Assembly (NCBI GenBank): GCA_034670305.1
Contig: JAXMNT010000026.1
Span: forward strand, 25,402-89,401
DNA: 64,000 bases
Direction: 5' to 3'
Origin: Deltaproteobacteria bacterium
GTDB taxonomy: Bacteria > Myxococcota_A > Polyangia > Polyangiales > Houyiibacteriaceae
Under the pieces are notes generated by a model. It was not told where the DNA came from, made no database searches, and saw nothing but the letters and a program-made list of their open reading frames with translations. Both the position numbers and the translations under genes were made by a program. How positions within the stretch are numbered: position 1 is the first letter of the stretch; each line of letters begins with the position of its first letter. Positions 1 through 64,000 of this stretch are shown one piece after another.

Positions 1-2222
1 TCGACAACGACTGCGACGACACCATCGACGAAGGCACCCGGCGGAGTGCCTGGTACCGCGACGAAGACGGCGACGGCTTCGGCGATCCGACCATGGTCAC
101 GCTCGACTGCGCCCAGCCGGATGGCTACGCAGCCAGCCCGTCGGACTGCGACGACGGCGACGCGATGCGGTTCCCCGGTGCGACCGAGCTCTGCGACGAC
201 GTCGACCAGGATTGCGACGCGCGGGTGGACGAAGGCGCGGTGCCGGTCGACTGGTACGTCGACTTCGACGGGGACGGCTACGGCACCGGCGCGGTCGCGA
301 TGTCGAGCTGCGTGATGCCGGTGGGACACGCGCTGCGCGACGGGGATTGCGCGGACATGAACGCGTCGATCAACCCGGGCGCCACCGAGATCTGCGATGG
401 CGTGAACGACGAGGACTGCGACGAGAACGTCGACGAAGGCCTCACGTCGATCTTCTACCGCGACATGGACGGAGACGGCGCCGGCGACCCGAGCATGACC
501 ATGACCGCGTGTTCCGCGCCGAGTGGGTTCGTCTCGACGATGAACGACTGCGACGACGACGACGGCGCGAACTTCCCAGGCAACCCGGAAGTCTGCGACA
601 TGGCCAACAACGACTGCGACGGCGCGACCGATGAAGGCCTGCCGACCGCCATCTACTACCGCGACATGGACGGCGACGGCTACGCGCCGACCGGTGCCGG
701 ATCGCTCATTCGATGCGCGGCGCCCGACGGCTACACCGCCGACCTCGGCGACTGCGACGATGGCCTCCCCTCGGTGAACCCCGACGGCACCGAGGTATGC
801 AACGGGCTCGACGACGACTGCAGCACCGTCGTCGACGACGGGGTCGCCGCGATGTGTTCGCCCGCCATTCACCCCGACCTGACCGGGGCCTGCGAGATGC
901 CGCCGGCAGCCGCAGGCACTTGCGACTGTGTGAGCGCGACCGCCGACGAGTGCGACGGCAACCCGGTCAACGGATGCGAAGATCTGATGACCGACGTCGA
1001 CCACTGCGGGGCGTGCAACGACCCATGCCCGGACGCTCGGTACTGCGCTGCGGGCAGCTGCACCTACGCGCCCATCACTGCCTTGACCGGCGGCGTCTCG
1101 AACAGCTGTGTCATCCGCGGTACCAACGTCGTGCAGTGCTGGGGCACCAACCGCACCACCTTCCAGGGCCCGGGTTCCTTTGGCACCGCGACGCGGGTAC
1201 TGGAGGGGTTCGAAGTCGTGCACTTTGCGACGAGTCGCTACAGCAGCGAGGGGCTCGGGCACGGCTGCTTCGCAGCGCTCAACGGGACCGGCGGGAACGA
1301 CCTCTACTGCTGGGGCTACGACAGCGAAGGGCAGACCGGCGACGGCGCTGTGACGCCCGCCCGCAACGAGGTTCCGACCCGAATCCTGGCCTCGGTCGAC
1401 GATGTGGTCGAAGACTGGGCGGAGGTCGTGCTCAGCGGTGCCTACTCCGTCGCGCGGACCGCAAGTGGTTCCGTTTGGGCATTCGGCACCAACTCGTCGG
1501 GCCAGTTGGGCAGCGACACCGGAGGCGCGGCGTCTCCAGTGCCCTTGCAGGTCGCCGGAATCGACGACGCGGTGCAGATCTCCGCGGGGTTCTCCCATGC
1601 CTGCGCCGTGCGGGCCTCGGGTCAGGTCTGGTGCTGGGGCAGTGACTCGTTCAACCGATGCGGCAACGGCGTGGTGCGGCGAGATGGGCCAACACCGCGA
1701 CCGGTGGTGTTCGACATGGGTGGGGAGATGCCACTGCAGAACGTCGCTCAGGTGGCGGCGCACGACGACGGTGGTTGCGCCCGCAAGACCGACGGAACCG
1801 TCTGGTGCTGGGGCGCCGGCACCCTTGGCAACGGGAGCACCGGGACCACCGGTGTCGCCGTCCAGGTGACGATCTCGGGCGCCACCGACCTGACATGCAG
1901 CGGACGGCCCAGTTGCTGCGCCGTCACGGGTGGCGGCATCGTTCAGTGCTGGGGCAACTTCAACGGCGGCACCCACGGCAACAACGCGACCACCGCGAAC
2001 CCGACGCCGGTCAACGTCGTGCTCGGAGCCGGACCCACACCACTCACTGGCGTCACCGAGGTGCACGCGACCAACGATGTGATGTGCGGACTCGTGCCTG
2101 CGCCGATGAACGACCGCGTCGTGTGCTGGGGCAACGGGACCAACGGACGGCTGGGCGACGGCAACACCGGCACCCACACGCGGCTCAATGCGGGTGCGCC
2201 GGACTTCGTGATGGGCCTATGA
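1..2222 (+). CDS. Secreted/surface repeat protein, 5'-truncated by the window edge. It has N-terminal tandem Asp/Cys 'putative metal-binding' repeats (DCDDxD...CDGxDxDCD), one DxxHCGxCxxPC Myxococcus-type Cys-rich module, and seven C-terminal RCC1-like repeats (CWGxNxxGQLG)
   Basis: The reading frame is open from nt 3 and continues the same D-C-D motif upstream of the first ATG at 93. The C-terminal half carries repeated xVxCWGxNxxGQxGxG RCC1 signatures. Stop is at 2220-2222. Confidence 0.75.
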   Translation, partial: DNDCDDTIDEGTRRSAWYRDEDGDGFGDPTMVTLDCAQPDGYAASPSDCDDGDAMRFPGATELCDDVDQDCDARVDEGAVPVDWYVDFDGDGYGTGAVAMSSCVMPVGHALRDGDCADMNASINPGATEICDGVNDEDCDENVDEGLTSIFYRDMDGDGAGDPSMTMTACSAPSGFVSTMNDCDDDDGANFPGNPEVCDMANNDCDGATDEGLPTAIYYRDMDGDGYAPTGAGSLIRCAAPDGYTADLGDCDDGLPSVNPDGTEVCNGLDDDCSTVVDDGVAAMCSPAIHPDLTGACEMPPAAAGTCDCVSATADECDGNPVNGCEDLMTDVDHCGACNDPCPDARYCAAGSCTYAPITALTGGVSNSCVIRGTNVVQCWGTNRTTFQGPGSFGTATRVLEGFEVVHFATSRYSSEGLGHGCFAALNGTGGNDLYCWGYDSEGQTGDGAVTPARNEVPTRILASVDDVVEDWAEVVLSGAYSVARTASGSVWAFGTNSSGQLGSDTGGAASPVPLQVAGIDDAVQISAGFSHACAVRASGQVWCWGSDSFNRCGNGVVRRDGPTPRPVVFDMGGEMPLQNVAQVAAHDDGGCARKTDGTVWCWGAGTLGNGSTGTTGVAVQVTISGATDLTCSGRPSCCAVTGGGIVQCWGNFNGGTHGNNATTANPTPVNVVLGAGPTPLTGVTEVHATNDVMCGLVPAPMNDRVVCWGNGTNGRLGDGNTGTHTRLNAGAPDFVMGL

Positions 2223-2225
2223 CGC

Positions 2226-2522
2226 CGTAGCGGAAGCGGAAGCCGAAGCGGTCGCGGAAGCGGAAGCGGAAGCGGAAGCCGAAGCGGAAGCGGTCGCGGA
2301 AGCGGTCGCGGAAGCGGAAGCGGAAGCGGAATCCGAATCCGAATCCGAAGCCGAATCCGAATCCGAATCCGAAGCCGAATCCGAAGCAGAAGCCGAAGCC
2401 GAAACCGAAGCCGAAGCCGAAGCCGAATCCGAATCCGAATCCGACGCAGAAGCCGAAGCCGAAGCCGAAGCCGACGCCGAAGCCGACGCCGACGCCGACG
2501 CCGAATCCGAGGCCGAAGCCGG
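2226..2522. repeat. Intergenic hexanucleotide microsatellite (GCSGAA)n, about 50 units
   Basis: Direct reading shows gcggaagcggaagccgaagcg... continuing without spacers between the RCC1-protein stop and the next gene start. Confidence 0.9.
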
Positions 2523-2538
2523 CCGATCCGGCTCCGCG

Positions 2539-4302
2539 GTGGCGGGGCGGCCGGGCATGGGTCAGACCGGAGTCATGAAGACTCGACTGGACGTGGTGGG
2601 CGCGGGGGTTCGGTTGGCGGCGTACACCGAGGGGCGGCCGCTCGATTCGGGGGCGCCGGTGGTGCTCTTGCTGCACGGGTACCCGGACGACCACACGGTG
2701 TGGGACGGGGTCGCGGAGGCGCTCGCGGCGGACCACTGCGTGCTGCGATACGACGTGCGCGGGGCGGGCGCGTCGGAGCGACCGGAAGCGGTGGCGGACT
2801 ACGACCTCGCGCTACTCGCGGACGATCTCTTCGCGGTGCTCGAGGCGCTCGTGCCCGACGGCCGACCGGTGCATCTGGTCGGACACGACTGGGGCGGCAT
2901 CCAGCTCTGGGAACCCGTCTGCGATGCGCGCGCGACCGGACGGATCGCGAGCTTCACCTCGGTGAGCGGACCGTGTCTCGACCACGCGGGCCTTGCGATG
3001 CGCGGGCCGGCGTTTCGCTCGCCAGGCAAACTCGTCGCGCAGCTGCGGCGCTCTTGGTACGTCGGGTTCTTCCAGCTTCCGGGCGTCGCGCCCGCGCTCT
3101 GGCGCGGCAAGGCGGGCGCGGGGTTTCCAGCGCGACTTGCCAAGACCGAAGGCATCGACGCGGACAGCCTCTCCGACGGCCTCGTCGAAGATGGCGTGCA
3201 CGGGATCAAACTCTACCGCGCCAACATGCGCGACCGGCTCTCGAAGCCGCGCGACCGCCGCACCGACGTGCCGACGCTGCTCATCGCGCCGGCGGACGAC
3301 GACTACGTCACGCCACTGCTCGCCGACGCAGCCGAAGGGTTCGCGAGCACCCTCTACCGCCGCGACGTCGCGGGCGGGCATTGGATCGTGCGCCGGCATC
3401 CGAAACGCATCGCCCGGTTCGTCGCCGAGATGGTGCGGCACGTCGACGGCGAACCGTCGGCTGCCCTCGAGCGTCGCCGCGTCCGGCCGGGGCATCGCCA
3501 TCCGCGCCGCCTGGCGCTCGTCACCGGGGCTGGATCCGGCATCGGTGAAGCGACCGCGCTCGCGTTCGCGGAAGAAGGCGACGATCTGGTCTTGGTCGAC
3601 CTCGACCTGCCTTCCGCCGAAGCCGTCGCTGTCCGTTGCCAGGCGTTCGGTGTCACGGCCGTCGCTTACCAGGTGGATGTCAGCGACCGGGCCGCGATGG
3701 AAGACCTCACCGAACGGGTCTGCGCCCTCGAGGGCGTGCCGGACGTGGTCGTGAACAACGCAGGCATCGGGCTCGCGGGACCGTTCTTGGCGACCGACGC
3801 GGACGCCTGGGAGCGGGTGCTCGGCGTGAACCTCTTCGGGGTCATTCACGGCGCGCGCCTCTTCGGCCGGGCCATGGTCGAGGCGGGCGGGGGACACCTC
3901 GTGAACATCGCCTCCGCGGCCGCGTTCGCGCCGAGCCGCAACATGTCCGCGTACGCGACCTCCAAAGCCGCGGTGCGCATGCTCGGCGATTGCCTGCGCG
4001 GCGAGTTCGCAGAACACGGCGTCGGGGTCAGCACCATCTGCCCCGGCTTCGTGCACACCCCCATCACCCAGCGCACGCAGTTCGTCGGCCTCGACGACGC
4101 CGCGCAGGCCCAAGAGCGCGACCGCGCGACCGCGATGTACGCGAAACGCAACCTCACCGCCGAAGAAGTCGCGCGCGCGATCGTCGGCGCGGTGGACCAC
4201 GACCGCGCCGTCGTCCCGGTGGGACTCGAGGCGCATGTGCTCGATCGGGTGCAGCGCTGGGCACCGGCGTTGAGCCGAAAGATCGCGTCCCTGAAGTTCT
4301 AG
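2539..4302 (+). CDS. Bifunctional fusion: N-terminal alpha/beta-hydrolase fold and C-terminal short-chain dehydrogenase/reductase (SDR)
   Basis: The N-terminal part has HGYPDD...HLVGHDWGG (nucleophile elbow). After about residue 310 come [10 protein letters not shown] (Rossmann fold), NNAG and YxxxK (YATSK), the SDR catalytic motifs. There is no stop between the two parts. The start may be GTG at 2539 or ATG at 2575. Confidence 0.7.
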
Positions 4303-5150
4303 GGCTTCTTGGCGGGCGCAGCGGGCGCGGCTTCGGGCCAGGGTCGGAACGGGGCGGCGAGGAGCGGAAAGATGCCTTCGGGCAGGTCTTCTTTCACGCC
4401 GAACTCTGTCGGCTGCTCGCCGGCCGGCAGGTGGTACGTGCGGAAGATCAGATCCCAAATCGGAAAGAACCCAGCGAAGTTCACGTGCAGGTCCTTCTGG
4501 TGGTGGAACCGGTGGAACGCCGGGCTCGCAATCACGTAGCGCAGCGGTCCGAACCGCCAGGGCACACTCGCGTGCAACACGATGCCGTGGATCAGAAAGA
4601 GCGGCGCGTAGACCGCGAAGGCCTTGAGCGGCAATCCCATCAGGAACAATGGGATGACCCGCAACACCGTGCCGAGCCCAGTGCCGATCGGATGCCCGCG
4701 CGCCGCAGCGAGCCAATCGACCGTCTTCGAGGAGTGGTGGATCGCGTGCAGTCGCCACAGCCGCTTCGACTTGTGAAAGAGGCGGTGGATCCAGTACCCG
4801 AGGAAGTCGGCGCAGAGCAGACCGATGAGGAGCTGCAGCGCGAACGGGAGCTCCTTCAGCGGACCGGCGCCGTGCTCCATGTGGTCCATGAATCGTTCGC
4901 GTCCGAGCGCCACGGCGGGCAGCAGCAGCGCACCGCCCACGAAGAGCGGCCGCGTGATGCGACTCATGAACCCCGCCACGGGCCACCAGAGGATCTCGCG
5001 GAAGAAGCCCCGAATCGATCGACGCGGCCCCTTCGGCGCTGGCCACTTCCACTGCACCAGCCCCATCAGGATCGCGAAGATCCCGAGACCGGTGAGTATG
5101 CCGCCGAGGTTGGCCATCCAGAGAGTGTACGCCCAAGTCGCGCGTGGCAT
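4299..5150 (-). CDS. Fatty acid hydroxylase / sterol desaturase family integral membrane protein
   Basis: His-box motifs are present (HRLFHxxxxLWRLHAIHHSS and FHRFHHQKDLHVNF) and the protein is hydrophobic. The start is chosen at MPRATWAY (5150); the longer ORF to 5357 overlaps the divergent gene. Confidence 0.65.
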   Translation of the reverse strand: MPRATWAYTLWMANLGGILTGLGIFAILMGLVQWKWPAPKGPRRSIRGFFREILWWPVAGFMSRITRPLFVGGALLLPAVALGRERFMDHMEHGAGPLKELPFALQLLIGLLCADFLGYWIHRLFHKSKRLWRLHAIHHSSKTVDWLAAARGHPIGTGLGTVLRVIPLFLMGLPLKAFAVYAPLFLIHGIVLHASVPWRFGPLRYVIASPAFHRFHHQKDLHVNFAGFFPIWDLIFRTYHLPAGEQPTEFGVKEDLPEGIFPLLAAPFRPWPEAAPAAPAKKP

Positions 5151-5184
5151 TTCCCCCGAGCGGCAAGTCGGGCAGCATGCCCGC

Positions 5185-6105
5185 GTGACCGAGGGATCGA
5201 ACCCGTTGTTTCTTCCGGCCCCAGCCATACCGCGCTGGCTCGAAACCCAGCTGCCGCCAGACACCCGCCGGCGCTGCGTTCGGGTCGGCGAACACGCGCT
5301 GCACGTGATGGAGTTCGGTCCCGCGGACGGACGAGCGGTCGTCTGCGTACACGGCAACCCGAGCTGGGGGTTTCTCTACCGGATGATCGGCGCCGCCCTG
5401 GCCGGCGAACCGTTCCGACTCATCGCACCCGATCTGGTGGGCCTGGGGCTGAGCGACAAACCCCGAGACGGCGCGATGCACACGCTCGACGCGCACGCAG
5501 GTTGGCTTGGTGGCGTCGTCGACGCGCTCGACCTCGAGGACGCGATCTTCGTCGGACAAGACTGGGGCGGACCGATCGGACTGCGCGCGTTCGCCGACCG
5601 GCCGAAGCGACTCTCGGGCATGGTGATCCTGAACACCGTCGTCGGGCCGCCGAAGCCAGGCTTTCGACCCACCGCATTCCACCGGTTCGCCCGGCTGCCG
5701 ATCGTCAGCGACTTCGTCTTCGAGACCCTCGGCTTCCCGCAGAACGCGATGGGATTCGCGCAGGGCGACAGACGCAGCGTGCGTGGCGACGTGCGGCGCG
5801 CGTACATGTACCCGCTCCGGCGGCGCGACGAACGGACCGCGCCCCTGGCCCTGGCGCGCATGGTGCCGGACACCCAATCGCACCCATCGATCGAACCTCT
5901 GCGGCGCTGCCAAGAGTTCTTCGAAGCGTTCGAGGGTCCGGTCGCGATCGTGTGGGGCGATCGCGATCCGGTGCTCGGCTCCGTGCGCAGCTGGATCGAG
6001 AAGCTGCGCCCCGACGCCCACGTCACCCGCACCGAAGCCGGTCACTTTCTCCAAGAAGAAGTACCCGACGAGATCGCCGACGCGGTGCGCCGCGTCGCCT
6101 CATGA
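5185..6105 (+). CDS. Alpha/beta hydrolase, haloalkane-dehalogenase-like (HLD/epoxide hydrolase fold)
   Basis: The sequence ...LHVMEFGPADGRAVVCVHGNPSWGFLYRMI...APDLVGLGLSDKP...GQDWGG matches the HLD N-terminus and nucleophile region. The start is uncertain (GTG at 5185 is used). Confidence 0.65.
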   Translation: MTEGSNPLFLPAPAIPRWLETQLPPDTRRRCVRVGEHALHVMEFGPADGRAVVCVHGNPSWGFLYRMIGAALAGEPFRLIAPDLVGLGLSDKPRDGAMHTLDAHAGWLGGVVDALDLEDAIFVGQDWGGPIGLRAFADRPKRLSGMVILNTVVGPPKPGFRPTAFHRFARLPIVSDFVFETLGFPQNAMGFAQGDRRSVRGDVRRAYMYPLRRRDERTAPLALARMVPDTQSHPSIEPLRRCQEFFEAFEGPVAIVWGDRDPVLGSVRSWIEKLRPDAHVTRTEAGHFLQEEVPDEIADAVRRVAS

Positions 6106-6120
6106 GCGCGCTGCCGAGAT

Positions 6121-6456
6121 TCAGCGGCGGCGGCGACCGAAGAGAGCGACCAGACCGAACATCCACGCGGCGCCCGCGCCCTCGCCCGCTGCTGAACAGC
6201 CGCCGGAGGGGGCAGGGGCTGGCGGTGCTTCGCCTTCGACGCAGTGACCTCCTTGTCCGCGTTCGTACGGCTCCCAATGGGTCCCCTCGCCGCACGCCAC
6301 ACATTCACCGTCGTGGGCGCCCTGCCACTCTTCGCCTTCGGGACATGGGAACGGAGGCACGACGTCGGCCGAAGCCCAGGCCGGCGCGAGACACACGGCG
6401 ACCATCCCTGCGATCAGGACGAGTCGAGCGAAGACGGATGGCGCGGAACGGTTCAT
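6121..6456 (-). CDS. Small Cys-rich secreted protein with a C-terminal MYXO-CTERM sorting signal
   Basis: It has a signal peptide (MNRSAPSVFARLVLIAGMVAVCLAPAWA). The C-terminus GGCSAAGEG...AWMFGLVALFGRRRR is a GC motif plus a TM helix plus an Arg cluster. Confidence 0.6.
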   Translation of the reverse strand: MNRSAPSVFARLVLIAGMVAVCLAPAWASADVVPPFPCPEGEEWQGAHDGECVACGEGTHWEPYERGQGGHCVEGEAPPAPAPSGGCSAAGEGAGAAWMFGLVALFGRRRR

Positions 6457-6493
6457 GGAATCGGAGTGTACCAGCGAGACGTTGGTGCCCGGC

Positions 6494-7330
6494 ATGACCG
6501 CGCTTCGAGAGCACGCGACTCAGCGCCGCGCCGACCTCCGCTTGGCAGCGGGACTGCTCGCCCTCATTGTGGGGACCGTGTTCGGACTCGTGACGTTGCA
6601 GCGCGCGCTGCTCTTTCCGCGCCCTCGCGTGGCCGTTGCCGCGCCGCCACCGAACACCGAGGACTTCGAAGCGTGGTGGATCGAATCCCCGGAGGGACCG
6701 GTCGAAGCGTGGTTCTTGCGCGGCCGGAACGTCACCGGCCCAAGCCCCGTCGTCCTGTTCACCCACGGCAACGGAGAGCTCATCGACTTCTGGCGGGACG
6801 AGATGAACCCGTGGCTCGACATGGGCGTCAGCGTCGTGCTCGCGGAGTACCGCGGCTACGGACGCAGCGCCGGCAGCCCGAGCGAAGCCCACATCGCAGC
6901 GGATCTTCGGCTGCTGCACGCGAAGATGGTCGCCCACCCCCTCATCGACCCGGCGCGCATCGTCTACCACGGGCGTTCGCTTGGCGGCGGCGCCGTCGGC
7001 ACGCTCCTGCGTTCCCACGCGCCGCGCGCGTTGATTCTCGAGTCCACCTTCACCAGCGTCACCGATCTGGTGGCGGCGATGCGGCTTCCGCGATCGCTGA
7101 TGGTCGACCGCTTCGAGACCCTGCCCGCCCTCGCGGAGTACAACGGCCCGCTGCTCGTCGTGCACGGCGAACACGACCGCGTGATCCCCGTCGCGCATGG
7201 ACGACGCCTCGCGCAAGCCAGGCCCGGATCCGAACTCCTGCTCTACGACTGCGGCCACAACGACCTCCCCCACGACGCCCGCTACTGGCAAACGATGCGC
7301 ACGTTCCTCGAACGCGCGAACGTGCTGTAG
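6494..7330 (+). CDS. Alpha/beta hydrolase (BEM46/S9-like serine hydrolase) with an N-terminal TM anchor
   Basis: It has VVLFTHGNGE, the nucleophile elbow HGRSLGGG, HGEHDRVIP and GHNDL. The start could be 6455 or 6494. Confidence 0.65.
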   Translation: MTALREHATQRRADLRLAAGLLALIVGTVFGLVTLQRALLFPRPRVAVAAPPPNTEDFEAWWIESPEGPVEAWFLRGRNVTGPSPVVLFTHGNGELIDFWRDEMNPWLDMGVSVVLAEYRGYGRSAGSPSEAHIAADLRLLHAKMVAHPLIDPARIVYHGRSLGGGAVGTLLRSHAPRALILESTFTSVTDLVAAMRLPRSLMVDRFETLPALAEYNGPLLVVHGEHDRVIPVAHGRRLAQARPGSELLLYDCGHNDLPHDARYWQTMRTFLERANVL

Positions 7331-7402
7331 CAACGCCGCCAGCTTCGGCTCCATCACACGAAAGCGGAGCGCCCAACGGACGCTCCGCTCAGCTTCGCCA
7401 AG

Positions 7403-7714
7403 CTATCCGCGACTAAGCTTGAACAACATCGCGCAGACGTGGTCCGCCAGGTCGTAGACCTCGTCGCTCGCCTCCACGTACCCCATCACGCCTGCGACCT
7501 GCAGAGCCGCCTTCACTTCGCGGGCCTCGCCAAGAGCTCGAGAAAAGCCGTCCGGGTTCCGCCCCCCGCGCGCGCTCCGCGACTCGGCGATCAAGAGCGG
7601 GACCGCCTGCGCGGCGCGCCGGAGTTGCGACTTGAGACTCGCCTCGCGAATGCGAGGCAGAACCTCGCGAACCAGCGTAGAAAGCAGAAGCAGCGACTTG
7701 TCGAATACCAGCAT
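7403..7714 (-). CDS. Four-helix-bundle protein (23S rRNA intervening-sequence protein family, TIGR02436-like)
   Basis: It has SQLRRAAQAVPLLIAES...FSRALGEAREVKAALQVAGVMGYV, typical of this family. The N-terminus is possibly longer, with a non-ATG start. Confidence 0.5.
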   Translation of the reverse strand: MLVFDKSLLLLSTLVREVLPRIREASLKSQLRRAAQAVPLLIAESRSARGGRNPDGFSRALGEAREVKAALQVAGVMGYVEASDEVYDLADHVCAMLFKLSRG

Positions 7715-7776
7715 GTTGACCTCCCGGTCGTTGTGCGCCGAGCGTGAACTCGCCCGAGGGCGCGCAGCGCCCCCCA

Positions 7777-7867
7777 GCGGTCTGGGCGGTGCCGGGTCAA
7801 GGACGAGCGAAGCGAAGCCAGCGAAGCTGGGGCCGAAGGCCTCCTTTACGCGGTGCCGCCCAGACCG
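7777..7867. other. Hairpin-capable element with a 14-bp inverted repeat (AGCGGTCTGGGCGG ... CCGCCCAGACCGCT), flanking the GCGAAGCGAAGCCAG motif
   Basis: Read directly from the sequence. It is intergenic and upstream of the 8078 gene. Confidence 0.4.
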
Positions 7868-7939
7868 CTACGGTCGGACAACCCACGGGCCAGCCAAACC
7901 CTCCCGAGAAGGGGGCGGAAGCTACGGGGTGCGTCGCTG

Positions 7940-8030
7940 TCGGCATCGGCATCGGCCGGCATCGGCTTCGGTATCGGCTTCGGCTTCGGCGTCGGCTTCG
8001 CCGTCGGCGTCGGCGTCGGCTCGGGAAGTC
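7940..8030. repeat. Intergenic hexanucleotide microsatellite (GGCDTC)n, about 15 units
   Basis: ggcatcggcatcggccggcatcggcttcggtatcggcttcggcttcggcgtc... Confidence 0.9.
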
Positions 8031-8077
8031 TGCTCGAGCACGCAACCGGCGGCCCACGGTTTCGAGGAGGGACCCAT

Positions 8078-8738
8078 GCACTCCCTCTCCCCCTGGGCGA
8101 CCTCGGTCGCCTGTCTTCTTCTCTGGGTGGCCTCCGCGTGTCCTTCGCCGGCCGCCGCTCAGTCCCGCTGGAACACGCCGGTGCTCGAAGGGCACATCGA
8201 GGAGCACGCGCCCCGGCGCGACGAACTCGGCTACTTCCGCGTCCCGCGCCTCGAGATCGCCGCCGACGGGGGCGGGTCGCTCGGCGACGCCGCGCTCGAC
8301 CGGTTCCACGCGGTCGGCACACTCCGCCTGCACGTGCCGCTCGGCGCCGCGGTCGTCGTGGGCGGGGAGGCGCGAAGCGGCGTGCTGTTCTTCCCACGCG
8401 ACCTGTCGGACTTGAACGACGAACTCGAGTTCACCCGCCGCACCGACGTGGCGTTCTTCGCTCGGCTCCGCGCCACGTTCGCACGCACGACGATCTTCGT
8501 CGGCGGCGACTTCGGCTGGTCGCGCGTGGCTCCGGAGGATCAGTCTGCCGGGAGTGCGCGCGATGGTCTCGTCGCCGGACCTCAGGTGGGTGTGGAGGTC
8601 GGCACCTTCGTTCGGACTTCTCTGACGGCCAGCTGGCGCGTCTATCGATACGGCGAAGCCGACCTCGACGGCAGCCGCGGGCACTCGGAGTTCTCGTTCG
8701 GCCTGGGGTTGCAGATCCCGATCTGGAGGGTCCGATGA
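8078..8738 (+). CDS. Secreted protein with a signal peptide, possibly an outer-membrane beta-barrel
   Basis: It has a signal peptide ([21 protein letters not shown]), alternating hydrophobic beta-strand-like segments, and a C-terminal aromatic-rich end. It is translationally coupled (ATGA) to the next gene. Confidence 0.5.
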
Positions 8739-9523
8739 ACCGCGCCCGTCCACTCTGCGTGTGGTTGGCGCTGTTGCTGGTCGGATGCATCCGGGGCGAA
8801 ACGCTTCGTCCGGTCCACGACGTGCGCACGCACCTGGCCAGCGAGTTCGACTGCGACCTCTCCGAGATCGACGTCTCGCCCCTCGGCCTGCCCTTCTTCG
8901 AGGATCCCTTCTTCACCGATCACGCGCACTACCGGGCGCGCGGTTGCGGACATGTCGTGGACTTCGAGTGCCCGGCGTTCGGCGCGTCGCAACCGTGCGT
9001 CCCCGTGCATCCCTACGAGACGGCCCACGCCTCGACGCCCCAAGCCACGGTGCGCTGGCTCAGCAATTACCCCGCCGCACACACGTACGCCGCACGCGAA
9101 GAGATCCACGTCGGCAACCAGGGACGGATCGTACGCGCCGTCCGCCAGGGCGAACACGCGCTGGGCATCTCGGTCGCCGCCGAACCCGCGGTGTGGCGCG
9201 TTCAGGCGGCGCAGATCGGGCTGCGGTCGGAGCAGTACACCTACCGCTCGCAGGAATCGTGTGGAAGCAACTGCACCCGGACCATCACGGGCGTCGGGTA
9301 CCGCAGCGTCAAGGTGCTCGAACATCCGTGCCACCTCGAGTTCCAGTTCCGCCCGAGCCCCGGGGGCTCGTACCGGATTGGTTTTGCCCACGCACCGCGC
9401 GGCCAGACCGCGGTGCAAGCACCGGTCGGGGTCACGGGACCAACCGCTGCGTGCGAGGTCGCCTGCGTGCGCGACGACGGGGGCGTCGACCGTGCGTGCG
9501 AAGGCTTCCAGCCGCTCCGCTGA
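8737..9523 (+). CDS. Lipoprotein of unknown function
   Basis: It has a lipobox (LLLVGC) and 10 Cys. Its start overlaps the stop of the upstream gene. Confidence 0.5.
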
Positions 9524-9575
9524 GCCGCGCGTAGCGGTCCCGGTGACATGCCTCGCTCGCTTCGCTCGACTTCGC

Positions 9576-9608
9576 CGTGTCGGCCGACACGCCGGTCTGA
9601 CTTTTTTG
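9576..9608 (+). terminator. Possible terminator: perfect 16-bp palindrome CGTGTCGGCCGACACG followed 10 nt later by TTTTTT
   Basis: Read directly from the sequence. It sits 3' of the 8737-9523 gene. Confidence 0.35.
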
Positions 9609-9685
9609 TCGTGACCCCCGTCCCACCCTGACAACGCATTCGAAGCACTCGGGTTCGAAGCGACTGGCTCAAGACAGGGGACGGC

Positions 9686-10237
9686 ATGCAGAAGTGGATC
9701 GGGATCGGGTTGGCGTTGGCGATGACGATGGGGCTCGGCGCAGGCGCCGATGCCCAACGCGGACAGCGCGGGCAGCGCGGACAACGCGGATACGTGCAAC
9801 AGGGCGCTCACGGCCACGGGCACGCCCATCGCCGGCGCGGACGCGGACACCGACCGCGAGGGCACCACCGAGCGGCGCCCAACTGCCGCGCGACCCTCGT
9901 CCAGGTCGGCCACCACCCCGTCAACGCAGGCTACTGCGAGCGAGCCGAACCCTACTGCGCCGACGCGCTGCTCCGCGCCGGCCACCACCCCGTCAACCTC
10001 GGCTACTGCGCCAACGTCGAACCCGTCTGCGCGTCGTCTCTCCTGCAGGCCGGCCACCACCCCGTGAACCTTGGCTACTGCAGCAGCACCCGCGCCGAAC
10101 CCTACTGCGCCCAGGCCCTCCTCCAAGCCGGCCACCACCCCGTCAACCTCGGCTACTGCGCCAACGTGGAACCCAACTGCGCCGTCTCCGTCCTCCAAAG
10201 CGGCCGCCACCCCGTCAACCTCGGCTACTGCCGCTGA
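9686..10237 (+). CDS. Small secreted His-rich protein with five tandem about 22-aa repeats (C[19 protein letters not shown]/S-x-EP)
   Basis: It has a signal peptide and a (GQR)3 tract, then [20 protein letters not shown], then five near-identical HHPVNLGYC repeats each bracketed by Cys. Confidence 0.55.
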
Positions 10238-10239
10238 CA

Positions 10240-10473
10240 CCACCGGCACCGGCACCGGCACCGGCACCGACGGCCTCGGCCTCGGCATCGGCATCGGCAT
10301 CGGCTTCGGCATCGGCTTCGCCATCGGCATCGGCATCGGCTTCGGCATCGGCTTCGGCATCGGAGTCGGCTTCGGCATCGGCTTCGGCATCGGCATCGGC
10401 ATCGGCATCGGCTTCGGCATCGGCATCGGCTTCGGAGTCGGCCTCGGCTTCGGCTTCGGAGTCGGCCTCGGCC
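10240..10473. repeat. Hexanucleotide microsatellite (GGCDYC)n, about 39 units, immediately 3' of the 9686-10237 gene
   Basis: caccggcaccggc...ggcatcggcttcggcatc... continues unbroken for about 230 bp. Confidence 0.9.
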
Positions 10474-10843
10474 GCCAGTCCCGCGAAGCGAGCCAGGCCC
10501 GAACAGCGCCCACGAGTCAGGCGACTCGCTGACGTGCACCTGCGCAGCCCGCAGGGCGAGCAACTGGTGCACTCCCCAAGTGATCCCAGAGCGCCGAACC
10601 GACACGGTGCAGCCGAGCGAAGCGAGCCAGCCGTGTCCCCGGGACGGGGTTTGGGGGCCGTGCCCCCAAGCAAGCAAAAGGAGCGCCTGGACGCGCGCAG
10701 CCGCCAAGCGTCCCAATTGCTTCTTCATCGCACACGCTGAAGGCGGCGAGCACGTGCAGGCAGCGACGGGCGCGAATTAGGGCCGCCAGTCCCGCGAAGC
10801 GGGCCAGGCCCGTAGTGTTAATGAATGAAGTGTACACTCAGGC

Positions 10844-11656
10844 ATGCGGGTCGCCTGGGGCACCGACATTCACCTCAACTTCGTCGGCGCCGATGGCGCG
10901 CGCCTCTATGGACAGCAGGTGGCGCGGACCCGGCCGGACGCGTTCATCGTCAGCGGCGACATCGCCGAAGCCACGAACCTCACGCCGTTGCTCCGCACGA
11001 TGGCCGAGGGCGCCCGCCTCCCGTGCGACTTCGTGCTCGGCAACCACGACTTCTACCGGAGCGACATCGACACGGTGCGCGCCGAGATGACCGCGCTCTC
11101 TGCATCCATCGGCTCGTACCTCTCGGTCCAGCCGGCCCGCGAGCTGATGGATGGCGTCGCGATCACGGGCGTCGACGGATGGGGCGATGCACGTCTCGGC
11201 AACCCCGAGGGCACGGACGTGCGCCTGAACGACTTCTTGATGATCCGCGATCTCGCGACGCCGGATTGGAGCGAGCTGCTCGCCCGCTTGCGTCGGCTCG
11301 GAGATCAGGAAGCTGCGCTCGCACAGACCCGGCTCGACGAGGCCTTTCAACTGGCCAAGCACGTGCTCTTCGTGACCCATGTGCCGCCGTTTCGCGCCGC
11401 GTGCTGGCACGACGGCGAGGTCTCGAACGACGCGTGGTTGCCCTTCTTCACCTGCGACGCGGTGGGCAAGGTGTTGCGCCACGCAGCCCGCGAGAATCCC
11501 GACCGGCACATCACGGTGCTCTGTGGGCACACCCACAGCGCAGGCGAAGTCCACGTCGGACCGAACCTGCACGTCTTCACCGGACGCGCCGACTACGGCA
11601 CGCCGGCGTTCGACCTGCTCGAAGTCAGCGCGACCGGCGTCGGCTTCGCCGACTGA
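10844..11656 (+). CDS. Metallophosphoesterase (calcineurin-like phosphoesterase)
   Basis: It has the GTDIH, GDIAE and GNHD metallophosphatase motifs. Confidence 0.7.
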   Translation: MRVAWGTDIHLNFVGADGARLYGQQVARTRPDAFIVSGDIAEATNLTPLLRTMAEGARLPCDFVLGNHDFYRSDIDTVRAEMTALSASIGSYLSVQPARELMDGVAITGVDGWGDARLGNPEGTDVRLNDFLMIRDLATPDWSELLARLRRLGDQEAALAQTRLDEAFQLAKHVLFVTHVPPFRAACWHDGEVSNDAWLPFFTCDAVGKVLRHAARENPDRHITVLCGHTHSAGEVHVGPNLHVFTGRADYGTPAFDLLEVSATGVGFAD

Positions 11657-13184
11657 GTCCGACGCACACCACGCCGAACCACGCCCACGCTGCGCCCTGC
11701 GTACCTCCGGCGGAACAACCACCGACCACGAGGCCGCCCGTCGGGGTCATCGCGGAAGCGTCGCCACCGGTCGGTCCGGCGTCTGCACTCGGGCCGGCGT
11801 CACTGCCCGGTCCCGCGTCTCGCGCACCGGCGTCCACGCCGCACGCGTCGACACCATCGCAGTTCTGGTCGATGCCGTCGCCGCACATGTCCGCTGCGCC
11901 CGGGTAGATGGTCGCGTCGGTGTCGTCGCAGTCCACGCTCGTGTTGTGTCCATCCCCGTCCGCGTCGGCCGGTCCGCCGGGATCGCATTCGCCCGCCGCA
12001 CAGCCCGCGCACGCCTCGCGTTCCACCGCGCCGCCGCTGCAGCGCACCCGCTCGGCGCCCTCGCAGGTCCAGTCCGCGCCGATGTCCGCCGGGCAGCGCC
12101 CCGCCACCGTCGTGATCCGGATCTGGAGCAAGTCGTCCGCGGGACCGCCGCTGTCGGAGAACCACGCGACGCCTTCTTCGACCAGGTTGAAGAACTGCGG
12201 GTAGTCGCCAGGCGCGTCGGGCGCGCGCACGGTGAAGGAGAACCGGCCGACTTCGCCCGGCGGGGTGTTGGCGTCGGGTCCGGTGACCCGGTGACCACCG
12301 AGCCAGTCGCTGCCCTGCATGGGGCTCGTGGCGTCGCGCGGGTTGCTGGTGCCGAGTCGGGTGTTGCTCGTCCAGGTCTCCGATCCGGTGTTGCGCAGAT
12401 CGATGTGCCCGGTGACCACTTCTCCCGGCGCGAGCTCGAACGGTGCGCTCGCGAGCGGGAAGGTCTGGTCGACATACTGTGCGCGGTACGCCGGCGGGCC
12501 GACGAGCTCCTGGTACGACTCGACGAGCGACATGTACGTGGGCGCGTAGACCGTGCCGACGCCGGAGACGTTCATCCGGATGTTGAAGTGCAGGTGGATG
12601 GTGGTGGAGGTGCCGCCGAAGTCGTTGCTCACGAGACCGAGGCGCTGACCGCGCGTGACCCGCTGTCCGCGCGTCACGGCCAAGCGGCGACTGTTCATGT
12701 GCAGGTAGTCGTAGCGGCGTCCGTCGTCGCCGGTCACGTAGACCGAGTAGCTGCCGATGTTGGTGACCGTGCCGGGCGCGCCGGCGACCACCCAGTGCAC
12801 GCTGTCGGTGCACGTCGCGGGGCGGATGTCTTGGCCCTGATGGCCCTGTCCACTCGGGCACAGCGGCATGTCCCAGCTGCGGCTCTCGCAGTAGTTGTCG
12901 TACCAGGGGTAGCTGTAGTTCCGGGTGTCGCACTGGCCGCCGCTCGGACCCATGTAGCCGCCCGGGCCGTAGATCTGCGAGTTCGCGTAGGCCGGCCCGG
13001 CTTCCATCGGAAAGCGCATGCCGGGTGCGTACACTCGGGCGTCCACTCGGCCGGCACCGGCGCGTGGTGCACCGCCACCCGCACTCATCAGGGTGCCAGC
13101 AGGCTCCCATCGGAACTGGGCCTCGGCAGGCGCCGCCAGAGACGCCGCCGCCACCGCCATCACACCGAGCAGCGCGCGGTTCAC
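11625..13184 (-). CDS. M23 (LytM-type) metallopeptidase with an Ig/NBR1-like middle region, a DCDDTD...CDG metal-binding-type motif and a C-terminal MYXO-CTERM
   Basis: The M23 motifs are HQGQD...YLHMNS...GTSTTIHLHF. The C-terminus is [32 protein letters not shown]. It has a signal peptide. The start is probably GTG at 13184. Confidence 0.7.
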   Translation of the reverse strand: MNRALLGVMAVAAASLAAPAEAQFRWEPAGTLMSAGGGAPRAGAGRVDARVYAPGMRFPMEAGPAYANSQIYGPGGYMGPSGGQCDTRNYSYPWYDNYCESRSWDMPLCPSGQGHQGQDIRPATCTDSVHWVVAGAPGTVTNIGSYSVYVTGDDGRRYDYLHMNSRRLAVTRGQRVTRGQRLGLVSNDFGGTSTTIHLHFNIRMNVSGVGTVYAPTYMSLVESYQELVGPPAYRAQYVDQTFPLASAPFELAPGEVVTGHIDLRNTGSETWTSNTRLGTSNPRDATSPMQGSDWLGGHRVTGPDANTPPGEVGRFSFTVRAPDAPGDYPQFFNLVEEGVAWFSDSGGPADDLLQIRITTVAGRCPADIGADWTCEGAERVRCSGGAVEREACAGCAAGECDPGGPADADGDGHNTSVDCDDTDATIYPGAADMCGDGIDQNCDGVDACGVDAGARDAGPGSDAGPSADAGPTGGDASAMTPTGGLVVGGCSAGGTQGAAWAWFGVVCVGLSRRSRRRSR

Positions 13185-13708
13185 TGGCGCACCTCGGTCA
13201 GCTCGTCCGCCAGATCCAGCGCCCAAAACGGGTCCGTGCAACGACGGTCGGTGAACGCGTCGTAGCACTCGACCTCGAGCGAGAACGCGACCCCGTCTTC
13301 GGTCCACGTGACGGCGCGGATCTGTTCGTTGAGGGTGGTGCGCGCCGGTTGCCCGCGGACTTCTTCGAACGCAGGCACGATGCGCTCGAGTTCCTGCGGC
13401 GAGAGCTCAGCGTGCACGTTGTCGGTCGCGTGGAGCGACACGGTCAGGCCGTCTTCGTGCCAGCTGATGGCGTACCAGCGCGGACCGCTCGTGACGAACG
13501 ACTCGGCCGCGAACCGCTCCGGCAGCACGAGCACCCGCGCCATCGGCGCGCCTTCGAGCGCGGTCCGAGACTGAGAGGACAGCCCGAGCACCTCGGGCGC
13601 GGGCGTCACGGCCCCGAGCGGCTGAGAGACCGAACCCTCCGGGGCTCCCTCACACGCCACCGCCGTCAGCAGCAACGCACTCCACACACACCATTTCCAG
13701 CAAACCAT
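13181..13708 (-). CDS. Lipoprotein of unknown function, co-transcribed with the M23 peptidase
   Basis: It has a lipobox (LLTAVAC). Its stop overlaps the start of the M23 peptidase gene. Confidence 0.5.
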   Translation of the reverse strand: MVCWKWCVWSALLLTAVACEGAPEGSVSQPLGAVTPAPEVLGLSSQSRTALEGAPMARVLVLPERFAAESFVTSGPRWYAISWHEDGLTVSLHATDNVHAELSPQELERIVPAFEEVRGQPARTTLNEQIRAVTWTEDGVAFSLEVECYDAFTDRRCTDPFWALDLADELTEVRQ

Positions 13709-13858
13709 GGGCGGAACATCGCAATCTCCACGCCAGGTTCTAGTGAGCTGGAATCATTGATGTTTTTGGCGCGCCCGACCGGCTGCGTCAGGGATCGAGC
13801 CGCGATGTCACGGGCCGGCGTTCAGAAGCTGAGCGGAGGCGGCCGCGCTCGTTTGCGT

Positions 13859-14842
13859 TCAGCAGCAGCCGTCGCCGGGGTAGTGCCAGGTCGACGCGGT
13901 GACGTGGACGTCGGGCATCGGGGTCAGGGCCGCGGCGGTCTTGTCGCAGATGCCGAGCGGCACGTCGCGCAAGAGGAAGTGGCCCTTGCCGTCGTCGAAG
14001 TGCGGCGCCGCGCCGGTGTAGATCGCGACCCGGCCGGTGAAGATGCAGGCTCCGTCGTCCGGGATCGGATCGGCGAACGCGGCCACCTCCACGCTCTCGA
14101 GCCAGAGGTCTTCGTCGAGGCCGTGGCGCGCTTTGTCGAGCATGCGGTAAGGGCGCTTGGATCGCACTTCGACCGTCCCGAAACCAGCGTCGACGATGCG
14201 CGCGAGGTAGTCCTCGAGCGGGAGCGCGCCCGAGAGGCACCACGCACGCAGCTTCGGATCGGACGCGAGGTGCGCGGGCATGGGGCGCGTCGAGACCGGG
14301 TCGCTGAGCACGAGCGCGCCGTGCGGACGCAAGACACGCCGGGTCTCCGAGAGCGCCCTCTGGAGGTCGTCTGGTTCGAAGATGTTGAAGAGGCAGTTCT
14401 GCGCGACCAGATCGACCGACGCGTCGTCGAGCGGCAGCGCCAGCGCGTCGCCTTCACGAAGGTCGACGAACGAAGGGTCGAACCAGTCGTTCACCTTGGC
14501 CGCTTCTTCCAGAAGGGCGCGGGCCACATCGAGCATGGCGACGTTCGTGTCGAGGGCGATCACCGCGCCCGGCCGGCGCAAGAACCAGGCGAGCTGCAGC
14601 GCTTCCATGCCCGCGCCGACCCCGATGTACGCAACCTGGTTCACCCGATCGAGATCGCGCGGGTTCACCGTGCTGCCGCACCCGTAGTTCCGCTCGAGCA
14701 TGGCGTGCGGGACGACGAGCCCCGGCAACTTCCAGACGGGCGACTGAGTACAACACAAGGCCGCGTTGGGCGTCGCCGCCGCATCCGCATACACCTCTTC
14801 GACGACGTCACGATAGTCCACACCCCACCCTACGCCCCCCAC
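13859..14842 (-). CDS. arsM: SAM-dependent methyltransferase, arsenite methyltransferase (ArsM/AS3MT)-like
   Basis: It has [10 protein letters not shown] followed by the SAM motif VAYIGVGAG, conserved Cys (ALCC, YGCG), and [10 protein letters not shown], which resembles the AS3MT family. Confidence 0.55.
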
Positions 14843-14863
14843 CCGTCGGCGTTAGCCGACAGG

Positions 14864-15256
14864 GTGCCCGTGCCCGTGCCCGTGCCCTTGCCCTTGCCCT
14901 CGAGTGAAGCCTTCGGCGTCGGCATCGGCTTCGGCATCGGCTTCGGCGTCGCCTTCGGCGTCGGCTTCGGCGTCGCCTTCGGCATCGGCATCGGCTTCGG
15001 CATCGGCGTCGGCTTCGGCGTCGGCATCGGCTTCGGCTTCGGCGTCGGCTTCGGCGTCGGCATCGGCTTCGGCGTCGGCATCGGCGTCGGCTTCGGCGTC
15101 GGCTTCGGCGTCGGCTTCGGCTTCGGCGTCGGCTTCGGCGTCGGCATCGGCGTCGGCTTCCGCTCCGTCCGCTTCCGCCTCCGCCACCGCGTCCGCCACC
15201 GCCACCGCGTCCACTTCCGCGTCGCTCCCGCTCCCCGCGTCCGCTTCCGCTTCCGA
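14864..15256. repeat. Long composite microsatellite: (CCCKTG)n, then (GGCDTC)n, then (CGCNWC)n, about 390 bp, between two minus-strand genes
   Basis: Read directly from the sequence. Confidence 0.9.
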
Positions 15257-16405
15257 CTACCAGGTGATGGTCACGCTGCCCGGTTCGCCTACGTTGCCCG
15301 CGGTGCCGGTGGTCTCTCCGAAGCCGCCGGCCGTGCTGCCCAGCCCGCCGGCCCCGTCGGACGCGGTGCCGAGGAATCCGCCGACCCCGCCCACACCCGG
15401 CACACCACCCGCGCCGCCGGCCGGGGCGAGCGCTCGAATGATGCCTGTCCCCGCCGTGTTCTCCACGGGACCGCCGGCCGCACCGCCGTCTCCGCCGTCG
15501 CCGCCGCGCACCGCGGCAAGTGCCACCACATCGCACGGACGGATGACCAAGGTCGCACCGCCACCGCCACCGCTGCCGCCCGATCCACCCGTCGCCGCTT
15601 GTCGGTCGGGCGTGTTCGTGCCGCCGCCGGTGGTGCCGCCGCTGCCGGGTCCCGCGCCATGTCCGCCCACACCTGCGGGTCCGCCAGGTCCACCGAAGTA
15701 CCCCGCGCCGCTCATGTTCGCGTTGCGGCCCGGCTGTCCGCCGGCGCCACCGTAGCCAGTGCGGATCGTGAGGCGCTCGCCGGGCACCACCGAGACCGTC
15801 TCCGTCGCCGACGGCCGCGCTTCGCCATCGGCGCCGGGGTTGCCGACCACCCGCTGGGCGCCGCCGCGACCGATGCTGTAGCCGCCCCCGCCACCGCCGC
15901 CGCCACCGCCGCCGAACACGGTGATGGTGATCGAACAGACTCCGTCGGGCACGACGAACTCGAGGTCTTCGTTGGCCGGCGCGATCTCGATCGAGCCAGT
16001 AGGCGGGTCGTCGCACACCGGTGCGCCGGCGTCTGGGCTGCAGGTGCTGGCGTCCATCGGCGCGTCGATGCCGCCGTCCAGATCCGCGTCCATCTCCATC
16101 CCGGCGTCCAGGTCGTCCGCGTCCATGAACCCGCCGTCCATGTCGACCGCGCCGTCCATCTCGACCGACGCGTCGTCGAATGCGCCGTCGGCGACATCGC
16201 TGTCGCGGTCCATGGCGCCGTCCGCCCGCGGTGGCGCGTCGGTGCCCGCGTCCCGGGGGGTCGCGGCGTCGAGGCCGCCATCGACCGTTCCGCCGCCGGC
16301 GTCCACGCCCGCATCCACGCCCCCGCCGGTGTCGTCGTCTCCGCACGCCAACGCGCCGACCAGACACAACACCCACGTCAGCTGAACCAGCTTCGTTCCT
16401 CGCAT
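15257..16405 (-). CDS. Glycine-rich secreted lipoprotein with an acidic D/A/G linker and a Gly-rich C-terminal domain
   Basis: It has a lipobox (LVGALAC), a poly-Gly tract (11 G) and GGxGGxG-type repeats, but no collagen GXY periodicity. Confidence 0.5.
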
Positions 16406-16517
16406 CCTCAACCCCCTACAAGCCAACCCGTCCGGCCTCGTTCCTCTGCGCTGGAGCCCACCGCGGGTGCCGCGTGAGTGTATCAATGAGGCCGGAGGAT
16501 CGCGACCGACCCCCGCC

Positions 16518-18873
16518 CTACTCCTCCGCGGCTGCGCGTTCCTCGCGCGCGCGCCGCTGGGCCTCGATCGCCCAGTACACCGCTTCGGGTGTCGAGGGAC
16601 ACGCGACGTCGACGCGTTCCGCGCCGCTTCCGAACGCCGCCACCGCGGCGCGGATCGCTTCGCGTGCGCTGAGCGCGAGCATCAACGGAGGTTCGCCGAC
16701 GGCTTTGCTGCCGCCGATGACCGTCGGTTCGGTCGCCCGCGGCATGAGCTCCACGTGAAACGCCTCCGGGCATTCGCCGAGGGTCGGCAACTTGTACGTG
16801 CTCGCCCCGCGGGTGCCGAGCCGGCCGGTCTTCGCATCCCACACGAGCTCTTCGCGGGTGAGCCAACCGAGGCCTTGCATGAAGCCGCCTTCGACCTGGC
16901 CGCGGTCGACGAGCGGCGAGAGCGAGTCGCCGACGTCGTGCAGAATGTCGACGCGTCGAACGTCGTACTGGCCGGTGAATCCATCGACTTCGACCTCGGT
17001 CACCGCCGCGCCGTACGCGAAGTAGTGGAAGGGTTTGCCGACGCCTTTGGCTTCGTCGTAGTGGATGTTCGGGGTGCGGTAGTAGCCGGTCGCGAAGAGC
17101 CGCACCCGCTGCAGGTACGCGGTCTTGGCGATCTCGCCGAAGGACTTCTTCTCGGACGCGCGCCCGACCGGATGCACGAAGCCGGCGCTGAAGACGATGT
17201 CATGTGCGGCGCATCCGAAGAGCGCACCCGCCACGCCCGCCAGTCGTTCACGGATCGCGTCGCACGCGTCCCGCACCGCCGCGCCGTTGAGATCGGTCCC
17301 GCTCGACGCCGCCGTGGCACTGGTGTTCGGCACCTTGTCGGTGCGGGTCGGCATCATGCGGATCGCCGGAAGGTCCACGCCGAGCGCGTCCGCCGCGATC
17401 TGCAGCATCTTCGTGTGCAGCCCCTGGCCCATCTCGGTGCCGCCGTGGTTAAGCTGCACCGAGCCATCCGCGTACAGCAGGACGAGCGCGCCCGCCTGGT
17501 TGAAGAACGCGGTGGTGAAAGAGATCCCGAACTTCACCGGCGTGATCGCGAGGCCGCGCTTCTTGTGCGGGTGGATCGCATTGAACGCTTCGATCGCTGC
17601 CAGCCGCGCCTCGAACTCGGACGACTGCGTGAGGCTCTGCCAGATGTCGCGCGCCCGCCCGGCGTCTTTGATCAACATGCCGTAGTGGGCGTGGTCCCCT
17701 TCTTCGATCAGGTTCGCCGCGCGCACGACGTGCGGCGCCAAACCGGTGGCGCGCGCGATGCGGTCCATGATCTCTTCGATCACGACCATGCCCTGCGGGC
17801 CGCCGAATCCGCGGAACGCGGTCTGCGAGGTCTTGTGGGTTTTGCAGACCCGGCCGCGGACCCGCACGCTCGGCAGCTTGTAGGCGTTGTCGACGTGGAA
17901 CATCGCGCGGAAGAGCACCGGCTTGCTCAGGTCGAGGCTCCAGCCGCCGTCGCTGAACAGCTCGATGTCCGCTGCGAGCAAACGGCCGTCCTCCGCGAAC
18001 GCCACGTCGTAGCGGCCGAGGAAGGGATGGCGTTTGCCGGTCATCACCATGTCGCGCTGACGGTCGAGCCGGAGCCGCACGGGCCGCCCGGTCTTCACCG
18101 CGCCGAGCGCGGCCACGCACGCCCAGAGGTTGGCCTGCACTTCTTTGCCGCCGAACGCGCCACCCATCCGGAGCGACTGGCAGGTGACCGCGTGTTTCGG
18201 GACCTCGAGCACGCGCGCCACGATCGCCTGGGTCTCGGTCGGGTGCTGGGTGCTCGCGTGCACCATCACCTGGCCGGACTCGTCCAGGTAGACGAGCGCC
18301 GCCTGCGACTCCAGGTAGAAGTGTTCCTGACCGCCGACGAACACCTCGCCGCTGAGCCGCTCGCCCGCCGAGAGCGCCGCCTGCAAGTTCTCGGCGCCGT
18401 CCGCGAGCCGCTCGATCGTCAGCGCTTCGGTGTGAAAGCTCTCGTGTGCGATCGCGGCTTCGATGCTCAAGATCGGATCGAGCGCTTCGACCTCGACGGC
18501 GACCTTCGCCGCGGCTTGGCGTGCTTCGGGTTCGGATTCGGCGAGCACCCACGCGACGGCCTGTCCATGGAACTGGACGACCGCCGGGAACATGTCTTCG
18601 TCCAGCGTCGCGGCGCCGATGTTGGCATCCGGCGCGTCGTCGCGCGTGAGCACGGTGGCGACGCCGGGCATCGCGAGCGCGGCGGACGCGTCGACCGACA
18701 CGACCCGCGCGTGGGCGACGTCGACGCACACCGGCCAGGCGTGCAGCACGTTCGCCATGCGGGGTGCGATGTCGTCGGTGTAGAGCGCGGCGCCGGTGAC
18801 GTGCTCGGCGGCGGACTCGTGCGGGATCGCGAGACCCACCTGTCGTTTCTTCGTGATCGCGCCGGAAGTCATT
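16518..18873 (-). CDS. xdhB: Xanthine dehydrogenase molybdopterin-binding subunit XdhB
   Basis: It has the Ald_Xan_dh_C and C2 domain signatures (GGAFGGKE, QGLGW, HGGTEMGQG). The ATG at 18873 overlaps the xdhA stop. Confidence 0.85.
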
Positions 18874-20266
18874 CTGCCGCCTCCGGATGCGCCTCGTGCG
18901 CGAGTTTGAGGATGAGCTGAGAGACCATCGCGGCGCGGTAGCGCGCGCTGCCTCGGTGGTCGTCGATGGGCGTGAAGGCCGTCTCGAGCAAGGGCACCAC
19001 GTCGGCCAGCGCGCTCGGATCGAGTGGTTTTCCAACCAGCGCGGCCTGCGCCGCGTGCGCGCACATCGGAGTCGCGGCGACCCCGCCGTAGGCGAGCCGC
19101 GCTTTGGTGATCAGACCGCCATCGGTCCAGAGCGCGAAGCCCGCGGCGACGGTCGAGATGTCGTCGAGGATGCGCTTGGACACCTTGAAGAAGCGCTGCA
19201 CGTCCGGGAAGGGTTTGGGCACGATCACCGAGCGCACGATCTCGCCCGGCTCGAGCTGGGTCTTGCGGTAGGCGGAGAAGAACCCGTCGAGCGGCACCGT
19301 CCGCTCGCCGCCTTTGCGCGCCAGCACGAGTGACGCATCGAGCGCGAGGAGCGCCGGTGGTCCATCGCCGATCGGCGACGCGTTCACGAGGTTGCCGCCG
19401 AAGGTCGCGCGGTTGCGAATCAACCTGCTGCTGAAGAGCGGGAAGAGTTCGTCGAGCATCGGAAGGCGGCCGTGCAGCGCTTCTTCCAGGAACGCGAGCG
19501 GCTCCCCGGCACCGAGCACGAGCGCGTCGGCGGTCTCTTCGAAGCCGCGCAGCTCGCCGATCGCGTCCAGCGCGACCAGATGATCGAACCGCCGGTCCAT
19601 CTGGTTGACCTCGACGACCACGTCGGTGCCGCCGCCCACGAGTTTCGCGTCGGGCGATGCCTCGAGCAGATCGAAGAGCTCCGCAAGGGTGGTCGGCCGA
19701 TCGAAGCGCACCCCCGAATGTTCGGTGCGCAGGCTCGGGACCTCGAGCGCGGGCGACGCGAGCCGCTTCTGGTGCGGGTCCGCCTCCGACGGAGTTCGAA
19801 GCGAGACGAGCGCCTCCCGAATCGGGCGGTACCCAGTGCAGCGACAGAGGTTGCCGCCGATGGACTCGAGATCCGGTTCGCCCTCGACGCGGCCGTCCCG
19901 GTAGAACTCCGCGAACATGCTGACGACGAAACCCGGCGTGCAGTAGCCGCACTGCGAACCGCCGCGCTCGACCATCGCCGCCTGCACCGGATGGAGGGCC
20001 GACGGGTCCTTCGCGATGCCTTCGACCGTCACGACCTCTTCGCCATGCACCGATGCGGTGAGCATCAGACACGCGTTCATCGGGACGTAGCGGGTCTTGC
20101 CGTCCGGTCCGGTGCGCACGAGCGCCACCGCGCACGCGCCACACTCGCCTTCGGCGCAGCCTTCTTTGGTGCCGGTCCAGCCGCGGTCGCGGAGGAAGTG
20201 AAGAAGAGGAAGGTGGGGGTCGACGTCTGTCTCGATCGCCTCACCGTTGAGTCGGAACCGGATCAT
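18869..20266 (-). CDS. xdhA: Xanthine dehydrogenase small subunit XdhA ([2Fe-2S] and FAD-binding)
   Basis: It has CAEGECGACAV and CGYCTPGF 2Fe-2S motifs, followed by an FAD-binding CO-dehydrogenase-flavoprotein-like domain. Confidence 0.85.
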   Translation of the reverse strand: MIRFRLNGEAIETDVDPHLPLLHFLRDRGWTGTKEGCAEGECGACAVALVRTGPDGKTRYVPMNACLMLTASVHGEEVVTVEGIAKDPSALHPVQAAMVERGGSQCGYCTPGFVVSMFAEFYRDGRVEGEPDLESIGGNLCRCTGYRPIREALVSLRTPSEADPHQKRLASPALEVPSLRTEHSGVRFDRPTTLAELFDLLEASPDAKLVGGGTDVVVEVNQMDRRFDHLVALDAIGELRGFEETADALVLGAGEPLAFLEEALHGRLPMLDELFPLFSSRLIRNRATFGGNLVNASPIGDGPPALLALDASLVLARKGGERTVPLDGFFSAYRKTQLEPGEIVRSVIVPKPFPDVQRFFKVSKRILDDISTVAAGFALWTDGGLITKARLAYGGVAATPMCAHAAQAALVGKPLDPSALADVVPLLETAFTPIDDHRGSARYRAAMVSQLILKLAHEAHPEAAE

Positions 20267-20460
20267 GGACCGACGACCTTAGCGCAGCCTCGCGATCGGT
20301 CGAAGCCGATTCCTGGTCGGCCTCCCTCGCGCCACGTGCGCTCCACGAACCGTCTCGCGAAGCGCGGTCGCGAACGACGAGACAGTCGACTGCTGATGAA
20401 GTCGCACACGAACCATCTGAGTGCCGTCTGCCGCGCCAGCCGGTGCAGGGCGGCCGAGCG

Positions 20461-21903
20461 TCAGCTGCTCAAGAAGACGTACGCGAGCAGACCGAAGGCC
20501 GCGACCATCACCGGCCAGAGCAGCCAGTAGTAGGTCTCCACCTTCTCGTCGGTGAGACTCAGCCGGCCGACTTCTTCCTCAGGCGCGTCTTCTTCCGCAT
20601 CGGAGTCCAGGGGAGCCGCGGGCGACTGTGGCGCGGCGGCGGGGGCAGCCGATGGGAACGCGGGGGCCGCGGCGAATGCGGGCGCGGACACAGGCTCGGC
20701 CGGGTCAGGCGACGAAACCGCCACGTCCACGACCACGGGTGCTTCGGCCACGCGCGGATCCCTGGGGTTGATCGTTTCGACCACTTCGACGACGGCGCCG
20801 GGCATCTCGGGTGGCGGACCCGGGTCGGTGATCCGCGATTCGACCGGAGGCGAGAACGTCGCGACCGCGGGTTTCGGGGAGGCCGCGGGCGGGCGTTCGC
20901 TCTGCCGCCGCGCCTCTCGAGCCACATCCGTGCCGGGGATGCCCATGATCGTCTTGGCCGCGCGGCGCGGGGGGGCGGGCGAAGCCGGCGGATCCTCGAA
21001 GTGCTCGGGCGGCTTGAAGTCCATGACCGTCGCCCACTCCTGCCGCTTGGAAGCGGTGGGAATCGGGAACGTGCCGGAGGTCTCGATGTGTTTGGCGGCG
21101 ATGCGGGAGCGCTGCGCGCCGGTCGTCGCCATCAACACCCGGTCGAGGAAGTCGTCGAGGTTGGCCCAGCGCACGGTCGGAGTGTGGTCGAGCGCCGTCG
21201 CGACGATGTCCACGAGCGCGCGCGGCACGTAGGGTTCGGACGCCAACGAGCGGGCGTCGCCGCGCAACTTGGCGCCCATGCGGTCTTCGGAGGTCGCGCC
21301 GGCGAATGGAAGCTTCTCGGTCAGCAGCGTGAAGAGGACCGACGCGGCACTGAACACATCGGAGCGCGCATCCATCTGGCCGCGCTCGATCGTCTCGGGC
21401 GCACGCGCTTCGACCTGAGAGGTGGCCCCCTCTTTCCAGTCGAGCGGGAGCAATGCGTCGTAGGGCAGGGCGAACGCCCGGCCGGCGTCCGTGAGTACGA
21501 TGGCCTCGATGCCGAGCGGCAGCCCAACCACCCCTTGCTCGGCGAGCGCAGCAATGCCCGAGTAGGCCTCCACGAACATCACGATGCGGTCTCGAACGCT
21601 CTCAGGCATCGCCTCGGAGAACGGCGCTGCAGCTCCGTCGACCCCGTCGAGGACCGCGAACATCACGTCGTCGTACTGCTCGATCGCCCGGAGCGAGATC
21701 AGGCTCGGGTGCCGCAGCTCCGTGAGCTGTCGCGCCTTGCGCGCCTCGTCGGTGTCCGGTTTGGGCAGCACCTCACACAGGGACACGTTCTCATACGTGC
21801 GGGTGTCGATCGCCGCGCGGTAGATGCCCTGTCCCCACGCCCGTTCGGCGAGCAGGTGGTACGGACCGACCACATCGCCGACGCTCAGACGATCTCTGGC
21901 CAT
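20461..21903 (-). CDS. Protein-kinase-like protein, probably a pseudokinase, with a Pro/Ala-rich linker and a C-terminal TM anchor
   Basis: It has a kinase-fold subdomain IX-like region (RSDVFSAASVLFTLLTEKLPF). The Gly-loop is degenerate, no VAIK Lys is present and no HRDLKP is recognisable. The C-terminus is a hydrophobic helix. Confidence 0.5.
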   Translation of the reverse strand: MARDRLSVGDVVGPYHLLAERAWGQGIYRAAIDTRTYENVSLCEVLPKPDTDEARKARQLTELRHPSLISLRAIEQYDDVMFAVLDGVDGAAAPFSEAMPESVRDRIVMFVEAYSGIAALAEQGVVGLPLGIEAIVLTDAGRAFALPYDALLPLDWKEGATSQVEARAPETIERGQMDARSDVFSAASVLFTLLTEKLPFAGATSEDRMGAKLRGDARSLASEPYVPRALVDIVATALDHTPTVRWANLDDFLDRVLMATTGAQRSRIAAKHIETSGTFPIPTASKRQEWATVMDFKPPEHFEDPPASPAPPRRAAKTIMGIPGTDVAREARRQSERPPAASPKPAVATFSPPVESRITDPGPPPEMPGAVVEVVETINPRDPRVAEAPVVVDVAVSSPDPAEPVSAPAFAAAPAFPSAAPAAAPQSPAAPLDSDAEEDAPEEEVGRLSLTDEKVETYYWLLWPVMVAAFGLLAYVFLSS

Positions 21904-22129
21904 GGATCCCACACGCATGATTTGAAAAGAGCAGGATTCATGCCGCAAGTCGAAGGCGGAGGATCACCCCGCAGATCGCGGCCGTCCAGTCCTTCATTGG
22001 GGTTTCTGGTCCCCGGATGGAAAGCATTGCGTGGTCGGTTGGTGGCGACTGCCCTAGCCACCCCATTCCAAGTGGTTTTCAACGTGACTCTGGGATGCGT
22101 GACCACAAGCCCCATGGTAGATCGTTCAG

Positions 22130-24232
22130 GTGTCGAATGCGTTTCGAATGGGGTGGGTGATCGTCGCGGTGGGGCTCGGCGGCTGCCCAGGCGGTGACGG
22201 CGGATTCGTGATCGATACCGAGCAGCCCGACGGGTCGGTCGTGCCGCCCTACCGGCCGCCGCGTTGCGGGGATGCTGGGGTGGGGGACGCGTCCTGCTCG
22301 GACGCGGACATCGTCGTGCCCGAAGTCGACGCGGGACCGCCGCCGCCGCCGTGCAACGAAGTGACGTTCTCGTTCTCGGGCGAAGCGACCACGGTGTGGG
22401 TCAGTGGTTCGTGGCTCGCCGACAGCGACGGCGTCTGGCCGACCAACCCGAGCGAAGGCGCGCTCGAGCTCGTCGCGGACGGTGCCGGCTTTTCGCTCAC
22501 GACGTTGATCGAGCCGATCGAACGCCATGAGTACAAGTTCATCCTCGACGGCGCCGACTGGATCCCCGATCCCGACAACCCGAGCCGCACACCGGACGGC
22601 GTCGGCGGCGAGAACAGTGTGCTCGACGTCTGTGGGGCCGCATGTGGCGACGTCTCGGTCTTCGACTGGCGCGACGCCGTCATGTACTTCGCGATGGTCG
22701 ATCGCTTCCGCGACTCGGATGGGTCGAGCGACGAGGTGAGCGGCGTCTCGGGCGGCGATGCGAGCCGCGGTCCGAGTGGACAGTACGAAGGCGGCGATCT
22801 GGCGGGCGTGACCGAACGGCTGCCGTACCTGGCGGACCTCGGCGTCACCGCCCTCTGGTTGTCGGCGCCCTACGAGAACCGGAACACCGCAGGCGAAGCG
22901 ATCGATCCCGGATCGGATCCGCACACCTACAGCGCCTACCACGGGTACTGGCCGTCGCCGGCGAACATCGACTACAGCGACCCGCGCGCGCCCTCCCCGC
23001 GCCCACAGATCGAATCGCGCATCGGAAGCGAAGCGGATCTGCGCACCTTGGTGGAGACCGCGCACGGTACGACCGGCGCCGACGGCCACGGGCTCAAGGT
23101 GCTCTTCGACTACGTGATGAACCACGTCGACTCGGAGAGCGGGCTGTACGCCGCGCACCGCGACTGGTTCGCGACCGACCCGGGCATGGGCGGGCGCATT
23201 CGAAGCTGCGGCCGCGAGAACCTCTGGGACGACCCATACTGGGGCACCCGCTGCGCGTTCACCGACTACCTCCCCCCCTTCGACTTCACGAACACCGACG
23301 CCCGCCGATGGTCGATCGACGACGCGCTCTGGTGGGCGCGCGAGTTCGACATCGACGGGTACCGGCTCGACGCGATCAAACACGTGCCCTTCGAGTGGCT
23401 CACGGATCTGCGGGACCGTGTCGACGTCGAGTTCAGCGACCCGGCGGGCGAACGCTTCTACCTGGTCGGCGAGACCTTCGCGTACGACGACCAAGCACTG
23501 CTCGCGGCCTACGTCGATCCCGACGAGATGCTGGACGGGCAATTCGACTTCCCGCTCAAGGCGCGGCTCTGCGAAGCGGTCTTCCGCCCAGACGGGGATC
23601 TGTCCGCGCTCGCGTCGTTCATGGACGGCAACGACACCTTCTACGGACCGAGCGCGATCATGACGACGTGGATCGGCAACCACGACATCCCGCGGGCGAT
23701 CCACTTCGCGAGCGGTGAGATCCCCAACTGCCGCGAAGGCTCGAACCCGGGCAACGGCTGGGACTGGGTCCCGAGCCAGCCTTCGGACGCCGCGCCCTAC
23801 GAACGGCTCGGGGTCGCGTTCGGCGTGCTCTTCACGAACCCGGGCGTGCCGCTCATCTACTACGGCGACGAGATCGGTCTCGCCGGTGGTGGCGACCCGG
23901 ACAACCGGCGCACGATGCCGTGGGACGATGGATCGCTGAACGCGCATCAACGCGCGCTCCGGGATCTCGTCACGCGGCTCGGCCAAGTGCGGGCGCAGAA
24001 CCCCGTGCTCTCGCGCGGCCGACGCCGCACCCTCTCGAGCGCACGCGACACGTGGGTCTTCGCACGCAGCGGGTGCGACGACGAAGTGATCGTCGCCATC
24101 AACCGCGCCGACTCCGCACAGAACGTGAACATTCCGGCGGCGAGCTACGACGAGCTGATCTCGGAGACGACCGTCGAAGGTGGATCGGTGCGTCTCGGGG
24201 CGCGAAGCCTGATGGTGCTGCGCGCCCGGTAG
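22130..24232 (+). CDS. GH13 alpha-amylase family lipoprotein
   Basis: It has a lipobox (LGGC) and GH13 regions I-IV (FDYVMNHVD; GYRLDAIKHV; YLVGETFAY; WIGNHDIPR). Confidence 0.8.
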   Translation: MSNAFRMGWVIVAVGLGGCPGGDGGFVIDTEQPDGSVVPPYRPPRCGDAGVGDASCSDADIVVPEVDAGPPPPPCNEVTFSFSGEATTVWVSGSWLADSDGVWPTNPSEGALELVADGAGFSLTTLIEPIERHEYKFILDGADWIPDPDNPSRTPDGVGGENSVLDVCGAACGDVSVFDWRDAVMYFAMVDRFRDSDGSSDEVSGVSGGDASRGPSGQYEGGDLAGVTERLPYLADLGVTALWLSAPYENRNTAGEAIDPGSDPHTYSAYHGYWPSPANIDYSDPRAPSPRPQIESRIGSEADLRTLVETAHGTTGADGHGLKVLFDYVMNHVDSESGLYAAHRDWFATDPGMGGRIRSCGRENLWDDPYWGTRCAFTDYLPPFDFTNTDARRWSIDDALWWAREFDIDGYRLDAIKHVPFEWLTDLRDRVDVEFSDPAGERFYLVGETFAYDDQALLAAYVDPDEMLDGQFDFPLKARLCEAVFRPDGDLSALASFMDGNDTFYGPSAIMTTWIGNHDIPRAIHFASGEIPNCREGSNPGNGWDWVPSQPSDAAPYERLGVAFGVLFTNPGVPLIYYGDEIGLAGGGDPDNRRTMPWDDGSLNAHQRALRDLVTRLGQVRAQNPVLSRGRRRTLSSARDTWVFARSGCDDEVIVAINRADSAQNVNIPAASYDELISETTVEGGSVRLGARSLMVLRAR

Positions 24233-24393
24233 CACGGTCGCGCCCTGGCGGTCGCCCTGCGGTCGCGCTGATCGCGTTCGATCGCGGATCGGATCGGATC
24301 GGGCACGAACACCGGCACGGGTCGGCGGTCGCGATCGCGCCCACTCCGTTCGCGCTCGATCGGGTCGCCTACCGGGCACACCGAGGGCACACT

Positions 24394-24894
24394 GTGCCCG
24401 TGACGACGCCTGACGCCGACCGGATCCGTGTGAGGGTGGAGACCGAGCCGACCGCAACGACGTGGACCGCCGATGTGGTGACCCGGCGCCCGCAGCGGAC
24501 CGCGATCGATCTGATCGCACTGGTGACCGCCACCGTGACCACCTTCATCCACTCCTGGGGCCGCGGCGTCGGGCTCTGGCTCGTGTGCCTGTGCGTCGCG
24601 GCGCTGATGGCGGCGCGACGCGTGTCGTCCAAGACCCGCGCCGCCAGAATCCGGCTCACCTCCGACACCCTTCACCTCGGCGGGTTGAAGATTCCGCGTG
24701 CGGAGATCACCGGCGCGTCGCTCCTGCCCGACGCGGTCGAAGGCGGAACGACGCTCGCCAAGGTCGAGCTGGTCGGCAACGATCAGAACTACGAGCTTCA
24801 GCTTCCCGAACCCGACGCACGCGCATTGCTCGACGCACTCGACCTCGACCCGGCCCAACGGAAGATGCGGGTGCGAGTCTCGAACACGGCATGA
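24394..24894 (+). CDS. Small membrane protein of unknown function
   Basis: It has a GTG start and two TM segments. It is translationally coupled (ATGA) to the next gene. Confidence 0.4.
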   Translation: MPVTTPDADRIRVRVETEPTATTWTADVVTRRPQRTAIDLIALVTATVTTFIHSWGRGVGLWLVCLCVAALMAARRVSSKTRAARIRLTSDTLHLGGLKIPRAEITGASLLPDAVEGGTTLAKVELVGNDQNYELQLPEPDARALLDALDLDPAQRKMRVRVSNTA

Positions 24895-25646
24895 AGTTCG
24901 CGGCCTGGAGCATCGCCTCCGCCATGCCCATCGGCGTGCTCGCGATCGGCGCGGCGTTCGGCATGAATGACCCCTCGAGCTTCGCCTGGCTCCTGCTGCC
25001 CGCGCTGGTTGGCTGGGTGGCGATGGCGCGCCTGGTCCACCGGTTCGTGCAACCTTTCCCGCTCGACATCGGCTCCGACGGGATCGCGTGGAAGGACATG
25101 CTCGGCAAGAAGATGTTCATCCGCCACCGCGACATCTTGACGGTCGACCTCGTCGAGTCGCCGTATTCGAAGTCCGACGCGAAGACCCACTTGGTGATCA
25201 CGAGCAAGGGACCGAGCGAGGTCTTCGCCGACGAACACGAGATCGAACTCGGGCCGGTCCCGGAGTCGCTGGGTGTGGTGGTGCGGGCACGCATCGCCGA
25301 CGCACTCGGAGACGAAGGCGACCCCCTGCCGCTCCTCGACCGCCGCGGGCAACCCACCGAGTCGTGGCGCAAGAAGCTGCGTGAGCTGATCGGCGAAGGG
25401 TACCGAGAGGCGCGCGTGCCGCGGGTGCGGGTGGTCTCGGTGCTCGAGGATCCCCACGCCTCGTCCGAGCGTCGGCTGGCCGCGGCGATCGCATTGGTCG
25501 AGTCGATGGACCCAGCGACACGGACCTTCGGCTCGAAACTCGCGAAGTCGATCGCGCGTTCGCTCGTCGATCCGGAGCTCGCGCACGCGCTCGAAGAACT
25601 GGCCGACGGCAACCTCGGCGACGAGAAACTCGAAGCCGTCGCCTGA
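24891..25646 (+). CDS. Membrane protein of unknown function
   Basis: It has two N-terminal TM helices and a soluble C-terminal domain. Its start overlaps the upstream stop. Confidence 0.45.
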   Translation: MKFAAWSIASAMPIGVLAIGAAFGMNDPSSFAWLLLPALVGWVAMARLVHRFVQPFPLDIGSDGIAWKDMLGKKMFIRHRDILTVDLVESPYSKSDAKTHLVITSKGPSEVFADEHEIELGPVPESLGVVVRARIADALGDEGDPLPLLDRRGQPTESWRKKLRELIGEGYREARVPRVRVVSVLEDPHASSERRLAAAIALVESMDPATRTFGSKLAKSIARSLVDPELAHALEELADGNLGDEKLEAVA

Positions 25647-25647
25647 C

Positions 25648-27333
25648 GTGCGTAGGTCGACCGACGGGTGGGGGTGGACCGGCGCGCGCAGCGCGTGGGC
25701 ACACGGTGCGCTTCTCTGCACGCTCGCCGCGTGCACTACGCCGGAGCCGTTGCCGCCGGTCGCGACCCACGTCGACGACTGGCGGGACGAGGTGCTCTAC
25801 CAGGTGGTCGTCGACCGGTTCGAGAACGGCGACCCTGGGAACGACGACCTCGATGGCGTCGGGGTCGGCGGGGCGCTCGAACGGCACCAAGGCGGCGACT
25901 GGGCAGGGCTCGAAAGCCGCCTCGACTACATCCAGGGACTCGGCGCGACCGCGCTGTGGATCTCGCCGATCGTCGCGAACGTCGACCGCACCGAATCCGA
26001 AGACGGCTACCACGGCTACTGGGCGAGCGACTTCACCGAGCTGAACCCACGCTTCGGCGGCCCCGACGATCTGCGCCGGCTGGTCCGCGCCGCCCACGAC
26101 CGGTCGATGCTGGTCGTCGTCGACGTGGTGACGAACCACGCCGGCCGCGTGTTCGGCTACGACTTGGATCGCGACGGAGCGGTGAGCGAGGGCGAAGTCG
26201 AGCCGCCGTTCCTCGACGCGGGCTACGACGTGCCGCTCGTCTGGTCGCACCGGCCGAGGCTCTGGCGCGACGACGCACGGTGGACGCTCGAAGCGTCTCA
26301 CTTTCACCGGAGGGGCGACGGCAACCTCGGCGACCCGCACGAACGCGTCTTCGGCGACTTCCCCACCGGCCTGCGGGACCTCGACACCGAACAAGCCGAG
26401 CTGCGCGACGCACTCGTCGAGACCTACGCGCGCTGGGCGACCGAGTTCGACCTCGACGGGTTCCGCATCGACGCGGTGCCGCACGTGGAGACGGACTTCT
26501 GGGCGACCTTCGGACGCGAGATCCGGGCGCGGCTGTCGCGCGAAGGCAAAGACCGGTTCTTGCTGCTCGGTGAGGTCTTCAGCGGCGACCCCTCGGTGCT
26601 CGCGCGCTACTCGGATGACGAAGGCGCGCTCGACGGCGCGTTCGACTTCGCGCTCAAGTTCGGCGTGGTCGACGCGGTGCTGCTCGACGGCGGCGCGCCC
26701 GCCACCGCCCGCGGCATCCTGGAAGGATCGGGCGCGTACCGCCCCTTCGGCCAGCCGGGCGGCGTCGGCCTCTCGCCGTGGCAAGCGCGGGTGGCGATCG
26801 CGGACAACCACGACACCTGGCGCATCCGCGGCGAACTCGATCGCTTCGAGTCGGTCGCACTCGCGCTGCTCTTGGTGACCACCGTCGATGCGATCCCCTG
26901 CATCTACTACGGCACCGAACAGGCGTTCCGAGGCATGGGCGGCGCGGGCAGCCGCGAGCGCATGTGGGAGAGCGGCTTCCGGACCGACGGCGAGACCTAC
27001 CAGTGGCTGCATCGTTTGCTCGAGCTGCGGGCGTCGCGCGAAGTCCTGCGGCGCGGCTCTTTGACAGTGCGCTACGCGAGCGAGAACGACGGCTTCAGCG
27101 ACGCGCCCGACGCGGGCCTGCTCGCCTACGAACGGGCGCTCGGCGACGAACGGATGTTGATCGTGCTCAACGCCCACGCGCTCCAGTCGTCGGCGGCGGT
27201 GGTGCCGTCTGGATTCGCGGCCGGCACGCGGCTCGTCGACGTGCTCGGCGGCGGCGAGGCGGAGGTCGGCGCGGGCGGCGCCATCTCGGTGGCACTCGGC
27301 CCGCGCGGCGCGGCGATGTACGAGCCGCGCTGA
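25648..27333 (+). CDS. GH13 alpha-amylase family lipoprotein (second paralogous-type enzyme)
   Basis: It has a lipobox (LCTLAAC) and regions DVVTNHAG, GFRIDAVPHV and LLGEVF. Confidence 0.8.
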   Translation: MRRSTDGWGWTGARSAWAHGALLCTLAACTTPEPLPPVATHVDDWRDEVLYQVVVDRFENGDPGNDDLDGVGVGGALERHQGGDWAGLESRLDYIQGLGATALWISPIVANVDRTESEDGYHGYWASDFTELNPRFGGPDDLRRLVRAAHDRSMLVVVDVVTNHAGRVFGYDLDRDGAVSEGEVEPPFLDAGYDVPLVWSHRPRLWRDDARWTLEASHFHRRGDGNLGDPHERVFGDFPTGLRDLDTEQAELRDALVETYARWATEFDLDGFRIDAVPHVETDFWATFGREIRARLSREGKDRFLLLGEVFSGDPSVLARYSDDEGALDGAFDFALKFGVVDAVLLDGGAPATARGILEGSGAYRPFGQPGGVGLSPWQARVAIADNHDTWRIRGELDRFESVALALLLVTTVDAIPCIYYGTEQAFRGMGGAGSRERMWESGFRTDGETYQWLHRLLELRASREVLRRGSLTVRYASENDGFSDAPDAGLLAYERALGDERMLIVLNAHALQSSAAVVPSGFAAGTRLVDVLGGGEAEVGAGGAISVALGPRGAAMYEPR

Positions 27334-27336
27334 ACG

Positions 27337-28092
27337 CTAAAAGTGCTCCCAGGGCGCGGTGAAGTTCGTCCTCGTCTCCGCGGCCGGGGCTTCGTCGTCG
27401 GCGAAGAACTCATCGAGGTAAGGCGCGGAGAAGTACGCGGCGCCGGCGAAGGCCAGCACCAGCGGGACGCGGGCGAGCTGCGCGGAGGCAGAGGCGATCT
27501 CGCCGGCGTTGAAGCGGTCGACGGCGCGCAGGCCACCGAAGAAGTCGTAGATCATCAGCGCCGGCACGATGGCCGCGAGCTCCGGGTGGCCGAGGAGCGC
27601 TGCGCCGATGGCGTTGGCTTCGAGCGCGAGGATGAGCCATGCGGTGTGCATCTGGCGCGCGTAGAAGTGGCCGGAGCCGAAGGTGAGCACCAGCGACGCG
27701 AACGCGGCGATGCGTTTGAGCTTCTTGTCGGTGTAGCCCTCTTCGTCGTCGCCCGGACCGCCGCGGTAGGGACCGTCGACCGCGGGCGGCTTGGGATCGG
27801 CGATCGGCTCGAGGATCTCGTCGGCGTCTTCGAGCGACGTGAGGATCTCGCGCGCCGCCTCCAGATCGCTCTGCCGGACCTTGATCGAGATCTTCACGTA
27901 GCCGCCGATCATGCCGAGCATGTGGCGGTGTTCGAGGCCCGGGGTGGCGACGACGATGCCCGCGTCTTGCAGCAGTTCGCGGTGGACCTCCGCTTCCATC
28001 GGGTCGTGCAGGGTCTCCAGCGTCACGAAGGAATCGTCGGTCACACCTTGAAGGTAGTGCCGCCCGGCAATCCGCGCTATGGCGGCGGCCAT
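27337..28092 (-). CDS. DUF2007-like (putative signal-transducing) domain protein with a C-terminal membrane region
   Basis: The N-terminal small domain FVTLETLHDPMEAEVHRELLQDAGIVV matches DUF2007-like proteins, and hydrophobic helices follow. The start is chosen at MAAAIARIAG. Confidence 0.45.
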   Translation of the reverse strand: MAAAIARIAGRHYLQGVTDDSFVTLETLHDPMEAEVHRELLQDAGIVVATPGLEHRHMLGMIGGYVKISIKVRQSDLEAAREILTSLEDADEILEPIADPKPPAVDGPYRGGPGDDEEGYTDKKLKRIAAFASLVLTFGSGHFYARQMHTAWLILALEANAIGAALLGHPELAAIVPALMIYDFFGGLRAVDRFNAGEIASASAQLARVPLVLAFAGAAYFSAPYLDEFFADDEAPAAETRTNFTAPWEHF

Positions 28093-29158
28093 GAGCAAGG
28101 CGGACGCTGCGGCGCAGGACGACGAAGTGGTGGAGAAGAAGGCCGTTGTGGCCGAAGTCGACGACACGCCGATGGCGCTGCTCGGCGCGCGCGCCGGCGT
28201 CGGAGGACTGCTCATGGGCCTGGCCAACCTGGTGCCTGGCATCAGCGGCGGCACCATGTTGCTCGCGTCCGGGATCTACCCACGCTTCATCAAAGCGGTG
28301 GCCGAGGTCTCGACCCTGAAGTTCCGCAAGCGGTCCATCTTCGTGCTCGGGGTGATCGTGGTGGCCGCGCTGTCGGCGATCGTGCTGCTCGCCGGCCCGG
28401 TGAAGTCGCTCGTCGTCTCTCACCGCTGGGTCATGTACAGCCTGTTCATCGGGCTGACCCTCGGTGGTGTCCCGGTGGTCTGGAAACTCGCCAAACCGGC
28501 GAGCTCCGCGACCTGGATCGGCGCCGTGCTCGGGTTCGTCCCGATGGCGGTGCTGGCGTACTTCCAGATGACCGGGTCCGATGGGGGCGCGGACAACGAA
28601 GGGTTCGTGATGATGTTCCTCGCCGGCGTGGCGGGGGCGAGCGCCATGATCCTGCCGGGGGTGAGCGGCGGCTACCTGCTCTTGGTCATGGGCGTCTACG
28701 TCACGATCTTGGGCGCGGTCGATGCGTGCAAGGTCGCGGTCAAAGCCGGCGCGTGGGGCGATCTCGGCGACCCGTTTCTGAGCGTGGTGTTGCCGGTCGG
28801 CCTCGGCGTCGTGGTCGGCGTCTTGATCGTGAGCAACGGGCTCCAGTGGCTCTTGAAGAAGTACGAGAAGGTCACCCTCGGTGCGCTGCTCGGTTTGCTC
28901 GTCGGTGCGGTCGTTGGCTTGTGGCCGTTCCAGCGCGGCGTGGCGCCGGCCATCGGCGACCTGTTCAAGGGCCAGGTCGTCACCGCGGAATCGCTGACGG
29001 AGATCGCTCCGGAGAAATACCCGACCGAGTTCTTCACGCCGGACGGCGGACAGATCGCGACCGTGCTCGGTCTCGTGGTGGTGGGCTTTTTGGCCACGGC
29101 ACTCGTGGCCAAACTCGGCGCCGGCAAAGACGACGCGAAGAAGGCCGCGAAGGCGTGA
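28079..29158 (+). CDS. DUF368 family membrane protein (undecaprenyl-phosphate translocase PopT-like)
   Basis: It has the duplicated GISGGTMLL and GVSGGYLLL motifs characteristic of DUF368, and about 8 TM segments. Confidence 0.65.
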   Translation: MAAAMSKADAAAQDDEVVEKKAVVAEVDDTPMALLGARAGVGGLLMGLANLVPGISGGTMLLASGIYPRFIKAVAEVSTLKFRKRSIFVLGVIVVAALSAIVLLAGPVKSLVVSHRWVMYSLFIGLTLGGVPVVWKLAKPASSATWIGAVLGFVPMAVLAYFQMTGSDGGADNEGFVMMFLAGVAGASAMILPGVSGGYLLLVMGVYVTILGAVDACKVAVKAGAWGDLGDPFLSVVLPVGLGVVVGVLIVSNGLQWLLKKYEKVTLGALLGLLVGAVVGLWPFQRGVAPAIGDLFKGQVVTAESLTEIAPEKYPTEFFTPDGGQIATVLGLVVVGFLATALVAKLGAGKDDAKKAAKA

Positions 29159-29161
29159 CCG

Positions 29162-30205
29162 TCACCGCGTGGTGAACGCGCGGACCTGAGCGCGCTGGGT
29201 TTCGGTCCACGCGCTGGCGCCGTCTTTCGCACGGGCCGACCAGAGCCACGCGCCGACGTAGCCGCGGTCTCGAATGTGTTCGAGGCGGCCGCGCAGGTAC
29301 TGGTTCGGGTCGTGGTCGGTGGGGAGTGGCCAGCGCATGTGCTGGAGGTGAAACCGCGGACCCTGCGCGGACGCGAACTCACCGACGACCGCGTTGGGGG
29401 TCGCGGCGCGCGGGAGGGTTCGGAGCAGCGGGGTCGGATAGTGGTGGATTTGCCAGAGGCCGCGCTCGACCACCCGGCGCGCTCCTGCGGTCAGCCAGTC
29501 CGGACAGCGCGCGAAGCCGACCGTGGGCGTGAAGCCGGCGTCGGCCACCCGCTGGCTGAGACCGACCAGCAACGCTTCGAGCCCCGGTCGCTCCACCCGA
29601 TCGCGCGTGCGGACCCACCGGCCGCCGACCCTTCGCACGTGCAGCGGGCCGCCCTTCACGATCCAGTCCGGTTCGTTGCAGATCTCGAAGGCGCGCACGT
29701 ACTTCGGTCGGATGACCTCGAGCATCGGCGCGACGAGCGTGTCGAAGGTCTCGTCCGGATCCGATTGCAGCACGTGCCGCAGGCCGCCGGAGATCACGCC
29801 GCCGCTTCGGACGACCATCGGGAAGAACGCCTCGAACGAGACCAGCGAAGGCACGAGCTGCATGCCGGCGTTCGCGCAGGCGGTCTCGAGCTTCGCGAGA
29901 TCCGCGAGGAACGCATCGGTGGGCGGGACTGGACGGCCACGAAAGTGGCCCGCGTGCACCTTCCAGGTGGGCGCGCGCCCCACCGGGTAGTTCACCCCGC
30001 CGGCCAGAAGCCAGAAGCGCGCGACCTGGATCCCGTCGGCGCGCCACGAAGAGAGATCGCGTTCCAGTTCCCCGAAGTCCGTCCGGCGCGCGCCGGCCCA
30101 CGGGGGCGGCTTCTCACCGAAGTCGTGGCCACACGAGACCCAGGGAACCGAGAGACCGAGCTGCACCGCGGGAGCATAGTGCGATGTGTCAGTGCTGGGC
30201 TCCAC
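29162..30205 (-). CDS. TIM-barrel glycoside hydrolase, GH5-clan-like
   Basis: It has FEICNEPDW (the catalytic acid NEP motif) and GEFAS (a putative nucleophile Glu). Confidence 0.5.
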   Translation of the reverse strand: MEPSTDTSHYAPAVQLGLSVPWVSCGHDFGEKPPPWAGARRTDFGELERDLSSWRADGIQVARFWLLAGGVNYPVGRAPTWKVHAGHFRGRPVPPTDAFLADLAKLETACANAGMQLVPSLVSFEAFFPMVVRSGGVISGGLRHVLQSDPDETFDTLVAPMLEVIRPKYVRAFEICNEPDWIVKGGPLHVRRVGGRWVRTRDRVERPGLEALLVGLSQRVADAGFTPTVGFARCPDWLTAGARRVVERGLWQIHHYPTPLLRTLPRAATPNAVVGEFASAQGPRFHLQHMRWPLPTDHDPNQYLRGRLEHIRDRGYVGAWLWSARAKDGASAWTETQRAQVRAFTTR

Positions 30206-30651
30206 GGAACGGCGAGGGAGACCTGGTGACCGGGGGACCGACCCATTGGTGGATGGTGGTGGACAGGAACGGCGCGAGGCCGACGCCGACGAACCCGACG
30301 AGAACGACGCCGAGGCCAGGAGTCAGCGCCAGGCCCAAGGCTTCGAGGGAGAGGAGTCCGGCGCTGATCAGGAGCGACAAGCCGCCGAACCGCGACAACC
30401 GCCGATCCTGGCTTCCATCGACCGGTCCTTGGAGTTCGTCCTCCTCCACCGTGCGTGTGTAGAGGATTGCGGCGACGAGCCAGACGATGGTCACGACTTC
30501 GGTCATGGGCTGGCTATGAGCACGAAGGGTGCCGGCGGTTGGCCTTGGTTTTTCCCGTCATGTGCATGGATCTTGCGGGAGAAAGCGGAGCGGTTTTCTT
30601 CGAGTTGTGGAAAAGTGCCCGATAGCAGGCAGGCTCTAGCCAACTCCCTGG

Positions 30652-31015
30652 CCCGCCGAAGCCGAAGCACGTCGCCGAGGCCGAAGCCGAGGCCGAAGCC
30701 GAAGCCGAATCCGAGGCCGAAGCCGAGGCCGAAGCCGAAGCCGAAGCCGAAGCCGAAGCCGAATCCGAAGCCGAGGCCGACGCCGAATCCGAGGCCGAAT
30801 CCGACGCCGGACAGCCGAAGCCGAGGCCGAAGCCGAGGCCGACGCCGAAGCCGACCCCGAATCCGAAGCCGAGGCCGAAGCCGAGGCCGACGCCGAAGCT
30901 GACCCCGAATCCGAGGCCGAAGCCGAATCCGAGGCCGAAGCCGAAGCCGAATCCGAAGCCGACGCCGAAGCCGAATCCGAGGCCGACGCCGTTTCCGCTT
31001 CTGCTTCTGCTTCTG
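30652..31015. repeat. Intergenic hexanucleotide microsatellite (GCCGAR)n, about 60 units
   Basis: gccgaagccgaggccgaagccgaatcc... continues unbroken for about 360 bp. Confidence 0.9.
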
Positions 31016-31105
31016 ACAAAGGGAGAGGGCGGCCCCCTCCGGAGAGGAGACCGCCCTCGCGGTTCGCTGGCGTTCATGCGCAGCGTTTGAGCAGCCTGGG
31101 TGACG

Positions 31106-32896
31106 TCAGGCGGCTTCTTGGTCGTCGTCGGACGAGGTGTCCGGAGGCGTGGTGTCGTTGCCGGCGGTGAGTTTCGCGGTGGCGGCGGAGGCGAGCGCCG
31201 AAGCACCCGCGCCCACCTTGCTCAGCACCCCGAGCGTGGTGTCGTCGGCCGCTTCGATGAAGCCGCCCACCGTGCGCGCCAGACTCTGGCCACGCACCAC
31301 CGACTCGAGGATCTTCGTCACGTCTTCCGGCGTGCCGTAGAGCGTCGCTTCCATCTTCTGGAAGAGCTTGGCGCTGGCTTCCGCCATGGCGATCTGCACT
31401 TCCTTCTCGGCGGTGACCCGCAGCTTCGCGATCTCGAAGTCCTGCGCGACCTTGCCGTGCTCTTCCCGGGCCTCCAGCTCTGGCTTGACGACCGTCTCGA
31501 CGCGCTCGCGGTCCACTTCGACCTGCGCACGCTCCACCTCGACGGGCACCATGGCCTTCGCCTTCTCGCCGTCGGCCTTCTGCCGCTCGGCTTCCGCTTC
31601 CGCTTCGGCCCGCATCCGGATCGCTTCCGCTTCCGCGTTGGCGGCCTGGCGCATGGCTTCGGCTTGCTTCTGCTTGGCGTAGGCGGCCGCATCGGCCTTG
31701 CGCATCTCCGAGACGTACGCGGTCTCCGCTTGGGCCTGGGCTTCGATGACCGACTTCACGCGGGCGCGCTCGGCCTCCTCTTTCACCCGGACGGTCTCCA
31801 CCTTCTGGCGCGCGGTCTCCCGCTCCACTTCCGCATCGGCGAGGGCGCTCTCGGCGGCCGCACGAAGCGTCTCGGCTTCGGCGATCTTCCGGTCCTTCTC
31901 CCGCTCCGCGATCTGCGTAGCGCTCTGTTGCTCCCGGGCCGCGACTTCCAAGGCTTGGATCTTCCCGATCTCCGCCAGGTCGAGCTGCCTCTGCACGGCG
32001 ATGCCCTTTTCGCGGGCTTCGAGCGTGCTCTGTTGTTCGGTCTTCTCGATCGCGGCCCGTTGACGGGCGCCCGCCTCTTTCTCTTGCCGCTCGAGTTCGA
32101 GCAGCTCCTGGGTGGTCACGACGTCCTGCTCCGCGCGGGCCCGCTCGCCTTCACGGACGAGGCGGTTGCGCTCGGTCAGGTTCTGCTGCGTGATCTCCGC
32201 GATCTTGCGGCGGCCTTGTGCGTCGAAGATGTTCGAGTCCTTGAGGAACTTCTCGTCCGTCTGGTCGAGGCGCGAGATGGTCACCGTCTCGAGAATCAGA
32301 CCGTTCGAGAGAAGATCGCCGGCGACGAACTTCATCACCTCCGCCAAGAAGTCGTCCCGCTCGCTGTTGAGCTGCTCGAGCGTCTTGCTCGCAGCGGCCG
32401 TGCGCAGCGCGCTGACCAACTTGTCCTCTACGAGACCCCGCACCGCTTGCGGGTCGCCCATGAGCTCCCCGAGGCTGCGCGACGCTTGGAGAATGCTCTC
32501 CCGCTCCGGCTGCACCCGCACGAAGAACTCCGCGTGCACATCGGCGCGCAGCTTGTCCTTGGTGATGAGCGCGTCCTGGTTGTCGCGCGTGACCTGCAGT
32601 TTCAGGGTCTGCAGACTGACCCGCAGAAGTTCATGCATGAAGGGGACGACGATCGCGCCTCCGTCTTGAATGACCTTCACCCCGCCCGCGCCAGTCCGCA
32701 CGAACGCTTCCGACGCCTTGGTGCGTTCGTAGAGTCGTGTGAAGAGCGTGAGCACGCCGCTGAGCACCACGCTCAGCCCTCCGACGATCATCATGATCGC
32801 GATGAGCCCGCCGCTGAGCGGGTGCCCGAGGGCCTCCGCTGCGAAGGGTCCGGCGAGCAGAAGCGCGCCGAAGAGGAAGAGGGTACCGATGGCCAT
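31106..32896 (-). CDS. yqiK: Flotillin-like SPFH/band-7 protein (YqiK family)
   Basis: It has an N-terminal TM helix, an SPFH domain, and a long E/A/R/Q-rich coiled-coil (flotillin repeat region). Confidence 0.8.
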   Translation of the reverse strand: MAIGTLFLFGALLLAGPFAAEALGHPLSGGLIAIMMIVGGLSVVLSGVLTLFTRLYERTKASEAFVRTGAGGVKVIQDGGAIVVPFMHELLRVSLQTLKLQVTRDNQDALITKDKLRADVHAEFFVRVQPERESILQASRSLGELMGDPQAVRGLVEDKLVSALRTAAASKTLEQLNSERDDFLAEVMKFVAGDLLSNGLILETVTISRLDQTDEKFLKDSNIFDAQGRRKIAEITQQNLTERNRLVREGERARAEQDVVTTQELLELERQEKEAGARQRAAIEKTEQQSTLEAREKGIAVQRQLDLAEIGKIQALEVAAREQQSATQIAEREKDRKIAEAETLRAAAESALADAEVERETARQKVETVRVKEEAERARVKSVIEAQAQAETAYVSEMRKADAAAYAKQKQAEAMRQAANAEAEAIRMRAEAEAEAERQKADGEKAKAMVPVEVERAQVEVDRERVETVVKPELEAREEHGKVAQDFEIAKLRVTAEKEVQIAMAEASAKLFQKMEATLYGTPEDVTKILESVVRGQSLARTVGGFIEAADDTTLGVLSKVGAGASALASAATAKLTAGNDTTPPDTSSDDDQEAA

Positions 32897-33054
32897 GTTG
32901 GTCTCCTTTCTGGGGACATTCGAGAACAGTCGGGCGATGCAGCCGGCCAAAGCCGCACCGCCCGGATGACCCGAGACGAACTCGGATCAACATCGGGGTC
33001 AGGTCAGGTCAGACAGAGGTCCCTGCGTCGCGAACGGCGCGGAACCAGAAGAGG

Positions 33055-33663
33055 TCATGCCTCGAGGCGGCTCACTGCGCGCGACTCGGGGCTCAGCGGG
33101 ACGACCACATAGAGGCCGGAGTCGTCGTCGTAGTCGACGACCACCAAGCGCTCGCCCTTGTCGAGCGGTGCGTCTGCGCGGCATTGGATCTCGTGGAGCG
33201 TGCCGGCGTCGTCGTGGATCTGCGCCGCGCCGGAGTCTCCGCCGACCCGCATGCGCGCGACGCCGGCGCAGCCGACCAGTTGGTCCCGCGAGAGGGAGTA
33301 GCTCTCGCTGGTGGGCATCACGCGCCCAAGCAGCTGCCCGACGACGCCGGACAGGAGCGGCGCCACCGCGAGGGCGACGAACGCGGCCACGGTGACGCCG
33401 AGACTCGGCTTGAGGATCATGCCGAGGGCGCCGAACGAGAGCAGGCCCGCGCTGAGGATGGCGGACACCGGAGCCCGGCCGACCCCGAACCAGGAGAGCA
33501 GCGAGAGCCAGCCCCCGCCCCCGTTCCCCTCCCCGTCCGCATCGGCGTCGACGTCCACGTCGACGTCCACATCGACGTCGACGTCCACATCGCCGCCGCC
33601 CAGCACCGTGCCGATGCCCAGCACCAGGGCGAGAAGGATGGGAATGGCGAAGAGGAGGTTCAT
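33055..33663 (-). CDS. yqiJ: NfeD-like membrane protein (YqiJ family) with an in-frame (DV)n tract
   Basis: It has TM helices plus a C-terminal OB-fold NfeD domain and lies immediately upstream of the flotillin gene. The DVDVDVDVDVDVDVDADAD tract is encoded by a (GACGTC)n repeat at about 33541-33600. Confidence 0.7.
   Translation of the reverse strand: MNLLFAIPILLALVLGIGTVLGGGDVDVDVDVDVDVDVDADADGEGNGGGGWLSLLSWFGVGRAPVSAILSAGLLSFGALGMILKPSLGVTVAAFVALAVAPLLSGVVGQLLGRVMPTSESYSLSRDQLVGCAGVARMRVGGDSGAAQIHDDAGTLHEIQCRADAPLDKGERLVVVDYDDDSGLYVVVPLSPESRAVSRLEA
33541..33600. repeat. In-frame (GACGTCNAC/GACGTC)n repeat inside yqiJ
   Basis: Read directly from the sequence. Confidence 0.8.
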
Positions 33664-33768
33664 GATGGGTAGCCTCTGAGCACGAACGATGCCGCGTCCG
33701 CGATCTCGATTTGTCCCGCAGATTCACGATTAGACACTCGACTGCTAGGTGCGGTTTTCATCACACAT

Positions 33769-34329
33769 ATGAAAATCGCCCGGAGATTGACGCCGGGCCG
33801 TGGTCGGTCGACGATGCGCGCCGTGCCCGACACCCCAACCGAACCCGCACCCCACGGGGGCGCGCCTGCGACTGCGACCGACCACACGGAAGCCCCGCGC
33901 GGATCGGTCCTCAAACGCACGAACCGGCTGATCCTCGCGATCGTGGCGTTTCAGCTGCTCGTCCCGCTGACCTACTACATGCGCGACGACCCGTACGACG
34001 AGCGGTTCGCTTGGCGCATGTTCTCGGCCGTCCGCTTGCACAACTGCCAGACCGAAGCGGTGGATCGCCGAGACGAAGGTGAAGCGCCGATCGCGCTCAC
34101 GAGCGTGATTCACCGCGCGTGGGTCAACCACCTGGGGCGCAATCGGGCCGAGGTCGTGCACGCGTTTCTGCGGCACCGGTGCGAGGTCGACGGAGTCGAT
34201 TCGGTGCAGGTGGTCAATCGGTGCGTGACACCCGACGGCACCGCGCTGCGGCCACAGGTGTACGTGCGCGAATGCGCCTCCGGTGAAGTGCAAGAGCCCG
34301 ACGCGCTCATCGTGGAGGCCACGCGATGA
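33769..34329 (+). CDS. Single-TM protein of unknown function, co-transcribed with the HTTM gene
   Basis: It has a TM helix (LILAIVAFQLLVPLTYYM) and several Cys. It overlaps the next gene through ATGA. Confidence 0.4.
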   Translation: MKIARRLTPGRGRSTMRAVPDTPTEPAPHGGAPATATDHTEAPRGSVLKRTNRLILAIVAFQLLVPLTYYMRDDPYDERFAWRMFSAVRLHNCQTEAVDRRDEGEAPIALTSVIHRAWVNHLGRNRAEVVHAFLRHRCEVDGVDSVQVVNRCVTPDGTALRPQVYVRECASGEVQEPDALIVEATR

Positions 34330-36164
34330 GCAAGAAGCGGAAGAAGAAGAAAAAGAAGAAGCAGTCGTCCATTCCGGCTGCGTCTTCCACGAAGCGCAGC
34401 GAACCGGCCATCGGCGAAGCCTTTCGGCCCAAGCAGCCCGATCACGCACCGGCCGCGCCGCGGGTGAAACGACGCGCTCCCCGACAGGGTTGGGGCGGCT
34501 TCTGGTACGGCCCGGTCGATCCGGTCCGGCCGTGGCTGCTCTCGCGCCTGCTGCTGATGATGGTGGCGTTCGACTGTTGGCTCGATCTCGTACCGCACGG
34601 TGGCCGGTACGGGTTCAACGACTTCAACGTCGCGCACTTCCGGATCCTCGACGCCCTGCAGCCGGTGCCGAGCAGCGGGTTCTACGTCGGGACCATTCTG
34701 CTGACCGGCTTCGCGGCGTTCGTGATGGCGCTGTCCAAACCCAACCGCCTGGGTCTCGCGGCGGTGTTCGGGCTCTACACCTACGCGTGGATGATGAGCA
34801 TGCTGGACAGCTACCAGCACCACTACCTCATCTCGCTGTTGCTCTTCGCGCTCATCTTCTTTCCGCGAGTCGCGGCGGCCGATGTCTTTCCGCGCTCCAA
34901 GGGGCGCACGCCCCCGAGCGCGGTGATCGGCGGCGCGCTCTTCGGGTACGGCGTCTACGAAACGGTGGTCGGGGTGTGCGGCGGCCCGACGCCGCTTGGG
35001 CTCTTCGGACCCGGCGCCGCGGTGGGCACCCCGGCGTGGATCTGGATGGTGCGGGTTGCGATGGCACTCGGCGGCGGCCTGCTCGCGTTTCTTCCCGAGA
35101 AGAAACCCGACGTGCTCGACCCGAAGAAGCTGAAAGCGACCGCACCGAAACGGAAGTTCCCCGAGATCAGCGCGTGGGGCTACGTCCTGCTCGGCGTGAC
35201 CTGCGCGATCGTCTACTTCTACACCGCGGTCGGCAAACTCAGCCCAGACTGGCGCGATGGACACGCGCTCCAGCGCCTCGGCCGCAGCGAACACCTCAGC
35301 GCACTCTTGAACACCGCGACCACCGAGGGCCTCCCCCTCTTCGGGGTGATGGAACCGGCGTCGTTCTGGAAGTGGATGGCGGCCGGCGCGATCTTGGTCC
35401 AGTTCGTCACCTGCGCCGGCTACATCGCGGGGTCCCGCTACGAGGTCCTGCCGCGCTGGGGCCGGTGGGCACTGGCCGTCGCACTCGGCGCACCGATCTC
35501 GTTTCACATCGGCGCCGAGCTCGGTCTGAGCCTCGACATCGGCTGGTTCAGTTTCTACATGATCCTCGTCCCGCTCGTGTTCTTCCTCCCCGCGGTGGTG
35601 CTGCGTCGGGTGAGCGAAGGCGCAGCGCTCGCCTCGGGGTGGGTCCAGTCGAAGTGGCCCGCCTCCCTTCCGACGAGCACGACCGCGATGGTGACCGCGG
35701 TGGCCGGCATCGGCGTGGCGCTCTTCGTCGGCATGCGGATCGACCTGCCGGGCGCCCACATGGCGCTGACGATCGGCGCGATGTGCGTCGCGGCCGCGGC
35801 CATCAACGGCGTGCGTCTGAGGCGCGCACCCGAGGCGCTCTCGTGGGCGGCGGGCAGCGTGCTCGCGCTCATCTTCTGTTGGGGGTCGATCGCCCAGAGC
35901 GAAGCGCGTTTCGACTTCTACCGATTCGTCGGCGGCGAGTACCGCCGCCACGGCGAACCCGAGCGCGCGCTCGACGCCTACGTGAAAGCGAACCGGTACG
36001 TCGTCTCGCCGTGGTGTCTCTACCGCGGGCGCGATCTGGTCGAGTGTTACCGGGACGAGACGTACGCGGGTGAGGTCGCCGCAGGGCTCGAGGGCGTGCG
36101 GGTGGAGCGGCGCGATCGCCAGCGTCAGGAAGACGAGATGCGCGCGCTCGTCGGTGCCGAGTGA
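34326..36164 (+). CDS. HTTM-domain (vitamin K-dependent gamma-carboxylase-like) polytopic membrane protein with a poly-Lys N-terminus
   Basis: The N-terminus is MSKKRKKKKKKKQ. The HTTM-like region begins WYGPVDPVRPWLLSRLLLMMVAFDCWLDLV, and more than 10 TM segments follow. Confidence 0.55.
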   Translation: MSKKRKKKKKKKQSSIPAASSTKRSEPAIGEAFRPKQPDHAPAAPRVKRRAPRQGWGGFWYGPVDPVRPWLLSRLLLMMVAFDCWLDLVPHGGRYGFNDFNVAHFRILDALQPVPSSGFYVGTILLTGFAAFVMALSKPNRLGLAAVFGLYTYAWMMSMLDSYQHHYLISLLLFALIFFPRVAAADVFPRSKGRTPPSAVIGGALFGYGVYETVVGVCGGPTPLGLFGPGAAVGTPAWIWMVRVAMALGGGLLAFLPEKKPDVLDPKKLKATAPKRKFPEISAWGYVLLGVTCAIVYFYTAVGKLSPDWRDGHALQRLGRSEHLSALLNTATTEGLPLFGVMEPASFWKWMAAGAILVQFVTCAGYIAGSRYEVLPRWGRWALAVALGAPISFHIGAELGLSLDIGWFSFYMILVPLVFFLPAVVLRRVSEGAALASGWVQSKWPASLPTSTTAMVTAVAGIGVALFVGMRIDLPGAHMALTIGAMCVAAAAINGVRLRRAPEALSWAAGSVLALIFCWGSIAQSEARFDFYRFVGGEYRRHGEPERALDAYVKANRYVVSPWCLYRGRDLVECYRDETYAGEVAAGLEGVRVERRDRQRQEDEMRALVGAE

Positions 36165-37387
36165 CGCCGGGGACGCCGAGTGGGGTCGCGCTCGTCGGGG
36201 ATCAATGGATCCTGCCAGGCATCGCCACCGCGCACTCGCACGCGTTCCAACGGGCGCTGCGAGGTCGTACGCAATCGGTGAACGCGTCGGCGACCCGCGA
36301 CTTCTGGTCGTGGCGGGGATTGATGTACCAGCTCGCTGGGCGGCTCGATCCGGACTCGATCTACGACTTGAGCCGGTTCGCGTTCGCGGAACTCGCCCGC
36401 CACGGCGTCACCGCGGTCGGTGAGTTCCACTACGTGCAGCACGACCCGAAGGGCCAGCCCTACGCCGACCGCATCGCGATGGCGGACGCGGTGGTTCGGG
36501 CGGCGCGGGACGTCGGGTTGCGGATCACCTTGCTGCGCGTGCTCTATCAACGCGGCGGGTTCGGACGCGGCCTCGACGAGGTCCAGCGGCGGTTCTCGGA
36601 TCCGGAGGTCGGGCACGCGCTCGCCGACGCCGACGCGATCGCGGCCCGGTTCGAGTCGGACGAAGGTGTGCGGGTCGGGCTCGCCCCCCACAGCGTCCGA
36701 GCGGCGGGTTCGGAATGGCTCGAGGCCGCGCGCGATCACTGCGAAGCGCGTGGATGGCCGCTGCACATGCACGTGTCGGAGCAGCCGCGGGAGAACCAGG
36801 AGTGTCTTGCCGAGCATGGGCTGACGCCGGTCGGTCTGCTCGAGCGACTCGGTCTGCTCTCGGAACGGTTCGTCGCTGTCCACGCCACCCACCTGCGCCG
36901 GAGCGACGTCGCATCCCTGGCCTCGAGCGGTGCGACGGCGTGCATCTGCCGAACGACCGAGCGCGACCTCGGAGACGGAGCGCCGGATCTGTCGGCGCTG
37001 GTGCGCGCTGGGGTGAAGCTCAGCGTGGGCGTCGACAGCCACGCGCAGAGCGATCCCTTCGAGGAGCTTCGCGCGGTCGAGCTCGACGAACGCACCCGAC
37101 TCGGACAGCGGCAGGTGGCCCTGGATGGCCCCGCGTTGCTGGAGGCGGGGTCGACGTCCGGGTACGCCTGCATCGGCCAGGCCCTCCAGGGCGACCGGAT
37201 CTGGCTCGACGCCAACGACTTCTCGCTCGGGGGCGATGCCGGCGTGGATGGCATCGTGTTTGGAGCGAACGGGCGCGCCGTGCAGCGAAGCCGGGTGCTC
37301 GGCGCAGACGTCGTGATGGACGGCCGGGTGCCCCACCAAGACGCGATCACCGCCGCCTTTCGATCCGCGGTCGCGCGGCTCTCGTAG
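36161..37387 (+). CDS. Amidohydrolase-superfamily deaminase (formimidoylglutamate deiminase HutF / 8-oxoguanine-guanine deaminase family)
   Basis: The N-terminal metal-binding LPGIATAHSHAFQRALRG matches the HutF/guanine deaminase HxH motif. It is translationally coupled (ATGA) to the HTTM gene. Confidence 0.6.
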   Translation: MTPGTPSGVALVGDQWILPGIATAHSHAFQRALRGRTQSVNASATRDFWSWRGLMYQLAGRLDPDSIYDLSRFAFAELARHGVTAVGEFHYVQHDPKGQPYADRIAMADAVVRAARDVGLRITLLRVLYQRGGFGRGLDEVQRRFSDPEVGHALADADAIAARFESDEGVRVGLAPHSVRAAGSEWLEAARDHCEARGWPLHMHVSEQPRENQECLAEHGLTPVGLLERLGLLSERFVAVHATHLRRSDVASLASSGATACICRTTERDLGDGAPDLSALVRAGVKLSVGVDSHAQSDPFEELRAVELDERTRLGQRQVALDGPALLEAGSTSGYACIGQALQGDRIWLDANDFSLGGDAGVDGIVFGANGRAVQRSRVLGADVVMDGRVPHQDAITAAFRSAVARLS

Positions 37388-37425
37388 GATCTGAAACGCG
37401 CGGCGCCGTCGCACGTAGACTCTTC

Positions 37426-38121
37426 ATGGTGGACTCGAAGCAACGCGACACTCGGCGAACCTTCATCCGGCGGGCCGCCGCAGGCACCGCGATCGCGGCG
37501 CTGGGTGGTTGGTACATGCTGGACGACGAGCTCACCGCAGAGGCGCGTGCGCAGGTCCGGCCGGATGGACGGCCGCGGCTGCCGCCTGGGCAGCGGGTCC
37601 TCTCCGAGCTGCGGGAGATGGGCGGCCAGATGGGTTCGGCGTCGCTCTCGGAGCTGCGGATCCGGGTGCATGGAGAAGTCGAGGCGCCGCTCCTCCTCAC
37701 GTTCCGGGAGCTGCTCGAGTTGCCGCAGACCGAGCGCGCGCTCGACGTGCACTGTGTGACCGGCTGGAGCGTGCTGGGAGCCCGGTTCGAAGGGGTCACC
37801 CTGACGGAGTTGGCCCGGCGGGTCCGGGTGAAGTCCTCGGCGCGGCATGTCGTGTTTGAAGCCGCGCATGGCTACACCGCCAATGTGCCGCTCCGAGAGG
37901 CGATGCGGGACGAGGTGATGGTCGCGCACCGAATCGGCGGCCGGCGCTTGCCCCGCGCGAACGGTGGGCCGGTGCGCGGGGTGGTGCCGAACCTGTACTT
38001 CTGGAAGAGCGCGAAGTGGCTGACCGGCATCCGGTTCTCGCGCCGCGATGTCCCCGGCTACTGGGAGGTGCGCGGCTACCACAACGTCGGCGACCCGTGG
38101 CGCGAGCAACGCTACGGATGA
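37426..38121 (+). CDS. Sulfite-oxidase-family molybdopterin oxidoreductase (YedY/MsrP-like) with a Tat signal
   Basis: It has RRTFIRRAAAGTAIAALGG (a twin-Arg signal) and VHCVTGWS (the YedY signature). Confidence 0.7.
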   Translation: MVDSKQRDTRRTFIRRAAAGTAIAALGGWYMLDDELTAEARAQVRPDGRPRLPPGQRVLSELREMGGQMGSASLSELRIRVHGEVEAPLLLTFRELLELPQTERALDVHCVTGWSVLGARFEGVTLTELARRVRVKSSARHVVFEAAHGYTANVPLREAMRDEVMVAHRIGGRRLPRANGGPVRGVVPNLYFWKSAKWLTGIRFSRRDVPGYWEVRGYHNVGDPWREQRYG

Positions 38122-38786
38122 CGGGGCGGGACAACCTGGACTCCGCCGCTCGGCAAGACGGCCCCGAAGACGGTTCGCTTCCCCCAGACGGCGCAACCGA
38201 TGAAGGCAGCTCCGAGAAGTCGGCCGCGAAGAAACGGGGCGCCGCGCTTCGCCGAACCTTGCGCGCGCTCCACCGGGACGCGGGCTACCTCGTCGTCGGC
38301 CTGACGTTCGTCTACGCGCTCAGCGGCATCGCCGTGAACCACGTCGAGGACTGGGACCCGAGCTTCGCGCATTTCGAACACACCCATCAGGTCACCCTGC
38401 CAGCGGGCGCGGACCAGGACGCGACCGTGGCCGCAGTGCTCAGCGCCCTCGAGATCGAGGAGATCCCGGTCGAGGTCTACGAAGCATCAGAGACCGAGCT
38501 CGACGTGGTCCTCGACCGCCGGACGTTGCACGTGGATCTGCGGAGCGGCGAAGTCTTCGAAGAAGGCCAAGAGCCCCGCTTCCTGCTGAGGGCCGCCAAC
38601 TGGCTGCACCTCAACCGGGGCAAAGCCGCGTGGACCTACGTCGCGGACGGCTTCGCGGTCCTGCTCTTGTTTCTGGCGACCAGCGGCCTGTTCATGCTGC
38701 CTGGCCGCAAAGGCCTGCTCGGTCGGGGCGGCATACTGGTGCTCATCGGTGCAGCGGTCCCCGTCCTCTACGTCCTCCTGAGCTGA
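38118..38786 (+). CDS. PepSY-associated-TM-like two-helix membrane protein
   Basis: LRALHRDAGYLVVGLTFVYALSGIAVNH matches the PepSY_TM HRW-like motif, and there is a second C-terminal TM helix. Its start overlaps the stop of the YedY-like gene. Confidence 0.45.
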   Translation: MTGRDNLDSAARQDGPEDGSLPPDGATDEGSSEKSAAKKRGAALRRTLRALHRDAGYLVVGLTFVYALSGIAVNHVEDWDPSFAHFEHTHQVTLPAGADQDATVAAVLSALEIEEIPVEVYEASETELDVVLDRRTLHVDLRSGEVFEEGQEPRFLLRAANWLHLNRGKAAWTYVADGFAVLLLFLATSGLFMLPGRKGLLGRGGILVLIGAAVPVLYVLLS

Positions 38787-38950
38787 CCCAATCGGGGGCG
38801 AGCCTTCGGGGCGACAGCGTCGAGAACTCTACCGAGGGCATGTCTCAACCCGCTGAGCGGGGACTTGGATCGGTGTGCACGCCGATGGGGCGAGCGTTCG
38901 CTCCGAGGGACTGCGGGTTGCTCGGCGGAGGCGGGGTGCCAAGGTGGCGC

Positions 38951-40303
38951 ATGAGCTGGTCGGTCGACAGTTGGCGGCAAAAGAACGTCGCGCAGGCGAT
39001 TCCCTACGAGGACGAGGCGGAGCTCGCAGAGGCCGTCGCGGCGCTGCGGCAACTGCCGCCGCTCGTGACGAGCTTCGAGATCGAGAAGCTCAAGTCGCTC
39101 ATCGCCGATGCCCAAGCCGGCAAGCGGTTCGTGCTGCAAGGCGGCGACTGCGCGGAGAGTCTGAGCGACTGCCGACCGGGGCCCATCGCGGCGAAGCTCA
39201 AGATCTTGCTCCAGATGAGCATGGTGCTGATTCACGGCGGAGAGCGTTCCGTCGTGCGCATCGGGCGGTTCGCGGGCCAGTACGCCAAACCCCGTTCCAA
39301 ACCCTACGAGACGATTGGCGACGTCACGCTCCCGAACTACTTCGGGGATCTGGTCAACCGCCCGGAGTTCACGCCCGAGGCGCGCCGCGCCGATCCGAGC
39401 CTGCTCATCGATGGCTACAAACACGCCGCGATGACCCTCAACTTCATCCGCTCCCTGACCGACAGCGGCTTCGCGGACCTGCACCACCCGGAGTACTGGG
39501 ATCTGTCCTTCATGGAGAGCGCGACCCTCTCCGCCTCCCTGCGCGACGCCTACCAGCGCACCGTCGACTCCGTCTCGTCCTCGTTGCGCTTCGTGCAGTC
39601 GCTCGGCGATGGCGCGGCCAGCGAACTGCAGCGGGTCGAGTTCTTCACGAGCCACGAAGGGCTCAACCTGCACTACGAGTCCGCGCTCACCCAGACCGTG
39701 CCCCGCCGCGCCGGTCACTACGATCTGAGCGCCCACCTGCCGTGGATCGGCGAACGCACCCGCACCCTCGACGGCGCGCACATCGAGTTCTTCCGCGGCA
39801 TCCAGAACCCGATCGGCGTCAAGGTCGGACCGACCGCGACCGGCGCCGACGTGCTCGCACTCCTCGACGTGCTCAACCCGGACGACGAGCCCGGCAAGAT
39901 CGTGCTCATCACCCGGATGGGCGCGAAGAAGATCCGCGAAGCCCTCCCGCCGATCCTCGAAGCGGTCCACGCCACCGGGCGCCCGGTGCTCTGGATCTGC
40001 GACCCGATGCACGGCAACACCCACGAGACGAGCTCCGGCCGCAAGACCCGAAACTTCGAAGCGATCCTCGCGGAGCTCGAAGGCTGCGTGGCGGCGCACG
40101 CCCAAGTCGGCACCTACTTCGGCGGCGTGCACTTCGAGCTCACGGGCGACGACGTGACCGAGTGCATGGGCGGCGCGGAAGGCCTCACCGAAGAGGACCT
40201 CGAGCGCAACTACACCACCCTGTGCGATCCGCGCCTCAACTACCGCCAAGCGCTCGAGCTCACTTTCCGCATCAGCCAACTCTGGTCCAGCACCCGCCGC
40301 TGA
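38951..40303 (+). CDS. 3-deoxy-7-phosphoheptulonate (DAHP) synthase, class II
   Basis: It has the LQGGDCAE and WICDPMHGNT hallmarks and is about 450 aa. Confidence 0.85.
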   Translation: MSWSVDSWRQKNVAQAIPYEDEAELAEAVAALRQLPPLVTSFEIEKLKSLIADAQAGKRFVLQGGDCAESLSDCRPGPIAAKLKILLQMSMVLIHGGERSVVRIGRFAGQYAKPRSKPYETIGDVTLPNYFGDLVNRPEFTPEARRADPSLLIDGYKHAAMTLNFIRSLTDSGFADLHHPEYWDLSFMESATLSASLRDAYQRTVDSVSSSLRFVQSLGDGAASELQRVEFFTSHEGLNLHYESALTQTVPRRAGHYDLSAHLPWIGERTRTLDGAHIEFFRGIQNPIGVKVGPTATGADVLALLDVLNPDDEPGKIVLITRMGAKKIREALPPILEAVHATGRPVLWICDPMHGNTHETSSGRKTRNFEAILAELEGCVAAHAQVGTYFGGVHFELTGDDVTECMGGAEGLTEEDLERNYTTLCDPRLNYRQALELTFRISQLWSSTRR

Positions 40304-40363
40304 CCGAGCGCCGAAAAGGCCAAGCTCAAGTGCTCTGCGCAGCCCGACAACGGTCAGCGCAAG

Positions 40364-40426
40364 TGGTCGGACCAATGTGAGCACACGCATGCTTCGGCGT
40401 TGCCATTCTACATTGGTCGGACCAAT
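40364..40426. promoter_or_regulatory. Two palindromic GntR-type operator sites TGGTCGGACCA, about 50 bp apart; the second (ATTGGTCGGACCAAT) abuts the ATG
   Basis: Both are perfect palindromes of the tGGTCnGACCa GntR/FadR type, located upstream of and overlapping the regulator start. Confidence 0.55.
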
Positions 40427-41215
40427 ATGTCAGACATGCCGACGCCGTCCAAGGACCGACTTCCGCTCGTCGAACAATGCACCCAACGTCTTCGGCGGGC
40501 GGTGCTCGACGGGACCTACCCGCCCGAGACCCGGCTCCCTTCCGAACGCACCCTGTCCGAACAGCTCGGGCTCAACCGGGTCACCGTCCGCAGCGCGATG
40601 ACCCACCTCGTCGCGGGCGGACTGCTCGAGGCGCGGGTGGGAAGCGGCTACTGGGTGAAGGACTTCCGGCGCTTCGGCGGGCTCGATCTGCTGCCGGTGC
40701 TCGTCGAGTTCGAGGACCCCGTGCCGCTCGCCCGCGACCTGCTTGCCATCCGCCGCCAGCTCGCCGCGATGGTGCTCGAACAAGTGCGGGCGGTGGCCGA
40801 CGAAGCCGGCTCCGAGTTCGAGAAGGCGGACCGGCTCTACTACCTCGAGGACGCGATCGCGCACCTGGCCACCTTGGTCGACGAAGGCGCAACGCGGGCC
40901 GAGCTGGCGGACGCCGACCTCGAGGTCATCGCGCGCCTGGTCGAGATCACGGGCAGCCGCGCACTGCAGCTCTGCTTCAACCCACTCGCCCGCGTGGTCC
41001 ACGACTTCCCCGCCCTGCGGGATGCGCTCTACGCGGAGCCGTCCAAGAACCTCGTGGCGTACAAGGCGTTGCTTCGCTGGATTCAGGGCGCGACCGACGC
41101 CGACCCGGCCGCGCTGTTGAAGGCGATGGCGGCTCGGGACCGGGCGACAGTGACCGCACTCGAGCGCTCCCAGAAACGCATGTCCGGGCGCACGTCCCCG
41201 AAGAGGCCCTCATGA
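40427..41215 (+). CDS. GntR-family transcriptional regulator (FCD/FadR-like C-terminal domain)
   Basis: It has a winged HTH (RLPSERTLSEQLGLNRVTVRSAM) and an all-helical C-terminal domain. Confidence 0.7.
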   Translation: MSDMPTPSKDRLPLVEQCTQRLRRAVLDGTYPPETRLPSERTLSEQLGLNRVTVRSAMTHLVAGGLLEARVGSGYWVKDFRRFGGLDLLPVLVEFEDPVPLARDLLAIRRQLAAMVLEQVRAVADEAGSEFEKADRLYYLEDAIAHLATLVDEGATRAELADADLEVIARLVEITGSRALQLCFNPLARVVHDFPALRDALYAEPSKNLVAYKALLRWIQGATDADPAALLKAMAARDRATVTALERSQKRMSGRTSPKRPS

Positions 41216-41964
41216 GTACCGCATCGCCAGCACACCCTCAGCCACACCCAGCCGCTCGCCCCACGCCATCTTCGCGGAGAACCCCCATTCCGGCGCACGC
41301 GCTCGGGCTGCTGTTCCCCCGAGCCATCGCGGAGAACCTGGAGCGACTTCGCCAGTCGGGCATGCTCGCACCCGACGAGGTCCCGAACCTCTGGCAGGTC
41401 CAGCTCGGGGTCGCCCGCATGTGGCACCGCGTCTTCTTCCGGCCTGAGAGCATCGGCACCTGCACCGACTTCGAACCCCGCCGCACCTGGCGGGCGCGCT
41501 TGCTCGAGAAGCGCGCGCTGCGGTTCCCGTTCTTGCTGCGCGAGCGCGCGGTGCATCCGCTCGACTTCTCGGGACTCGCCTCGTCGCCCTCGCGCATCGT
41601 CCGGCACCTGCTCGGCGCGCACCACGACGGGGTGCAGTTCGCGTACGACCTCGAGATCCTGTCGATGTCGCCCGAACACCTCGACGCGCTCGAAACCGAA
41701 GCGCGGCAGGTGGTCGACGGAAGCCATCCGCGGGGCGAGTGGCTCAGAGATCTGGTCGTCTACGAGCGCTACCACGAGCACCTGCTCGCGGCGGTCGAGC
41801 AGTTCCGGGCCGACGCCCTCGAGGTGCCCGAACACCAGCAGGACGACCCCGACATCCTCTTCCGCGCCTACATGCGCTGGTGTGCGCGCCAGCCCGCGAC
41901 CCCGGCCGCCACCTGGCGCGCCTTCCGCGCGGGCACCTTCCGCCTGCCTGGGGGCGCGACCTGA
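41212..41964 (+). CDS. Hypothetical protein co-transcribed with the GntR regulator
   Basis: It overlaps the regulator through ATGA. No family is recognised. Confidence 0.4.
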   Translation: MSTASPAHPQPHPAARPTPSSRRTPIPAHALGLLFPRAIAENLERLRQSGMLAPDEVPNLWQVQLGVARMWHRVFFRPESIGTCTDFEPRRTWRARLLEKRALRFPFLLRERAVHPLDFSGLASSPSRIVRHLLGAHHDGVQFAYDLEILSMSPEHLDALETEARQVVDGSHPRGEWLRDLVVYERYHEHLLAAVEQFRADALEVPEHQQDDPDILFRAYMRWCARQPATPAATWRAFRAGTFRLPGGAT

Positions 41965-41986
41965 CGACAGCGACGCCCGAGTTCGT

Positions 41987-43757
41987 TCAGGGCGCCAGCA
42001 CGCGGACGGCGCGGTGCAGTCGGTCGTCTCGCCCGTCGCTGCCGAAGTAGACCATCTCTACCTGCGCGTCGGAGGCCATGGCCGCCGCGTGCCGCACCCC
42101 GAGTTGCTCCGAGCCGCGCCCCTCGGGCGCCAAGATCTCGTCGTCGACCAGCCGCCAGTGAAGGAACTCCGCCGACGAGAAGAGCGCGATCTGTTCGCGC
42201 GTCCCGTGCCGCACCGTCACCGCGAGTTGGTAGGCGGCCTGGACCACCTGCAGCGACGGGGCGCTCACTCCGTCGCCCCGAAGTAGACCGGTCGGAACGG
42301 TGCTCCACCGCGTCCAGAGCAGTCCGTTCTCCGACGCGTACGCGACCAGATCCGCGCCATCCATGGCGACCATCGCGAACCGGTAGGCGTGACTCTCCGC
42401 CGCGATGGACACCACGCTGACCTCACGAAGCGAGGCTCCGTCCGCCAAGCTGATGCCCATCGGTGCGATGAAACGCGCGCCGTCGAAGGTCCATCGGTGG
42501 ATCCCCGCCGGGCTCCGGGCGTAGAGCATGAGCGTGCCGTCCGAGAGCACCAAGGAGGGTTCGACAAGCGGTCCCCCGACGTCCGAGGTGTCCACGGCGT
42601 CTTCGCCTCGCAGGACGAACCCACTCTCGGTGCCGCCCCGTTGGGCGAGCCGGATCCCGGTGCTGGTCTGGAGCGCGAGCTGCAGCGTGCCTGAGGCATC
42701 CAGCGCGAGGGAGGGCTGTTGGCCGCCCTCGAGTTCCACCGCGGTGGGGTTCGAGGGCAAGCGGAACTCGACCAGCGTTCGGTCCCTCCACGCGCGCGGC
42801 ATGTCACATCCCGAGGCCGTGATCTGGAGTTCGGAGAGGCGGGCCCCAACCGGTCCCGACCCGTCCGGGTTCTCGCTTCGTCCCCACACCGCGAGGTGCG
42901 CCGACGCGGGCGGAATGAAGGGCACCTCCTCCGACACTTCGGTCCCCAGGGTCACGGTCGCCGTTCCCGTGGGCGCCACGGTCAACGACCACGGTCCAGC
43001 GGGGTTGGTCAGGTCCGCGAGCGGGAACCTTCGGGCCACCCGGCCGTGCACGAGCAGAAGCACTTCGCGCGGGCTCAGCTCGAGGCCCACGAGCGCGTCG
43101 ACGTGCGCGGTCGCACCGCTCGGCCGCGTCGTCGCCAGGCCCACCGCCGCACTCTCGAGACAGTCCGTGCACTCCGGCCGGCCGAACGAGACGTCGAAGT
43201 GCAACTGCTCGCGGCGCAGGTCGACCTCTCGACCGACGAGCCCGCTGTCGAACTCCGCGTCTCCGCCAAGCGCGAGTCCGCCGTGAAAGAACGGGGCCGG
43301 GGAGCCGAACTCGGTCCAGGCCCCAAGGGGCGCGCAGCTCGTGACCGGCGCCGCGCACCCGTCGAACGCGCCGGGCCCGAACGCGACCGGCGTGTCTTGC
43401 AGCACGCAGCAGTTGGTGGTGCCGACGCAGCAGCTCACGAGGTTCACGCAGCCGGTGTCGGCGCAATCGACCGCGCCCGAACCGTCGTTGTCGTCCCCGT
43501 CGTAACAGGTGTTGGTGGCGGTCGACGCATCGTCGCCTTCGCCGCCCGACGCGAAGAGCTCGCCCCGGACCGAATCCATCGGCGGAAGCCCTGGTTCGAG
43601 GTTCGGAAGGCCCGCGTCTTCAAAGAGGCCAGGTGCGTCGCCGCGCGGGCCGACGTCGCTCGCGGCCGCATCCGGCGCGGTGCCTGCGTCGACCGCGCCG
43701 ATGACCGGCTCTCCGCACGAGATCACCGAGAGCACGAGCAGTGTCGCGAGCTTCATC
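41987..43757 (-). CDS. Paralog 1: lipoprotein with a CxDGxDNDGxGxxDCxDxxC...CC module and a large beta-rich C-terminal domain
   Basis: It has a lipobox (SVISCG), an acidic linker, and TCYDGDDNDGSGAVDCADTGC...SCC, followed by about 450 aa. Confidence 0.6.
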
Positions 43758-43781
43758 ACGCCCCACCTCTGACCCTGGCGA

Positions 43782-45617
43782 TCATGTGCCACCTGCAAAA
43801 CGAGCGTCGCTCGGCGCGGTGCGGCGCACTTCGGACGCCACCGAACGGTCTCCGCGCAGACCGACGAAGAAGAGCCGCAGCGCATCGCCCTGCGACACGG
43901 CGCTCGCCCCCGACGCGCCGAGCGGATGCGCGTCTCGTTCTGCCAGGACCTCGTCGTGGACTGCCCGCCACGCGACGAGCTCATCCGACGCCCACAGCGC
44001 GATGCGCCGGTGGGTGCCGCGTGCGAACGTCGTGTAGAGGCGGTAGCTCCCCGCGTGCACGGTGATCGACGCGTGGATCGCGCCGGCGGTCTGGGCCCGC
44101 AGGTTCAGCCCAGTCTCTTCCCAGCCGCCTCGACCCGGGCGCTGGACGAACACGCGCACTCCGTTGTCCACCGCGACGAAGATCTCGTGGCCGCCGTGGT
44201 GCAGCAGTTGAAACGAACGCCAGGGGACCGCCGGGAGTGTGCGCTCGACCGGGGCGGTCCATCCAAGGTCCGTTCGGAACTGATCGATGAACACCGTGCG
44301 CACGGGCGCGCCGTCCATGTCTTCTTCGACGGCCGCCACCAGCCGCAGCCGCCCCGTCGCGTCGACCACGAGCGTCACCCCACCCCACCGGTCCGCCCAC
44401 TCCGGCAGCGTCGGCGGCGACACCGTCTCGAAACCAGAATCGCCTTCGCGCGCGACGCGGATCTCGTTGTCGCTGACCCGGTACGCGAGCCAAACCGCGT
44501 CCTGCCAGAAGGCGGCGCTCAGCACCTCGGGCTCGTCGACGATGGGTGTCGACCCATCGAAGAGAGGCAGGTTCGAGGTGGGCGACCAGGTGGTCGGCAT
44601 GTCGCACGCCGAGAGTCCGACCTGCAGACTGGAGAGACGCACGCGGCTCTCCCCGTCCGGCAATCCGCCGCTCGGGTTCTCCGTGTGGCCCCAGACGACG
44701 AGCGTGGCCGACGGGGCGACCGGAAACTGGTGCGAGAGCATGCGGCCGTCGTCGCTGGTCGCGCGGGCTTGACCGTCGGGCGTCAACTCGAGGGTCCACG
44801 CTTCAGCACTCGACGTCGAAAGCACATCGGTCTGAGCGACGACCCGACCCTCCACGAGCAGGTGCATGCGGCCGCGGGCGGGCGAGAGCTGAAGGGCGAC
44901 GAGCGGTTCGACATGCTGGGTGTTGCTGAGATCTCCATGGGTGGTGAATCCAACCGCGACGCTCTCGAGACAGCGCGCCTCACCGGTGCAGGTGCCGCGT
45001 TCGAAGCCCGCGCGGATCTCGGCGCGGTGGATGCGCAGGTCGAGCGGTGCGGCCAGGAGCACGCCGCTGTCGTATTCCGCGTCGCCACCCGGCGCGAGAC
45101 CGCCCGCGTCGTGGAACGGACCCGGGCTGCCGAACGCGCGCGGCGCCAAACCCGCAATGCAGTCCATGAGCTCGGCTTCGCCACAGGAGAACTCCTCGAG
45201 CGGCACGGGCGCTTCGCGGACCGCGGCGCAACCGACCTCGCCGATGCAACAGCTGGCAAGCGAGGAACACTGCGGGTCCGCGCAGTCGGTCAGTCCGGCG
45301 CCCGCGGTTTCCGGTGCGTCGTTGTCGACCGCGTCGTAGCAGGTCGCGCGGAGCGCCGCGGCGTCGTCACCGTCCATGCCCGGCGGCACCGGCGCTTCGG
45401 CAGAGAATGCTCCCGCGCGGCTGGGATCGGCCGGCACACCACCGAAGTCGGTCTCGAACAGACCGCCCGCATCGGCAAACGACGCATCTCGGTCGCCGCC
45501 CACCCCTCCATCCGGACCGGCGTCCTCGTCCTCGACCCCGGTCAGGTCGAAGGCGGCGCATCCCATGGCCAGGGCGAGCGACCAGGCAAGACAGGAAAGT
45601 GGGAGGGAGCGCGACAC
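43782..45617 (-). CDS. Paralog 2 of the same lipoprotein family
   Basis: It has a lipobox (LALAMGC), then CYDAVDNDAPETAGAGLTDCADPQC...SCC, with the same architecture. Confidence 0.6.
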   Translation of the reverse strand: MSRSLPLSCLAWSLALAMGCAAFDLTGVEDEDAGPDGGVGGDRDASFADAGGLFETDFGGVPADPSRAGAFSAEAPVPPGMDGDDAAALRATCYDAVDNDAPETAGAGLTDCADPQCSSLASCCIGEVGCAAVREAPVPLEEFSCGEAELMDCIAGLAPRAFGSPGPFHDAGGLAPGGDAEYDSGVLLAAPLDLRIHRAEIRAGFERGTCTGEARCLESVAVGFTTHGDLSNTQHVEPLVALQLSPARGRMHLLVEGRVVAQTDVLSTSSAEAWTLELTPDGQARATSDDGRMLSHQFPVAPSATLVVWGHTENPSGGLPDGESRVRLSSLQVGLSACDMPTTWSPTSNLPLFDGSTPIVDEPEVLSAAFWQDAVWLAYRVSDNEIRVAREGDSGFETVSPPTLPEWADRWGGVTLVVDATGRLRLVAAVEEDMDGAPVRTVFIDQFRTDLGWTAPVERTLPAVPWRSFQLLHHGGHEIFVAVDNGVRVFVQRPGRGGWEETGLNLRAQTAGAIHASITVHAGSYRLYTTFARGTHRRIALWASDELVAWRAVHDEVLAERDAHPLGASGASAVSQGDALRLFFVGLRGDRSVASEVRRTAPSDARFAGGT

Positions 45618-45801
45618 GGTGGAAACAGAGTAACTTCAATGAGCGTGCCAAGGCTCGAAGTCGTCTTGGGCCTTCGATTGTCCCTCAAAAGCGGGCCGAA
45701 GCGGTCCTCTGCGCCCCGCTATGACAGATCCGCCCGATCGGGCCCGAAGATCTGGCGCGGCCTGACACAGCCCAAGCGGGCCAAGAAGCGGTCGCCAGCG
45801 T

Positions 45802-47538
45802 TCAGATGATGCCGGCTTCGGTCGCGGCGACCCGGAAGGTCGTACCGACCCGCGCGCCCATGCCGTCGTCGCCCACGTAGAGCAGCCGCAGCCCCTCCGG
45901 GGTCGAGGTGGAGGCCGGCGCGGTCACACCCAGCGCATCGAAGCCCTGGCCGGAGCCGCTGAGGACTTCGCCCAGATCCCGCCAGACGACGAGCGCGTCG
46001 CTCACGAAGAGCCGGAGCGACGTCCGGGTGCCGCGGCGGTACGCCACGTGAAGGTGCCACGCGCCGTTGTGCGCCGAGAGCGCGAGTCCGCCCACGCTCT
46101 CGCCATCGCGGGATGTGGGCACGTGGAGGTCCGCACCGGGAAGCACGCTGCCGCCCTCTTGGTACACGGTCCACCCCGCCGATGTCTGCGCCGCCATGAC
46201 GAACAGGCCGCCTTCGGTTCGGGCAACGACGGGTTCGAATGCGTCGCGAAGCACCACGGTCCCGACGTTCCCGAACGAGTCGCCTTCCGCGGGCATGCGC
46301 TCGATCGTGGGCGAGCCATCGGCGCGCCGCACCGTGAGGTACAAGTGCCAGTTCGTCCCATCGTGATCGAGTTCCGGATCCTCGAAGGTCTCGTCGCCGA
46401 GCGGGCGCACGGTCTCCCCGACGACCAAGGTCTCGCCCTCGATGCGGCCGAGCTGAACGACGTCGTTCTGCATCCACGCGACCCGCACTTCGCCGCCGGC
46501 CGAGTGCACGGTCGGCGTCTCTCCCTCGGCCAGGACGGAGCGCTCCGACCAAGCGGTGGGGATGTCGCAGAGAGACAGCCTCGTGGAGAGCGCCCGGACC
46601 CGCGCAGGACTCAACGACCCGGCGTCGGTGTTGCGGGCGCGTCCGTAGAGCGCAACCCGCGCAAGCCCCGTCTCTGACGGGAGAAACACTGTTTCGTAGT
46701 CGAACGTATCCGACCCGAGCACCACCGACACATCGCCGGTCGGTCGCACGATCAGTCCCACCGTGAAGTCATCGGTGCGGGGCACGTCGTGGCGCCCTTG
46801 CTCGCGGCCGCCGACGAGCAGCATCAGCCGCGACTGCGAGCCGCTGTAGACCAGCGCGACTTCTGAATCGGCGAGCACCCCCGCCCCCGTCTCGGGCAGG
46901 TTGGAGACCAAACCGAGCACGGTCGTCTCGAGACAATCGGAGCCGCATGTCTGGGGCGGCGAGATCGTCGCGCTCAGCTCCACCCGCTGGGTGGTCAGGT
47001 CGATCGGTGCACCGAAGAGCGCGCCGCCTTCCCCGAATGCGTCACCCCGCATCACCAGGCCCTCGGCCGTCGTCTCGAGACCGAGACCGAACGGCGTGGC
47101 GGTCGGTGCGCAGCTGCCGAGATCCGCGCCGCACAGGGTCAGGTCCATCGTGCCGACCGAGGTGTCGGTGCAGCAGTCGCCGTTGCCAGTGCAGCAGTAA
47201 CCGAGCGAGGCGCAACGTGCGTCCTCGCAGTCGATGATGCCGCTCCCGTCGTTGTCCTCGCCGTCGGCACAGGTCAGGACGTAGTCGTTCGCGTCGAGCC
47301 CGACGTCCGGGTCGGCTTCGCCCGCCACCCGGCTCGGGTCGGCGCGGAGCCCTTGCGGGCTGGATTCGGGCCCACCGTCGGCTCCGGCACCGACGTCTTC
47401 CGGCGCCATGCCGCCATCGAACGTTTCGCCAGCGTCGTCGACTCCGACCGGCGGGTAGGTGTCGCCCGCGTCGCCACACCCGACGAAGCACGCCGCGAAA
47501 GCGAACCAGACGAGAGGGGACGAGGTGAGGTGTGTCAT
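45802..47538 (-). CDS. Paralog 3 of the same lipoprotein family
   Basis: It has a lipobox (FVGC), then CADGEDNDGSGIIDCEDARC...YCC. Confidence 0.6.
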   Translation of the reverse strand: MTHLTSSPLVWFAFAACFVGCGDAGDTYPPVGVDDAGETFDGGMAPEDVGAGADGGPESSPQGLRADPSRVAGEADPDVGLDANDYVLTCADGEDNDGSGIIDCEDARCASLGYCCTGNGDCCTDTSVGTMDLTLCGADLGSCAPTATPFGLGLETTAEGLVMRGDAFGEGGALFGAPIDLTTQRVELSATISPPQTCGSDCLETTVLGLVSNLPETGAGVLADSEVALVYSGSQSRLMLLVGGREQGRHDVPRTDDFTVGLIVRPTGDVSVVLGSDTFDYETVFLPSETGLARVALYGRARNTDAGSLSPARVRALSTRLSLCDIPTAWSERSVLAEGETPTVHSAGGEVRVAWMQNDVVQLGRIEGETLVVGETVRPLGDETFEDPELDHDGTNWHLYLTVRRADGSPTIERMPAEGDSFGNVGTVVLRDAFEPVVARTEGGLFVMAAQTSAGWTVYQEGGSVLPGADLHVPTSRDGESVGGLALSAHNGAWHLHVAYRRGTRTSLRLFVSDALVVWRDLGEVLSGSGQGFDALGVTAPASTSTPEGLRLLYVGDDGMGARVGTTFRVAATEAGII

Positions 47539-49505
47539 AGGCTCAGCGGGTTCCAGACCTGGTCGAGCGGGAAGAGCTCGAAGCGACGACCGCTCTCACC
47601 AATAGGCACCTTTCGTGCCACGAGAAACCGCAGGTCCGCCGTGCCGGTTCGCCGCGCGACCGTGAAGGACTCGATGGAGCACCCGACACAGCCGTTGGAG
47701 AACGCAGGCATCGACGCTTCGAGGACCGGGTTCGCTGGGTAGGGTTGGAACGTCGGTGCCTGGTCGGCGCCGTCCTTCGGCTGACCAAGCGCCAGGCCGA
47801 TCGCCACTTCGCCGTCGATGAAGCCGGCGAACCAGAGCCGGAACACCGGCGCCGTCCCATCGGTCCGGTCCACGACCACCTCGGGGTTGAAGATCTCGCC
47901 TCCGAACCGGCCGAAATCGGTGCCCGGCGCAAACACCGGAAGCGACGGCTCGCCCTCCACCGGGCGGATGGTCACCAGCAGCGTGAGGTTCTGCATGCGC
48001 AGGTGGGTGTCGCCGGTGCGCGCCACGCAGGTGAAAAAGAGCCAGGCGTTCGCCGCATCGCCCGGGTTCGAGACCAGGAAGGGATCCCGGAGCGAGCGGC
48101 AGTCGGTCTCGCGCGCGACGTCGAGGACCAGCCGCTCCGGGCCGATCGGACCCACCGAAGGTTCTTCGTCCAGCTCCTGGATGTGGATCGAGTAGGCGTC
48201 GTCGTTCAAGGCCGACTTGGCGTACAGGACGTAGAGCGTGTCGGCGCCCTCGAAGAGCGAAGGATCGCGCACCTTGTCGGCCGGCGGCGCGCCGGGACAC
48301 GTGCCATCCCAGCACGACGGCGGCTGCGCGCCGAGCTGAGGCGTCTCGGACGAGTTCAGCCACTGGTCGTTCCAGCTTCCGGGCGTCTGTCGGGCATGGC
48401 CGATCGACCACCCCACCGCGGCGGTCGTCTCGATCTCGGGTTGGTCGTTGGTGGCTTCGGCGACGACTTGCCAGTTGCCGTCGACGAACAAAAGGCCCGG
48501 CGATCCGATCGCCTCGTCCGCCCACTCGTCTCCAGAGGATGGCGGAGAGAAACTGAGCGAGCTGGTCAGCACCAGTTCTTCGCCAGACGTGAGCGGGTTG
48601 TCGGTGGTGCCGAACTGGTTCGGGTTCGTGCATTGGCCACTGAGGATGTCCACGTCGCCTTGGACGTGAATCGCGTTGCCGCGTCCTTCCACGGCCACGA
48701 AGAGTCCGCCGATGTTCGCGCACGCGCCGGTCTGGGTAAGGTTGCGAAGATCGATCGGCGCCGCCTGGAAGACGCCGTCCGCCCCGATCCGCACGGTCGG
48801 AAGGAGCGCCGGTCGATCCCCATCGAACCCGGGTACGAGCGAGATCACGACCGAGTGTTCGCCGATGCCGAGGCTGCCCGAGGACGATTCGTCGCCGGCC
48901 TGGGTCACGGAGAAGTCGCCGCCTGCGCTGACCGTCACCGACAGCTCGTCGGCCAACCGCGGCCGTCCGCCCTGGGTCCGGACGGGGCTGAGTGTGACCG
49001 CCGCGTATTCGCAGTCTCCGTCCGTGCATGTCTCGCCCGTGACGTCGAAGCGCACGCTCACGCGGCCCCCGCCCGCGAAGGGGACGCAGTCCTCGAACAC
49101 GACCCCGTTCGGATCCGCGAAGTCCACCAGTGCACCGCCCATGACCGTCGGCTCCATGCGAGTGGGCGCGCTCCGGTTCCAGTCGCTCAGATCGCCGAAG
49201 CTCGACTGATCGAGCACGGACACCCCAACGTCCGCGTTGCAGCACGACGCGCTCTCGGCGCAGTCGAAGTCCGCGCAGTCGATGAGGCCGTCGAGGTCGT
49301 CGTCCGCCATGTTGTCGCAGACCTCCATCGGCGGCACGAACGCGTCCCCGGTGTCGACCCCGGCGTCTTGTCCCCCGTCGGCTGCGTCGATCGGCGGCGC
49401 GTCCATGCCGCCGGCGTCCTCGACGATCCGGTCGCGGTCGGGCGCATTGAGGAGCGAACATCCGGAGACCGCCGCGAGGGCACAGAAGCAACAGAGCAAG
49501 CGCAT
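47535..49505 (-). CDS. Paralog 4 of the same lipoprotein family (contains an RDP motif)
   Basis: It has a lipobox (AVSGC), then CDNMADDDLDGLIDCADFDC...SCC. Its stop overlaps the start of paralog 3, and its start overlaps the stop of the upstream PEGA gene. Confidence 0.6.
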   Translation of the reverse strand: MRLLCCFCALAAVSGCSLLNAPDRDRIVEDAGGMDAPPIDAADGGQDAGVDTGDAFVPPMEVCDNMADDDLDGLIDCADFDCAESASCCNADVGVSVLDQSSFGDLSDWNRSAPTRMEPTVMGGALVDFADPNGVVFEDCVPFAGGGRVSVRFDVTGETCTDGDCEYAAVTLSPVRTQGGRPRLADELSVTVSAGGDFSVTQAGDESSSGSLGIGEHSVVISLVPGFDGDRPALLPTVRIGADGVFQAAPIDLRNLTQTGACANIGGLFVAVEGRGNAIHVQGDVDILSGQCTNPNQFGTTDNPLTSGEELVLTSSLSFSPPSSGDEWADEAIGSPGLLFVDGNWQVVAEATNDQPEIETTAAVGWSIGHARQTPGSWNDQWLNSSETPQLGAQPPSCWDGTCPGAPPADKVRDPSLFEGADTLYVLYAKSALNDDAYSIHIQELDEEPSVGPIGPERLVLDVARETDCRSLRDPFLVSNPGDAANAWLFFTCVARTGDTHLRMQNLTLLVTIRPVEGEPSLPVFAPGTDFGRFGGEIFNPEVVVDRTDGTAPVFRLWFAGFIDGEVAIGLALGQPKDGADQAPTFQPYPANPVLEASMPAFSNGCVGCSIESFTVARRTGTADLRFLVARKVPIGESGRRFELFPLDQVWNPLSL

Positions 49506-50893
49506 CAGAACGTCCCCCCGAGCGTGGCCACGCCGCCGTTGCGGGTCGGCGCGAGCCCGAACTGCACGTCGGCCTCCGACGGTTCGTCCGGTGCATCCGA
49601 GTTCACCAGGTAGAGGATGAGCGTCGTGATCGCGAGCGCAGCAGCCGCTCCGAGGATGCCGTCTGCGAGGTGGTTCGCCCGGTCGACGTCGTCGGCCATC
49701 GAGGTGCACTGAGACACCGTGCCGCCCGGACACGCGTCTTCGAAGTCGTCCTTCAAGCGCAGGGCCCGGACCATGAGTCCCACCGTCACGGCGGCGGCGG
49801 CGGCGGTCACACCGAGCGCCACGTGCGGCAGCGCCCCGAGCCGGGTGCCTTGTCCGGCAGCACCGAGCCGAACCGCGACGTTCGTCGTCGCACCAGCGCG
49901 CGTTTCGACCGGCGCGACGTAGCGGGCATGGCCCGGCGCGCGGACGTCCACCTCGTGCGGCCCGGGATCGACCTCGATGTCGACCTCGCCCTGACCCACC
50001 AGCCGTCCGTCGACCCGAACTTCAGCCCCCTCGATGCTCGCCACGCGCAGCCGTGCCTGGCCGAGCGGCGCAAGCGTGATCGACACCCGACCGTCTTCGC
50101 CCGGCGCCAGCACGACGTGGCGCACCGCGGTCGGCCGCCCGCTGGCTTCGAGCCGAACCTCATGTTCACCGGGCGACACCTGCTGCGGCCCTGGCTGAAT
50201 CGGCGCGCCGTCGAGGCTGAGCGTGCCGGTCCCCGAAGACGCCGGCGGCACCTCCACGATCAACGTCACCGGCTCGGGGACCAAGCGCCCCTGCACCTCG
50301 GTGGCTTCGCCGAGCACGAGGTTGGTTTCGACTCGGAAGTCCGCGTGGTGGGGTGCCCGGAGGTAGACGACGTGTGCACCGGGCGGCAGCGCGACCTCGA
50401 GCGGGGTCGTGCCGCGGGGCGCGAGGTCCAGCCGGTCCACGAACACCTGGGCGCCCGCCGGCGCACTCGCCACACGCAGCACCGCCACGTGCTGCCGAAG
50501 TTCCGCGATGCGGGCTTCTCCATCGGTGCGCTCTTGGGCGCTCAGCCCGTCGATCGCCAAGTACTCCCGGAAGTACCCGAAGGCTTCGGCCGGTCGCTCG
50601 AGGCGGGTCAGTACGAGCCCCGCGTTGAAGATCGCATTCCGGCTTCGAACGATCCGCACCGTCGACACGAACGCCTCGAGGGCGTCTTCGAGCAACGCGC
50701 GCTGACGGGCACCGCGGGCGCGGTCGGCGCGCTCCAGCAAGCGGTTGCCTCGGTCGAAGAACACCCGCGCTTCGGCGTTGGGATCGTTGACCTGCGCAGA
50801 CGCGACGCTCGGCGGCAGCACGGAGGTGCCCGACAGCAACGGCATGCCGATCGCGATCGAGAAGAGAAGAGGGCGTAAGGAGAAGCGGATCAC
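49505..50893 (-). CDS. Secreted TPR-like plus tandem PEGA-domain protein with a C-terminal TM helix
   Basis: It has a signal peptide and several PEGA motifs (for example LRVASAPAGAQVFVD...PGAHVVYLRA), and is hydrophobic near the C-terminus. Confidence 0.6.
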   Translation of the reverse strand: MIRFSLRPLLFSIAIGMPLLSGTSVLPPSVASAQVNDPNAEARVFFDRGNRLLERADRARGARQRALLEDALEAFVSTVRIVRSRNAIFNAGLVLTRLERPAEAFGYFREYLAIDGLSAQERTDGEARIAELRQHVAVLRVASAPAGAQVFVDRLDLAPRGTTPLEVALPPGAHVVYLRAPHHADFRVETNLVLGEATEVQGRLVPEPVTLIVEVPPASSGTGTLSLDGAPIQPGPQQVSPGEHEVRLEASGRPTAVRHVVLAPGEDGRVSITLAPLGQARLRVASIEGAEVRVDGRLVGQGEVDIEVDPGPHEVDVRAPGHARYVAPVETRAGATTNVAVRLGAAGQGTRLGALPHVALGVTAAAAAVTVGLMVRALRLKDDFEDACPGGTVSQCTSMADDVDRANHLADGILGAAAALAITTLILYLVNSDAPDEPSEADVQFGLAPTRNGGVATLGGTF

Positions 50894-50939
50894 AGAAGTC
50901 GTTCGAAAGCGGAAGAGAGACCGGTGCGTCGGACCGCGG

Positions 50940-52355
50940 TCACAACATGGTGCGGTGTTCGGTCATCGACATGGGAGCAGAACCCACCCCGGCACGTCGT
51001 TGCAAGCGCCCTTCGATCACGGCGCCTTCGGCGGCGACCCCTTCGAAGCCGGCGGCGCGGTACCCACGGAGCCGGTACGTCACTTCCAGCGACTCCCCTT
51101 CGGGGAACGACAGCTCGAGCGGGGTGACGCCGAGTCGCTCGTCGCCGCGCAGGACCGTCGCGCCTGGAGGGTCGGACACGAAACGAACGACCTGCGGGAC
51201 CGGTGTCAACGCACCCTCCGGCAGCCGGTCGGTCGTTGGCGCCGCCTGCATCTCGGTCGGCATCTCGGTGGGCTGCACTTTGGTCGGCGGTTCGGTTTCG
51301 GGCCCGGTTTCCAAGCGCGTGGTCGGCTCGACCGCATCGTCCCCCATCTGCGAGAGGCCGAGGCCGACGAGGAGCAGCAAGACCGCACCGGCCAGACCGA
51401 TCCAGGGCAGGCGGGAGGGCCCCGCAACCGGTTCGGGCGTGGCGACAGCAGCCGGCTCGGGCAGAGACGCCCGTGCGGACGGCGGCACACTCATGAGCCG
51501 GCCAGGATCCGCGTCGATGTCGGGCGCGGCAGCCGAGAGTGCTGCGGACAACGCCGCCATGCTCTGTGGCCGGTCGGCGGGGTCCTTGGCGAGGGCTTTC
51601 AAGATCGCCGCTTCGACGGCGGCCGGCATCGACACGTACTCGCTCGGCGGTTTGGGCTCCTCGTTCCCGTGTTTCCAGAGCAACTGGAAGTAGTTGCCGC
51701 CTTCGAAGGGCGGCCGGGCGGTCAACATCTCGTAGAGCATGACGCCGAGTGCGTAGATGTCGGCGCGGTGGTCGACGTCGGCTTCGCCGCGCGCCTGTTC
51801 CGGCGACATGTACAGCGGCGTGCCGACGAGCTGCCCGGTGCGCGTCATGCGGACCTGTTCGGCTTCGGCGGTCTTCACCTTGCTGATCCCGAAGTCGAGG
51901 ATCTTCACGAAGTCCGAGTCCCGTTTGCGGCAGATGAAGACGTTCTCGGGTTTCAGATCCCGGTGCACGATCCCGCCGTCGTGGGCAGCCTGCAGCGCCT
52001 CGCACATCTGGTGGGCGATCGGCAGCGCCCGGGACAGCGCCATGGGACCCGGTTCGATCACGTCCGCGAGGCTCTTGCCCTCGAGCATCTCCATGACGAG
52101 GAACACACGGCCGTCGTCGGTCGCGTCGAAGCTCACCACGTCTACGATGTTGTCGTGGTCGATGCTGCTGGCCGCCCGCGCTTCCTGTTTGAGGCGGTCG
52201 ATCGCGCTCTTGTTGGCGGCGACTTTGTCCGAGAGCACCTTCACCGCGAAGGGTTTGTCGAGGTGGATGTGGACCGCCATGTAGACGGTGCCCATGCCGC
52301 CTTCCCCGATCCGGCTGTCGACCTTGTACAGGCCGCTGAGCACCCGGCCGATCAT
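50940..52355 (-). CDS. Ser/Thr protein kinase with a TM segment and a C-terminal PEGA domain
   Basis: It has the full Hanks motifs (GEGGMGTVY, AVKVL, HRDLKPEN, DFGISK, GTPLYMSPE), then a TM helix, then PEGA (VRFVSDPPGATV). The N-terminus may extend upstream through a non-ATG start. Confidence 0.75.
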   Translation of the reverse strand: MIGRVLSGLYKVDSRIGEGGMGTVYMAVHIHLDKPFAVKVLSDKVAANKSAIDRLKQEARAASSIDHDNIVDVVSFDATDDGRVFLVMEMLEGKSLADVIEPGPMALSRALPIAHQMCEALQAAHDGGIVHRDLKPENVFICRKRDSDFVKILDFGISKVKTAEAEQVRMTRTGQLVGTPLYMSPEQARGEADVDHRADIYALGVMLYEMLTARPPFEGGNYFQLLWKHGNEEPKPPSEYVSMPAAVEAAILKALAKDPADRPQSMAALSAALSAAAPDIDADPGRLMSVPPSARASLPEPAAVATPEPVAGPSRLPWIGLAGAVLLLLVGLGLSQMGDDAVEPTTRLETGPETEPPTKVQPTEMPTEMQAAPTTDRLPEGALTPVPQVVRFVSDPPGATVLRGDERLGVTPLELSFPEGESLEVTYRLRGYRAAGFEGVAAEGAVIEGRLQRRAGVGSAPMSMTEHRTML

Positions 52356-52747
52356 CGGATCGGGCCCCTCGTCCGCGTCGTCGTCGTCGTAGACGATCGT
52401 CGGGCCCGTCTTGCCGGGGGGTGCCTCGTGAGGGCCGGAGAGGTCGTCGTCGGAGCTGGCGCCAACCGTCTTGGCGAGCGGATCGGTGCTGCTGAGCGCA
52501 GGCGTCTCCGCCCCGCCTGATTGAGTGTCTTTCGTCGGGTCGTCGACCGCCGGCTCTCGCTCCGCCTCCAGGGGATCCCTCCGTCGGCGCAGCCTACCAC
52601 GGGGTTTGCAGCCACGCCGCGGTTCAGGACTCGGACGTTTGTCGAGAGATGCGGACCAGTTGTCGGGGCCTTGCCCCTGCAGAAGGACGCCAGAGCAACT
52701 GGTCCAACGTCGCGCGGGTGGACCACGGGGTGTAGAAAGCAACCTGC

Positions 52748-53431
52748 GTGCCCCGCCTCTCCGACCAAGCCGAAGCCCTCCTCGACGCGGTCGGCGAAGA
52801 TGGCCAGTCCACCACACTCAAGCCGCGCCGCGGACACGTCCGATTGCTCCCCGGCAACCTCGGCAACGCCTTGTGGACCTCGCGCCCCTGGCTCCCCTAC
52901 GTCTGGTTCGCCCCCGTCGTCTCAGCGTGCCTCGAAGTCGCACCCCCAGCCGCCGAAGTCGGGGTGACCGTGCCAATCCCGGCCATGCTCGCCATCCCCG
53001 CCCTGTGGCTGAGCGGCGCCCTCGCCTGGATGTTGCTCGAGTACCTCATGCACCGCTTCTTCTTCCACCTCCGTGGAGACGGCCGACTCGTGCGCGGTTT
53101 CCGCTTCCTCGTCCACGAACACCACCACGCCCACCCCTGGGACGAACGCCGCATCGCCGCGACTTGGTGGCAGATGTCGCTCGCCATGCTCTTGCTCTTC
53201 GGCATCGAACGCGCGTTGGCGCCCGTCCTGTGGCCCCACGTCTTTCTCGGCAGCCTGGTCGCCTACCTCCTCTACGAAGCGATCCACCACCGCATCCACC
53301 ACGACCAAGAAGGCGGCCGGTTGCTGCGGGCCATCCGCGCCCACCACCTGAGGCACCACCACGGGCCAGACGGTGCGAAGCGCGGCTACGGGATCAGCAG
53401 CCCCGTCTTCGACTGGCTCTTCCGAACATGA
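52748..53431 (+). CDS. Fatty acid hydroxylase superfamily membrane protein (four His boxes)
   Basis: The His boxes are HRFFFH, HEHHHAHP, HHRIHHD and HHLRHHH. Confidence 0.6.
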   Translation: MPRLSDQAEALLDAVGEDGQSTTLKPRRGHVRLLPGNLGNALWTSRPWLPYVWFAPVVSACLEVAPPAAEVGVTVPIPAMLAIPALWLSGALAWMLLEYLMHRFFFHLRGDGRLVRGFRFLVHEHHHAHPWDERRIAATWWQMSLAMLLLFGIERALAPVLWPHVFLGSLVAYLLYEAIHHRIHHDQEGGRLLRAIRAHHLRHHHGPDGAKRGYGISSPVFDWLFRT

Positions 53432-53507
53432 AACTCGGCGCGTCGCGCTTTGGTGACCGGCCGACGGCCCAAGCATCGGTACCAGGCCGCTCCCTGCGCG
53501 GCGGCCT

Positions 53508-53539
53508 CACTTAACATGACAGCGCGGTCATGCTAAGTG
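53508..53539. promoter_or_regulatory. AT-rich palindrome CACTTAACATGAC-N6-GTCATGCTAAGTG upstream of the ACP gene
   Basis: A 13-bp arm with one mismatch, in an otherwise about 70% GC region, 120 bp upstream of the ACP start. Confidence 0.4.
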
Positions 53540-53658
53540 CCGCCTCCTCCGGAGGCTGCAATGAAACGTACGACCACAGACGTGCTCAGCGGTGGGCTTG
53601 GTGCCGCTGATTCTCTGAAACCAGTCCGGCCGACCACCCGTGCGGCGAGGAGCCACGC

Positions 53659-53919
53659 ATGAACGACGAACTCGAAGCCGAGCTGTGTGTCCTGATCGTC
53701 AAAGCGCTGCTCTTGGAGGACGTCACCCCGTCCGACATCGACCCCGCCGCCCCGCTCTTCGGCGAGGGTCTTGGTCTCGACAGCATCGACGCACTGGAGC
53801 TCGCGCTGGCGATCGAAAAGAAGTACGGGGTGCGCCTCAAGTCGACCGATGAATCCAGGGTGCACTTCACGTCGGTCCGGACTCTGGCTGCGCATGTGGC
53901 GGCGGAGCGGCCCGCATGA
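53659..53919 (+). CDS. Acyl carrier protein
   Basis: It has the phosphopantetheine attachment motif LGLDSIDALEL and is 86 aa. Confidence 0.8.
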   Translation: MNDELEAELCVLIVKALLLEDVTPSDIDPAAPLFGEGLGLDSIDALELALAIEKKYGVRLKSTDESRVHFTSVRTLAAHVAAERPA

Positions 53920-54989
53920 GCGAGCGCGAGTTGACCGCGATCGAAGCGAAGTTCGAGGCGCAGAAGATTGCCTTCGGCCCGTTCTACTTTCAGGCGGCGG
54001 TCGCGATCAAAGAGCTCGGACTGTTGGACGCGCTGGTGCGCAAACGTGGGCCCATGACGCCGGCTGCCTTGGCAGAGGCGTGTTCGGTCTCGCTCTACGC
54101 GGCCAAGACGTTGTGCGAGGCGGGCTTCTGCGCCGGGCTGCTGACGCGCGATGCCGAATCCAATGCGTACGAGATCACGAAGGTGGGTCGCTACATTCGC
54201 GCGGATCGCATGACCGAGGTCAACTTCAACTTCACCCAAGAAGTTTGTTATGCGGGGCTCGCGCGCCTCACCGAATCGTTCCGAACCGGCCGGCCCGAAG
54301 GACTCAAGGTGTTCGGCGACTGGCCGACCGTCTACGAAGGGCTCTCCGAGCTGCCGGATGGGGTCAAGAAGGCCTGGTTCGAGTTCGACCAGTTCTACTC
54401 CGACGACGCATTCATCTGCGCGCTCGATCTCGTGTTTGCGGGTTCGCCGCGGCACGTGCTCGACATCGGTGGCAACACCGGCAAGTGGGCGGAGGCCTGT
54501 TGCAAGCGCGACCCCGACGTCGAAGTCACGTTGGTGGACCTGCCGGGCCAGCTCCAAGTCGCCGAGGCGCGGCTCGGTGCACAACCGTTCGCGGAGCGCG
54601 TTCGCTACGCGGAGGTCGACTTGCTGGACGACGCCCAGAGCCTGCCGACCGGCGCCGACGTGGTGTGGATGAGTCAGTTCCTCGACTGCTTCGGAGACGA
54701 CGAGATTCGCTCCATTTTGACGCGGGTCCACCAGGCCATCGACGACGACGCCACCGTCTACATTCTCGAGCCCTTCTGGGACAACCAAGAGTTCGAAGCG
54801 GGCCGGTTCTGCCTCGTCGGCACGTCGCTCTACTTCAGCTGCATCGCGAACGGCAACAGCAAGATGCTCGGCATCGACGAGATGACCGAACACGGCCGCG
54901 CGACCGGTTTCGAGCTCGTCAGCGCGCACCCGCTTCTCGGCGACTCCTACCACACGCTGCTCAAGCTGAAGAAACGCGCCGCCGCATAG
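53916..54989 (+). CDS. Class I SAM-dependent O-methyltransferase (family-2-like with an N-terminal dimerisation/wHTH domain)
   Basis: It has the SAM motif VLDIGGNTGKWA followed by an acidic residue (LVDLPGQ). It overlaps the ACP gene through ATGA. Confidence 0.7.
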   Translation: MSERELTAIEAKFEAQKIAFGPFYFQAAVAIKELGLLDALVRKRGPMTPAALAEACSVSLYAAKTLCEAGFCAGLLTRDAESNAYEITKVGRYIRADRMTEVNFNFTQEVCYAGLARLTESFRTGRPEGLKVFGDWPTVYEGLSELPDGVKKAWFEFDQFYSDDAFICALDLVFAGSPRHVLDIGGNTGKWAEACCKRDPDVEVTLVDLPGQLQVAEARLGAQPFAERVRYAEVDLLDDAQSLPTGADVVWMSQFLDCFGDDEIRSILTRVHQAIDDDATVYILEPFWDNQEFEAGRFCLVGTSLYFSCIANGNSKMLGIDEMTEHGRATGFELVSAHPLLGDSYHTLLKLKKRAAA

Positions 54990-55034
54990 AGCGGCGCGCG
55001 TGGGGTCGGGTCGCCGTGGCCTGCGCTCAGCTCC

Positions 55035-56243
55035 TCATCCCACCAGCGCGTCGAGCTTCGCTTCGATCGTCTTCGCGCTCATCACGCCTTTGTAGACGTA
55101 GAGCGCCGCGCTCTTGGACTCGGCGAGCAGCTTCTCGCTGACTCGGAGCCGGGTCGATGCGGCGAAGAGCATCGGGACCGCGAGCCCTTTCTCCGCGAGT
55201 TCGACGCGTTTGAAAACCGCGTCTCGGCTCCAGTATCCCATGACTTCCAAGTACACAGTCGACTTGCCCTTGCGGAAGACCAGGTCGGGCACGCACTCGC
55301 CGACGCCGGGCAACGAGACCACCGCTTCGGCCGGCTCGCACGCCCACTTGCTCGTGCCCTTTTCGTGGCGGGCGGCCATCTTGGCGCGAAGCTTCTCGAC
55401 TTCGTCGGGCAACGCGACCGGCGCGCCCTCCCCGTCCTTCTCGCGTCCGCCATCGGCCCGGAACCGGAGCCTCGTGCGCTGTTTGCCCCAGCGGATCTTC
55501 GCATCGAGCGACCACCGGTCGCACGCGCGGATCGCGGGCAAGACGAGCGCGAGCTGCAGCCCGTACTTCGTGACGGACTGCAGCAAGCTGAACGGTCCGT
55601 CGATCGTGATGCGGTAGCCCTTGGCTTCGGGGAGCGGCTCGATGCGGTAGAGCAGCCGCCGGAACTTCATGGTGCGGAAGAGCGCGCGGTAGCCGGCGGC
55701 GTCTTGGCTCTCGACCTCGACCGTCACAGACTCCGCCCGCAGCAGCACCGCTTGCACCTGCGAACGTTCCCAGTGCACCGCGACCTCCGCACCGCTGATG
55801 TCGTCGAACGCGAGCAGACGGTGGGCGCTCTTGAGGTCCGCGAAGAGCAGCCGCTCCACCTCCTCGGCGGTGACCGAGTGGCTCGAAGCGATCTCGGCCA
55901 ACAGCGCATCGCGGTCGAACGCGTCGCTGCGGCGCGCGTCGGCCGCGCGCGTGAAGACCTCTTGCCGGAGCGCGACGGGATCGAGCTTCGTCTGCACTTC
56001 GAAGTCGCAGCGGTCGAGCACCAACTTCCGCAGGCCATCGGCGAGTTTGACGTCGCGGTTGTCCACCTTCACGTGGCCCATCGCTTCGAGCACTTCGCTG
56101 CGGCTCTCGCCCACCGAGGCCCGGGCGATGGTCACGTACCGCGCCGCGATCTCCGCTGCCCGGCTGCGGATCTTCGTGTCCATCTTGCGGAGTTTGAGTT
56201 CCCCGTCCCGCTTGGTGGCCAGCACGTGGTCACTTGTAAGCAA
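55035..56243 (-). CDS. Bax1-like (DUF790) nuclease partner of XPB
   Basis: It is about 400 aa, lies directly 3' of the XPB-like helicase, and has a C-terminal restriction-endonuclease-like segment (VPDLVFRKGKSTVYLEVMGYW). The start is uncertain (TTG at 56243, GTG at 56225 or ATG at 56183). Confidence 0.5.
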   Translation of the reverse strand: MLTSDHVLATKRDGELKLRKMDTKIRSRAAEIAARYVTIARASVGESRSEVLEAMGHVKVDNRDVKLADGLRKLVLDRCDFEVQTKLDPVALRQEVFTRAADARRSDAFDRDALLAEIASSHSVTAEEVERLLFADLKSAHRLLAFDDISGAEVAVHWERSQVQAVLLRAESVTVEVESQDAAGYRALFRTMKFRRLLYRIEPLPEAKGYRITIDGPFSLLQSVTKYGLQLALVLPAIRACDRWSLDAKIRWGKQRTRLRFRADGGREKDGEGAPVALPDEVEKLRAKMAARHEKGTSKWACEPAEAVVSLPGVGECVPDLVFRKGKSTVYLEVMGYWSRDAVFKRVELAEKGLAVPMLFAASTRLRVSEKLLAESKSAALYVYKGVMSAKTIEAKLDALVG

Positions 56244-57591
56244 CGTGGTCTCTCCGTCGTTCGCTGGTGTAGGCCTCGCCGGTCTGGGCGGTGATGATCT
56301 CGTAGAGGGTGGCGCGTTTGTCGCCCACCTTGCGCAGGATGCGGCCGAGCCGCTGCACGTGTTCCCGCACGCTGCCGCTGCCACTGACAACGATCGCCAC
56401 GTTCGCGTCCGGCACGTCGACGCCTTCGTTGAGCACCCGGCTCGTGACCACCGCGCGGTACCGGCCCGCCGCCAGGCCCTCGAGCACTTCGCTGCGTTCG
56501 CTGATCTTCGTCTGGTGGGTGATGGCCGGGATCAAGAACCGGCGACTGATCTCGTAGCAGGTGGCGTTGTCCGACGTGAACACGATCGCGCGGTCGTCGC
56601 AGTGTTCCTCGAGCAGGTTGCCGACGTAGTCGAGCTTGGCTGGCGCCGCGAACGCGAGCTGTTTCTGTTTGCGGTAGCCCGCCATCGCGCGGCGGCCTTC
56701 GTCGCTTCGGGCGCTGCGCTGGATGAACTCGCTCCAGCCCTTCTTCGAGCCCATGCGGATGCCTTGGCTGCGCAGAAACGCCAGATAGATCGCACGCGCC
56801 TCTTCGTACTCCTGGCGCTCTTCAGGAGAGAACTCCACCTGGATGTGGATGGTCTCGTAGTCGGCGAGGTAGTCGCCGCTCATCGCGACGATCTCTTGCC
56901 GGTAGCAGATGGGCCCGATGAGCGCGTCGATGACTTCTTCGCGGCCATCCTCGCGTTCCGGAGTCGCGGTCAACCCGAGCCGGTACGGCGCCAGACAACA
57001 GCGGGCCGCGAGCGCGTAGCTCTCGCCGGGCAGGTGGTGGCACTCGTCGAACACCACGATGCCGAACCGGTTGCCGAGGTGCTCCATGTGGATGTACGCA
57101 GAGTCGTAGGTGGTGACGGTCAGATCCTCGACGGTGTGGTCGCCGCCGCCGACGATGCCCACCGGTCGGTCGAACGCGGTGCGCAAGTTGTCGTGCCACT
57201 GCCGCACCAGGTCGAGCGTGGGCGCCACGACCAGCGTGCTCCGCCGAAGCGCATCGATCGCCATCATCGCCACGTGGCTCTTGCCGGCGCCGGTCGGGAG
57301 CACCACGAGCCCGCGGCCCTGCGCGCCCCGCCAGGCCTTCAGCGCTTCGTCCTGGTACGGGCGCGGCGTTCGGCGCACGCGGAGTCCCTCGTCCAGGGTG
57401 GTGTAGGCGCGCGCTTCGTCCTCGTAGGGCTCTTTGCGCTGGTGCAAGCGCAGCAGGATCGGCGCGTAGTCGATCGCCGCGGCGCGGTGGCACGCAGCCC
57501 GCGGATCCCAGACACACTCGGGCGGCGTGCGCGGGTCGCCACGCTCGAGACCGTGCAGCTCCAGCGTGCCCTGGACGAACCTGAGCGTGAT
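56230..57591 (-). CDS. XPB/Rad25-like SF2 DNA helicase (bacterial short form)
   Basis: It has motif I (LPTGAGKS), motif II (DECHH), motif III (TATPER) and motif VI (QRLGRILR), plus an N-terminal about 80-aa domain. Confidence 0.7.
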   Translation of the reverse strand: MTLRFVQGTLELHGLERGDPRTPPECVWDPRAACHRAAAIDYAPILLRLHQRKEPYEDEARAYTTLDEGLRVRRTPRPYQDEALKAWRGAQGRGLVVLPTGAGKSHVAMMAIDALRRSTLVVAPTLDLVRQWHDNLRTAFDRPVGIVGGGDHTVEDLTVTTYDSAYIHMEHLGNRFGIVVFDECHHLPGESYALAARCCLAPYRLGLTATPEREDGREEVIDALIGPICYRQEIVAMSGDYLADYETIHIQVEFSPEERQEYEEARAIYLAFLRSQGIRMGSKKGWSEFIQRSARSDEGRRAMAGYRKQKQLAFAAPAKLDYVGNLLEEHCDDRAIVFTSDNATCYEISRRFLIPAITHQTKISERSEVLEGLAAGRYRAVVTSRVLNEGVDVPDANVAIVVSGSGSVREHVQRLGRILRKVGDKRATLYEIITAQTGEAYTSERRRDHVAYK

Positions 57592-57711
57592 CATCGAAAC
57601 GGTCGTAGCAGAAGTCGAGGCCCGCACGCGAACCTCCTCGTCCTGTCCGCCCGAGGGTTGCGGATTGCGGATGGCTCCGCGCCGAGTCCTCGCGTACCGT
57701 GGCTGGCAGCC

Positions 57712-58591
57712 GATGAGTGAATGGATCGAGGACGAAGTCGTCCGCACCCACCCACCCCCGACGGCCAAGATCCGACTGGACGGCGACGGGGTCGAGTACT
57801 GGCCCAACGTGGCGACGCGGGTCGTCGCGCCGTGGAACACCATCTTCGGAGTCGCGCTGGTCCCGCTCGAATCGCCGACCCGCGCCTACATCTTGGTGCC
57901 GCGCAAACCACCGGCGCCCCCCTGGCTCCTGGTCACCCCGTCGGACCTGCCCAAAGACCTCGCCCACGAAGGACTCGCAGGTCTGGGCAAGCGGGTCCGC
58001 GAACGGCTCGGCCAGCGGGGTTACCGAGACGCGGGTCCGACCCGGCCGTTGCTCGACAGCGACACCCTCATGTCCAAGGTGCTCGATCGCGCCGAGGTGC
58101 CCGGCGCGCTCGAGGTCCCCGTCGCGGCTGGCCCTGGGGGCTGGTGGCGGCGCTCCCTCGACTTCTTCGCCGCCGGCTCGGCCGGCGGCCTCGCGGGCCT
58201 CTACGCGGGAGGGCTCACCGGGAGCATGGTGGTCGCCGCCGGCATCGCGCTCGGCGGTGCGGTGCTCGGCGCATCGGTCCCCGTCGTGCTGGCCAGCAAC
58301 TGGCGCTCTGTCCGAAGACGCCGCACCCGGCCACGGGTCTTGGTGCTCGCACCCGATGGCTGCGTGGTCGGCCTTCCCTCGGGCCCAAGGGCGTTCAGCT
58401 GGCCCGAGGTGGCGCGCTTCGAAGCCGGCGCCCAGCCGACGCCGCAGAAGCCACTCGGCCCCGACCGACCGTGTTTGGACGTCTACCTGCAGGGCGGCGA
58501 GTGCGCGGGCCGCATCGACGGAGCCTGGTTCGCCGAACCGCTGGAGTTGATCGTGGCGGTCGCCGAGGCGTACCGGGTCCGGCACCAGTAG
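57712..58591 (+). CDS. Hypothetical membrane protein, divergent from the helicase
   Basis: Central Gly/Ala-rich TM helices are present. No family is recognised. Confidence 0.4.
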
Positions 58592-58725
58592 CCGGAGCAC
58601 TGCTGCGGGCGCTCGAACGCGTGCGCTGCGGGCAGGCCCCAAGATGCGAACTCGCGTCGGCACAAAGAAAAGAGGCGCCCCTTTCGGAGCGCCTCCCTTC
58701 TCGTTGGTTGTGCTGGCTCGAGGCT

Positions 58726-60018
58726 CTAGGCGCCGCCGATGCCGATGCCCACGCACATCGAGTCGCGGCAGAACTCCCGCCGTCCGCACACGGTGCCGCA
58801 GTCCCCGCAGTTCTCGGGATCGTTGCGGGTGTCGACGCAGGTGTCGCCGCAGCTCGTGAGCGGCGGGCGGCAGAAGATGTCACCCGCCCGGCATTCGCCG
58901 CGGGTGCAGGTCTCGAGGTCGGCACACACGACGCCACAGTCACCACAGTTGTTCTCGTCCGTGTTGGTGTCCACGCACGAGCCGTCGCAGTCGGTCAGAC
59001 GGCCGCCGCAGTCGGCGATGCACTCGCCGAGGCGACACGACTCACCGTCGGCGCACGCCATGTCGCAACCGCCGCAGTGCGCGGGGTCGGTGCGGGGATC
59101 GACGCACATGTCGCCGCAGGAGATGCCGCCGTCGCCACAGTCGAGCGTGCATGTACCGCCGGTGCAGACTTCGCCCGCCCCGCAGGCCATGCCGCAGCCA
59201 CCGCAGTGAAGCGGGTTGGTGTTGGTGTTCGTGCAGACGCCGCGGCAGTCGACGCCGCCGCGCGGACACGTGCAGGCGCCGTCGAGGCAACGGGCGCCGT
59301 CCGCGCAGACCACATCGCATCCGCCGCAGTGATCGGGATCGCCGCTGGTGTCGACGCAGGAGCCGCCGCAGTCGGTGTCGCCGTCTGCGCACATCGCCGC
59401 GCAGTCGCCACCGTCACAGACTTCGCCCGCGTCGCATGCGTTGCCGCAGCGACCACAGTTCATCGGGTCTTCGTCCAGCACCACGCAGGCATCCGAACAC
59501 TCGACCGCATCGCCGACGCACGCACACGCGCTGTCGCGGCAGACCGAATCGGCCGCGCATGCGTTGCCGCAGCGACCGCAGTTCTCGTCGTCGCTGGCGA
59601 GCAGGGTGCAGACCCCATCGCAGTCCGTCGTGCCGCGGGGACACGCGTCCGAACAGCTGCCAAACGCACAGACCTGCTCCGAGCCGCACGCAATGTCGCA
59701 GCCGCCGCAGTGCGCGACGTCGGAGCGGAAGTCCACGCACACGCCGTCGCAGTCCGCTTCTTCGGCGCCGCACTCGACCATCATGCCGGCGTCTTCGCCG
59801 CCGCCCGCGTCTTCGCCGCCGCCGGTGTCTTCGCCGCCACCGCCGTCGTCGGAGTCACCGGCGTCTTCGCCGCCGCCGCCGGTGTCGACCCGCAATGCGT
59901 CCACGCCGCCCGCGTCGCCGTCCGGGGGGGTGTCGTCGTCGCCGCACCCCGTGAACGCCAAGCCCAACATCAAAACCGCCGCAAGCCCCACCCGGGAGCC
60001 GCCATTAATCCAACCCAT
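58726..60018 (-). CDS. Lipoprotein made of about 11 Myxococcus-type cysteine-rich repeats (DCDGxCVDxxxDxxHCGxCxxxCxxGxxCxxGxC)
   Basis: It has a lipobox (LAFTGC), an acidic G/D linker, then regular 6-Cys repeats. Confidence 0.7.
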   Translation of the reverse strand: MGWINGGSRVGLAAVLMLGLAFTGCGDDDTPPDGDAGGVDALRVDTGGGGEDAGDSDDGGGGEDTGGGEDAGGGEDAGMMVECGAEEADCDGVCVDFRSDVAHCGGCDIACGSEQVCAFGSCSDACPRGTTDCDGVCTLLASDDENCGRCGNACAADSVCRDSACACVGDAVECSDACVVLDEDPMNCGRCGNACDAGEVCDGGDCAAMCADGDTDCGGSCVDTSGDPDHCGGCDVVCADGARCLDGACTCPRGGVDCRGVCTNTNTNPLHCGGCGMACGAGEVCTGGTCTLDCGDGGISCGDMCVDPRTDPAHCGGCDMACADGESCRLGECIADCGGRLTDCDGSCVDTNTDENNCGDCGVVCADLETCTRGECRAGDIFCRPPLTSCGDTCVDTRNDPENCGDCGTVCGRREFCRDSMCVGIGIGGA

Positions 60019-60158
60019 GAATCCCACCTCCAAAGGACCAGGGTATCGCGGAGGGAAGCGGCTCGCCAGAACGAGGTGATCGGAGCCTCGAGCACGGCGG
60101 ATCGGGCCACACAGCCATCCGTCGCCGTTTGGCGGCATCCTGCTAGAGTCAGCCCGCC

Positions 60159-60932
60159 ATGTTCGGCATCGGTTTCGGAGAGATGATGATTGTCGCGGTC
60201 GTGCTGCTCATCGCAGTGGGCCCGGACAAGATGCCGAAGCTGATGAAGGCGGTCGGCAAGGGCCTGCGCCAGGTGCGCAGCGCGTCCAACGAGCTGCGCA
60301 AACAGTCCGGCATCGACGAGCTGATGCGGGAGGATCCGGTCGGTCTCAAGGAGCTGCAGCGGGATCTCGCCCGCAAGCCTGGCCCGCGCCGGGCGGAGAA
60401 GCTCTCCGCCGACGATCTGGAGCGGGAGCAACCCGCCGAAGGCGTGGACCTCGCAACCGCGCGCCGCCAAGCCGAGGAGTTGCGGCTCCAGGAGGAGATC
60501 GCGCAGGCCGAGCAAGCGGCCCTGGAAGACGGCGACGGCGAGCCATCGGACGAGGCAGCGCCGGAACCCGTGGCTCATGTGCCCGTACCCCATGTGCCGG
60601 TGGGCCGCGCTCCGGTTCCCCCGGCTGAGCCGAAGATCGAACACACCCGGATCGCGCTGCCGGGCCTCGAGCCGATGGCCAAGTCGGGGCCCGCGTCGGT
60701 GCCGCCGCCCTCCCCGTCGGTGCCCCCGCGTTCCCCGTCGGCCGCGGCGCCGTCGCCGCCTTCGCCCTCGGTGCCGCCGCCCTCGCCATCGGTGCCGCCG
60801 CCCTCCCCGTCGGTCGCGCCACCGCCGCCCGCCGCTGCGCGCAAGCGTCGAGACGACGCGACGATGGAGCTCCAGACCGAGGACGTGGAGTACTTCGCGC
60901 CACCGAAGCTGCCGCCGGAGCCGCCCAAGTGA
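60159..60932 (+). CDS. tatB: Twin-arginine translocase TatA/TatB-family protein with a long Pro-rich tail (TatB-like)
   Basis: MFGIGFGEMMIVAVVLLIAVGPDKMPKL matches the TatA/B N-terminus. Confidence 0.75.
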   Translation: MFGIGFGEMMIVAVVLLIAVGPDKMPKLMKAVGKGLRQVRSASNELRKQSGIDELMREDPVGLKELQRDLARKPGPRRAEKLSADDLEREQPAEGVDLATARRQAEELRLQEEIAQAEQAALEDGDGEPSDEAAPEPVAHVPVPHVPVGRAPVPPAEPKIEHTRIALPGLEPMAKSGPASVPPPSPSVPPRSPSAAAPSPPSPSVPPPSPSVPPPSPSVAPPPPAAARKRRDDATMELQTEDVEYFAPPKLPPEPPK

Positions 60933-61774
60933 CCGTGAAACCAGCGGCGCTCCCTTCGGGCGACGGCGACCCCGCGAACCCGGAAGACGACGTGGAGATG
61001 GGGTTCTTCGAGCACCTCGCCGAACTCCGCACGCGTTTGGTGCGCTCGGTCTATGGCGTGGTGCCCTGCATCGCCGTGGCGTGGCTCTTCAAGGAGTACC
61101 TGCTCGAGTGGATCCTCGATCCCCTCGTCGCCGCGTACGCCGCCCTCGGCATCGAGCCGGAGATTCACTTCAAGAACCTCGTCGACCCGTTCTTGGCCTA
61201 CTTCAAGATCTCCATCGTCACCGGGTTGCTCGCGGCGTCGCCGTGGATCTTCTACCAGCTCTGGGGGTTCCTCGCGCCGGGCCTCTACCGCAAAGAGAAG
61301 CTGCTCGCGATCCCGTTCGTGCTCGTCTCCACGATCTGTTTCGTAGGCGGCGGCCTCTTTGGCTACTTCATCGTGTTCCCGATGGGGTTCGAGACGTTCC
61401 TCAGCTACGCGGGCGAGTTGCCGTCGCAGAACATCCGCATGCAGCCGACGATCATGATCGACGAGTACCTGACGTTCTCCACGCGGCTCTTGCTCGCGTT
61501 CGGGCTCGTCTTCGAAGTGCCCGTCGTCGTCACCTTCATCTCGGCGATCGGCCTCGTCACTTGGCGCGGGCTACTGAAGTTCGCCCGCTGGTGGATCCTG
61601 GTCGCGAGCTTCCTCGCCGCGTTCCTCACCCCGCCGGATGTCGCTTCCCAGCTCATCATGCTGGTGCCGCTCGTGGTGCTCTACTTCATGTCCATCGGCA
61701 TCGCGTTCCTGATCGACAAGCGCCGTGAGAAGAAGCGCGGCAAAGACCCCGACGACGGCAAGTTCGAGCGCTGA
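60929..61774 (+). CDS. tatC: Twin-arginine translocase subunit TatC
   Basis: It has FFEHLAELRTRL at the start and six TM segments. It overlaps tatB through ATGA. Confidence 0.85.
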   Translation: MTVKPAALPSGDGDPANPEDDVEMGFFEHLAELRTRLVRSVYGVVPCIAVAWLFKEYLLEWILDPLVAAYAALGIEPEIHFKNLVDPFLAYFKISIVTGLLAASPWIFYQLWGFLAPGLYRKEKLLAIPFVLVSTICFVGGGLFGYFIVFPMGFETFLSYAGELPSQNIRMQPTIMIDEYLTFSTRLLLAFGLVFEVPVVVTFISAIGLVTWRGLLKFARWWILVASFLAAFLTPPDVASQLIMLVPLVVLYFMSIGIAFLIDKRREKKRGKDPDDGKFER

Positions 61775-61793
61775 CCCGGAGCGGTGAGCCCGA

Positions 61794-62813
61794 TCAGTGT
61801 GCAGGCTCGGCCGCGTCCCCGAGCCGGTCGACCGCCCTGGCCAAGCTCGCTCCGGACGTGGGGAGCAGGCGGGTCGCCTCGCGTTGATCGCTCGAGCCGA
61901 CCCAGATCGCGCCCGTCGGCCCAGCCTCTACCCGCCCCACCCTGACCTCGCCGAGAAGCGCATCGCGCATGCCGTAGAGGCGGGCTCCACAGACGGGCTC
62001 CGATTCGGCCAGGTCCGGAGCGCCGCCCTCTCCGAGCGCCCCCTCCACCGAGAGCCCGAAGATCGCCCGCATCAACCGGTCGTAGTCCCGGCGACGGGTC
62101 TCCGGCGCCGCGGAATCGACCCAGCGGGCGCGCGCCGAACGACGCTCGAGCTGGGTGAGCTGAAGCGTCTCTCCGCCCACCTCGATCTCAGCACGCACCG
62201 CATCGTTTGGCGAGACCAGCAGCAAACGACGCTCGACCAGCCGCATCTCGGCGATCTCGAGCTCGTTGAGCAACGTACCGTCGACGAGAAGCACGTCGCC
62301 ATCATGGCGCACGTACCGAGACGCGCTGCCATAGGCGCCGATGCCGATCGCGTACTCGTGGGTGCTGCCATCGCAGCGGACACTCAACGTGGCGTTGTCC
62401 GCCGATGCCCCGAGCCCCACGGCGCGCGCCTGCGTTTCGTCCAGCGTGCCGATGTCGCGGATCGCCACGAGCTGGAAGTCCGACGCGACCTCCTCCGCCC
62501 GCTCGTTGCCTCGCAGCCGCGCGGCCCGAAGTCGGCCGGCGCCGGCTTGCTCAGACCCGTGCGGCCCGACGTCCCGAGGCGCGCCGACTTCGAGGTCGAT
62601 CCACACCCGCTCCCCCTCGGTCGTCAGCGCCACACTCCGGTCCCCGTTCTGATAGCGCAGCTCGGTCAGTTGCTCACAGCGGAGCACCACACTCGATCCT
62701 GGCGCCTGCGGCCCAGGTCCCTCGGCCCCCGCCCAGGCGAACACACCGAGACAGATCGCGGCCACGCCGACGTGCAGACCAAAACGCGGGACCTCTGCCA
62801 AATCGCGCGTCAC
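61794..62813 (-). CDS. Secreted protein downstream of the GldG-like gene (DUF4340-like position)
   Basis: The GTG start overlaps the upstream stop (GTGA), and a signal peptide is present. The family assignment rests on context only. Confidence 0.4.
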   Translation of the reverse strand: MTRDLAEVPRFGLHVGVAAICLGVFAWAGAEGPGPQAPGSSVVLRCEQLTELRYQNGDRSVALTTEGERVWIDLEVGAPRDVGPHGSEQAGAGRLRAARLRGNERAEEVASDFQLVAIRDIGTLDETQARAVGLGASADNATLSVRCDGSTHEYAIGIGAYGSASRYVRHDGDVLLVDGTLLNELEIAEMRLVERRLLLVSPNDAVRAEIEVGGETLQLTQLERRSARARWVDSAAPETRRRDYDRLMRAIFGLSVEGALGEGGAPDLAESEPVCGARLYGMRDALLGEVRVGRVEAGPTGAIWVGSSDQREATRLLPTSGASLARAVDRLGDAAEPAH

Positions 62814-63961
62814 TCTTCTTCCCTCGAATCCGAAACCACATCGCCGCTCACTGCGGCTGTCTCTGCGGCTGTCTCCGCCGCTGTCTCTGCGGCTGTCTCT
62901 GCGGCTGTCTCTGCGGCTGTCTCTGCGGCTGTCTCTGCGGCTGTCTCTGCGGCTGTCTCTGCCGCTGTGTCCGACCTCCCCGCCTTGCGGAGGGTCCGCG
63001 CGCGACGCCGTCGACGACTTCGCCAGAGGCCGATGAGCAACAAGGGCAGCGGACCACCAAAGCTCGTGGCCCAAAAGAAGAGCCGCTCGCCTTCAGGACT
63101 GTGCTCCACCGGCCGGTCCTCTTCGCTCGTCGTCACGCCCACGATCACCCGGTCGTTGCCGTGGCCCTCGAGCAGCCATTGGAGCGACGCGCCCACCAAC
63201 TCGAAGTTGGCGCGCGTCGTGAGCGAACCGTCGCTCGCGATCGAGCCGTCGCCGACCACCACGATCCGTCCATCGCGTCGCCCGCTCGTCCGCTCGGTGC
63301 CAACCGCGAGCACGGTGGCCGCTGCCGCCGCTTCGTCGGGGCCGCGCTCGAGGTCTCCGTTCAAATCGTGCCAGGTGTCCGCCTCGGTGCGGAGTGGGAA
63401 GACCAACCGCCGCGTCGCACCCACGGCTGCTTCGAGCGGACGCAGTTCGTTCGCGCGATCGAACAGGACGGCGCTCCGTTGTCGACGGAGTGGCGCAACC
63501 ACCGGATGGTCGCTCGCCGCCTTCGCCAGAATGCGCACGCGGTCGGCCGCGTCGTGGCTCCGCGACACGTGGTTGCGTTCGCTCGCGAGCACGCCCGGCA
63601 CGAGGCCCACGCCGAGCGCCGCGGGCAGACAACCAACCGGCGACATCTCTTCGTCGAACGCCGCAAAGACCCGCCCTCCGGACGCGACGTAGCGCTCGAC
63701 GGCGCTGCACTCTTCTTCGGAGAACGCATGCCGCGGACCGAGGATGACCACCAGCGGCACCGCCGGGGCGATCTCCGAACCGAGGCCGCGGCCGAGGCCG
63801 AGGCTGCGCACCGCCACGTGGCTCCGGCGAAGGGTCCGCACGAAGGTGTCGATGCGCTCTTCGGACGCGGCCTCCGCGCCGCCTTGCCCGCGCTCGCCGT
63901 GACCCGTGGTGAGGTGGACCTCGCGGGTGCGCTGGGTGAGGCGGCTCAGTGCTTCGAGCAC
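62810..63961 (-). CDS. GldG-like ABC-transporter auxiliary (ABC_transp_aux) protein with a C-terminal TM helix and a repeat-encoded (AAETAA)n tail; possibly 5'-incomplete
   Basis: It has RIVVVGDGSIASD...NFELVGASLQWLLE, typical of GldG-like proteins, then LPLLLIGLWRSRRRRRA, then TAAETAAETAAE... repeated 10 times. Confidence 0.55.
   Translation of the reverse strand: MLEALSRLTQRTREVHLTTGHGERGQGGAEAASEERIDTFVRTLRRSHVAVRSLGLGRGLGSEIAPAVPLVVILGPRHAFSEEECSAVERYVASGGRVFAAFDEEMSPVGCLPAALGVGLVPGVLASERNHVSRSHDAADRVRILAKAASDHPVVAPLRRQRSAVLFDRANELRPLEAAVGATRRLVFPLRTEADTWHDLNGDLERGPDEAAAAATVLAVGTERTSGRRDGRIVVVGDGSIASDGSLTTRANFELVGASLQWLLEGHGNDRVIVGVTTSEEDRPVEHSPEGERLFFWATSFGGPLPLLLIGLWRSRRRRRARTLRKAGRSDTAAETAAETAAETAAETAAETAAETAAETAAETAAETAAVSGDVVSDSREEE
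62822..62990. repeat. 12-nt tandem repeat (GCGGCTGTCTCT)n, about 11 units, in-frame within the 3' end of the GldG-like gene
   Basis: Read directly from the sequence. Confidence 0.9.
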
Positions 63962-64000
63962 ACGTCCGTCCAGCGTCCGAAGCCGCGAGCGCGCGATCGC

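Follow-up and report, generated by a model that had tools for sequence, protein, structure and literature searches.

Five dispersed tandem arrays of a degenerate hexanucleotide, K-C-S-G-A-N, occur within the window (the whole stretch of 64 000 nt of DNA analysed here), at positions 2224–2521 (T1), 7939–8024 (T2), 10238–10472 (T3), 14864–15256 (T4) and 30655–31015 (T5). All five lie outside genes, such that the dispersed family of long intergenic hexanucleotide microsatellites described in an earlier note on this DNA is upheld. The arrays are non-coding and of mixed orientation, are not conserved between relatives, and have a patchy, lineage-enriched distribution. On balance, they are probably long simple sequence repeats (SSRs, or VNTRs) with a degenerate unit, specific to this lineage, made by slippage and mostly neutral.

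Tandem Repeats Finder recovers period-6 arrays at each of the five sites, spanning 86–393 bp (86 bp for T2, shorter than the 100–390 bp previously given), with unit-to-unit matches of 72–89 %. T1 (2224–2521) comprises 49.7 copies with 85 % matches, T2 (7940–8024) 14.7 copies with 81 % matches and 6 % indels, and T3 (10244–10472) 38.7 copies with 83 % matches. The core of T4 (14913–15160) is best fitted by a 12-mer present 20.7 times (89 % matches), flanked by a TCCGCC-type repeat at 15168–15255 (73 %) and six copies of GTGCCC at 14864–14899, whilst T5 (30655–30991) has 55.7 copies with 79 % matches, followed by 3.8 copies of TTCTGC. These are head-to-tail repeats of a short unit, with a period of 6 (alongside 12 and 18) and 15–56 copies, and no long array with a period of 5, 7 or 8 was detected. 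A search of the window for eight successive KCSGAV units gives 34 matches, versus none in 100 dinucleotide-preserving shuffles; the arrays are real, and their copy number is far above chance. Hexamer arrays make up about 1.4 kb of a 31 kb stretch. The tracts are not, however, perfect or uninterrupted as had been claimed: the unit is degenerate, T4 contains a 3 nt insertion, and T5 is broken by inserts of 7 nt (near 30667) and 5 nt (near 30811). Single unit variants are grouped in blocks within tracts, T4 possesses higher-order units of 12 and 18 nt, and T3, T4 and T5 are compound, with a second hexamer motif at one end.

With regard to individual tracts, T1 (plus strand) consists of approximately 49 GCSGAN units, arranged in blocks of GCGGAA, TCCGAA and GCCGAM according to Tandem Repeats Finder, the sequence itself and a unit table. 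It occupies the whole gap between an RCC1/MopE gene (93–2222) and a hydrolase-SDR gene (both assigned using Pfam), the ATG of which at 2557 is fixed by P0001. The TGA stop of the RCC1/MopE gene (2220–2222, plus strand) ends in a GA that is in phase with that of the hexamers, as seen in the sequence and its three-frame translation. T2 (minus strand) is a short GCCGAM array containing indels, situated 52 nt upstream of the ATG at 8076 of a signal-peptide protein, in the divergent region shared with an ORF at 7403–7714 (minus strand). T3 (minus strand) has 34 GCCGAN units, predominantly GCCGAT, together with (GGTGCC)4 at 10238–10267; it begins directly after the TGA (10235–10237) of a plus-strand gene (9686–10237), to which it is antisense. 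T4 (minus strand) starts directly after the TAG (15257–15259) of a Gly-rich gene and, reading from that stop, passes from degenerate GCGGAN units (15256–15167) through 41 GCCGAN units arranged as 12- and 18-mers (15163–14913) to (GGGCAM)6 (14899–14864), ending 42 nt before the GTG at 14821 of an ArsM-like methyltransferase (Pfam; homologues are named ArsM). T5 (plus strand) comprises two segments, shifted in frame from one another, that together hold approximately 52 GCCGAN units; it ends in (GCTTCT)3 and is antisense to both flanking genes, which lie on the minus strand.

The position directly behind a stop codon given in the earlier note applies to T1, T3 and T4, which start 0–2 nt beyond one, but not to T2, in its divergent upstream region, or to T5, which lies 90 nt from the Band7 stop (31106). 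T1 and T4 take up the full gap between co-directional genes, leaving 35–42 nt before the next start. The tracts are oriented variously with respect to the neighbouring genes, and inspection revealed no shared flanks among the five. Between the Band7 stop and T5 is a GC-rich hairpin, GAGGGCGG...CCGCCCTC (31025–31058, minus strand), which, judging by its sequence and position, is probably the terminator of the yqiJ–Band7 operon; it was not among the terminators called by a simple scan. A hairpin is also found at the equivalent place in a relative (L114).

Homologues of proteins encoded in the window belong to Polyangiaceae, Sandaracinaceae and Myxococcota MAGs. The earlier note had proposed comparing these loci among strains or assemblies of the same species; comparison was possible at two orthologous sites only, in the relatives L114 (approximately 77 % DNA identity) and L118 (74 % ArsM protein identity). 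The nearest contigs, L116 (95 % nucleotide identity) and L117 (90 %), stop short of every tract, and no relative of gene B exceeds 52 % identity. In L114, in which Band7 is 82 % identical and synteny is limited to yqiJ–Band7 (blastn), a different array, (TCGTGC)n, stands in place of T5. In L118 and L119 (ArsM 74 % identical), the site upstream of ArsM is a 69 nt gap with no array. Among 42 metagenome loci anchored on Band7, approximately 100 kb of sequence from relatives of at least 57 % identity contained no long intergenic hexamer array.

Beyond these sites, a genome scan with (KCSGAN)10 returned matches of which about 40 of 113 were from Myxococcota. Purer (GCGGAA)n arrays starting at a stop codon are present in L055 and in L091 (a Polyangiaceae MAG), Polyangium jinanense (L026) also has one, and a further array (L098) lies just past a TAA stop. 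The Myxococcota loci (327 kb) yielded 12 additional, unseeded period-6 arrays, versus 2 in about 512 kb from other taxa. Most of the non-myxobacterial scan matches lie within long ORFs, in the NCN-GAN frame (e.g. L001, L014, L043, L048 and L053); tract context in the 113 loci was judged from cases read by eye, the GC3-based gene caller being noisy (it missed the Gly-rich gene beside T4). The trait is patchy, enriched in the lineage and common to part of it.

Such arrays would be built and reshaped as units of 6, 12 and 18 nt slip during replication and are exchanged unequally, as their block structure suggests. Loops of 6–18 nt are poorly corrected by mismatch repair, and escape from this correction would allow arrays to grow wherever selection permits. 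In the host, seemingly an uncultured marine member of the Myxococcota (Polyangia-like), the permissive place would be intergenic DNA, with expansion halting where it meets a constrained element, be it a stop codon or, at the opposite end, the ribosome-binding region of the following gene. The arrays would turn over fast, and they are not conserved between relatives. A dedicated function is most likely absent; any influence on neighbouring genes would be a by-product, for instance of the lengthened spacer between the paired genes at T1 and at T4, or of a changed distance upstream of gene 8076 at T2. Mixed orientation, absence at the two orthologous sites, patchy distribution and the inability of hexamers to shift frame all constitute evidence against a conserved function of any kind, of which phase variation, non-B DNA and recombination hot spots had been put forward as candidates in the earlier note.

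One feature fits this account less well. Position 4 of the unit is G in 197 of 197 units across all five tracts, and position 5 is A in 95 %, whilst position 6 takes all four bases across the tracts, any one tract having two or three bases besides A there. When distinct combinations of tract, position and base are counted, the events at positions 1–6 number 7, 4, 4, 0, 4 and 12, respectively (p about 0.008, by a conservative count). This position-specific variation is not predicted by pure neutral decay; it is likewise odd that periods are strictly multiples of 3 in DNA that lacks a triplet reading.

The arrays could alternatively be functional cis-elements acting as DNA or RNA, i.e. protein-binding sites with a GCCGA core and a free sixth base, spacers or insulators, or length-variable modulators of expression, which we regard as unlikely. 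The independent recurrence in every tract of an invariant G at position 4 and a free position 6 argues for such a role, as do the spanning of entire intercistronic gaps by T1 and T4 up to a short distance before the next start, the proximity of T2 to a start codon, and the reappearance of GCSGAN and GGGCAM motifs in unrelated Myxococcales assemblies. Against this, orientation with respect to transcription is mixed, arrays are missing or their motif replaced at both orthologous sites seen, the unseeded sequence of relatives contains none, and frame is unaffected by hexamer steps. Nor do the tracts share flanks or give any signal in a promoter/terminator scan, which located no promoter at T2, and Rfam covariance models at gathering score found no match in positions 1–34000. 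Folding was no better than that of shuffled sequence (z=+0.48, +2.96 and −1.83). A further proposal, that the arrays are selected either as tandem GCCGA sites (with a free sixth base) for a DNA- or RNA-binding factor of this Polyangia lineage or as Ala-Glu/Asp tails reached by stop bypass, seems doubtful; under both versions, long hexamer arrays between genes would be put to functional use by a bacterial lineage.

Somewhat less probable still is that the tracts are translated, now or recently, as acidic (Ala/Ser)-(Glu/Asp) low-complexity tails, whether by read-through (T4), by a +1 shift at the TGA (T1, L055 and L091), or as stop-truncated C-terminal relics that continue to expand. Read as GCN-GAN, the unit does vary mostly at third codon positions or in ways that change Ala to Ser, although, counted as independent events, position 3 is no more variable than positions 2 or 5. 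The reading frames across the tracts are almost free of stops in all six frames; the earlier claim that several are open in every frame nearly stands, the exceptions being a TAG at 2228–2230 in one frame and a TGA near 30900 in another. In T4, which contains a 120-codon ORF with a GTG start in frame with the upstream TAG, the Ala-Glu/Asp frame runs on in frame from that stop for about 135 codons. In T1, L055 and L091, the GA of the TGA is in register with GAN, and hence the Ala-Glu frame is +1 relative to the gene; a GldG-like gene of the same window moreover has a comparable tail, (ETAA)n, that is truly coding. The Ala-Glu frame of T1, however, contains no ATG, GTG or TTG from 2212 to 2539, and a prfB-type programmed +1 frameshift was rejected, as the codons preceding TGA (CUA, CAG and CUC) are not slippery. 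T5 changes frame twice with its unit pattern unaltered, as does the L087 array; T3 and T5 run antisense to the adjacent genes. The C-termini of the proteins encoded upstream look natural, as with '...YAAYDALAKL*' in L091, judged against its family. Codon usage also differs, with GAA supplying 81 % of Glu and GCC 84 % of Ala codons in the tracts, versus 40 % and 34 %, respectively, in genes. The start, single frame and gene-like context that mark coding low-complexity sequence are not found together in T1, T3 or T5. Given the mixed orientation, the two frame changes in one tract and the lack of a start in another, neither conventional translation nor an RNA role tied to one strand is likely.

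That the tracts are artefacts of mis-assembled or collapsed repeat reads is highly improbable: whilst the exact unit count of a degenerate repeat of 300–400 bp is hard to assemble, the variants follow a distinct order in each tract, the junctions with flanking DNA are unique, and comparable arrays have been assembled independently from other organisms, among them an isolate (L026) and a record labelled as a chromosome (L098).

A number of other classes were considered and set aside. The earlier note was correct that the tracts are not CRISPR arrays, as the hexamers are contiguous, with no repeats of 24–48 nt separated by unique spacers; nor, as it also held, are they REP/BOX elements (or MITEs), the unit being neither palindromic nor self-complementary, folding no better than shuffles and having no shared flanks. 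A mobile element was discounted on the same lack of common flanks. Adenine mutagenesis of the DGR type does not fit, since only one of the two unit adenines varies (position 6 is free, whilst position 5 is largely fixed) and there is no template copy. None of CsrA (GGA) sites, SD-like arrays or Rho rut sites suits more than some of the unit variants, and H-DNA or triplex formation is discounted as the unit is not homopurine. Selection for open frames was also rejected, as this would forbid only three specific substitutions.

Long microsatellites are usually scarce in bacterial genomes, and the window is an extreme case. The earlier note called such microsatellites highly unusual for bacterial chromosomes, but bacterial precedent exists: long SSRs with units of 5–11 nt form a described class (LSSR5-11), which Mrazek, Guo and Shah reportedly documented in large-genome, free-living bacteria in PNAS in 2007. 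The tracts resemble that class in having short units in tens of copies, in being often intergenic and clustered, in lacking an established function and in residing in a non-pathogen with a probably large genome; they differ in their degenerate, position-specific unit (GCCGAN), their abutment to stops and their exclusively 3n periods. To our knowledge, the GCCGAN motif family has not previously been described in this lineage, and a search of the literature for myxobacterial hexanucleotide repeats and for literal repeat strings found nothing relevant. In common with the contingency-locus SSRs of Neisseria, Haemophilus and Campylobacter, these are slippage-prone repeats near gene ends or promoters, with T2 lying upstream of a gene. 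Those loci, however, have very pure units of 1–5(7) nt, inside ORFs or between promoter elements, where unit number switches expression, whereas here the 6 nt unit preserves frame, most tracts are 3′ of genes and four of the five are outside promoter regions. The DNA pattern NCN-GAN recalls coding repeats such as the staphylococcal Sdr/Clf Ser-Asp and proteobacterial Ala-Asp/Glu regions, but the tracts are post-stop, startless, frame-changing or antisense to their neighbours. CRISPR and REP/BOX/MITE sequences are similarly repetitive and intergenic, yet the tracts have no spacers, palindromic unit, conserved flanks or target-site duplications.

If the arrays are indeed largely neutral products of slippage, they are likely to be hypervariable markers for strain typing and break points in assemblies, and would trap gene callers, due to their almost stop-free frames; their patchy spread would suggest an alteration of replication or repair peculiar to the lineage and amenable to study. 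Should the unit constraint and 3n periodicity instead reflect selection, the arrays would represent a new type of bacterial cis-element.

Two further sites, 33541–33600 and 62822–62990, had been listed with the five intergenic arrays as related repeats, but are different in kind. The first is a (TCGACG)n repeat (33542–33592) inside YqiJ, encoding (DV)n, whilst the second, a 12-mer present 9.8 times (62851–62968), specifies the (ETAA)n stretch of the tail with which the GldG-like ORF (62810–63961, minus strand) ends at its C-terminus. Both are coding and separate from the KCSGAN family, although the suggestion that repeats of similar flavour occur within coding sequence is borne out by the GldG-like tail.

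The window holds five period-6 arrays (T1–T5), all located in its first half by Tandem Repeats Finder: T1 (2224-2521) and T5 (30655-31015) read on the plus strand, and T2 (7939-8024), T3 (10238-10472) and T4 (14864-15256) on the minus strand. In all five a KCSGAN unit (consensus GCCGAN) is iterated, with 8 to about 56 units and 86–393 bp per tract, and runs of eight such units match 34 times in the window, compared with 0 in 100 dinucleotide-preserving shuffles. The dispersed hexamer family proposed in the earlier note is thus borne out at five sites, but the two further sites that it listed are different repeats, both of them coding. Nor are the tracts perfect and uninterrupted, as had been described: the match between units is just 72–89 % (Tandem Repeats Finder), with breaks of 7 and 5 nt in T5 and of 3 nt in T4. 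A second hexamer is found at the end of T3, (GGTGCC)4, of T4, (GGGCAM)6, and of T5, (GCTTCT)3, and the periods of all long arrays in the window are 6, 12 or 18 only (Tandem Repeats Finder).

With regard to the two coding sites, the repeat at 33542-33592 is (GACGTS)n and encodes (DV)n in YqiJ; this (DV/DA)n stretch near the N-terminus is, unlike the intergenic arrays, kept in several relatives (L114, 9294-9357; L121, 5366-5413; L122, 7205-7284). The other (62851-62968) is a 12-mer in 9.8 copies with a 95 % match, encoding (ETAA)n in a GldG-like ORF (62810-63961, minus strand), where it forms a cytoplasmic C-terminal tail past the last hydrophobic segment.

T1–T5 all lie outside ORFs with homology or a coding-type GC3 signature, in agreement with the intergenic placement first reported, although only three of the five adjoin a stop codon; two fill the whole gap between co-directional genes. 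T1 begins 2 nt past the TGA of an RCC1/MopE gene and stops 35 nt short of a hydrolase-SDR gene, whose ATG (2557) is set by an identical database protein (P0001). T4 follows directly on the TAG of a glycine-rich gene and stops 42 nt short of the likely GTG start of ArsM, and T3 begins directly past the TGA of a small Cys/His-rich gene (9686-10237), with GCCGAN on the opposite strand. T5 is situated 90 nt past the Band7 stop, with a GC-rich hairpin between, and is antisense to both neighbours; T2 is placed 52 nt ahead of an ATG at 8076, in a divergent region. Relative to adjacent transcription units, two arrays are sense, two antisense and one undefined, and inspection of the flanks of all five revealed no shared flanking motif.

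Two of the adjoining genes have features of their own. The glycine-rich gene (15257-16486, minus strand), behind whose TAG stop T4 lies in frame, has a putative signal sequence and about eleven consecutive glycines, and is without a Pfam match. The gene at 9686-10237 (plus strand) contains coding 72/150-nt tandem repeats (9894-10231) that give rise to five copies of a Cys/His motif (including EP.CA) in a small secreted protein, likewise without a Pfam match, in which runs of (QRG)n and (HG)n are found close to the N-terminus.

Orthologous positions were compared at two sites only. In the closest long relative (L114, with an 82 %-identical Band7), synteny is limited to yqiJ-Band7 (77 % DNA identity), downstream of which come a hairpin, a different hexamer array, (TCGTGC)n, and an unrelated gene. 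This array (12233-12378), a degenerate (TCGTGC/TCGTAA)n just upstream of the post-Band7 gene, occupies the place of T5. At the second site, the gap upstream of a 74 %-identical ArsM (L118/L119) measures 69 nt and contains no array. As there is no T5-type array in the former and no array in the latter, the arrays are not conserved at these distances.

Beyond these loci, a scan for ten consecutive KCSGAN units, with one genome per species, returned at least 113 loci. Among the matches listed, about 40 belong to Myxococcota (Polyangiaceae, Sandaracinaceae, Kofleriaceae, Nannocystaceae and Haliangiales), and those from other phyla are mostly coding repeats, with long ORFs in the Ala-Asp/Glu frame. 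Two loci of a Polyangiaceae MAG (L055 and L091) carry nearly pure (GCGGAA)n that runs from the upstream gene's TGA, a stop that keeps to the hexamer register, and ends about 27–35 nt before the next candidate start; one array of this kind is also present in Polyangium jinanense (L026). A record titled Polyangiales chromosome (L098) has an array a few bases past a TAA as well as one flanked by convergent genes, and in a Myxococcales MAG (L100) the (GGGCAM)n motif of T4 recurs as part of a compound array. In this MAG, which is unrelated to the window, the KTGCCC/GGGCAM array (7442-7548) extends to about 18 units. Around the seeded matches, there are 12 additional period-6 arrays with other motifs in 327 kb from myxobacterial loci and 2 in about 512 kb from other taxa, one odd mycoplasma contig being left out. 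An unseeded sample comprised 42 metagenome loci reached through the Band7 protein, not through the repeat; within it, roughly 100 kb from relatives at least 57 % identical contained no long intergenic hexamer array. Array occurrence among relatives is patchy. Separately, a contig labelled Metamycoplasmataceae (L023, 618-7559) bears hexamer arrays that reach kilobase scale and are almost perfect (AAGGAG x92, a GCGGAG-type array of 1.26 kb, TAGTAG x66 and AACACA x224); this looks very odd for a bacterial contig, and the sequence may be a contaminant or a piece of eukaryotic DNA.

The best-supported reading, and a reasonably probable one, is that T1–T5 represent long simple-sequence repeats specific to the lineage. 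Such arrays would be made and reshaped by slippage of 6-, 12- and 18-nt units, would be tolerated solely in non-coding DNA, and would cease to grow on reaching a stop codon or the region where translation of the following gene is initiated. Deletions at short homologies between array and stop-flanking sequence may account for the in-register abutment to stops. Mixed orientation, frame changes, non-conservation and patchiness speak against both a conserved function and regular translation.

Base usage within the unit is uneven. Across 197 phased units, G occupies position 1 in 85 %, C position 2 in 96 %, C position 3 in 84 %, G position 4 in 100 % and A position 5 in 95 %, with position 6 shared between A (52 %), C (22 %), G (12 %) and T (13 %). 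Due to the non-independence of units, each departure from GCCGAA (tract, position, base) was counted once, giving 7, 4, 4, 0, 4 and 12 departures at positions 1 to 6 (p about 0.008 against uniformity); the invariance of G4 and the free position 6, which recur in every tract, are the main source of this signal. Neither this position-specific constraint nor the restriction to periods of 6, 12 or 18 follows from simple neutral decay. The constraint favours a putative DNA- or RNA-level role, with the arrays acting as tandem binding sites or spacers, which is nonetheless rather unlikely. No Rfam family matched the arrays, and none of the folds was better than those of shuffled RNA (z of +0.48 for T1 sense, +2.96 for T4 sense and -1.83 for T5 antisense). 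A clean codon-wobble pattern was rejected, since in the single-counted departures position 3 is no more variable than 2 or 5.

Two structural details of individual tracts may be added. In T1 (2224-2400), the (GCGGAA)n first half and the (TCCGAA)n middle are partly complementary (CGGA/UCCG), and the predicted fold pairs both blocks as one long imperfect hairpin, of stability no greater than that of shuffled folds (z = +0.48). In T4, the sense strand carries (GGGCAA)2(GGGCAC)4 (14864-14899, minus strand) 42 nt before ArsM begins; with its repeated G3N3, this is a canonical G-quadruplex motif.

That the arrays are, or once were, linked to translated acidic tails is improbable; in its favour are T4, the register of the stop codons and the presence of a coding (ETAA)n tail elsewhere in the window. 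Read in the GCN-GAN frame, the arrays would specify (Ala/Ser)-(Glu/Asp), and unit variation there is mostly silent or conservative. In T4, the Ala-Glu/Asp frame extends for about 135 codons past the upstream TAG, with which it is in frame, and the translation status of this tract is ambiguous. The GCN-GAN frame of T1 contains no ATG, GTG or TTG, and T5 undergoes two frame changes with its unit pattern kept, as does a comparable array elsewhere (L087). Codon use is skewed, with GAA making up 81 % of Glu codons in arrays versus 40 % in the window's genes, and GCC 84 % of Ala codons versus 34 %. The missing T1 start, the frame changes, the antisense T3 and T5 and this codon use argue against ordinary translation. 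That the arrays are an assembly artefact is very improbable, given that each has its own unit pattern and that independent assemblies display the same phenomenon.

Mrazek et al. are said to have described, in 2007, long simple-sequence repeats with 5–11-nt units, mostly from large-genome non-pathogens. This is the closest described class and the window's arrays fit it, but they differ in their degenerate GCCGAN unit, density, intergenic position against stop codons and host lineage. Literature searches found no description of this unit, array density, stop-codon abutment or host lineage. A recent survey (PMC12699852) reports an enrichment of hexanucleotide repeats in most prokaryotic phyla, with tri- and hexanucleotide units being those more enriched in genic and coding regions.

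Judged from gene content and homologues, the host is an uncultured, probably marine, Polyangia-like myxobacterium. The window has a G+C content of 69 %, and its genes encode RCC1 and MopE motifs, an M23 peptidase that also bears a MopE motif, a Band7 protein resembling flotillins and a methyltransferase of the ArsM type. The nearest named homologues of Band7 (≤82 %) and ArsM (≤74 %) belong to MAGs labelled Polyangiaceae, Sandaracinaceae, Myxococcota or Deltaproteobacteria. A marine-metagenome contig (L116) and a JGI metagenome contig (L117) are closer relatives, with 95 % (DNA) and 90 % identity, respectively, and both end short of every tract. Upstream of the FAD/2Fe-2S subunit of a xanthine-dehydrogenase-type enzyme (18869-20266, minus strand), the region 16518-18868 has no single ORF with a clean coding GC3 signature and shows plus-strand 'shadow' frames with a GC3 of about 0.9; it may represent a frame-disrupted large-subunit gene, or indel errors in the sequence.

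Follow-up and report, generated by a model that had tools for sequence, protein, structure and literature searches.

The six genes on the minus strand between positions 41987 and 52355 appear to form one conserved, so far undescribed cell-envelope module, because about 40 further loci repeat this gene order; at the sequence level, their linkage is firm. The genes encode a Hanks-type Ser/Thr kinase, a TPR/PEGA membrane protein and four lipoproteins, of which A is A-type and B, C and D are BCD-type. ORF calls across the window, meaning the entire 64 kb stretch of DNA that was analysed, delimit the co-directional block as follows.

52748-53431, plus strand: divergent gene, bound of the block on the kinase side
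50940..52355, minus strand: kinase gene, Hanks-type Ser/Thr, 471 aa from the ATG at 52355
49505..50893, minus strand: PEGA protein gene, TPR-like membrane protein with three PEGA domains, 462 aa, GTG start
47535..49505, minus strand: paralog A, A-type lipoprotein, 656 aa
45802..47538, minus strand: paralog B, BCD-type lipoprotein, 578 aa
43782..45617, minus strand: paralog C, BCD-type lipoprotein, 611 aa, GTG start
41987..43756, minus strand: paralog D, BCD-type lipoprotein, 589 aa
41212-41964, plus strand: convergent gene, bound of the block on the paralog D side

Conservation of the gene order

The tight and overlapping junctions described in the first-pass annotation were recovered by direct reading of the sequence. 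The stop codon of the PEGA protein gene overlaps the start of paralog A in a TGATG at 49505, and paralogs A and B overlap in an ATGA at 47535-47538; both overlaps suggest translational coupling. The intergenic gaps measure 46 bp between the kinase and PEGA protein genes, 184 bp between B and C, and 25 bp between C and D, and the kinase ORF is open as far as 52817; its true start may lie upstream. Predicted folding of the 184-bp spacer does not exceed that of its shuffled versions (z -0.26), and searches for tRNAs and tandem repeats found none. Consensus scans for promoters and terminators were uninformative. Absent from the cluster are a response regulator, an FHA protein, anything else that would be an obvious substrate of the kinase, transporters and further CAZyme genes; nor is it linked to genes for an outer-membrane beta-barrel, a secretin or a motor.

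The order of kinase, PEGA protein, A-type and one to three BCD-type genes is found in 10 assembled loci, always on one strand (L002, L003, L009, L010, L011, L012, L013, L014, L015 and L016), and in about 28 metagenome loci (L017-L046). The flank is long enough to hold the two upstream genes in about 19 loci and a downstream gene in about 19, and the expected gene is never missing. Most related loci carry a single BCD-type gene only, and the flanking genes differ or are unrelated between loci. The loci are environmental and high in GC (62-74%), and those bearing an organism label are given as Myxococcota, Sandaracinus or Sandaracinaceae. The first-pass annotation had made its proposal of a joint system depend on conserved linkage of the paralogs to the kinase and PEGA genes; this linkage is kept in every related locus with enough flank. 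A fortuitous adjacency, in which a lineage-specific tandem duplication happened beside an unrelated kinase, is refuted by this synteny, as the same order stands between different flanks in about 38 other loci and start and stop codons overlap.

The kinase and its TPR/PEGA neighbour

The kinase consists of a cytoplasmic catalytic domain, one transmembrane helix and a periplasmic PEGA-like domain. The neighbouring PEGA protein resides in the inner membrane; its PEGA domains, one to three in number, face the periplasm together with a TPR-like region. Their features are located as follows.

51546..52328, minus strand: kinase catalytic domain, cytoplasmic (PF00069, residues 164-424 of the 625-aa ORF)
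51339..51416, minus strand: single transmembrane helix of the kinase (residues 314-339, Kyte-Doolittle window mean 2.25)
51000..51206, minus strand: PEGA-like domain of the kinase, extracytoplasmic (Pfam E 0.022 and orthologue-profile hhalign)
50489..50782, minus strand: TPR-like helical region of the PEGA protein (residues 38-135, conserved in the orthologue alignment)
49859..50488, minus strand: three PEGA domains (residues 136-345, Pfam)
49598..49831, minus strand: C-terminal two-helix membrane hairpin (residues 355-432, inter-helix loop of roughly 30 aa)

The transmembrane Hanks kinase recognised earlier is borne out by a Pfam PF00069 (Pkinase) match (E 4.9e-49) whose 167.5 bits lie well above the cut-off of 31.7, by the catalytic motifs FAVKVL, HRDLKPEN, DFGISK and YMSPEQ in its translation, and by the single transmembrane helix, which is found in seven of eight orthologues. 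The PEGA assignment of its ectodomain has support from profile comparison and falls short in Pfam: the Pfam PEGA model reaches 15.1 bits, under its cut-off of 20.8 (E 0.022), whereas hhalign of a profile of eight orthologous kinase C-termini against the first PEGA domain of the neighbour (PEGA1) gives 96.2% probability and E 2.7e-9. Weak or faint PEGA matches also occur in several kinase orthologues. Orthologues of the kinase are present in all related loci at 55-76% identity, compared with about 30% to another nearby kinase.

Some bacterial Ser/Thr kinases are built as receptors to which the sensor domain is fused, among them PknB, which carries PASTA domains, and Mycobacterium tuberculosis PknD, which carries an NHL propeller. 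The cluster kinase shares with them a cytoplasmic Hanks domain, one transmembrane helix and an extracytoplasmic domain, and the PknB_PASTA model matches its kinase domain with 298 bits, below the 450-bit cut-off. Unlike them, it has just one PEGA-like domain outside the membrane, and the propellers of the cluster sit on separate lipoproteins. A literature search on PEGA together with kinases or Myxococcus found nothing relevant.

In the PEGA protein, the Pfam PEGA model (PF08308) matches three stretches with 89.3 bits against 20.8 (E 1.5e-25). The number of PEGA domains ranges from one to three among orthologues, and PEGA1 is always there; together with the TPR-like region, it forms the most conserved part of the orthologue alignment. 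The TPR assignment is not significant with Pfam (E 0.26), and the orthologue profile matches consensus TPR proteins at E 1.7e-4. Both hydrophobic segments of the C-terminal hairpin are kept in the orthologues, whose genes lie directly 3' of the kinase gene in all related loci. The protein had been annotated as secreted, with TPR and multiple PEGA domains; the three PEGA domains stand, but it is not simply secreted because of the conserved C-terminal two-helix membrane hairpin.

Architecture of the four lipoproteins

Each lipoprotein has the same build: a Cys predicted to carry the lipid anchor, an acidic tether that is flexible, a disulfide module of the Ca type, a beta-sandwich and a propeller with five blades that belongs to the glycosidase/phosphorylase superfamily. 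The mapped domains are listed below.

49239..49319, minus strand: Cys module of A (C63-C89; NF033662 E 1.6e-6)
47212-47271, minus strand: Cys module of B
45267-45341, minus strand: Cys module of C, with a 5-residue insertion
43448-43507, minus strand: Cys module of D
48606..49148, minus strand: predicted beta-sandwich of A (roughly residues 120-300, from strands that DSSP assigns in the AF2 model)
47550..48524, minus strand: five-bladed propeller of A (about residues 328-652)
about 42809-43339, minus strand: beta-sandwich of D
about 41990-42769, minus strand: propeller of D

The four proteins had been described as paralogous lipoproteins, and their paralogy, far above chance, is confirmed by sequence comparison. 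B, C and D match one another in BLASTP at 1e-31 to 2e-55. A matches them by BLASTP through the Cys module only (about 1e-4 to 3e-5), and is joined to them by hhalign of the A-type against the BCD-type profile (98.9% probability, E 1.9e-17, 523 columns). By signal peptide and lipobox they classify as lipoproteins, with lipidation and membrane destination predicted: the translations read VSGC in A, FVGC in B, AMGC in C and VISC in D. All 91 BCD-type sequences examined have the lipobox Cys, and its conservation among 22 A-type sequences is 90% or higher. Many Cys residues are conserved. Together with the kinase transmembrane helix and the hairpin of the PEGA protein, these Cys residues support a predicted extracytoplasmic location of the module. 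The ASGCDMP(R/T)AW motif, earlier ascribed to every paralog, is present in B, C and D as S-x-C-D-[MI]-P-x-x-W, while the equivalent site in A reads C-x-N-P-x-x-F.

The suggestion of an expanding tandem family is not borne out. The A-type forms a distinct, old clade with one copy per locus, always as the first lipoprotein gene. B, C and D are evidently old paralogs rather than a recent amplification, because positional orthologues of each occur in other genomes (for C, L016_p3, L002_p2 and L003_p2; for D, L016_p4, L002_p3 and L003_p3). B is the window copy closest to the BCD-type family consensus, and it is the best match of the lone BCD-type gene in almost all minimal loci. C is the most degenerate copy and lacks the family-consensus residue at positions 399, 516, 520, 550 and 574. 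An exhaustive search placed the size of the lipoprotein family at 263 clusters at 50% identity (E <= 1e-30); word-index searches had missed most of it, and the exhaustive search was required. In agreement with the earlier failure to name a family for the whole protein, Pfam returned no family for the four paralogs or for ten A-type members (E <= 10), with one weak MopE match only.

The 64 kb window contains four Cys modules and no more, one in each paralog. The NCBIfam model NF033662 matches the paralogs with 21.5-28.7 bits (E 1.4e-4 to 8e-7) at one repeat per protein, below its cut-off of 41, which was curated to demand several tandem repeats. As judged from these matches, the module is homologous to NF033662, and the single-copy, sub-threshold paralogs are not members of that repeat-protein family. 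The A-type profile finds the C-rich domain of teneurin-4 in the PDB (7PLP, E 1.6e-5), and the BCD-type profile matches the same entry at E 0.0034; the pattern C-x-D-x-x-D-[ND]-D-x-D-G-x-x-D-C-x-D-x-x-C aligns residue for residue with the Cys module. In teneurin-4, these acidic residues bind three Ca ions with T3-like and LDL-A-like coordination, and the reference pattern comprises eight acidic Ca ligands and six Cys paired 1-3, 2-5 and 4-6 (PMC9058538). The first three Cys and most of the acidic ligands align, while the C-terminal Cys spacing differs by CC doublets, and some of the Ca ligands are changed in B, C and D, as in DGSG for DGDG. The NF033662 and teneurin matches support the assignment as a Ca-type disulfide module, predicted to bind Ca, in line with the LDL-receptor-A-like module first suspected. 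They also link the NCBIfam "acidic double-disulfide" module to a structurally characterised Ca-binding domain.

The C-terminal domains are supported as five-bladed propellers of the GH43/GH62/GH130/GH32 type. Foldseek matches the AF2 model of D to GH62 (E 4.5e-9; pLDDT 70 for D and 69.6 for A), and a 91-sequence BCD-type profile matches GH62, GH32 and GH130 chains at E 1.4e-8 (GH62) to 1e-5; these matches uphold the glycosidase-like beta-propeller that the first reading had guessed. A further neighbour is the F. plautii GalNAc deacetylase 6n1b. Unlike these enzymes, the paralogs are lipoproteins with a Ca-type Cys module, have no match to a GH family HMM (Pfam, with the four paralogs searched to E <= 1 and ten A-type members to E <= 10), and carry the beta-sandwich N-terminal to the propeller; that of A has no significant family match. 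A 22-sequence A-type profile likewise finds no glycosidase in the PDB, only teneurin, and no EC motif or WMNDPNG-like nucleophile motif of GH32/GH68 (clan GH-J) occurs in any paralog, although A has RDP-like motifs. The family, which has no Pfam match, represents a new branch of this propeller superfamily with two functionally distinct subfamilies.

The conserved residues of the A propeller include R413-[DE]-P415, L472-R-D-P475, P541-E542, R556-x-W558 and N592-P593. In the AF2 model, R413, [DE]414, P415, L472-R-D-P475, P541-E542, R556 and Q649 are located where the innermost strands of blades 2-4 begin, or close by, and the invariant motifs R-[DE]-P, LRDP and P-E place three acidic positions on three consecutive blades. 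The triad of clan GH-F (GH43, GH62) comprises an Asp base, an Asp pKa modulator and a Glu acid on blades 1, 3 and 4. An RDPSLF motif had been credited to a single paralog (numbered 4), as a hint of catalysis. A does have this RDP, but its Asp is D or E among A orthologues, a second motif, SLRDP (residues 471-475), is far better conserved, and on the equivalent blade B keeps EDPEL and D keeps EPSL, so that only C lacks an acid there. The BCD-type retains [DE]-P-E-L (82% acidic), R-R-G-T-R-W and other Arg/Asp positions, and few polar residues are conserved among its members. When aligned to GH62 by HMMER, the family pairs its DPEL Asp with the Asp of IDQT and a weakly conserved Glu with FEAP; neither of these acids is left in C, and one or both remain in B and D. 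This register differs in the GH32 and GH130 alignments, and mapping of a catalytic triad by sequence consequently failed; single A blades match several blades of the BCD propeller about equally in hhalign. A circular permutation between A and the BCD-type, considered for a one-blade offset in hhalign, was dropped because MAFFT aligns them in register and the blade matches are ambiguous.

Proposed function and alternative readings

We tentatively favour, at slightly less than an even chance, a module that senses or processes an envelope ligand, probably a glycan, and is wired to the Ser/Thr kinase. Outside the cytoplasm, the propeller lipoproteins would be the subunits that recognise the ligand, which is most likely a glycan or a derivative of a sugar. 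The A-type, in which the polar and acidic residues of the pocket are strictly conserved, may bind this ligand or convert it, and the BCD-type proteins would be degenerate, probably non-catalytic partners. The TPR/PEGA protein and the kinase PEGA ectodomain would read the occupancy or assembly state of the lipoproteins, and this reading would alter cytoplasmic Ser/Thr phosphorylation. Which ligand is recognised, whether it is converted and which way the signal runs between lipoproteins and kinase are matters of inference here, and the propeller could equally serve as a protein-protein interaction domain. Catalysis and sugar binding by the A-type are unproven because its acids lie on three consecutive blades, unlike the 1-3-4 pattern of GH43, GH62 and GH32; the earlier division into one catalytic and three binding paralogs accordingly remains unproven, as these acids could not be aligned with a glycosidase triad and no glycosidase HMM matches.

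In an active-enzyme reading, at least the A-type lipoproteins are glycoside hydrolases, phosphorylases or deacetylases that remodel or degrade an envelope, exopolysaccharide or prey glycan, and the role of the kinase and PEGA protein is limited to regulating these enzymes or providing a scaffold for them. We consider it unlikely: no member is matched by a glycosidase HMM (E <= 10) or, through the A-type profile, by a PDB glycosidase, the inconsistent blade registers to GH62, GH32 and GH130 yield no triad, and the BCD-type, above all C, lacks most acidic positions. The genes are invariably tied to a kinase instead of to sugar uptake or catabolism, with no transporter or other CAZyme gene beside them. 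The stable paralog sets, fixed order and positional orthologues, which suggest non-redundant subunits, are also what a Ca-stabilised trans-envelope scaffold or adhesion complex of kinase-controlled assembly would show, with propellers, PEGA and TPR domains as protein-protein interaction modules. TPR and PEGA are common interaction or surface-layer domains, the BCD-type conserves few polar residues, and the Ca-binding C-rich module of teneurin stabilises a compact multi-domain assembly (PMC9058538). The dense cluster of invariant charged residues at the blade starts of the A-type is, however, typical of a small-ligand pocket, and the cluster has no linked gene for a beta-barrel of the outer membrane, a secretin or a motor, which makes such a scaffold quite improbable. 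Far more remote still is an anti-phage system built around a PD-T4-6-like Ser/Thr kinase. The kinase domain does match the PADLOC PD-T4-6 models (E 3.6e-88) and also the mad6 and PglW-type kinase models, but only as a generic kinase domain; the other five proteins have no PADLOC match, all partners are extracytoplasmic, no mobile-element features were seen, and the orthologous order across diverged genomes points to vertical inheritance.

Within the favoured reading of a ligand-sensing module, a more specific form is possible, though doubtful: a four-component envelope sensor with a heteromeric pseudo-glycosidase receptor (one A-type and one to three BCD-type proteins), teneurin-type Ca tethers, a TPR/PEGA adaptor and a PEGA-ectodomain kinase. 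If true, it would be a Ser/Thr-kinase counterpart of lipoprotein-assisted two-component sensors and would give the teneurin C-rich module a bacterial structural context. MtrAB-LpqB of Actinobacteria is a "three-component" system in which a sensor kinase works with an accessory lipoprotein (PMC2732212). The cluster resembles it in outline, by analogy only, and more loosely QseEG, NlpE-Cpx and RcsF, in that a lipoprotein gene is conserved beside a membrane sensor-kinase gene. It differs from MtrAB-LpqB in having a Hanks Ser/Thr kinase in place of a histidine kinase, no response regulator, two to four lipoproteins of two subfamilies and a dedicated TPR/PEGA membrane protein; the LpqB domains GerMN and Gmad1 have no Pfam match in the cluster proteins. 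The input received outside the cytoplasm is known for few bacterial Ser/Thr kinases. In this module, the kinase is tied in about 40 independent loci to defined periplasmic or outer-membrane partners with a recognisable ligand-binding fold, and the arrangement is a concrete, testable candidate for the means by which a Hanks kinase could perceive the envelope or its surroundings.

The gene block and its upstream proteins

The window has a G+C content of approximately 69%, and the six minus-strand genes at 41987–52355 represent one co-inherited envelope module. Across loci, this module combines a receptor-type Ser/Thr kinase with a TPR/PEGA membrane protein and a set of two to four propeller lipoproteins.

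Genes of the block and its boundaries
50940–52355, minus strand: kinase
49505–50893, minus strand: PEGA protein
47535–49505, minus strand: paralog A, 656 aa
45802–47538, minus strand: paralog B, 578 aa
43782–45617, minus strand: paralog C, 611 aa, GTG start
41987–43756, minus strand: paralog D, 589 aa
52748–53431, plus strand: FA_hydroxylase gene, divergent, boundary on the kinase side
41212–41964, plus strand: convergent gene, boundary on the D side

The start codon of A shares TGATG with the stop of the PEGA protein gene, and the start codon of B shares ATGA with the stop of A; the remaining gaps measure 46, 184, and 25 bp. The module genes are probably translationally coupled. The 184 bp B–C spacer (45618–45801) may harbor an internal promoter, and its predicted RNA fold is not better than that of shuffled sequence (z −0.26). 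The C ortholog is likewise preceded by a spacer in related loci, of 123 bp in L016 and 273–344 bp in L002/L003. An FA_hydroxylase (PF04116) homolog also adjoins the kinase in L009, L011, L014, L015, L043, and L046 and is absent there in the other loci, an arrangement that may be a remnant of synteny or indicate a loose functional connection with lipid modification.

The kinase possesses a full Pkinase domain (Pfam, E = 4.9e-49) with catalytic motifs intact in translation and one transmembrane helix, and its orthologs in the related loci share 55–76% identity. Its C-terminal domain gives a weak PEGA match (Pfam, E = 0.022), and a profile of eight orthologous kinase C-termini matches PEGA1, the first PEGA domain of the neighboring protein, with 96% probability (E = 2.7e-9). 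The extreme C-terminus (50940–50970) carries a short conserved tail, [IF]-K-x-x-[FML]. The kinase start is uncertain: the reading frame remains open for 154 codons 5′ of the ATG at 52355 with no further ATG (52356–52817, minus strand), and gene calls for the orthologs include 7–104 additional N-terminal residues. Starting at the alternative GTG (52817) or TTG (52742) would bring the kinase gene into overlap or direct contact with the 5′ end of the divergent FA_hydroxylase gene.

The PEGA protein was described in the first-pass annotation as a secreted TPR/PEGA protein. The signal peptide, the TPR-like region, and three PEGA domains (Pfam, E = 1.5e-25) are indeed present, but the protein is membrane-anchored rather than just secreted, because a C-terminal hairpin of two hydrophobic helices is retained in the orthologs. 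The helical region is strongly conserved, and an orthologue profile groups it with consensus TPR proteins (E = 1.7e-4), although the Pfam TPR match is not significant. The orthologs contain one to three PEGA domains, with the TPR-like region, PEGA1, and the hairpin constant. The tail past the second transmembrane helix (49505–49580) is also conserved and ends in P-x-x-G-G-x-x-x-x-x-G-x-[FL].

Architecture and conserved sites of the lipoproteins

Homology among paralogs B, C, and D, which constitute the BCD-type subfamily, is clear from BLASTP (1e-31 to 2e-55), whereas the full-length relation of A to them is detectable only at the profile level (hhalign, 98.9%, E = 1.9e-17). All four follow one layout, in which a lipobox Cys, invariant among 91 family members, precedes an acidic linker modeled at low confidence (pLDDT < 50), a single Cys module, a beta-sandwich, and a beta-rich domain at the C-terminus. 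An exhaustive HMMER search (E ≤ 1e-30) yielded 263 clusters at 50% identity, nearly all full length.

The Cys module matches the NCBIfam acidic double-disulfide repeat NF033662, with a score under the multi-repeat cut-off, and the teneurin C-rich domain (PDB 7PLP, E = 1.6e-5). In the crystal structure of the latter, three Ca ions are coordinated in thrombospondin-T3-like and LDL-A-like fashion (PMC9058538) by a pattern of acidic residues that the lipoprotein module largely shares; the LDL-A-like, Ca-binding appearance remarked on earlier was therefore a good call. By itself, the module (C-x-D-x-x-D-N-D-...-D-C-x-D-x-x-C) occurs in many unrelated metagenome proteins (L047–L096), which marks it as a mobile extracellular module of wide distribution rather than a family-specific one. 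Directly after the lipid-anchor Cys, the mature N-terminus of A-type proteins is conserved as G-C-[ST]-[LW]-[LI]-N-A-P-D-R (residues 15–24 of paralog A; 49434–49463, minus strand), sufficiently so for use as a search pattern. It has no counterpart in BCD-type proteins and may serve in sorting or docking.

The Pfam search of the paralogs returned no family match. AlphaFold2 models of A (pLDDT 69.6, pTM 0.69) and D (pLDDT 70) contain a beta-sandwich of approximately 11 strands and, C-terminal to it, five blades of four strands each, and Foldseek comparison with the PDB matched both to GH62, GH43, GH130, and GH117 propellers (E = 1e-9 to 1e-10, target TM approximately 0.6). Independently, a 91-sequence BCD-type profile matched GH62 (E = 1.4e-8), GH32 (5e-7), and GH130 (1e-5) chains by sequence. 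The C-terminal domain is a new branch of the GH62/GH43/GH130/GH32 propeller superfamily, in line with the resemblance to five-bladed propeller glycosidases suggested by the first-pass annotation.

Across 12 to 22 A-type sequences of only 29–41% identity, the conserved set comprises R413-[DE]-P415, C469-x-S-L-R-D-P475, P541-E542, R556-x-W558, N592-P593, C606/C609, and Q649. In the model, blades 2, 3, and 4 each carry one of the three acidic positions, at the N-terminal end of the first strand. The RDPSLF motif that the first-pass annotation noted in one paralog is found in A, where its acidic site varies between D and E; the conserved motif is SLRDP. BCD-type proteins conserve [DE]-P-E-L in blade 2 (82% acidic), together with R-R-G-T-R-W, S528, W534-R535, [DE]550, Y570, D574-G575, and R585. 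Paralog B fits this consensus, and paralog D largely agrees with it, carrying Glu in place of Asp. Paralog C has lost five consensus positions, and the blade-2 acid is also lost in its orthologs. The conserved residues could not be placed on the glycosidase triad, since the GH62, GH32, and GH130 sequence alignments use different blade registers; A-type proteins may be catalytic, and catalysis by C is unlikely.

Conservation of the cluster and proposed function

The order kinase, PEGA protein, A-type, and BCD-type gene on one strand was kept in every related locus inspected, both assembled (L002, L003, L009, L010, L011/L012, L013, L014, L015, and L016) and metagenomic (L017–L046), while the flanking genes vary from locus to locus. 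No expected gene was missing from the approximately 19 metagenome loci with room for both upstream genes or the approximately 19 with room downstream. These synteny data refute a chance adjacency of the kinase and lipoprotein genes. The relatives that carry a label are MAGs assigned to Myxococcota, Sandaracinus or Sandaracinaceae. A-type proteins form a single clade with one copy per locus, always the first lipoprotein gene. Since most metagenome loci have one BCD-type gene, the minimal unit consists of the kinase, the PEGA protein, A, and one BCD-type gene; L002, L003, L009, L022, and L023 have two BCD-type genes, whereas the window, L011, L013, L014, and L016 have three. In the tree, B, C, and D of the window pair with the second to fourth lipoproteins of L016 (p2, p3, p4), and C and D with p2 and p3 of L002/L003. 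By this phylogeny the paralogs are old and fixed in order, which contradicts the expanding tandem family envisaged previously and any recent amplification.

Our leading, still tentative, interpretation is that the lipoproteins recognize a ligand, most likely a glycan. The A-type protein would carry the functional pocket with BCD-type proteins as degenerate partners, and coupling to cytoplasmic phosphorylation would run through the PEGA/TPR protein and the PEGA-like ectodomain of the kinase. The sensor model of kinase and lipoproteins in MtrAB-LpqB is analogous in outline (PMC2732212). A glycan-remodelling operon centered on enzymes under kinase regulation appears rather unlikely, and a structural or adhesion complex is more doubtful still. 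Anti-phage defence is highly improbable, as the PADLOC matches are limited to the generic kinase domain. Neither the propeller fold nor the Cys module is new, and sensor kinases assisted by an accessory lipoprotein are likewise known in principle. We found no description in the literature of the lipoprotein family itself, its A-type/BCD-type split, or the obligate linkage that ties it to a TPR/PEGA membrane protein and a Hanks kinase with a PEGA-like ectodomain.

Other genes in the window

Approximately 5–8 kb from the cluster lie two plus-strand genes (34326–37387), one for an HTTM protein resembling vitamin-K-dependent gamma-carboxylase and one for an Amidohydro_1 protein. In L013 (20481–22094) and L014 (14218–17189), too, HTTM genes occur directly downstream of the cluster, which probably reflects shared synteny; any connection with the acidic, predicted Ca-binding lipoproteins would be pure speculation. 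A molybdopterin oxidoreductase (Oxidored_molyb) gene followed by one for a PepSY_TM-like membrane protein (37426–38786, plus strand) is an arrangement similar to that of MsrP/MsrQ-type periplasmic reductase pairs. Two overlapping genes (55035–57843, minus strand) encode a DUF790 protein (E = 5.9e-79) and a helicase of the XPB/ERCC3 type that contains an XPB damage-recognition domain, a combination resembling the XPB-Bax1 helicase-nuclease pairing.

Follow-up and report, generated by a model that had tools for sequence, protein, structure and literature searches.

An archaeal-type XPB-Bax1 gene pair on a Polyangia-type myxobacterial chromosome

We analysed a single 64,000-nucleotide stretch of DNA (the window) and found in it two overlapping minus-strand genes, encoding an XPB helicase and a Bax1 (DUF790) protein. 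Very probably they constitute a genuine archaeal-type two-gene xpb-bax1 operon on a Polyangia-type myxobacterial chromosome, encoding a predicted helicase-nuclease for accessory DNA processing. The identity of both genes, the fold, the conservation of key residues, the overlapping operon, its chromosomal context and its wide distribution in Polyangia were established here. Coordinates are given in Table 1.

Table 1. Features of the xpb-bax1 locus (positions are those of the window)
Feature	Position	Strand	Details
XPB helicase gene, archaeal short form	56230..57594	-	454 aa from ATG 57594; Pfam and PDB matches
Bax1 (DUF790) structure-specific endonuclease gene (predicted)	55035..56243	-	402 aa, TTG start; PF05626
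XPB stop / Bax1 start overlap	56230..56243	-	14 nt; read from sequence
Extended -10-like element TGCTACGAC	57602..57610	-	last base 7 nt before ATG 57594
GC-rich hairpin followed by UUUCUUC	54967..55001	-	starts 34 nt past the Bax1 stop

The helicase and nuclease genes

Both genes were found on the minus strand, essentially at the location proposed in a sequence-only reading of this DNA, with a correction to the helicase start: position 57591, given there as the end, belongs to the second codon (Ile), and the ATG lies at 57594-57592. The stop codon is TGA (56232-56230). An alternative in-frame GTG at 57627, preceded by GAGGAGG, would give a product of 465 aa, and this is the version called in a public assembly. 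Searches were run with a 453-aa query beginning at 57591, so that query residue numbers equal protein numbers minus 1.

Profile searches returned XPB_DRD (PF18458, 56 bits), ResIII (101.7 bits) and ERCC3_RAD25_C (59.7 bits), all above their gathering scores, together with Helicase_C and DEAD matches. The DRD N-domain was complete, with model positions 1-57 of 57 matched to residues 3-60 (E=3.7e-15, cut-off 26 bits). All of the SF2 motifs and the DECH box that had been read from the sequence were found (PTGAGKS as Walker A, DECHH, LTAT and QRLGRILR). Across 75 orthologues, motifs I, II, III and VI do not vary, the K, D-E-x-H-H and Q-R-x-G-R-x-x-R positions included. A RED motif follows motif III, where 'ATPEREDGRE' aligns with 'ATFEREDGRH' of the Archaeoglobus fulgidus protein (AfXPB); its R is conserved in 74/75 orthologues and its D in 73/75. 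The middle residue is variable and, unlike in archaeal XPB, is Ala, Thr or Gln in most orthologues of the clade, whereas the window protein keeps Glu.

Alignment with AfXPB (2fwr/6p66_A) covered query residues 17-448 at 43% identity with only 4 gap positions (E=8e-107). The thumb (ThM) region between the two RecA lobes (query 221-322) was aligned without gaps, and helicase domain 2 therefore appears to carry the thumb insertion. Four sequences of solved archaeal XPBs were matched over their full length with E=1e-102 to 8e-107, while the best non-XPB helicase reached only 2.9e-12; the protein thus groups with XPB and not with Res or SNF2 helicases, as had been proposed. The short form attributed to it also held, in the archaeal version with DRD plus thumb; the protein is not of the actinobacterial/mycobacterial 'bacterial XPB' type. 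The NCBIfam profile for the actinobacterial long form (NF045503) gave 208.3 bits against a cut-off of 610, its best stretch being positions 184-391 of 548. Actinobacterial XPBs (Mycobacterium tuberculosis Rv0861c, Kineococcus) share with the window protein the SF2 XPB core, the RED motif and a bacterial host; they have a eukaryote-like N-domain of 120-130 residues, no thumb and no identified Bax1 partner (PMC3353954), whereas the window protein bears the archaeal DRD instead.

The downstream gene had been suggested to encode a DUF790/Bax1 protein of about 400 aa with a PD-(D/E)xK-like core, and PF05626 indeed matched it over its full length (protein 1-394, model 1-384 of 387, E=2.8e-80, 270.4 bits against a cut-off of 28.8). 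The two NCBIfam 'endonuclease Bax1' models, NF053694 (ARCFU) and NF053695 (SULTO), were matched with E=2.5e-33 and 3.8e-28; at 115.5 and 98.4 bits against equivalog cut-offs of 500, the window protein is, judged by these scores, a family-level relative and the equivalog of neither archaeal subfamily. Sequence searches of the PDB retrieved the Bax1 chains 6p66_B, 6p4f_B, 6p4o_B, 6p4w_B and 8gy8. They come from the solved archaeal XPB-Bax1 of A. fulgidus (6P66) and Sulfurisphaera tokodaii (6P4F/6P4O/6P4W) and from Bax1 of Pyrococcus furiosus (8GY8), and identity to the solved archaeal proteins is only 18-23%.

An AlphaFold2 model of Bax1 was obtained with pLDDT 88.9 and pTM 0.77. When it was compared with the PDB by Foldseek, only Bax1 matches were significant: the top 8 were all Bax1 chains (E 1e-24 to 5e-20, probability 1.00) and the next match had E=3e-3. 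Superposition on these chains gave TM ~0.5 and rmsd 8-9 Å, which we attribute to a differing domain arrangement. The model shows the multi-domain Bax1 fold of N-terminal, Cas2-like and nuclease domains, and the overall fold is accompanied by the nuclease motif of the archaeal proteins, PD(L/F)...E(V/I)xG(Y/F)W.

The catalytic residues could be placed by direct alignment to AfBax1 (6p66_B), in which D320 and E333 correspond to D305 and E318; neither varies among 77 orthologues. An acidic residue occupies position 281 in 76/77, and this conservation suggests that E281 is the first catalytic acid, equivalent to AfBax1 E275, although HMM alignments in its helix are ambiguous by 1-2 positions. D136, also invariant among orthologues, aligns with AfBax1 D133, which contributes to XPB binding (PMC7293015). 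Unlike these residues, AfBax1 E135, part of a proposed second nuclease site in the N-terminal domain, is replaced by Lys or Arg in 75/77 members of the clade, so this second site is probably not conserved in the clade.

Operon architecture and genomic context

As predicted, bax1 lies directly downstream of xpb and overlaps it. The same 14-nt overlap is present in 66/77 related loci; in these, Bax1 starts with TTG, ATG or GTG about equally often. Among the 80 loci inspected (the best 80 of at least 515), XPB is directly upstream of Bax1 in 77; one of the remaining three has XPB inverted ~1 kb downstream and two have no visible XPB. The adjoining of the two genes, as intact orthologous pairs with the same overlap in 66/77 loci, is far beyond chance. 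Overlap and conserved order together point to co-transcription, and the overlap may also couple translation of the two proteins.

A simple sigma-70 scan found no canonical promoter. Upstream of xpb we noticed an extended -10-like element, TGCTACGAC, and a TGnTA motif occurs at the same offset in 28/76 upstream regions (this window counted), against a background of roughly one per 10-nt bin over the rest of the 200-nt upstream stretch. This comparative positioning marks TGCTACGAC as a candidate promoter and suggests a leaderless mRNA that begins at or next to ATG 57594. Downstream of bax1, a hairpin with an RNA fold of -21.5 kcal/mol (z = -2.4 relative to shuffles) is possibly, on weak evidence, an intrinsic terminator that would also serve the convergent O-methyltransferase gene (end at 54989); a consensus terminator scan did not report it and gave no convincing terminator. 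Five LexA patterns (Myxococcus, Escherichia coli, Gram-positive, a deltaproteobacterial type and TTAG-N-CTAA) had 0 matches in 76 orthologue upstream regions, and there is therefore no sign of damage induction, with the proviso that the Polyangia LexA motif may differ.

The divergent gene upstream of xpb encodes 292 aa; its in-frame start is at 57713, not at 57712 as first read, and it was called a membrane protein solely from a Gly/Ala-rich hydrophobic stretch seen by eye. It had 0 matches in Pfam, NCBIfam and PADLOC. By tblastn it is present in 12 loci, all of them the closest relatives, and its retention there points to vertical descent in that subclade. In 2/12 of these loci more than 1 kb separates it from xpb. 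As a third component of the module it was rejected, being limited to the 12 closest loci and sometimes more than 1 kb away. Clustering of 956 flanking ORFs from 78 loci showed that the commonest neighbour families (histidine-phosphatase-like proteins, Ser/Thr kinases and the 292-aa protein) occur in 8-9/78 loci, and no third neighbour recurs in more than ~9-12 of 78. The module is therefore taken to consist of xpb and bax1 alone. Five loci have a Pol IV/DinB-like gene no more than ~2 kb away, and in 5 loci a gyrB-like gene follows downstream.

In GC content the window is like its host, and the genes around the pair are ordinary ones of metabolism and signalling. The convergent gene at 53916-54989 encodes an O-methyltransferase with a dimerisation domain (PF00891, PF21212) and is adjoined by an acyl carrier protein gene; this being the only methyltransferase nearby, a type III restriction-modification (Res/Mod) system was rejected. 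Pfam scanning of most large ORFs of the window, outside 37.4-44 kb, the part after 61.8 kb and a few matchless ORFs, revealed no integrase, transposase, restriction, toxin or defence genes among the ORFs scanned. No UvrABC genes were seen in the window and no tRNAs were found in it; Rfam families were absent from 50-64 kb, and repeats in 54.8-57.9 kb were short and at chance level.

Relatives were found in at least 515 species-level genomes, and the 80 closest come almost entirely from Polyangia-type Myxococcota; it is from the nearest of them that the window is placed in Polyangia. The identical protein is recorded in just two places, a 7.9-kb Logan metagenome contig and an NCBI contig. Carriers among the relatives (MAGs or genomes) include Sandaracinus, Haliangium and Pendulispora. 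Tblastn with Bax1 gave no match in 50,697 phage records; of 72,556 plasmids, 42 were matched, the majority of them from Deinococcus and haloarchaea, and 40 of the 42 are non-mobilizable. The xpb-bax1 genes studied here thus stand in a chromosomal, non-mobile context.

Predicted role and competing explanations

The solved and assayed complexes of archaea (PMC7293015, PMC7672443) lead us to infer, by homology, that the two proteins would assemble 1:1 into a helicase-nuclease machine, with XPB acting as a DNA-dependent ATPase and 3'->5' translocase. The N-terminal domain of Bax1 would bind XPB, the Cas2-like domain would be positioned on the fork, and the C-terminal PD-(D/E)xK/VRR-Nuc-like site (E281, D320, E333) would make a nick in one arm at the junction. 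Such a machine may serve in the accessory processing of damaged or abnormal DNA (bubbles, forks, bulky lesions) beside the usual bacterial repair, rather than in immunity. An accessory NER-like role is plausible, though unproven in archaea too: archaeal strains deleted for xpb or bax1 are at most marginally more sensitive to damage (PMC4471258, PMC7690668), so the family has no established repair role.

The weak or absent UV phenotypes of the same archaeal mutants also suit a real complex whose main task is at stalled forks, R-loops or transcription bubbles and not in lesion excision. The Pol IV/DinB-like and gyrB-like genes near a few loci are weak signals in the same direction, but these recurrent neighbours are few and may reflect nothing more than lineage synteny. 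Clearing of forks or bubbles is inseparable by sequence from a role in repair; we regard it as the main task only tentatively, with the odds against it.

Within the repair role, a bolder proposal is that Polyangia-type myxobacteria have vertically inherited a functional 'open and nick' excision machine of archaeal/eukaryote style that operates in parallel with UvrABC. We think this rather unlikely; if true, the machine might handle lesions or structures that UvrABC handles poorly. Less likely is a variant in which the two genes make up a chromosomal immunity module not described before.

Helicase-nuclease restriction systems provide a parallel for an anti-phage or anti-plasmid module, in which an XPB-like motor would translocate on invader DNA and the PD-(D/E)xK nuclease would cut it. 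The helicase core matched PADLOC PbeA (best E=1.7e-51) and TIGR04095, 'DNA phosphorothioation system restriction enzyme' (E=2e-36), showing that XPB-like motors related to this one are used in phosphorothioation-dependent defence (PbeA/DndFGH-type). In addition, an early analysis left open a 'selfish character' of COG3372 (PMC1189080), and the slight repair phenotype of the archaeal deletions fits here as well. However, all PADLOC matches of XPB (PbeA, mREase_IV, DpdF, Cas3) were to the helicase core, and that to PbeA spans only model positions 237-635 of 672, the N-terminal ~236 positions being absent from the window XPB, whose partner is Bax1. In PADLOC-DB v2, Bax1 had 0 matches, as had the two neighbours. 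No Pbe or Dnd partner or DNA methyltransferase is adjacent, the neighbouring methyltransferase being of the small-molecule type, and the scanned ORFs gave no defence island. Absence from phage records, near-absence from plasmids, the missing recurrent neighbour over 78 loci and the local synteny kept among the 12 nearest loci all argue in the same sense, and no paper in the literature searched links XPB-Bax1 to anti-phage defence. The anti-phage function raised in the sequence-only reading is thus unsupported, and we hold it to be improbable.

There is next to no chance that the pair is a generic Res-type or other SF2 helicase beside an unrelated PD-(D/E)xK protein with a superficial likeness to XPB-Bax1: ResIII (PF04851) is the top-scoring Pfam domain of the helicase, and the NCBIfam XPB model and both Bax1 models stayed below their equivalog cut-offs, but ResIII is a generic N-terminal helicase lobe that XPB proteins carry too, and the idea is refuted by the XPB-specific DRD and ERCC3_RAD25_C domains, the almost gapless archaeal XPB alignments, DUF790 spanning the whole downstream protein and a fold search returning only Bax1.

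Relation to known pairs and significance

The xpb-bax1 operon of the window resembles its archaeal counterparts in gene order, xpb then bax1, and in the domains of XPB (DRD, HD1 with RED, thumb, HD2). Unlike the archaeal carriers, the host is a mesophilic, high-GC bacterium, and the window Bax1 does not have the additional C-terminal domain that AfBax1 and StBax1 possess (402 aa versus 468-480). The same two-gene architecture is seen in bacterial pairs of DUF790 with a DEAD/DEAH helicase (COG3372-COG1061) on Deinococcus megaplasmids and in Cyanobacteria and Rubrobacter. This bacterial pairing was noted in 2005 and 2012 (PMC1189080, PMC3424549), and RefSeq annotates such pairs as 'DUF790 family protein' and 'DEAD/DEAH box helicase family protein'. 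From the Deinococcus pairs the Myxococcota clade is distant (Bax1 ~27% identity), and it is chromosomal rather than carried on secondary replicons. Our literature search found no paper on an XPB-Bax1 pair in myxobacteria. Although best known from archaea, the pair is common in this group of soil bacteria and carries annotations there already. Earlier records thus cover the protein family, its pairing with the helicase and the occurrence of both in bacteria, and the operon is no new kind of system.

What is added is that an archaeal-type XPB-Bax1 operon is a stable and widespread chromosomal feature of one bacterial class, found in at least 515 species-level genomes and conserved in its geometry. 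Outside archaea, selection has kept the C-terminal nuclease site and the Asp that contacts XPB; the second, N-terminal nuclease site has probably not been kept. Structures of prokaryotic XPB are well described, and its cellular function is still unclear (PMC13024598, PMC7690668, PMC4471258). Polyangia carriers are mesophilic hosts, some of them culturable, and would be mildly useful for genetics; the operon seems to be present in several cultured genera, and the clade could settle the in vivo role of XPB-Bax1.

Identity of the helicase and its partner nuclease

The helicase passed the Pfam gathering scores for XPB_DRD (56 bits), ERCC3_RAD25_C (59.7 bits), ResIII, DEAD and Helicase_C. Its top match among solved structures was A. 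fulgidus XPB (AfXPB; 2FWR/6P66_A, E=8e-107), and S. tokodaii XPBII gave E of about 1e-102, with essentially the whole protein aligned in both cases. XPB of eukaryotic TFIIH reached about 1e-24, and no non-XPB helicase did better than 2.9e-12, which bears out the sequence-only reading of this gene as an XPB helicase. The alignment of the window helicase with AfXPB spans 429 columns at 43% identity, contains four gap positions, and takes in the RED motif (PEREDGRE in the window, FEREDGRH in AfXPB) and the thumb-forming segment between the RecA lobes. Because archaeal XPBs are the best full-length matches, with RED motif and thumb segment aligned, the protein is, as judged by its sequence, an XPB of the archaeal short form. 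The actinobacterial 'bacterial XPB', which carries a eukaryote-like N-domain, lacks the thumb, and for which no Bax1 partner had been identified as of 2012 (PMC3353954), was ruled out, as the helicase scored 208 bits against NCBIfam NF045503, where the cut-off is 610.

PF05626/DUF790 aligned end to end with the downstream protein (E=2.8e-80), and a sequence search recovered all solved Bax1 structures (P. furiosus 8GY8, A. fulgidus 6P66_B and S. tokodaii 6P4F/6P4W/6P4O). There were also matches to two NCBIfam 'endonuclease Bax1' models (E=2.5e-33 and 3.8e-28), both under their equivalog cut-offs. An AlphaFold2 model built from 16 homologues (mean pLDDT 88.9) was compared with the PDB using Foldseek; the top eight matches were Bax1 chains (E 1e-24 to 5e-20, probability 1.00) and no non-Bax1 structure in that search was better than 3e-3. 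The earlier assignment of the downstream ORF to Bax1/DUF790 was thus confirmed.

Crystallographic work on AfBax1 defined a VRR-Nuc-like active site of D305, E318 and E275, and the D305A substitution nearly abolished junction cutting by the XPB-Bax1 complex (PMC7293015). Profile alignment places D320 and E333 of the window protein at D305 and E318, and its first acidic active-site residue is most likely E281. D320, E333, G336 and W338 are invariant in 77 Bax1 orthologues, and 76 of them have Asp or Glu at position 281. In XPB, the Walker A Lys, D-E-x-H-H and QRxGRxxR do not vary across the 75 orthologues compared.

Unlike AfBax1 and StBax1, window Bax1 has no extra C-terminal domain. A second, N-terminal nuclease site has been proposed for euryarchaeal Bax1 (Af F119, Y131, D133, E135, Y155, N156; PMC7293015). 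In the corresponding stretches here (Bax1 residues 134-138 and 158-159) its Asp is invariant as D136 and the two aromatic positions are retained; the E135 position is Lys or Arg in 75/77 sequences of the bacterial clade, and the N156 position is Glu or Asp. In this clade the region is probably no nuclease site and only an XPB-binding surface, and the conservation of D136 fits the XPB-binding role reported for Af D133. The helicase motif departs from the archaeal RED in that the 75 orthologues mostly have Ala (36), Thr (15) or Gln (9) between a retained R and D. The motif is effectively R-x-D in this clade, and window XPB retains the Glu (213-215 in search numbering, which is one lower than protein numbering because the helicase searches used a 453-aa query beginning at 57591).

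Gene starts, overlap and expression signals

The coding frame of both genes is clear in the 69% GC window (third-position GC 0.85-0.88). The earlier reading was right that a helicase gene is present; the gene lies on the minus strand, and the end given for it, 57591, falls on its second codon. Starting instead from the in-frame GTG at 57627, which lies five bases past GAGGAGG, would give 465 aa, the version called in a public assembly. Of 76 upstream regions, the window's among them, 28 carry a TGnTA element at a fixed offset that puts its last base 7 nt ahead of the xpb start codon (in the window, TGCTACGAC at 57610-57602, minus strand). Among related xpb-bax1 loci, L001, L003, L004, L007-L014, L017 and others carry it at the same offset; elsewhere in the 200 nt upstream it occurs about once per 10-nt bin. 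The element looks like an extended -10, which suggests that it drives a leaderless xpb-bax1 mRNA in Polyangia. Its position relative to the start favours the ATG at 57594 over the GTG at 57627. A leaderless start conflicts with the 465-aa call behind the Shine-Dalgarno-like GAGGAGG.

The Bax1 start overlaps the end of the XPB gene by 14 nt. An identical overlap was found in 66 of 77 related loci, drawn from the best 80 of at least 515 genomes, and the start codon there is TTG, ATG or GTG in equal shares. This recurrence supports the TTG start of Bax1, and the conserved overlap suggests translational coupling of the two proteins. Immediately past the Bax1 stop, between bax1 and the convergent O-methyltransferase gene, lies a GC-rich hairpin with a U-rich tail, UUUCUUC (54967-55001; -21.5 kcal/mol, z -2.4), which overlaps the stop codon of the O-methyltransferase gene. 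It may be a bidirectional terminator; a consensus terminator scan missed it.

Coordinates of xpb, bax1 and neighbouring genes in the window
Feature	Position	Strand	Remarks
Ser/Thr kinase	50940-52817	-	
Fatty-acid hydroxylase-like protein	52748-53431	+	
Acyl carrier protein	53659-53919	+	86 aa
O-methyltransferase with dimerisation domain	53916-54989	+	convergent with bax1
Bax1	55035-56243	-	TTG start at 56243; 402 aa
XPB helicase	56230-57594	-	ATG at 57594-57592, TGA at 56232-56230; 454 aa
292-aa protein, no family	57713-58591	+	divergent from xpb
Cys-rich Stig1-repeat protein	58726-60138	-	470 aa
TatB and TatC	60159-61774	+	

Distribution and genomic context

Searching 5.8 billion proteins with Bax1 gave 2782 matches at E<=1e-5; the exact protein was already recorded and the next relative was 64% identical. 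Named matches, labelled 'DUF790 family protein', came from Myxococcota, Sandaracinus, Sandaracinaceae, Polyangiaceae, Haliangium and Pendulispora. When 1.84 billion cluster representatives were scanned exhaustively with HMMER, 1924 clusters passed E<=1e-3, and 403 of them the stricter E<=1e-30. In a one-genome-per-species scan, relatives were present in at least 515 genomes, and the best 80 loci were inspected. Nearly all of these were from Polyangia-type Myxococcota MAGs, with one labelled Vicinamibacterales and one Planctomycetota, and XPB directly preceded Bax1 in 77 of the 80. L046 instead carries xpb downstream of bax1, inverted and about 1 kb away (XPB 10508-9114, Bax1 7001-8188). XPB was not seen in two loci, one ending at a contig edge and the other, L061 (Bax1 1158-2324), having none in the 1.1 kb available upstream. 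XPB is the better conserved partner (median identity 64% versus 48% for Bax1).

When 956 flanking ORFs from 78 loci were clustered, the most frequent neighbour family occurred in at most 9 loci. The 292-aa protein, which has a Gly/Ala-rich hydrophobic central segment and no Pfam, NCBIfam or PADLOC match, is kept beside xpb in just the 12 most closely related of the best 80 loci (40-59% identity), and in two of them (L011, L014) lies more than 1 kb away. We read its retention as lineage synteny, which leaves xpb and bax1 alone as the functional unit. A Pol IV/DinB-like gene about 2 kb upstream of xpb (e.g. L039 2171-3415) and a gyrB-like gene just downstream of bax1 (e.g. L014 7158-9665), both identified by eye from example sequences, each occur in 5 of 78 loci, too few to separate functional linkage from lineage synteny.

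The ORFs scanned in the remainder of the window encode ordinary chromosomal functions, among them an RCC1/MopE repeat protein, a dehydrogenase, hydrolases, a molybdopterin oxidoreductase, amylases, a Band 7 protein and an amidohydrolase; no tRNA or compositional break was found in the window. The same-strand trio at 52748-54989 may serve to tailor a lipid or small molecule and has no relation to bax1 in other loci. Seven stretches of the 470-aa protein match Pfam Stig1, a plant stigma-specific STIG1-like family (E=1.2e-36), and a high-GC3 ORF overlapping it on the opposite strand (58730-59209) is probably spurious. Cu-binding_MopE motifs occur in two proteins (3-2222, plus; 11625-13406, minus), of which one adds an RCC1-like beta-propeller and the other Peptidase_M23 and an Ig-like domain.

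Cellular role of the pair

An anti-phage function had also been raised for the pair. XPB did match PADLOC models, PbeA (an XPB-like helicase of a phosphorothioation-linked defence system) and similar ones, but only over the helicase core; no partner gene of the systems behind these models was present near XPB, and Bax1 matched no PADLOC model. Bax1 homologues were absent from 50,697 phage records and occurred on 42 of 72,556 plasmids, mostly of Deinococcus and haloarchaea, 40 of the 42 being non-mobilizable. Together with the stable chromosomal context, these results argue against an immunity module. Beyond Myxococcota, plasmid-borne Bax1 homologues (records H1-H25) are concentrated in Deinococcus (12 records) and haloarchaea, on replicons that are large and mostly non-mobilizable; several have an adjoining DEAD/DEAH helicase annotated.

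In the cell, the pair most likely has an accessory role, the processing of DNA structures that are damaged or abnormal. By analogy, we take the biochemical mechanism to be that known from archaea, in which XPB would open a DNA junction and keep it open and Bax1 would nick it via its C-terminal site (PMC7293015, PMC7672443). Direct support for repair is thin as well. None of five known LexA-box patterns occurs upstream of any of the 76 orthologues. Deletion of xpb or bax1 in archaea gives no or a marginal phenotype (PMC4471258, PMC7690668), and a 2026 review still calls prokaryotic XPB function elusive (PMC13024598).

DUF790 was predicted in 2005 to be a PD-(D/E)xK nuclease and was noted to adjoin COG1061 helicases in Archaea and Cyanobacteria (PMC1189080). 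Bacterial members from Cyanobacteria, Deinococci and Rubrobacter, co-occurring with ResIII helicases, were listed in a 2012 survey (PMC3424549). RefSeq annotates an xpb-bax1-type pair in Deinococcus and a 'DUF790 family protein' in Myxococcota; we found no paper on the XPB-Bax1 pair in myxobacteria. The pair first recognised from sequence is real and was correctly interpreted, and it belongs to an already known kind of system. What gives it a modest interest is how widespread and stable the operon is within one bacterial class, whose members could be used to establish the cellular function of XPB-Bax1.
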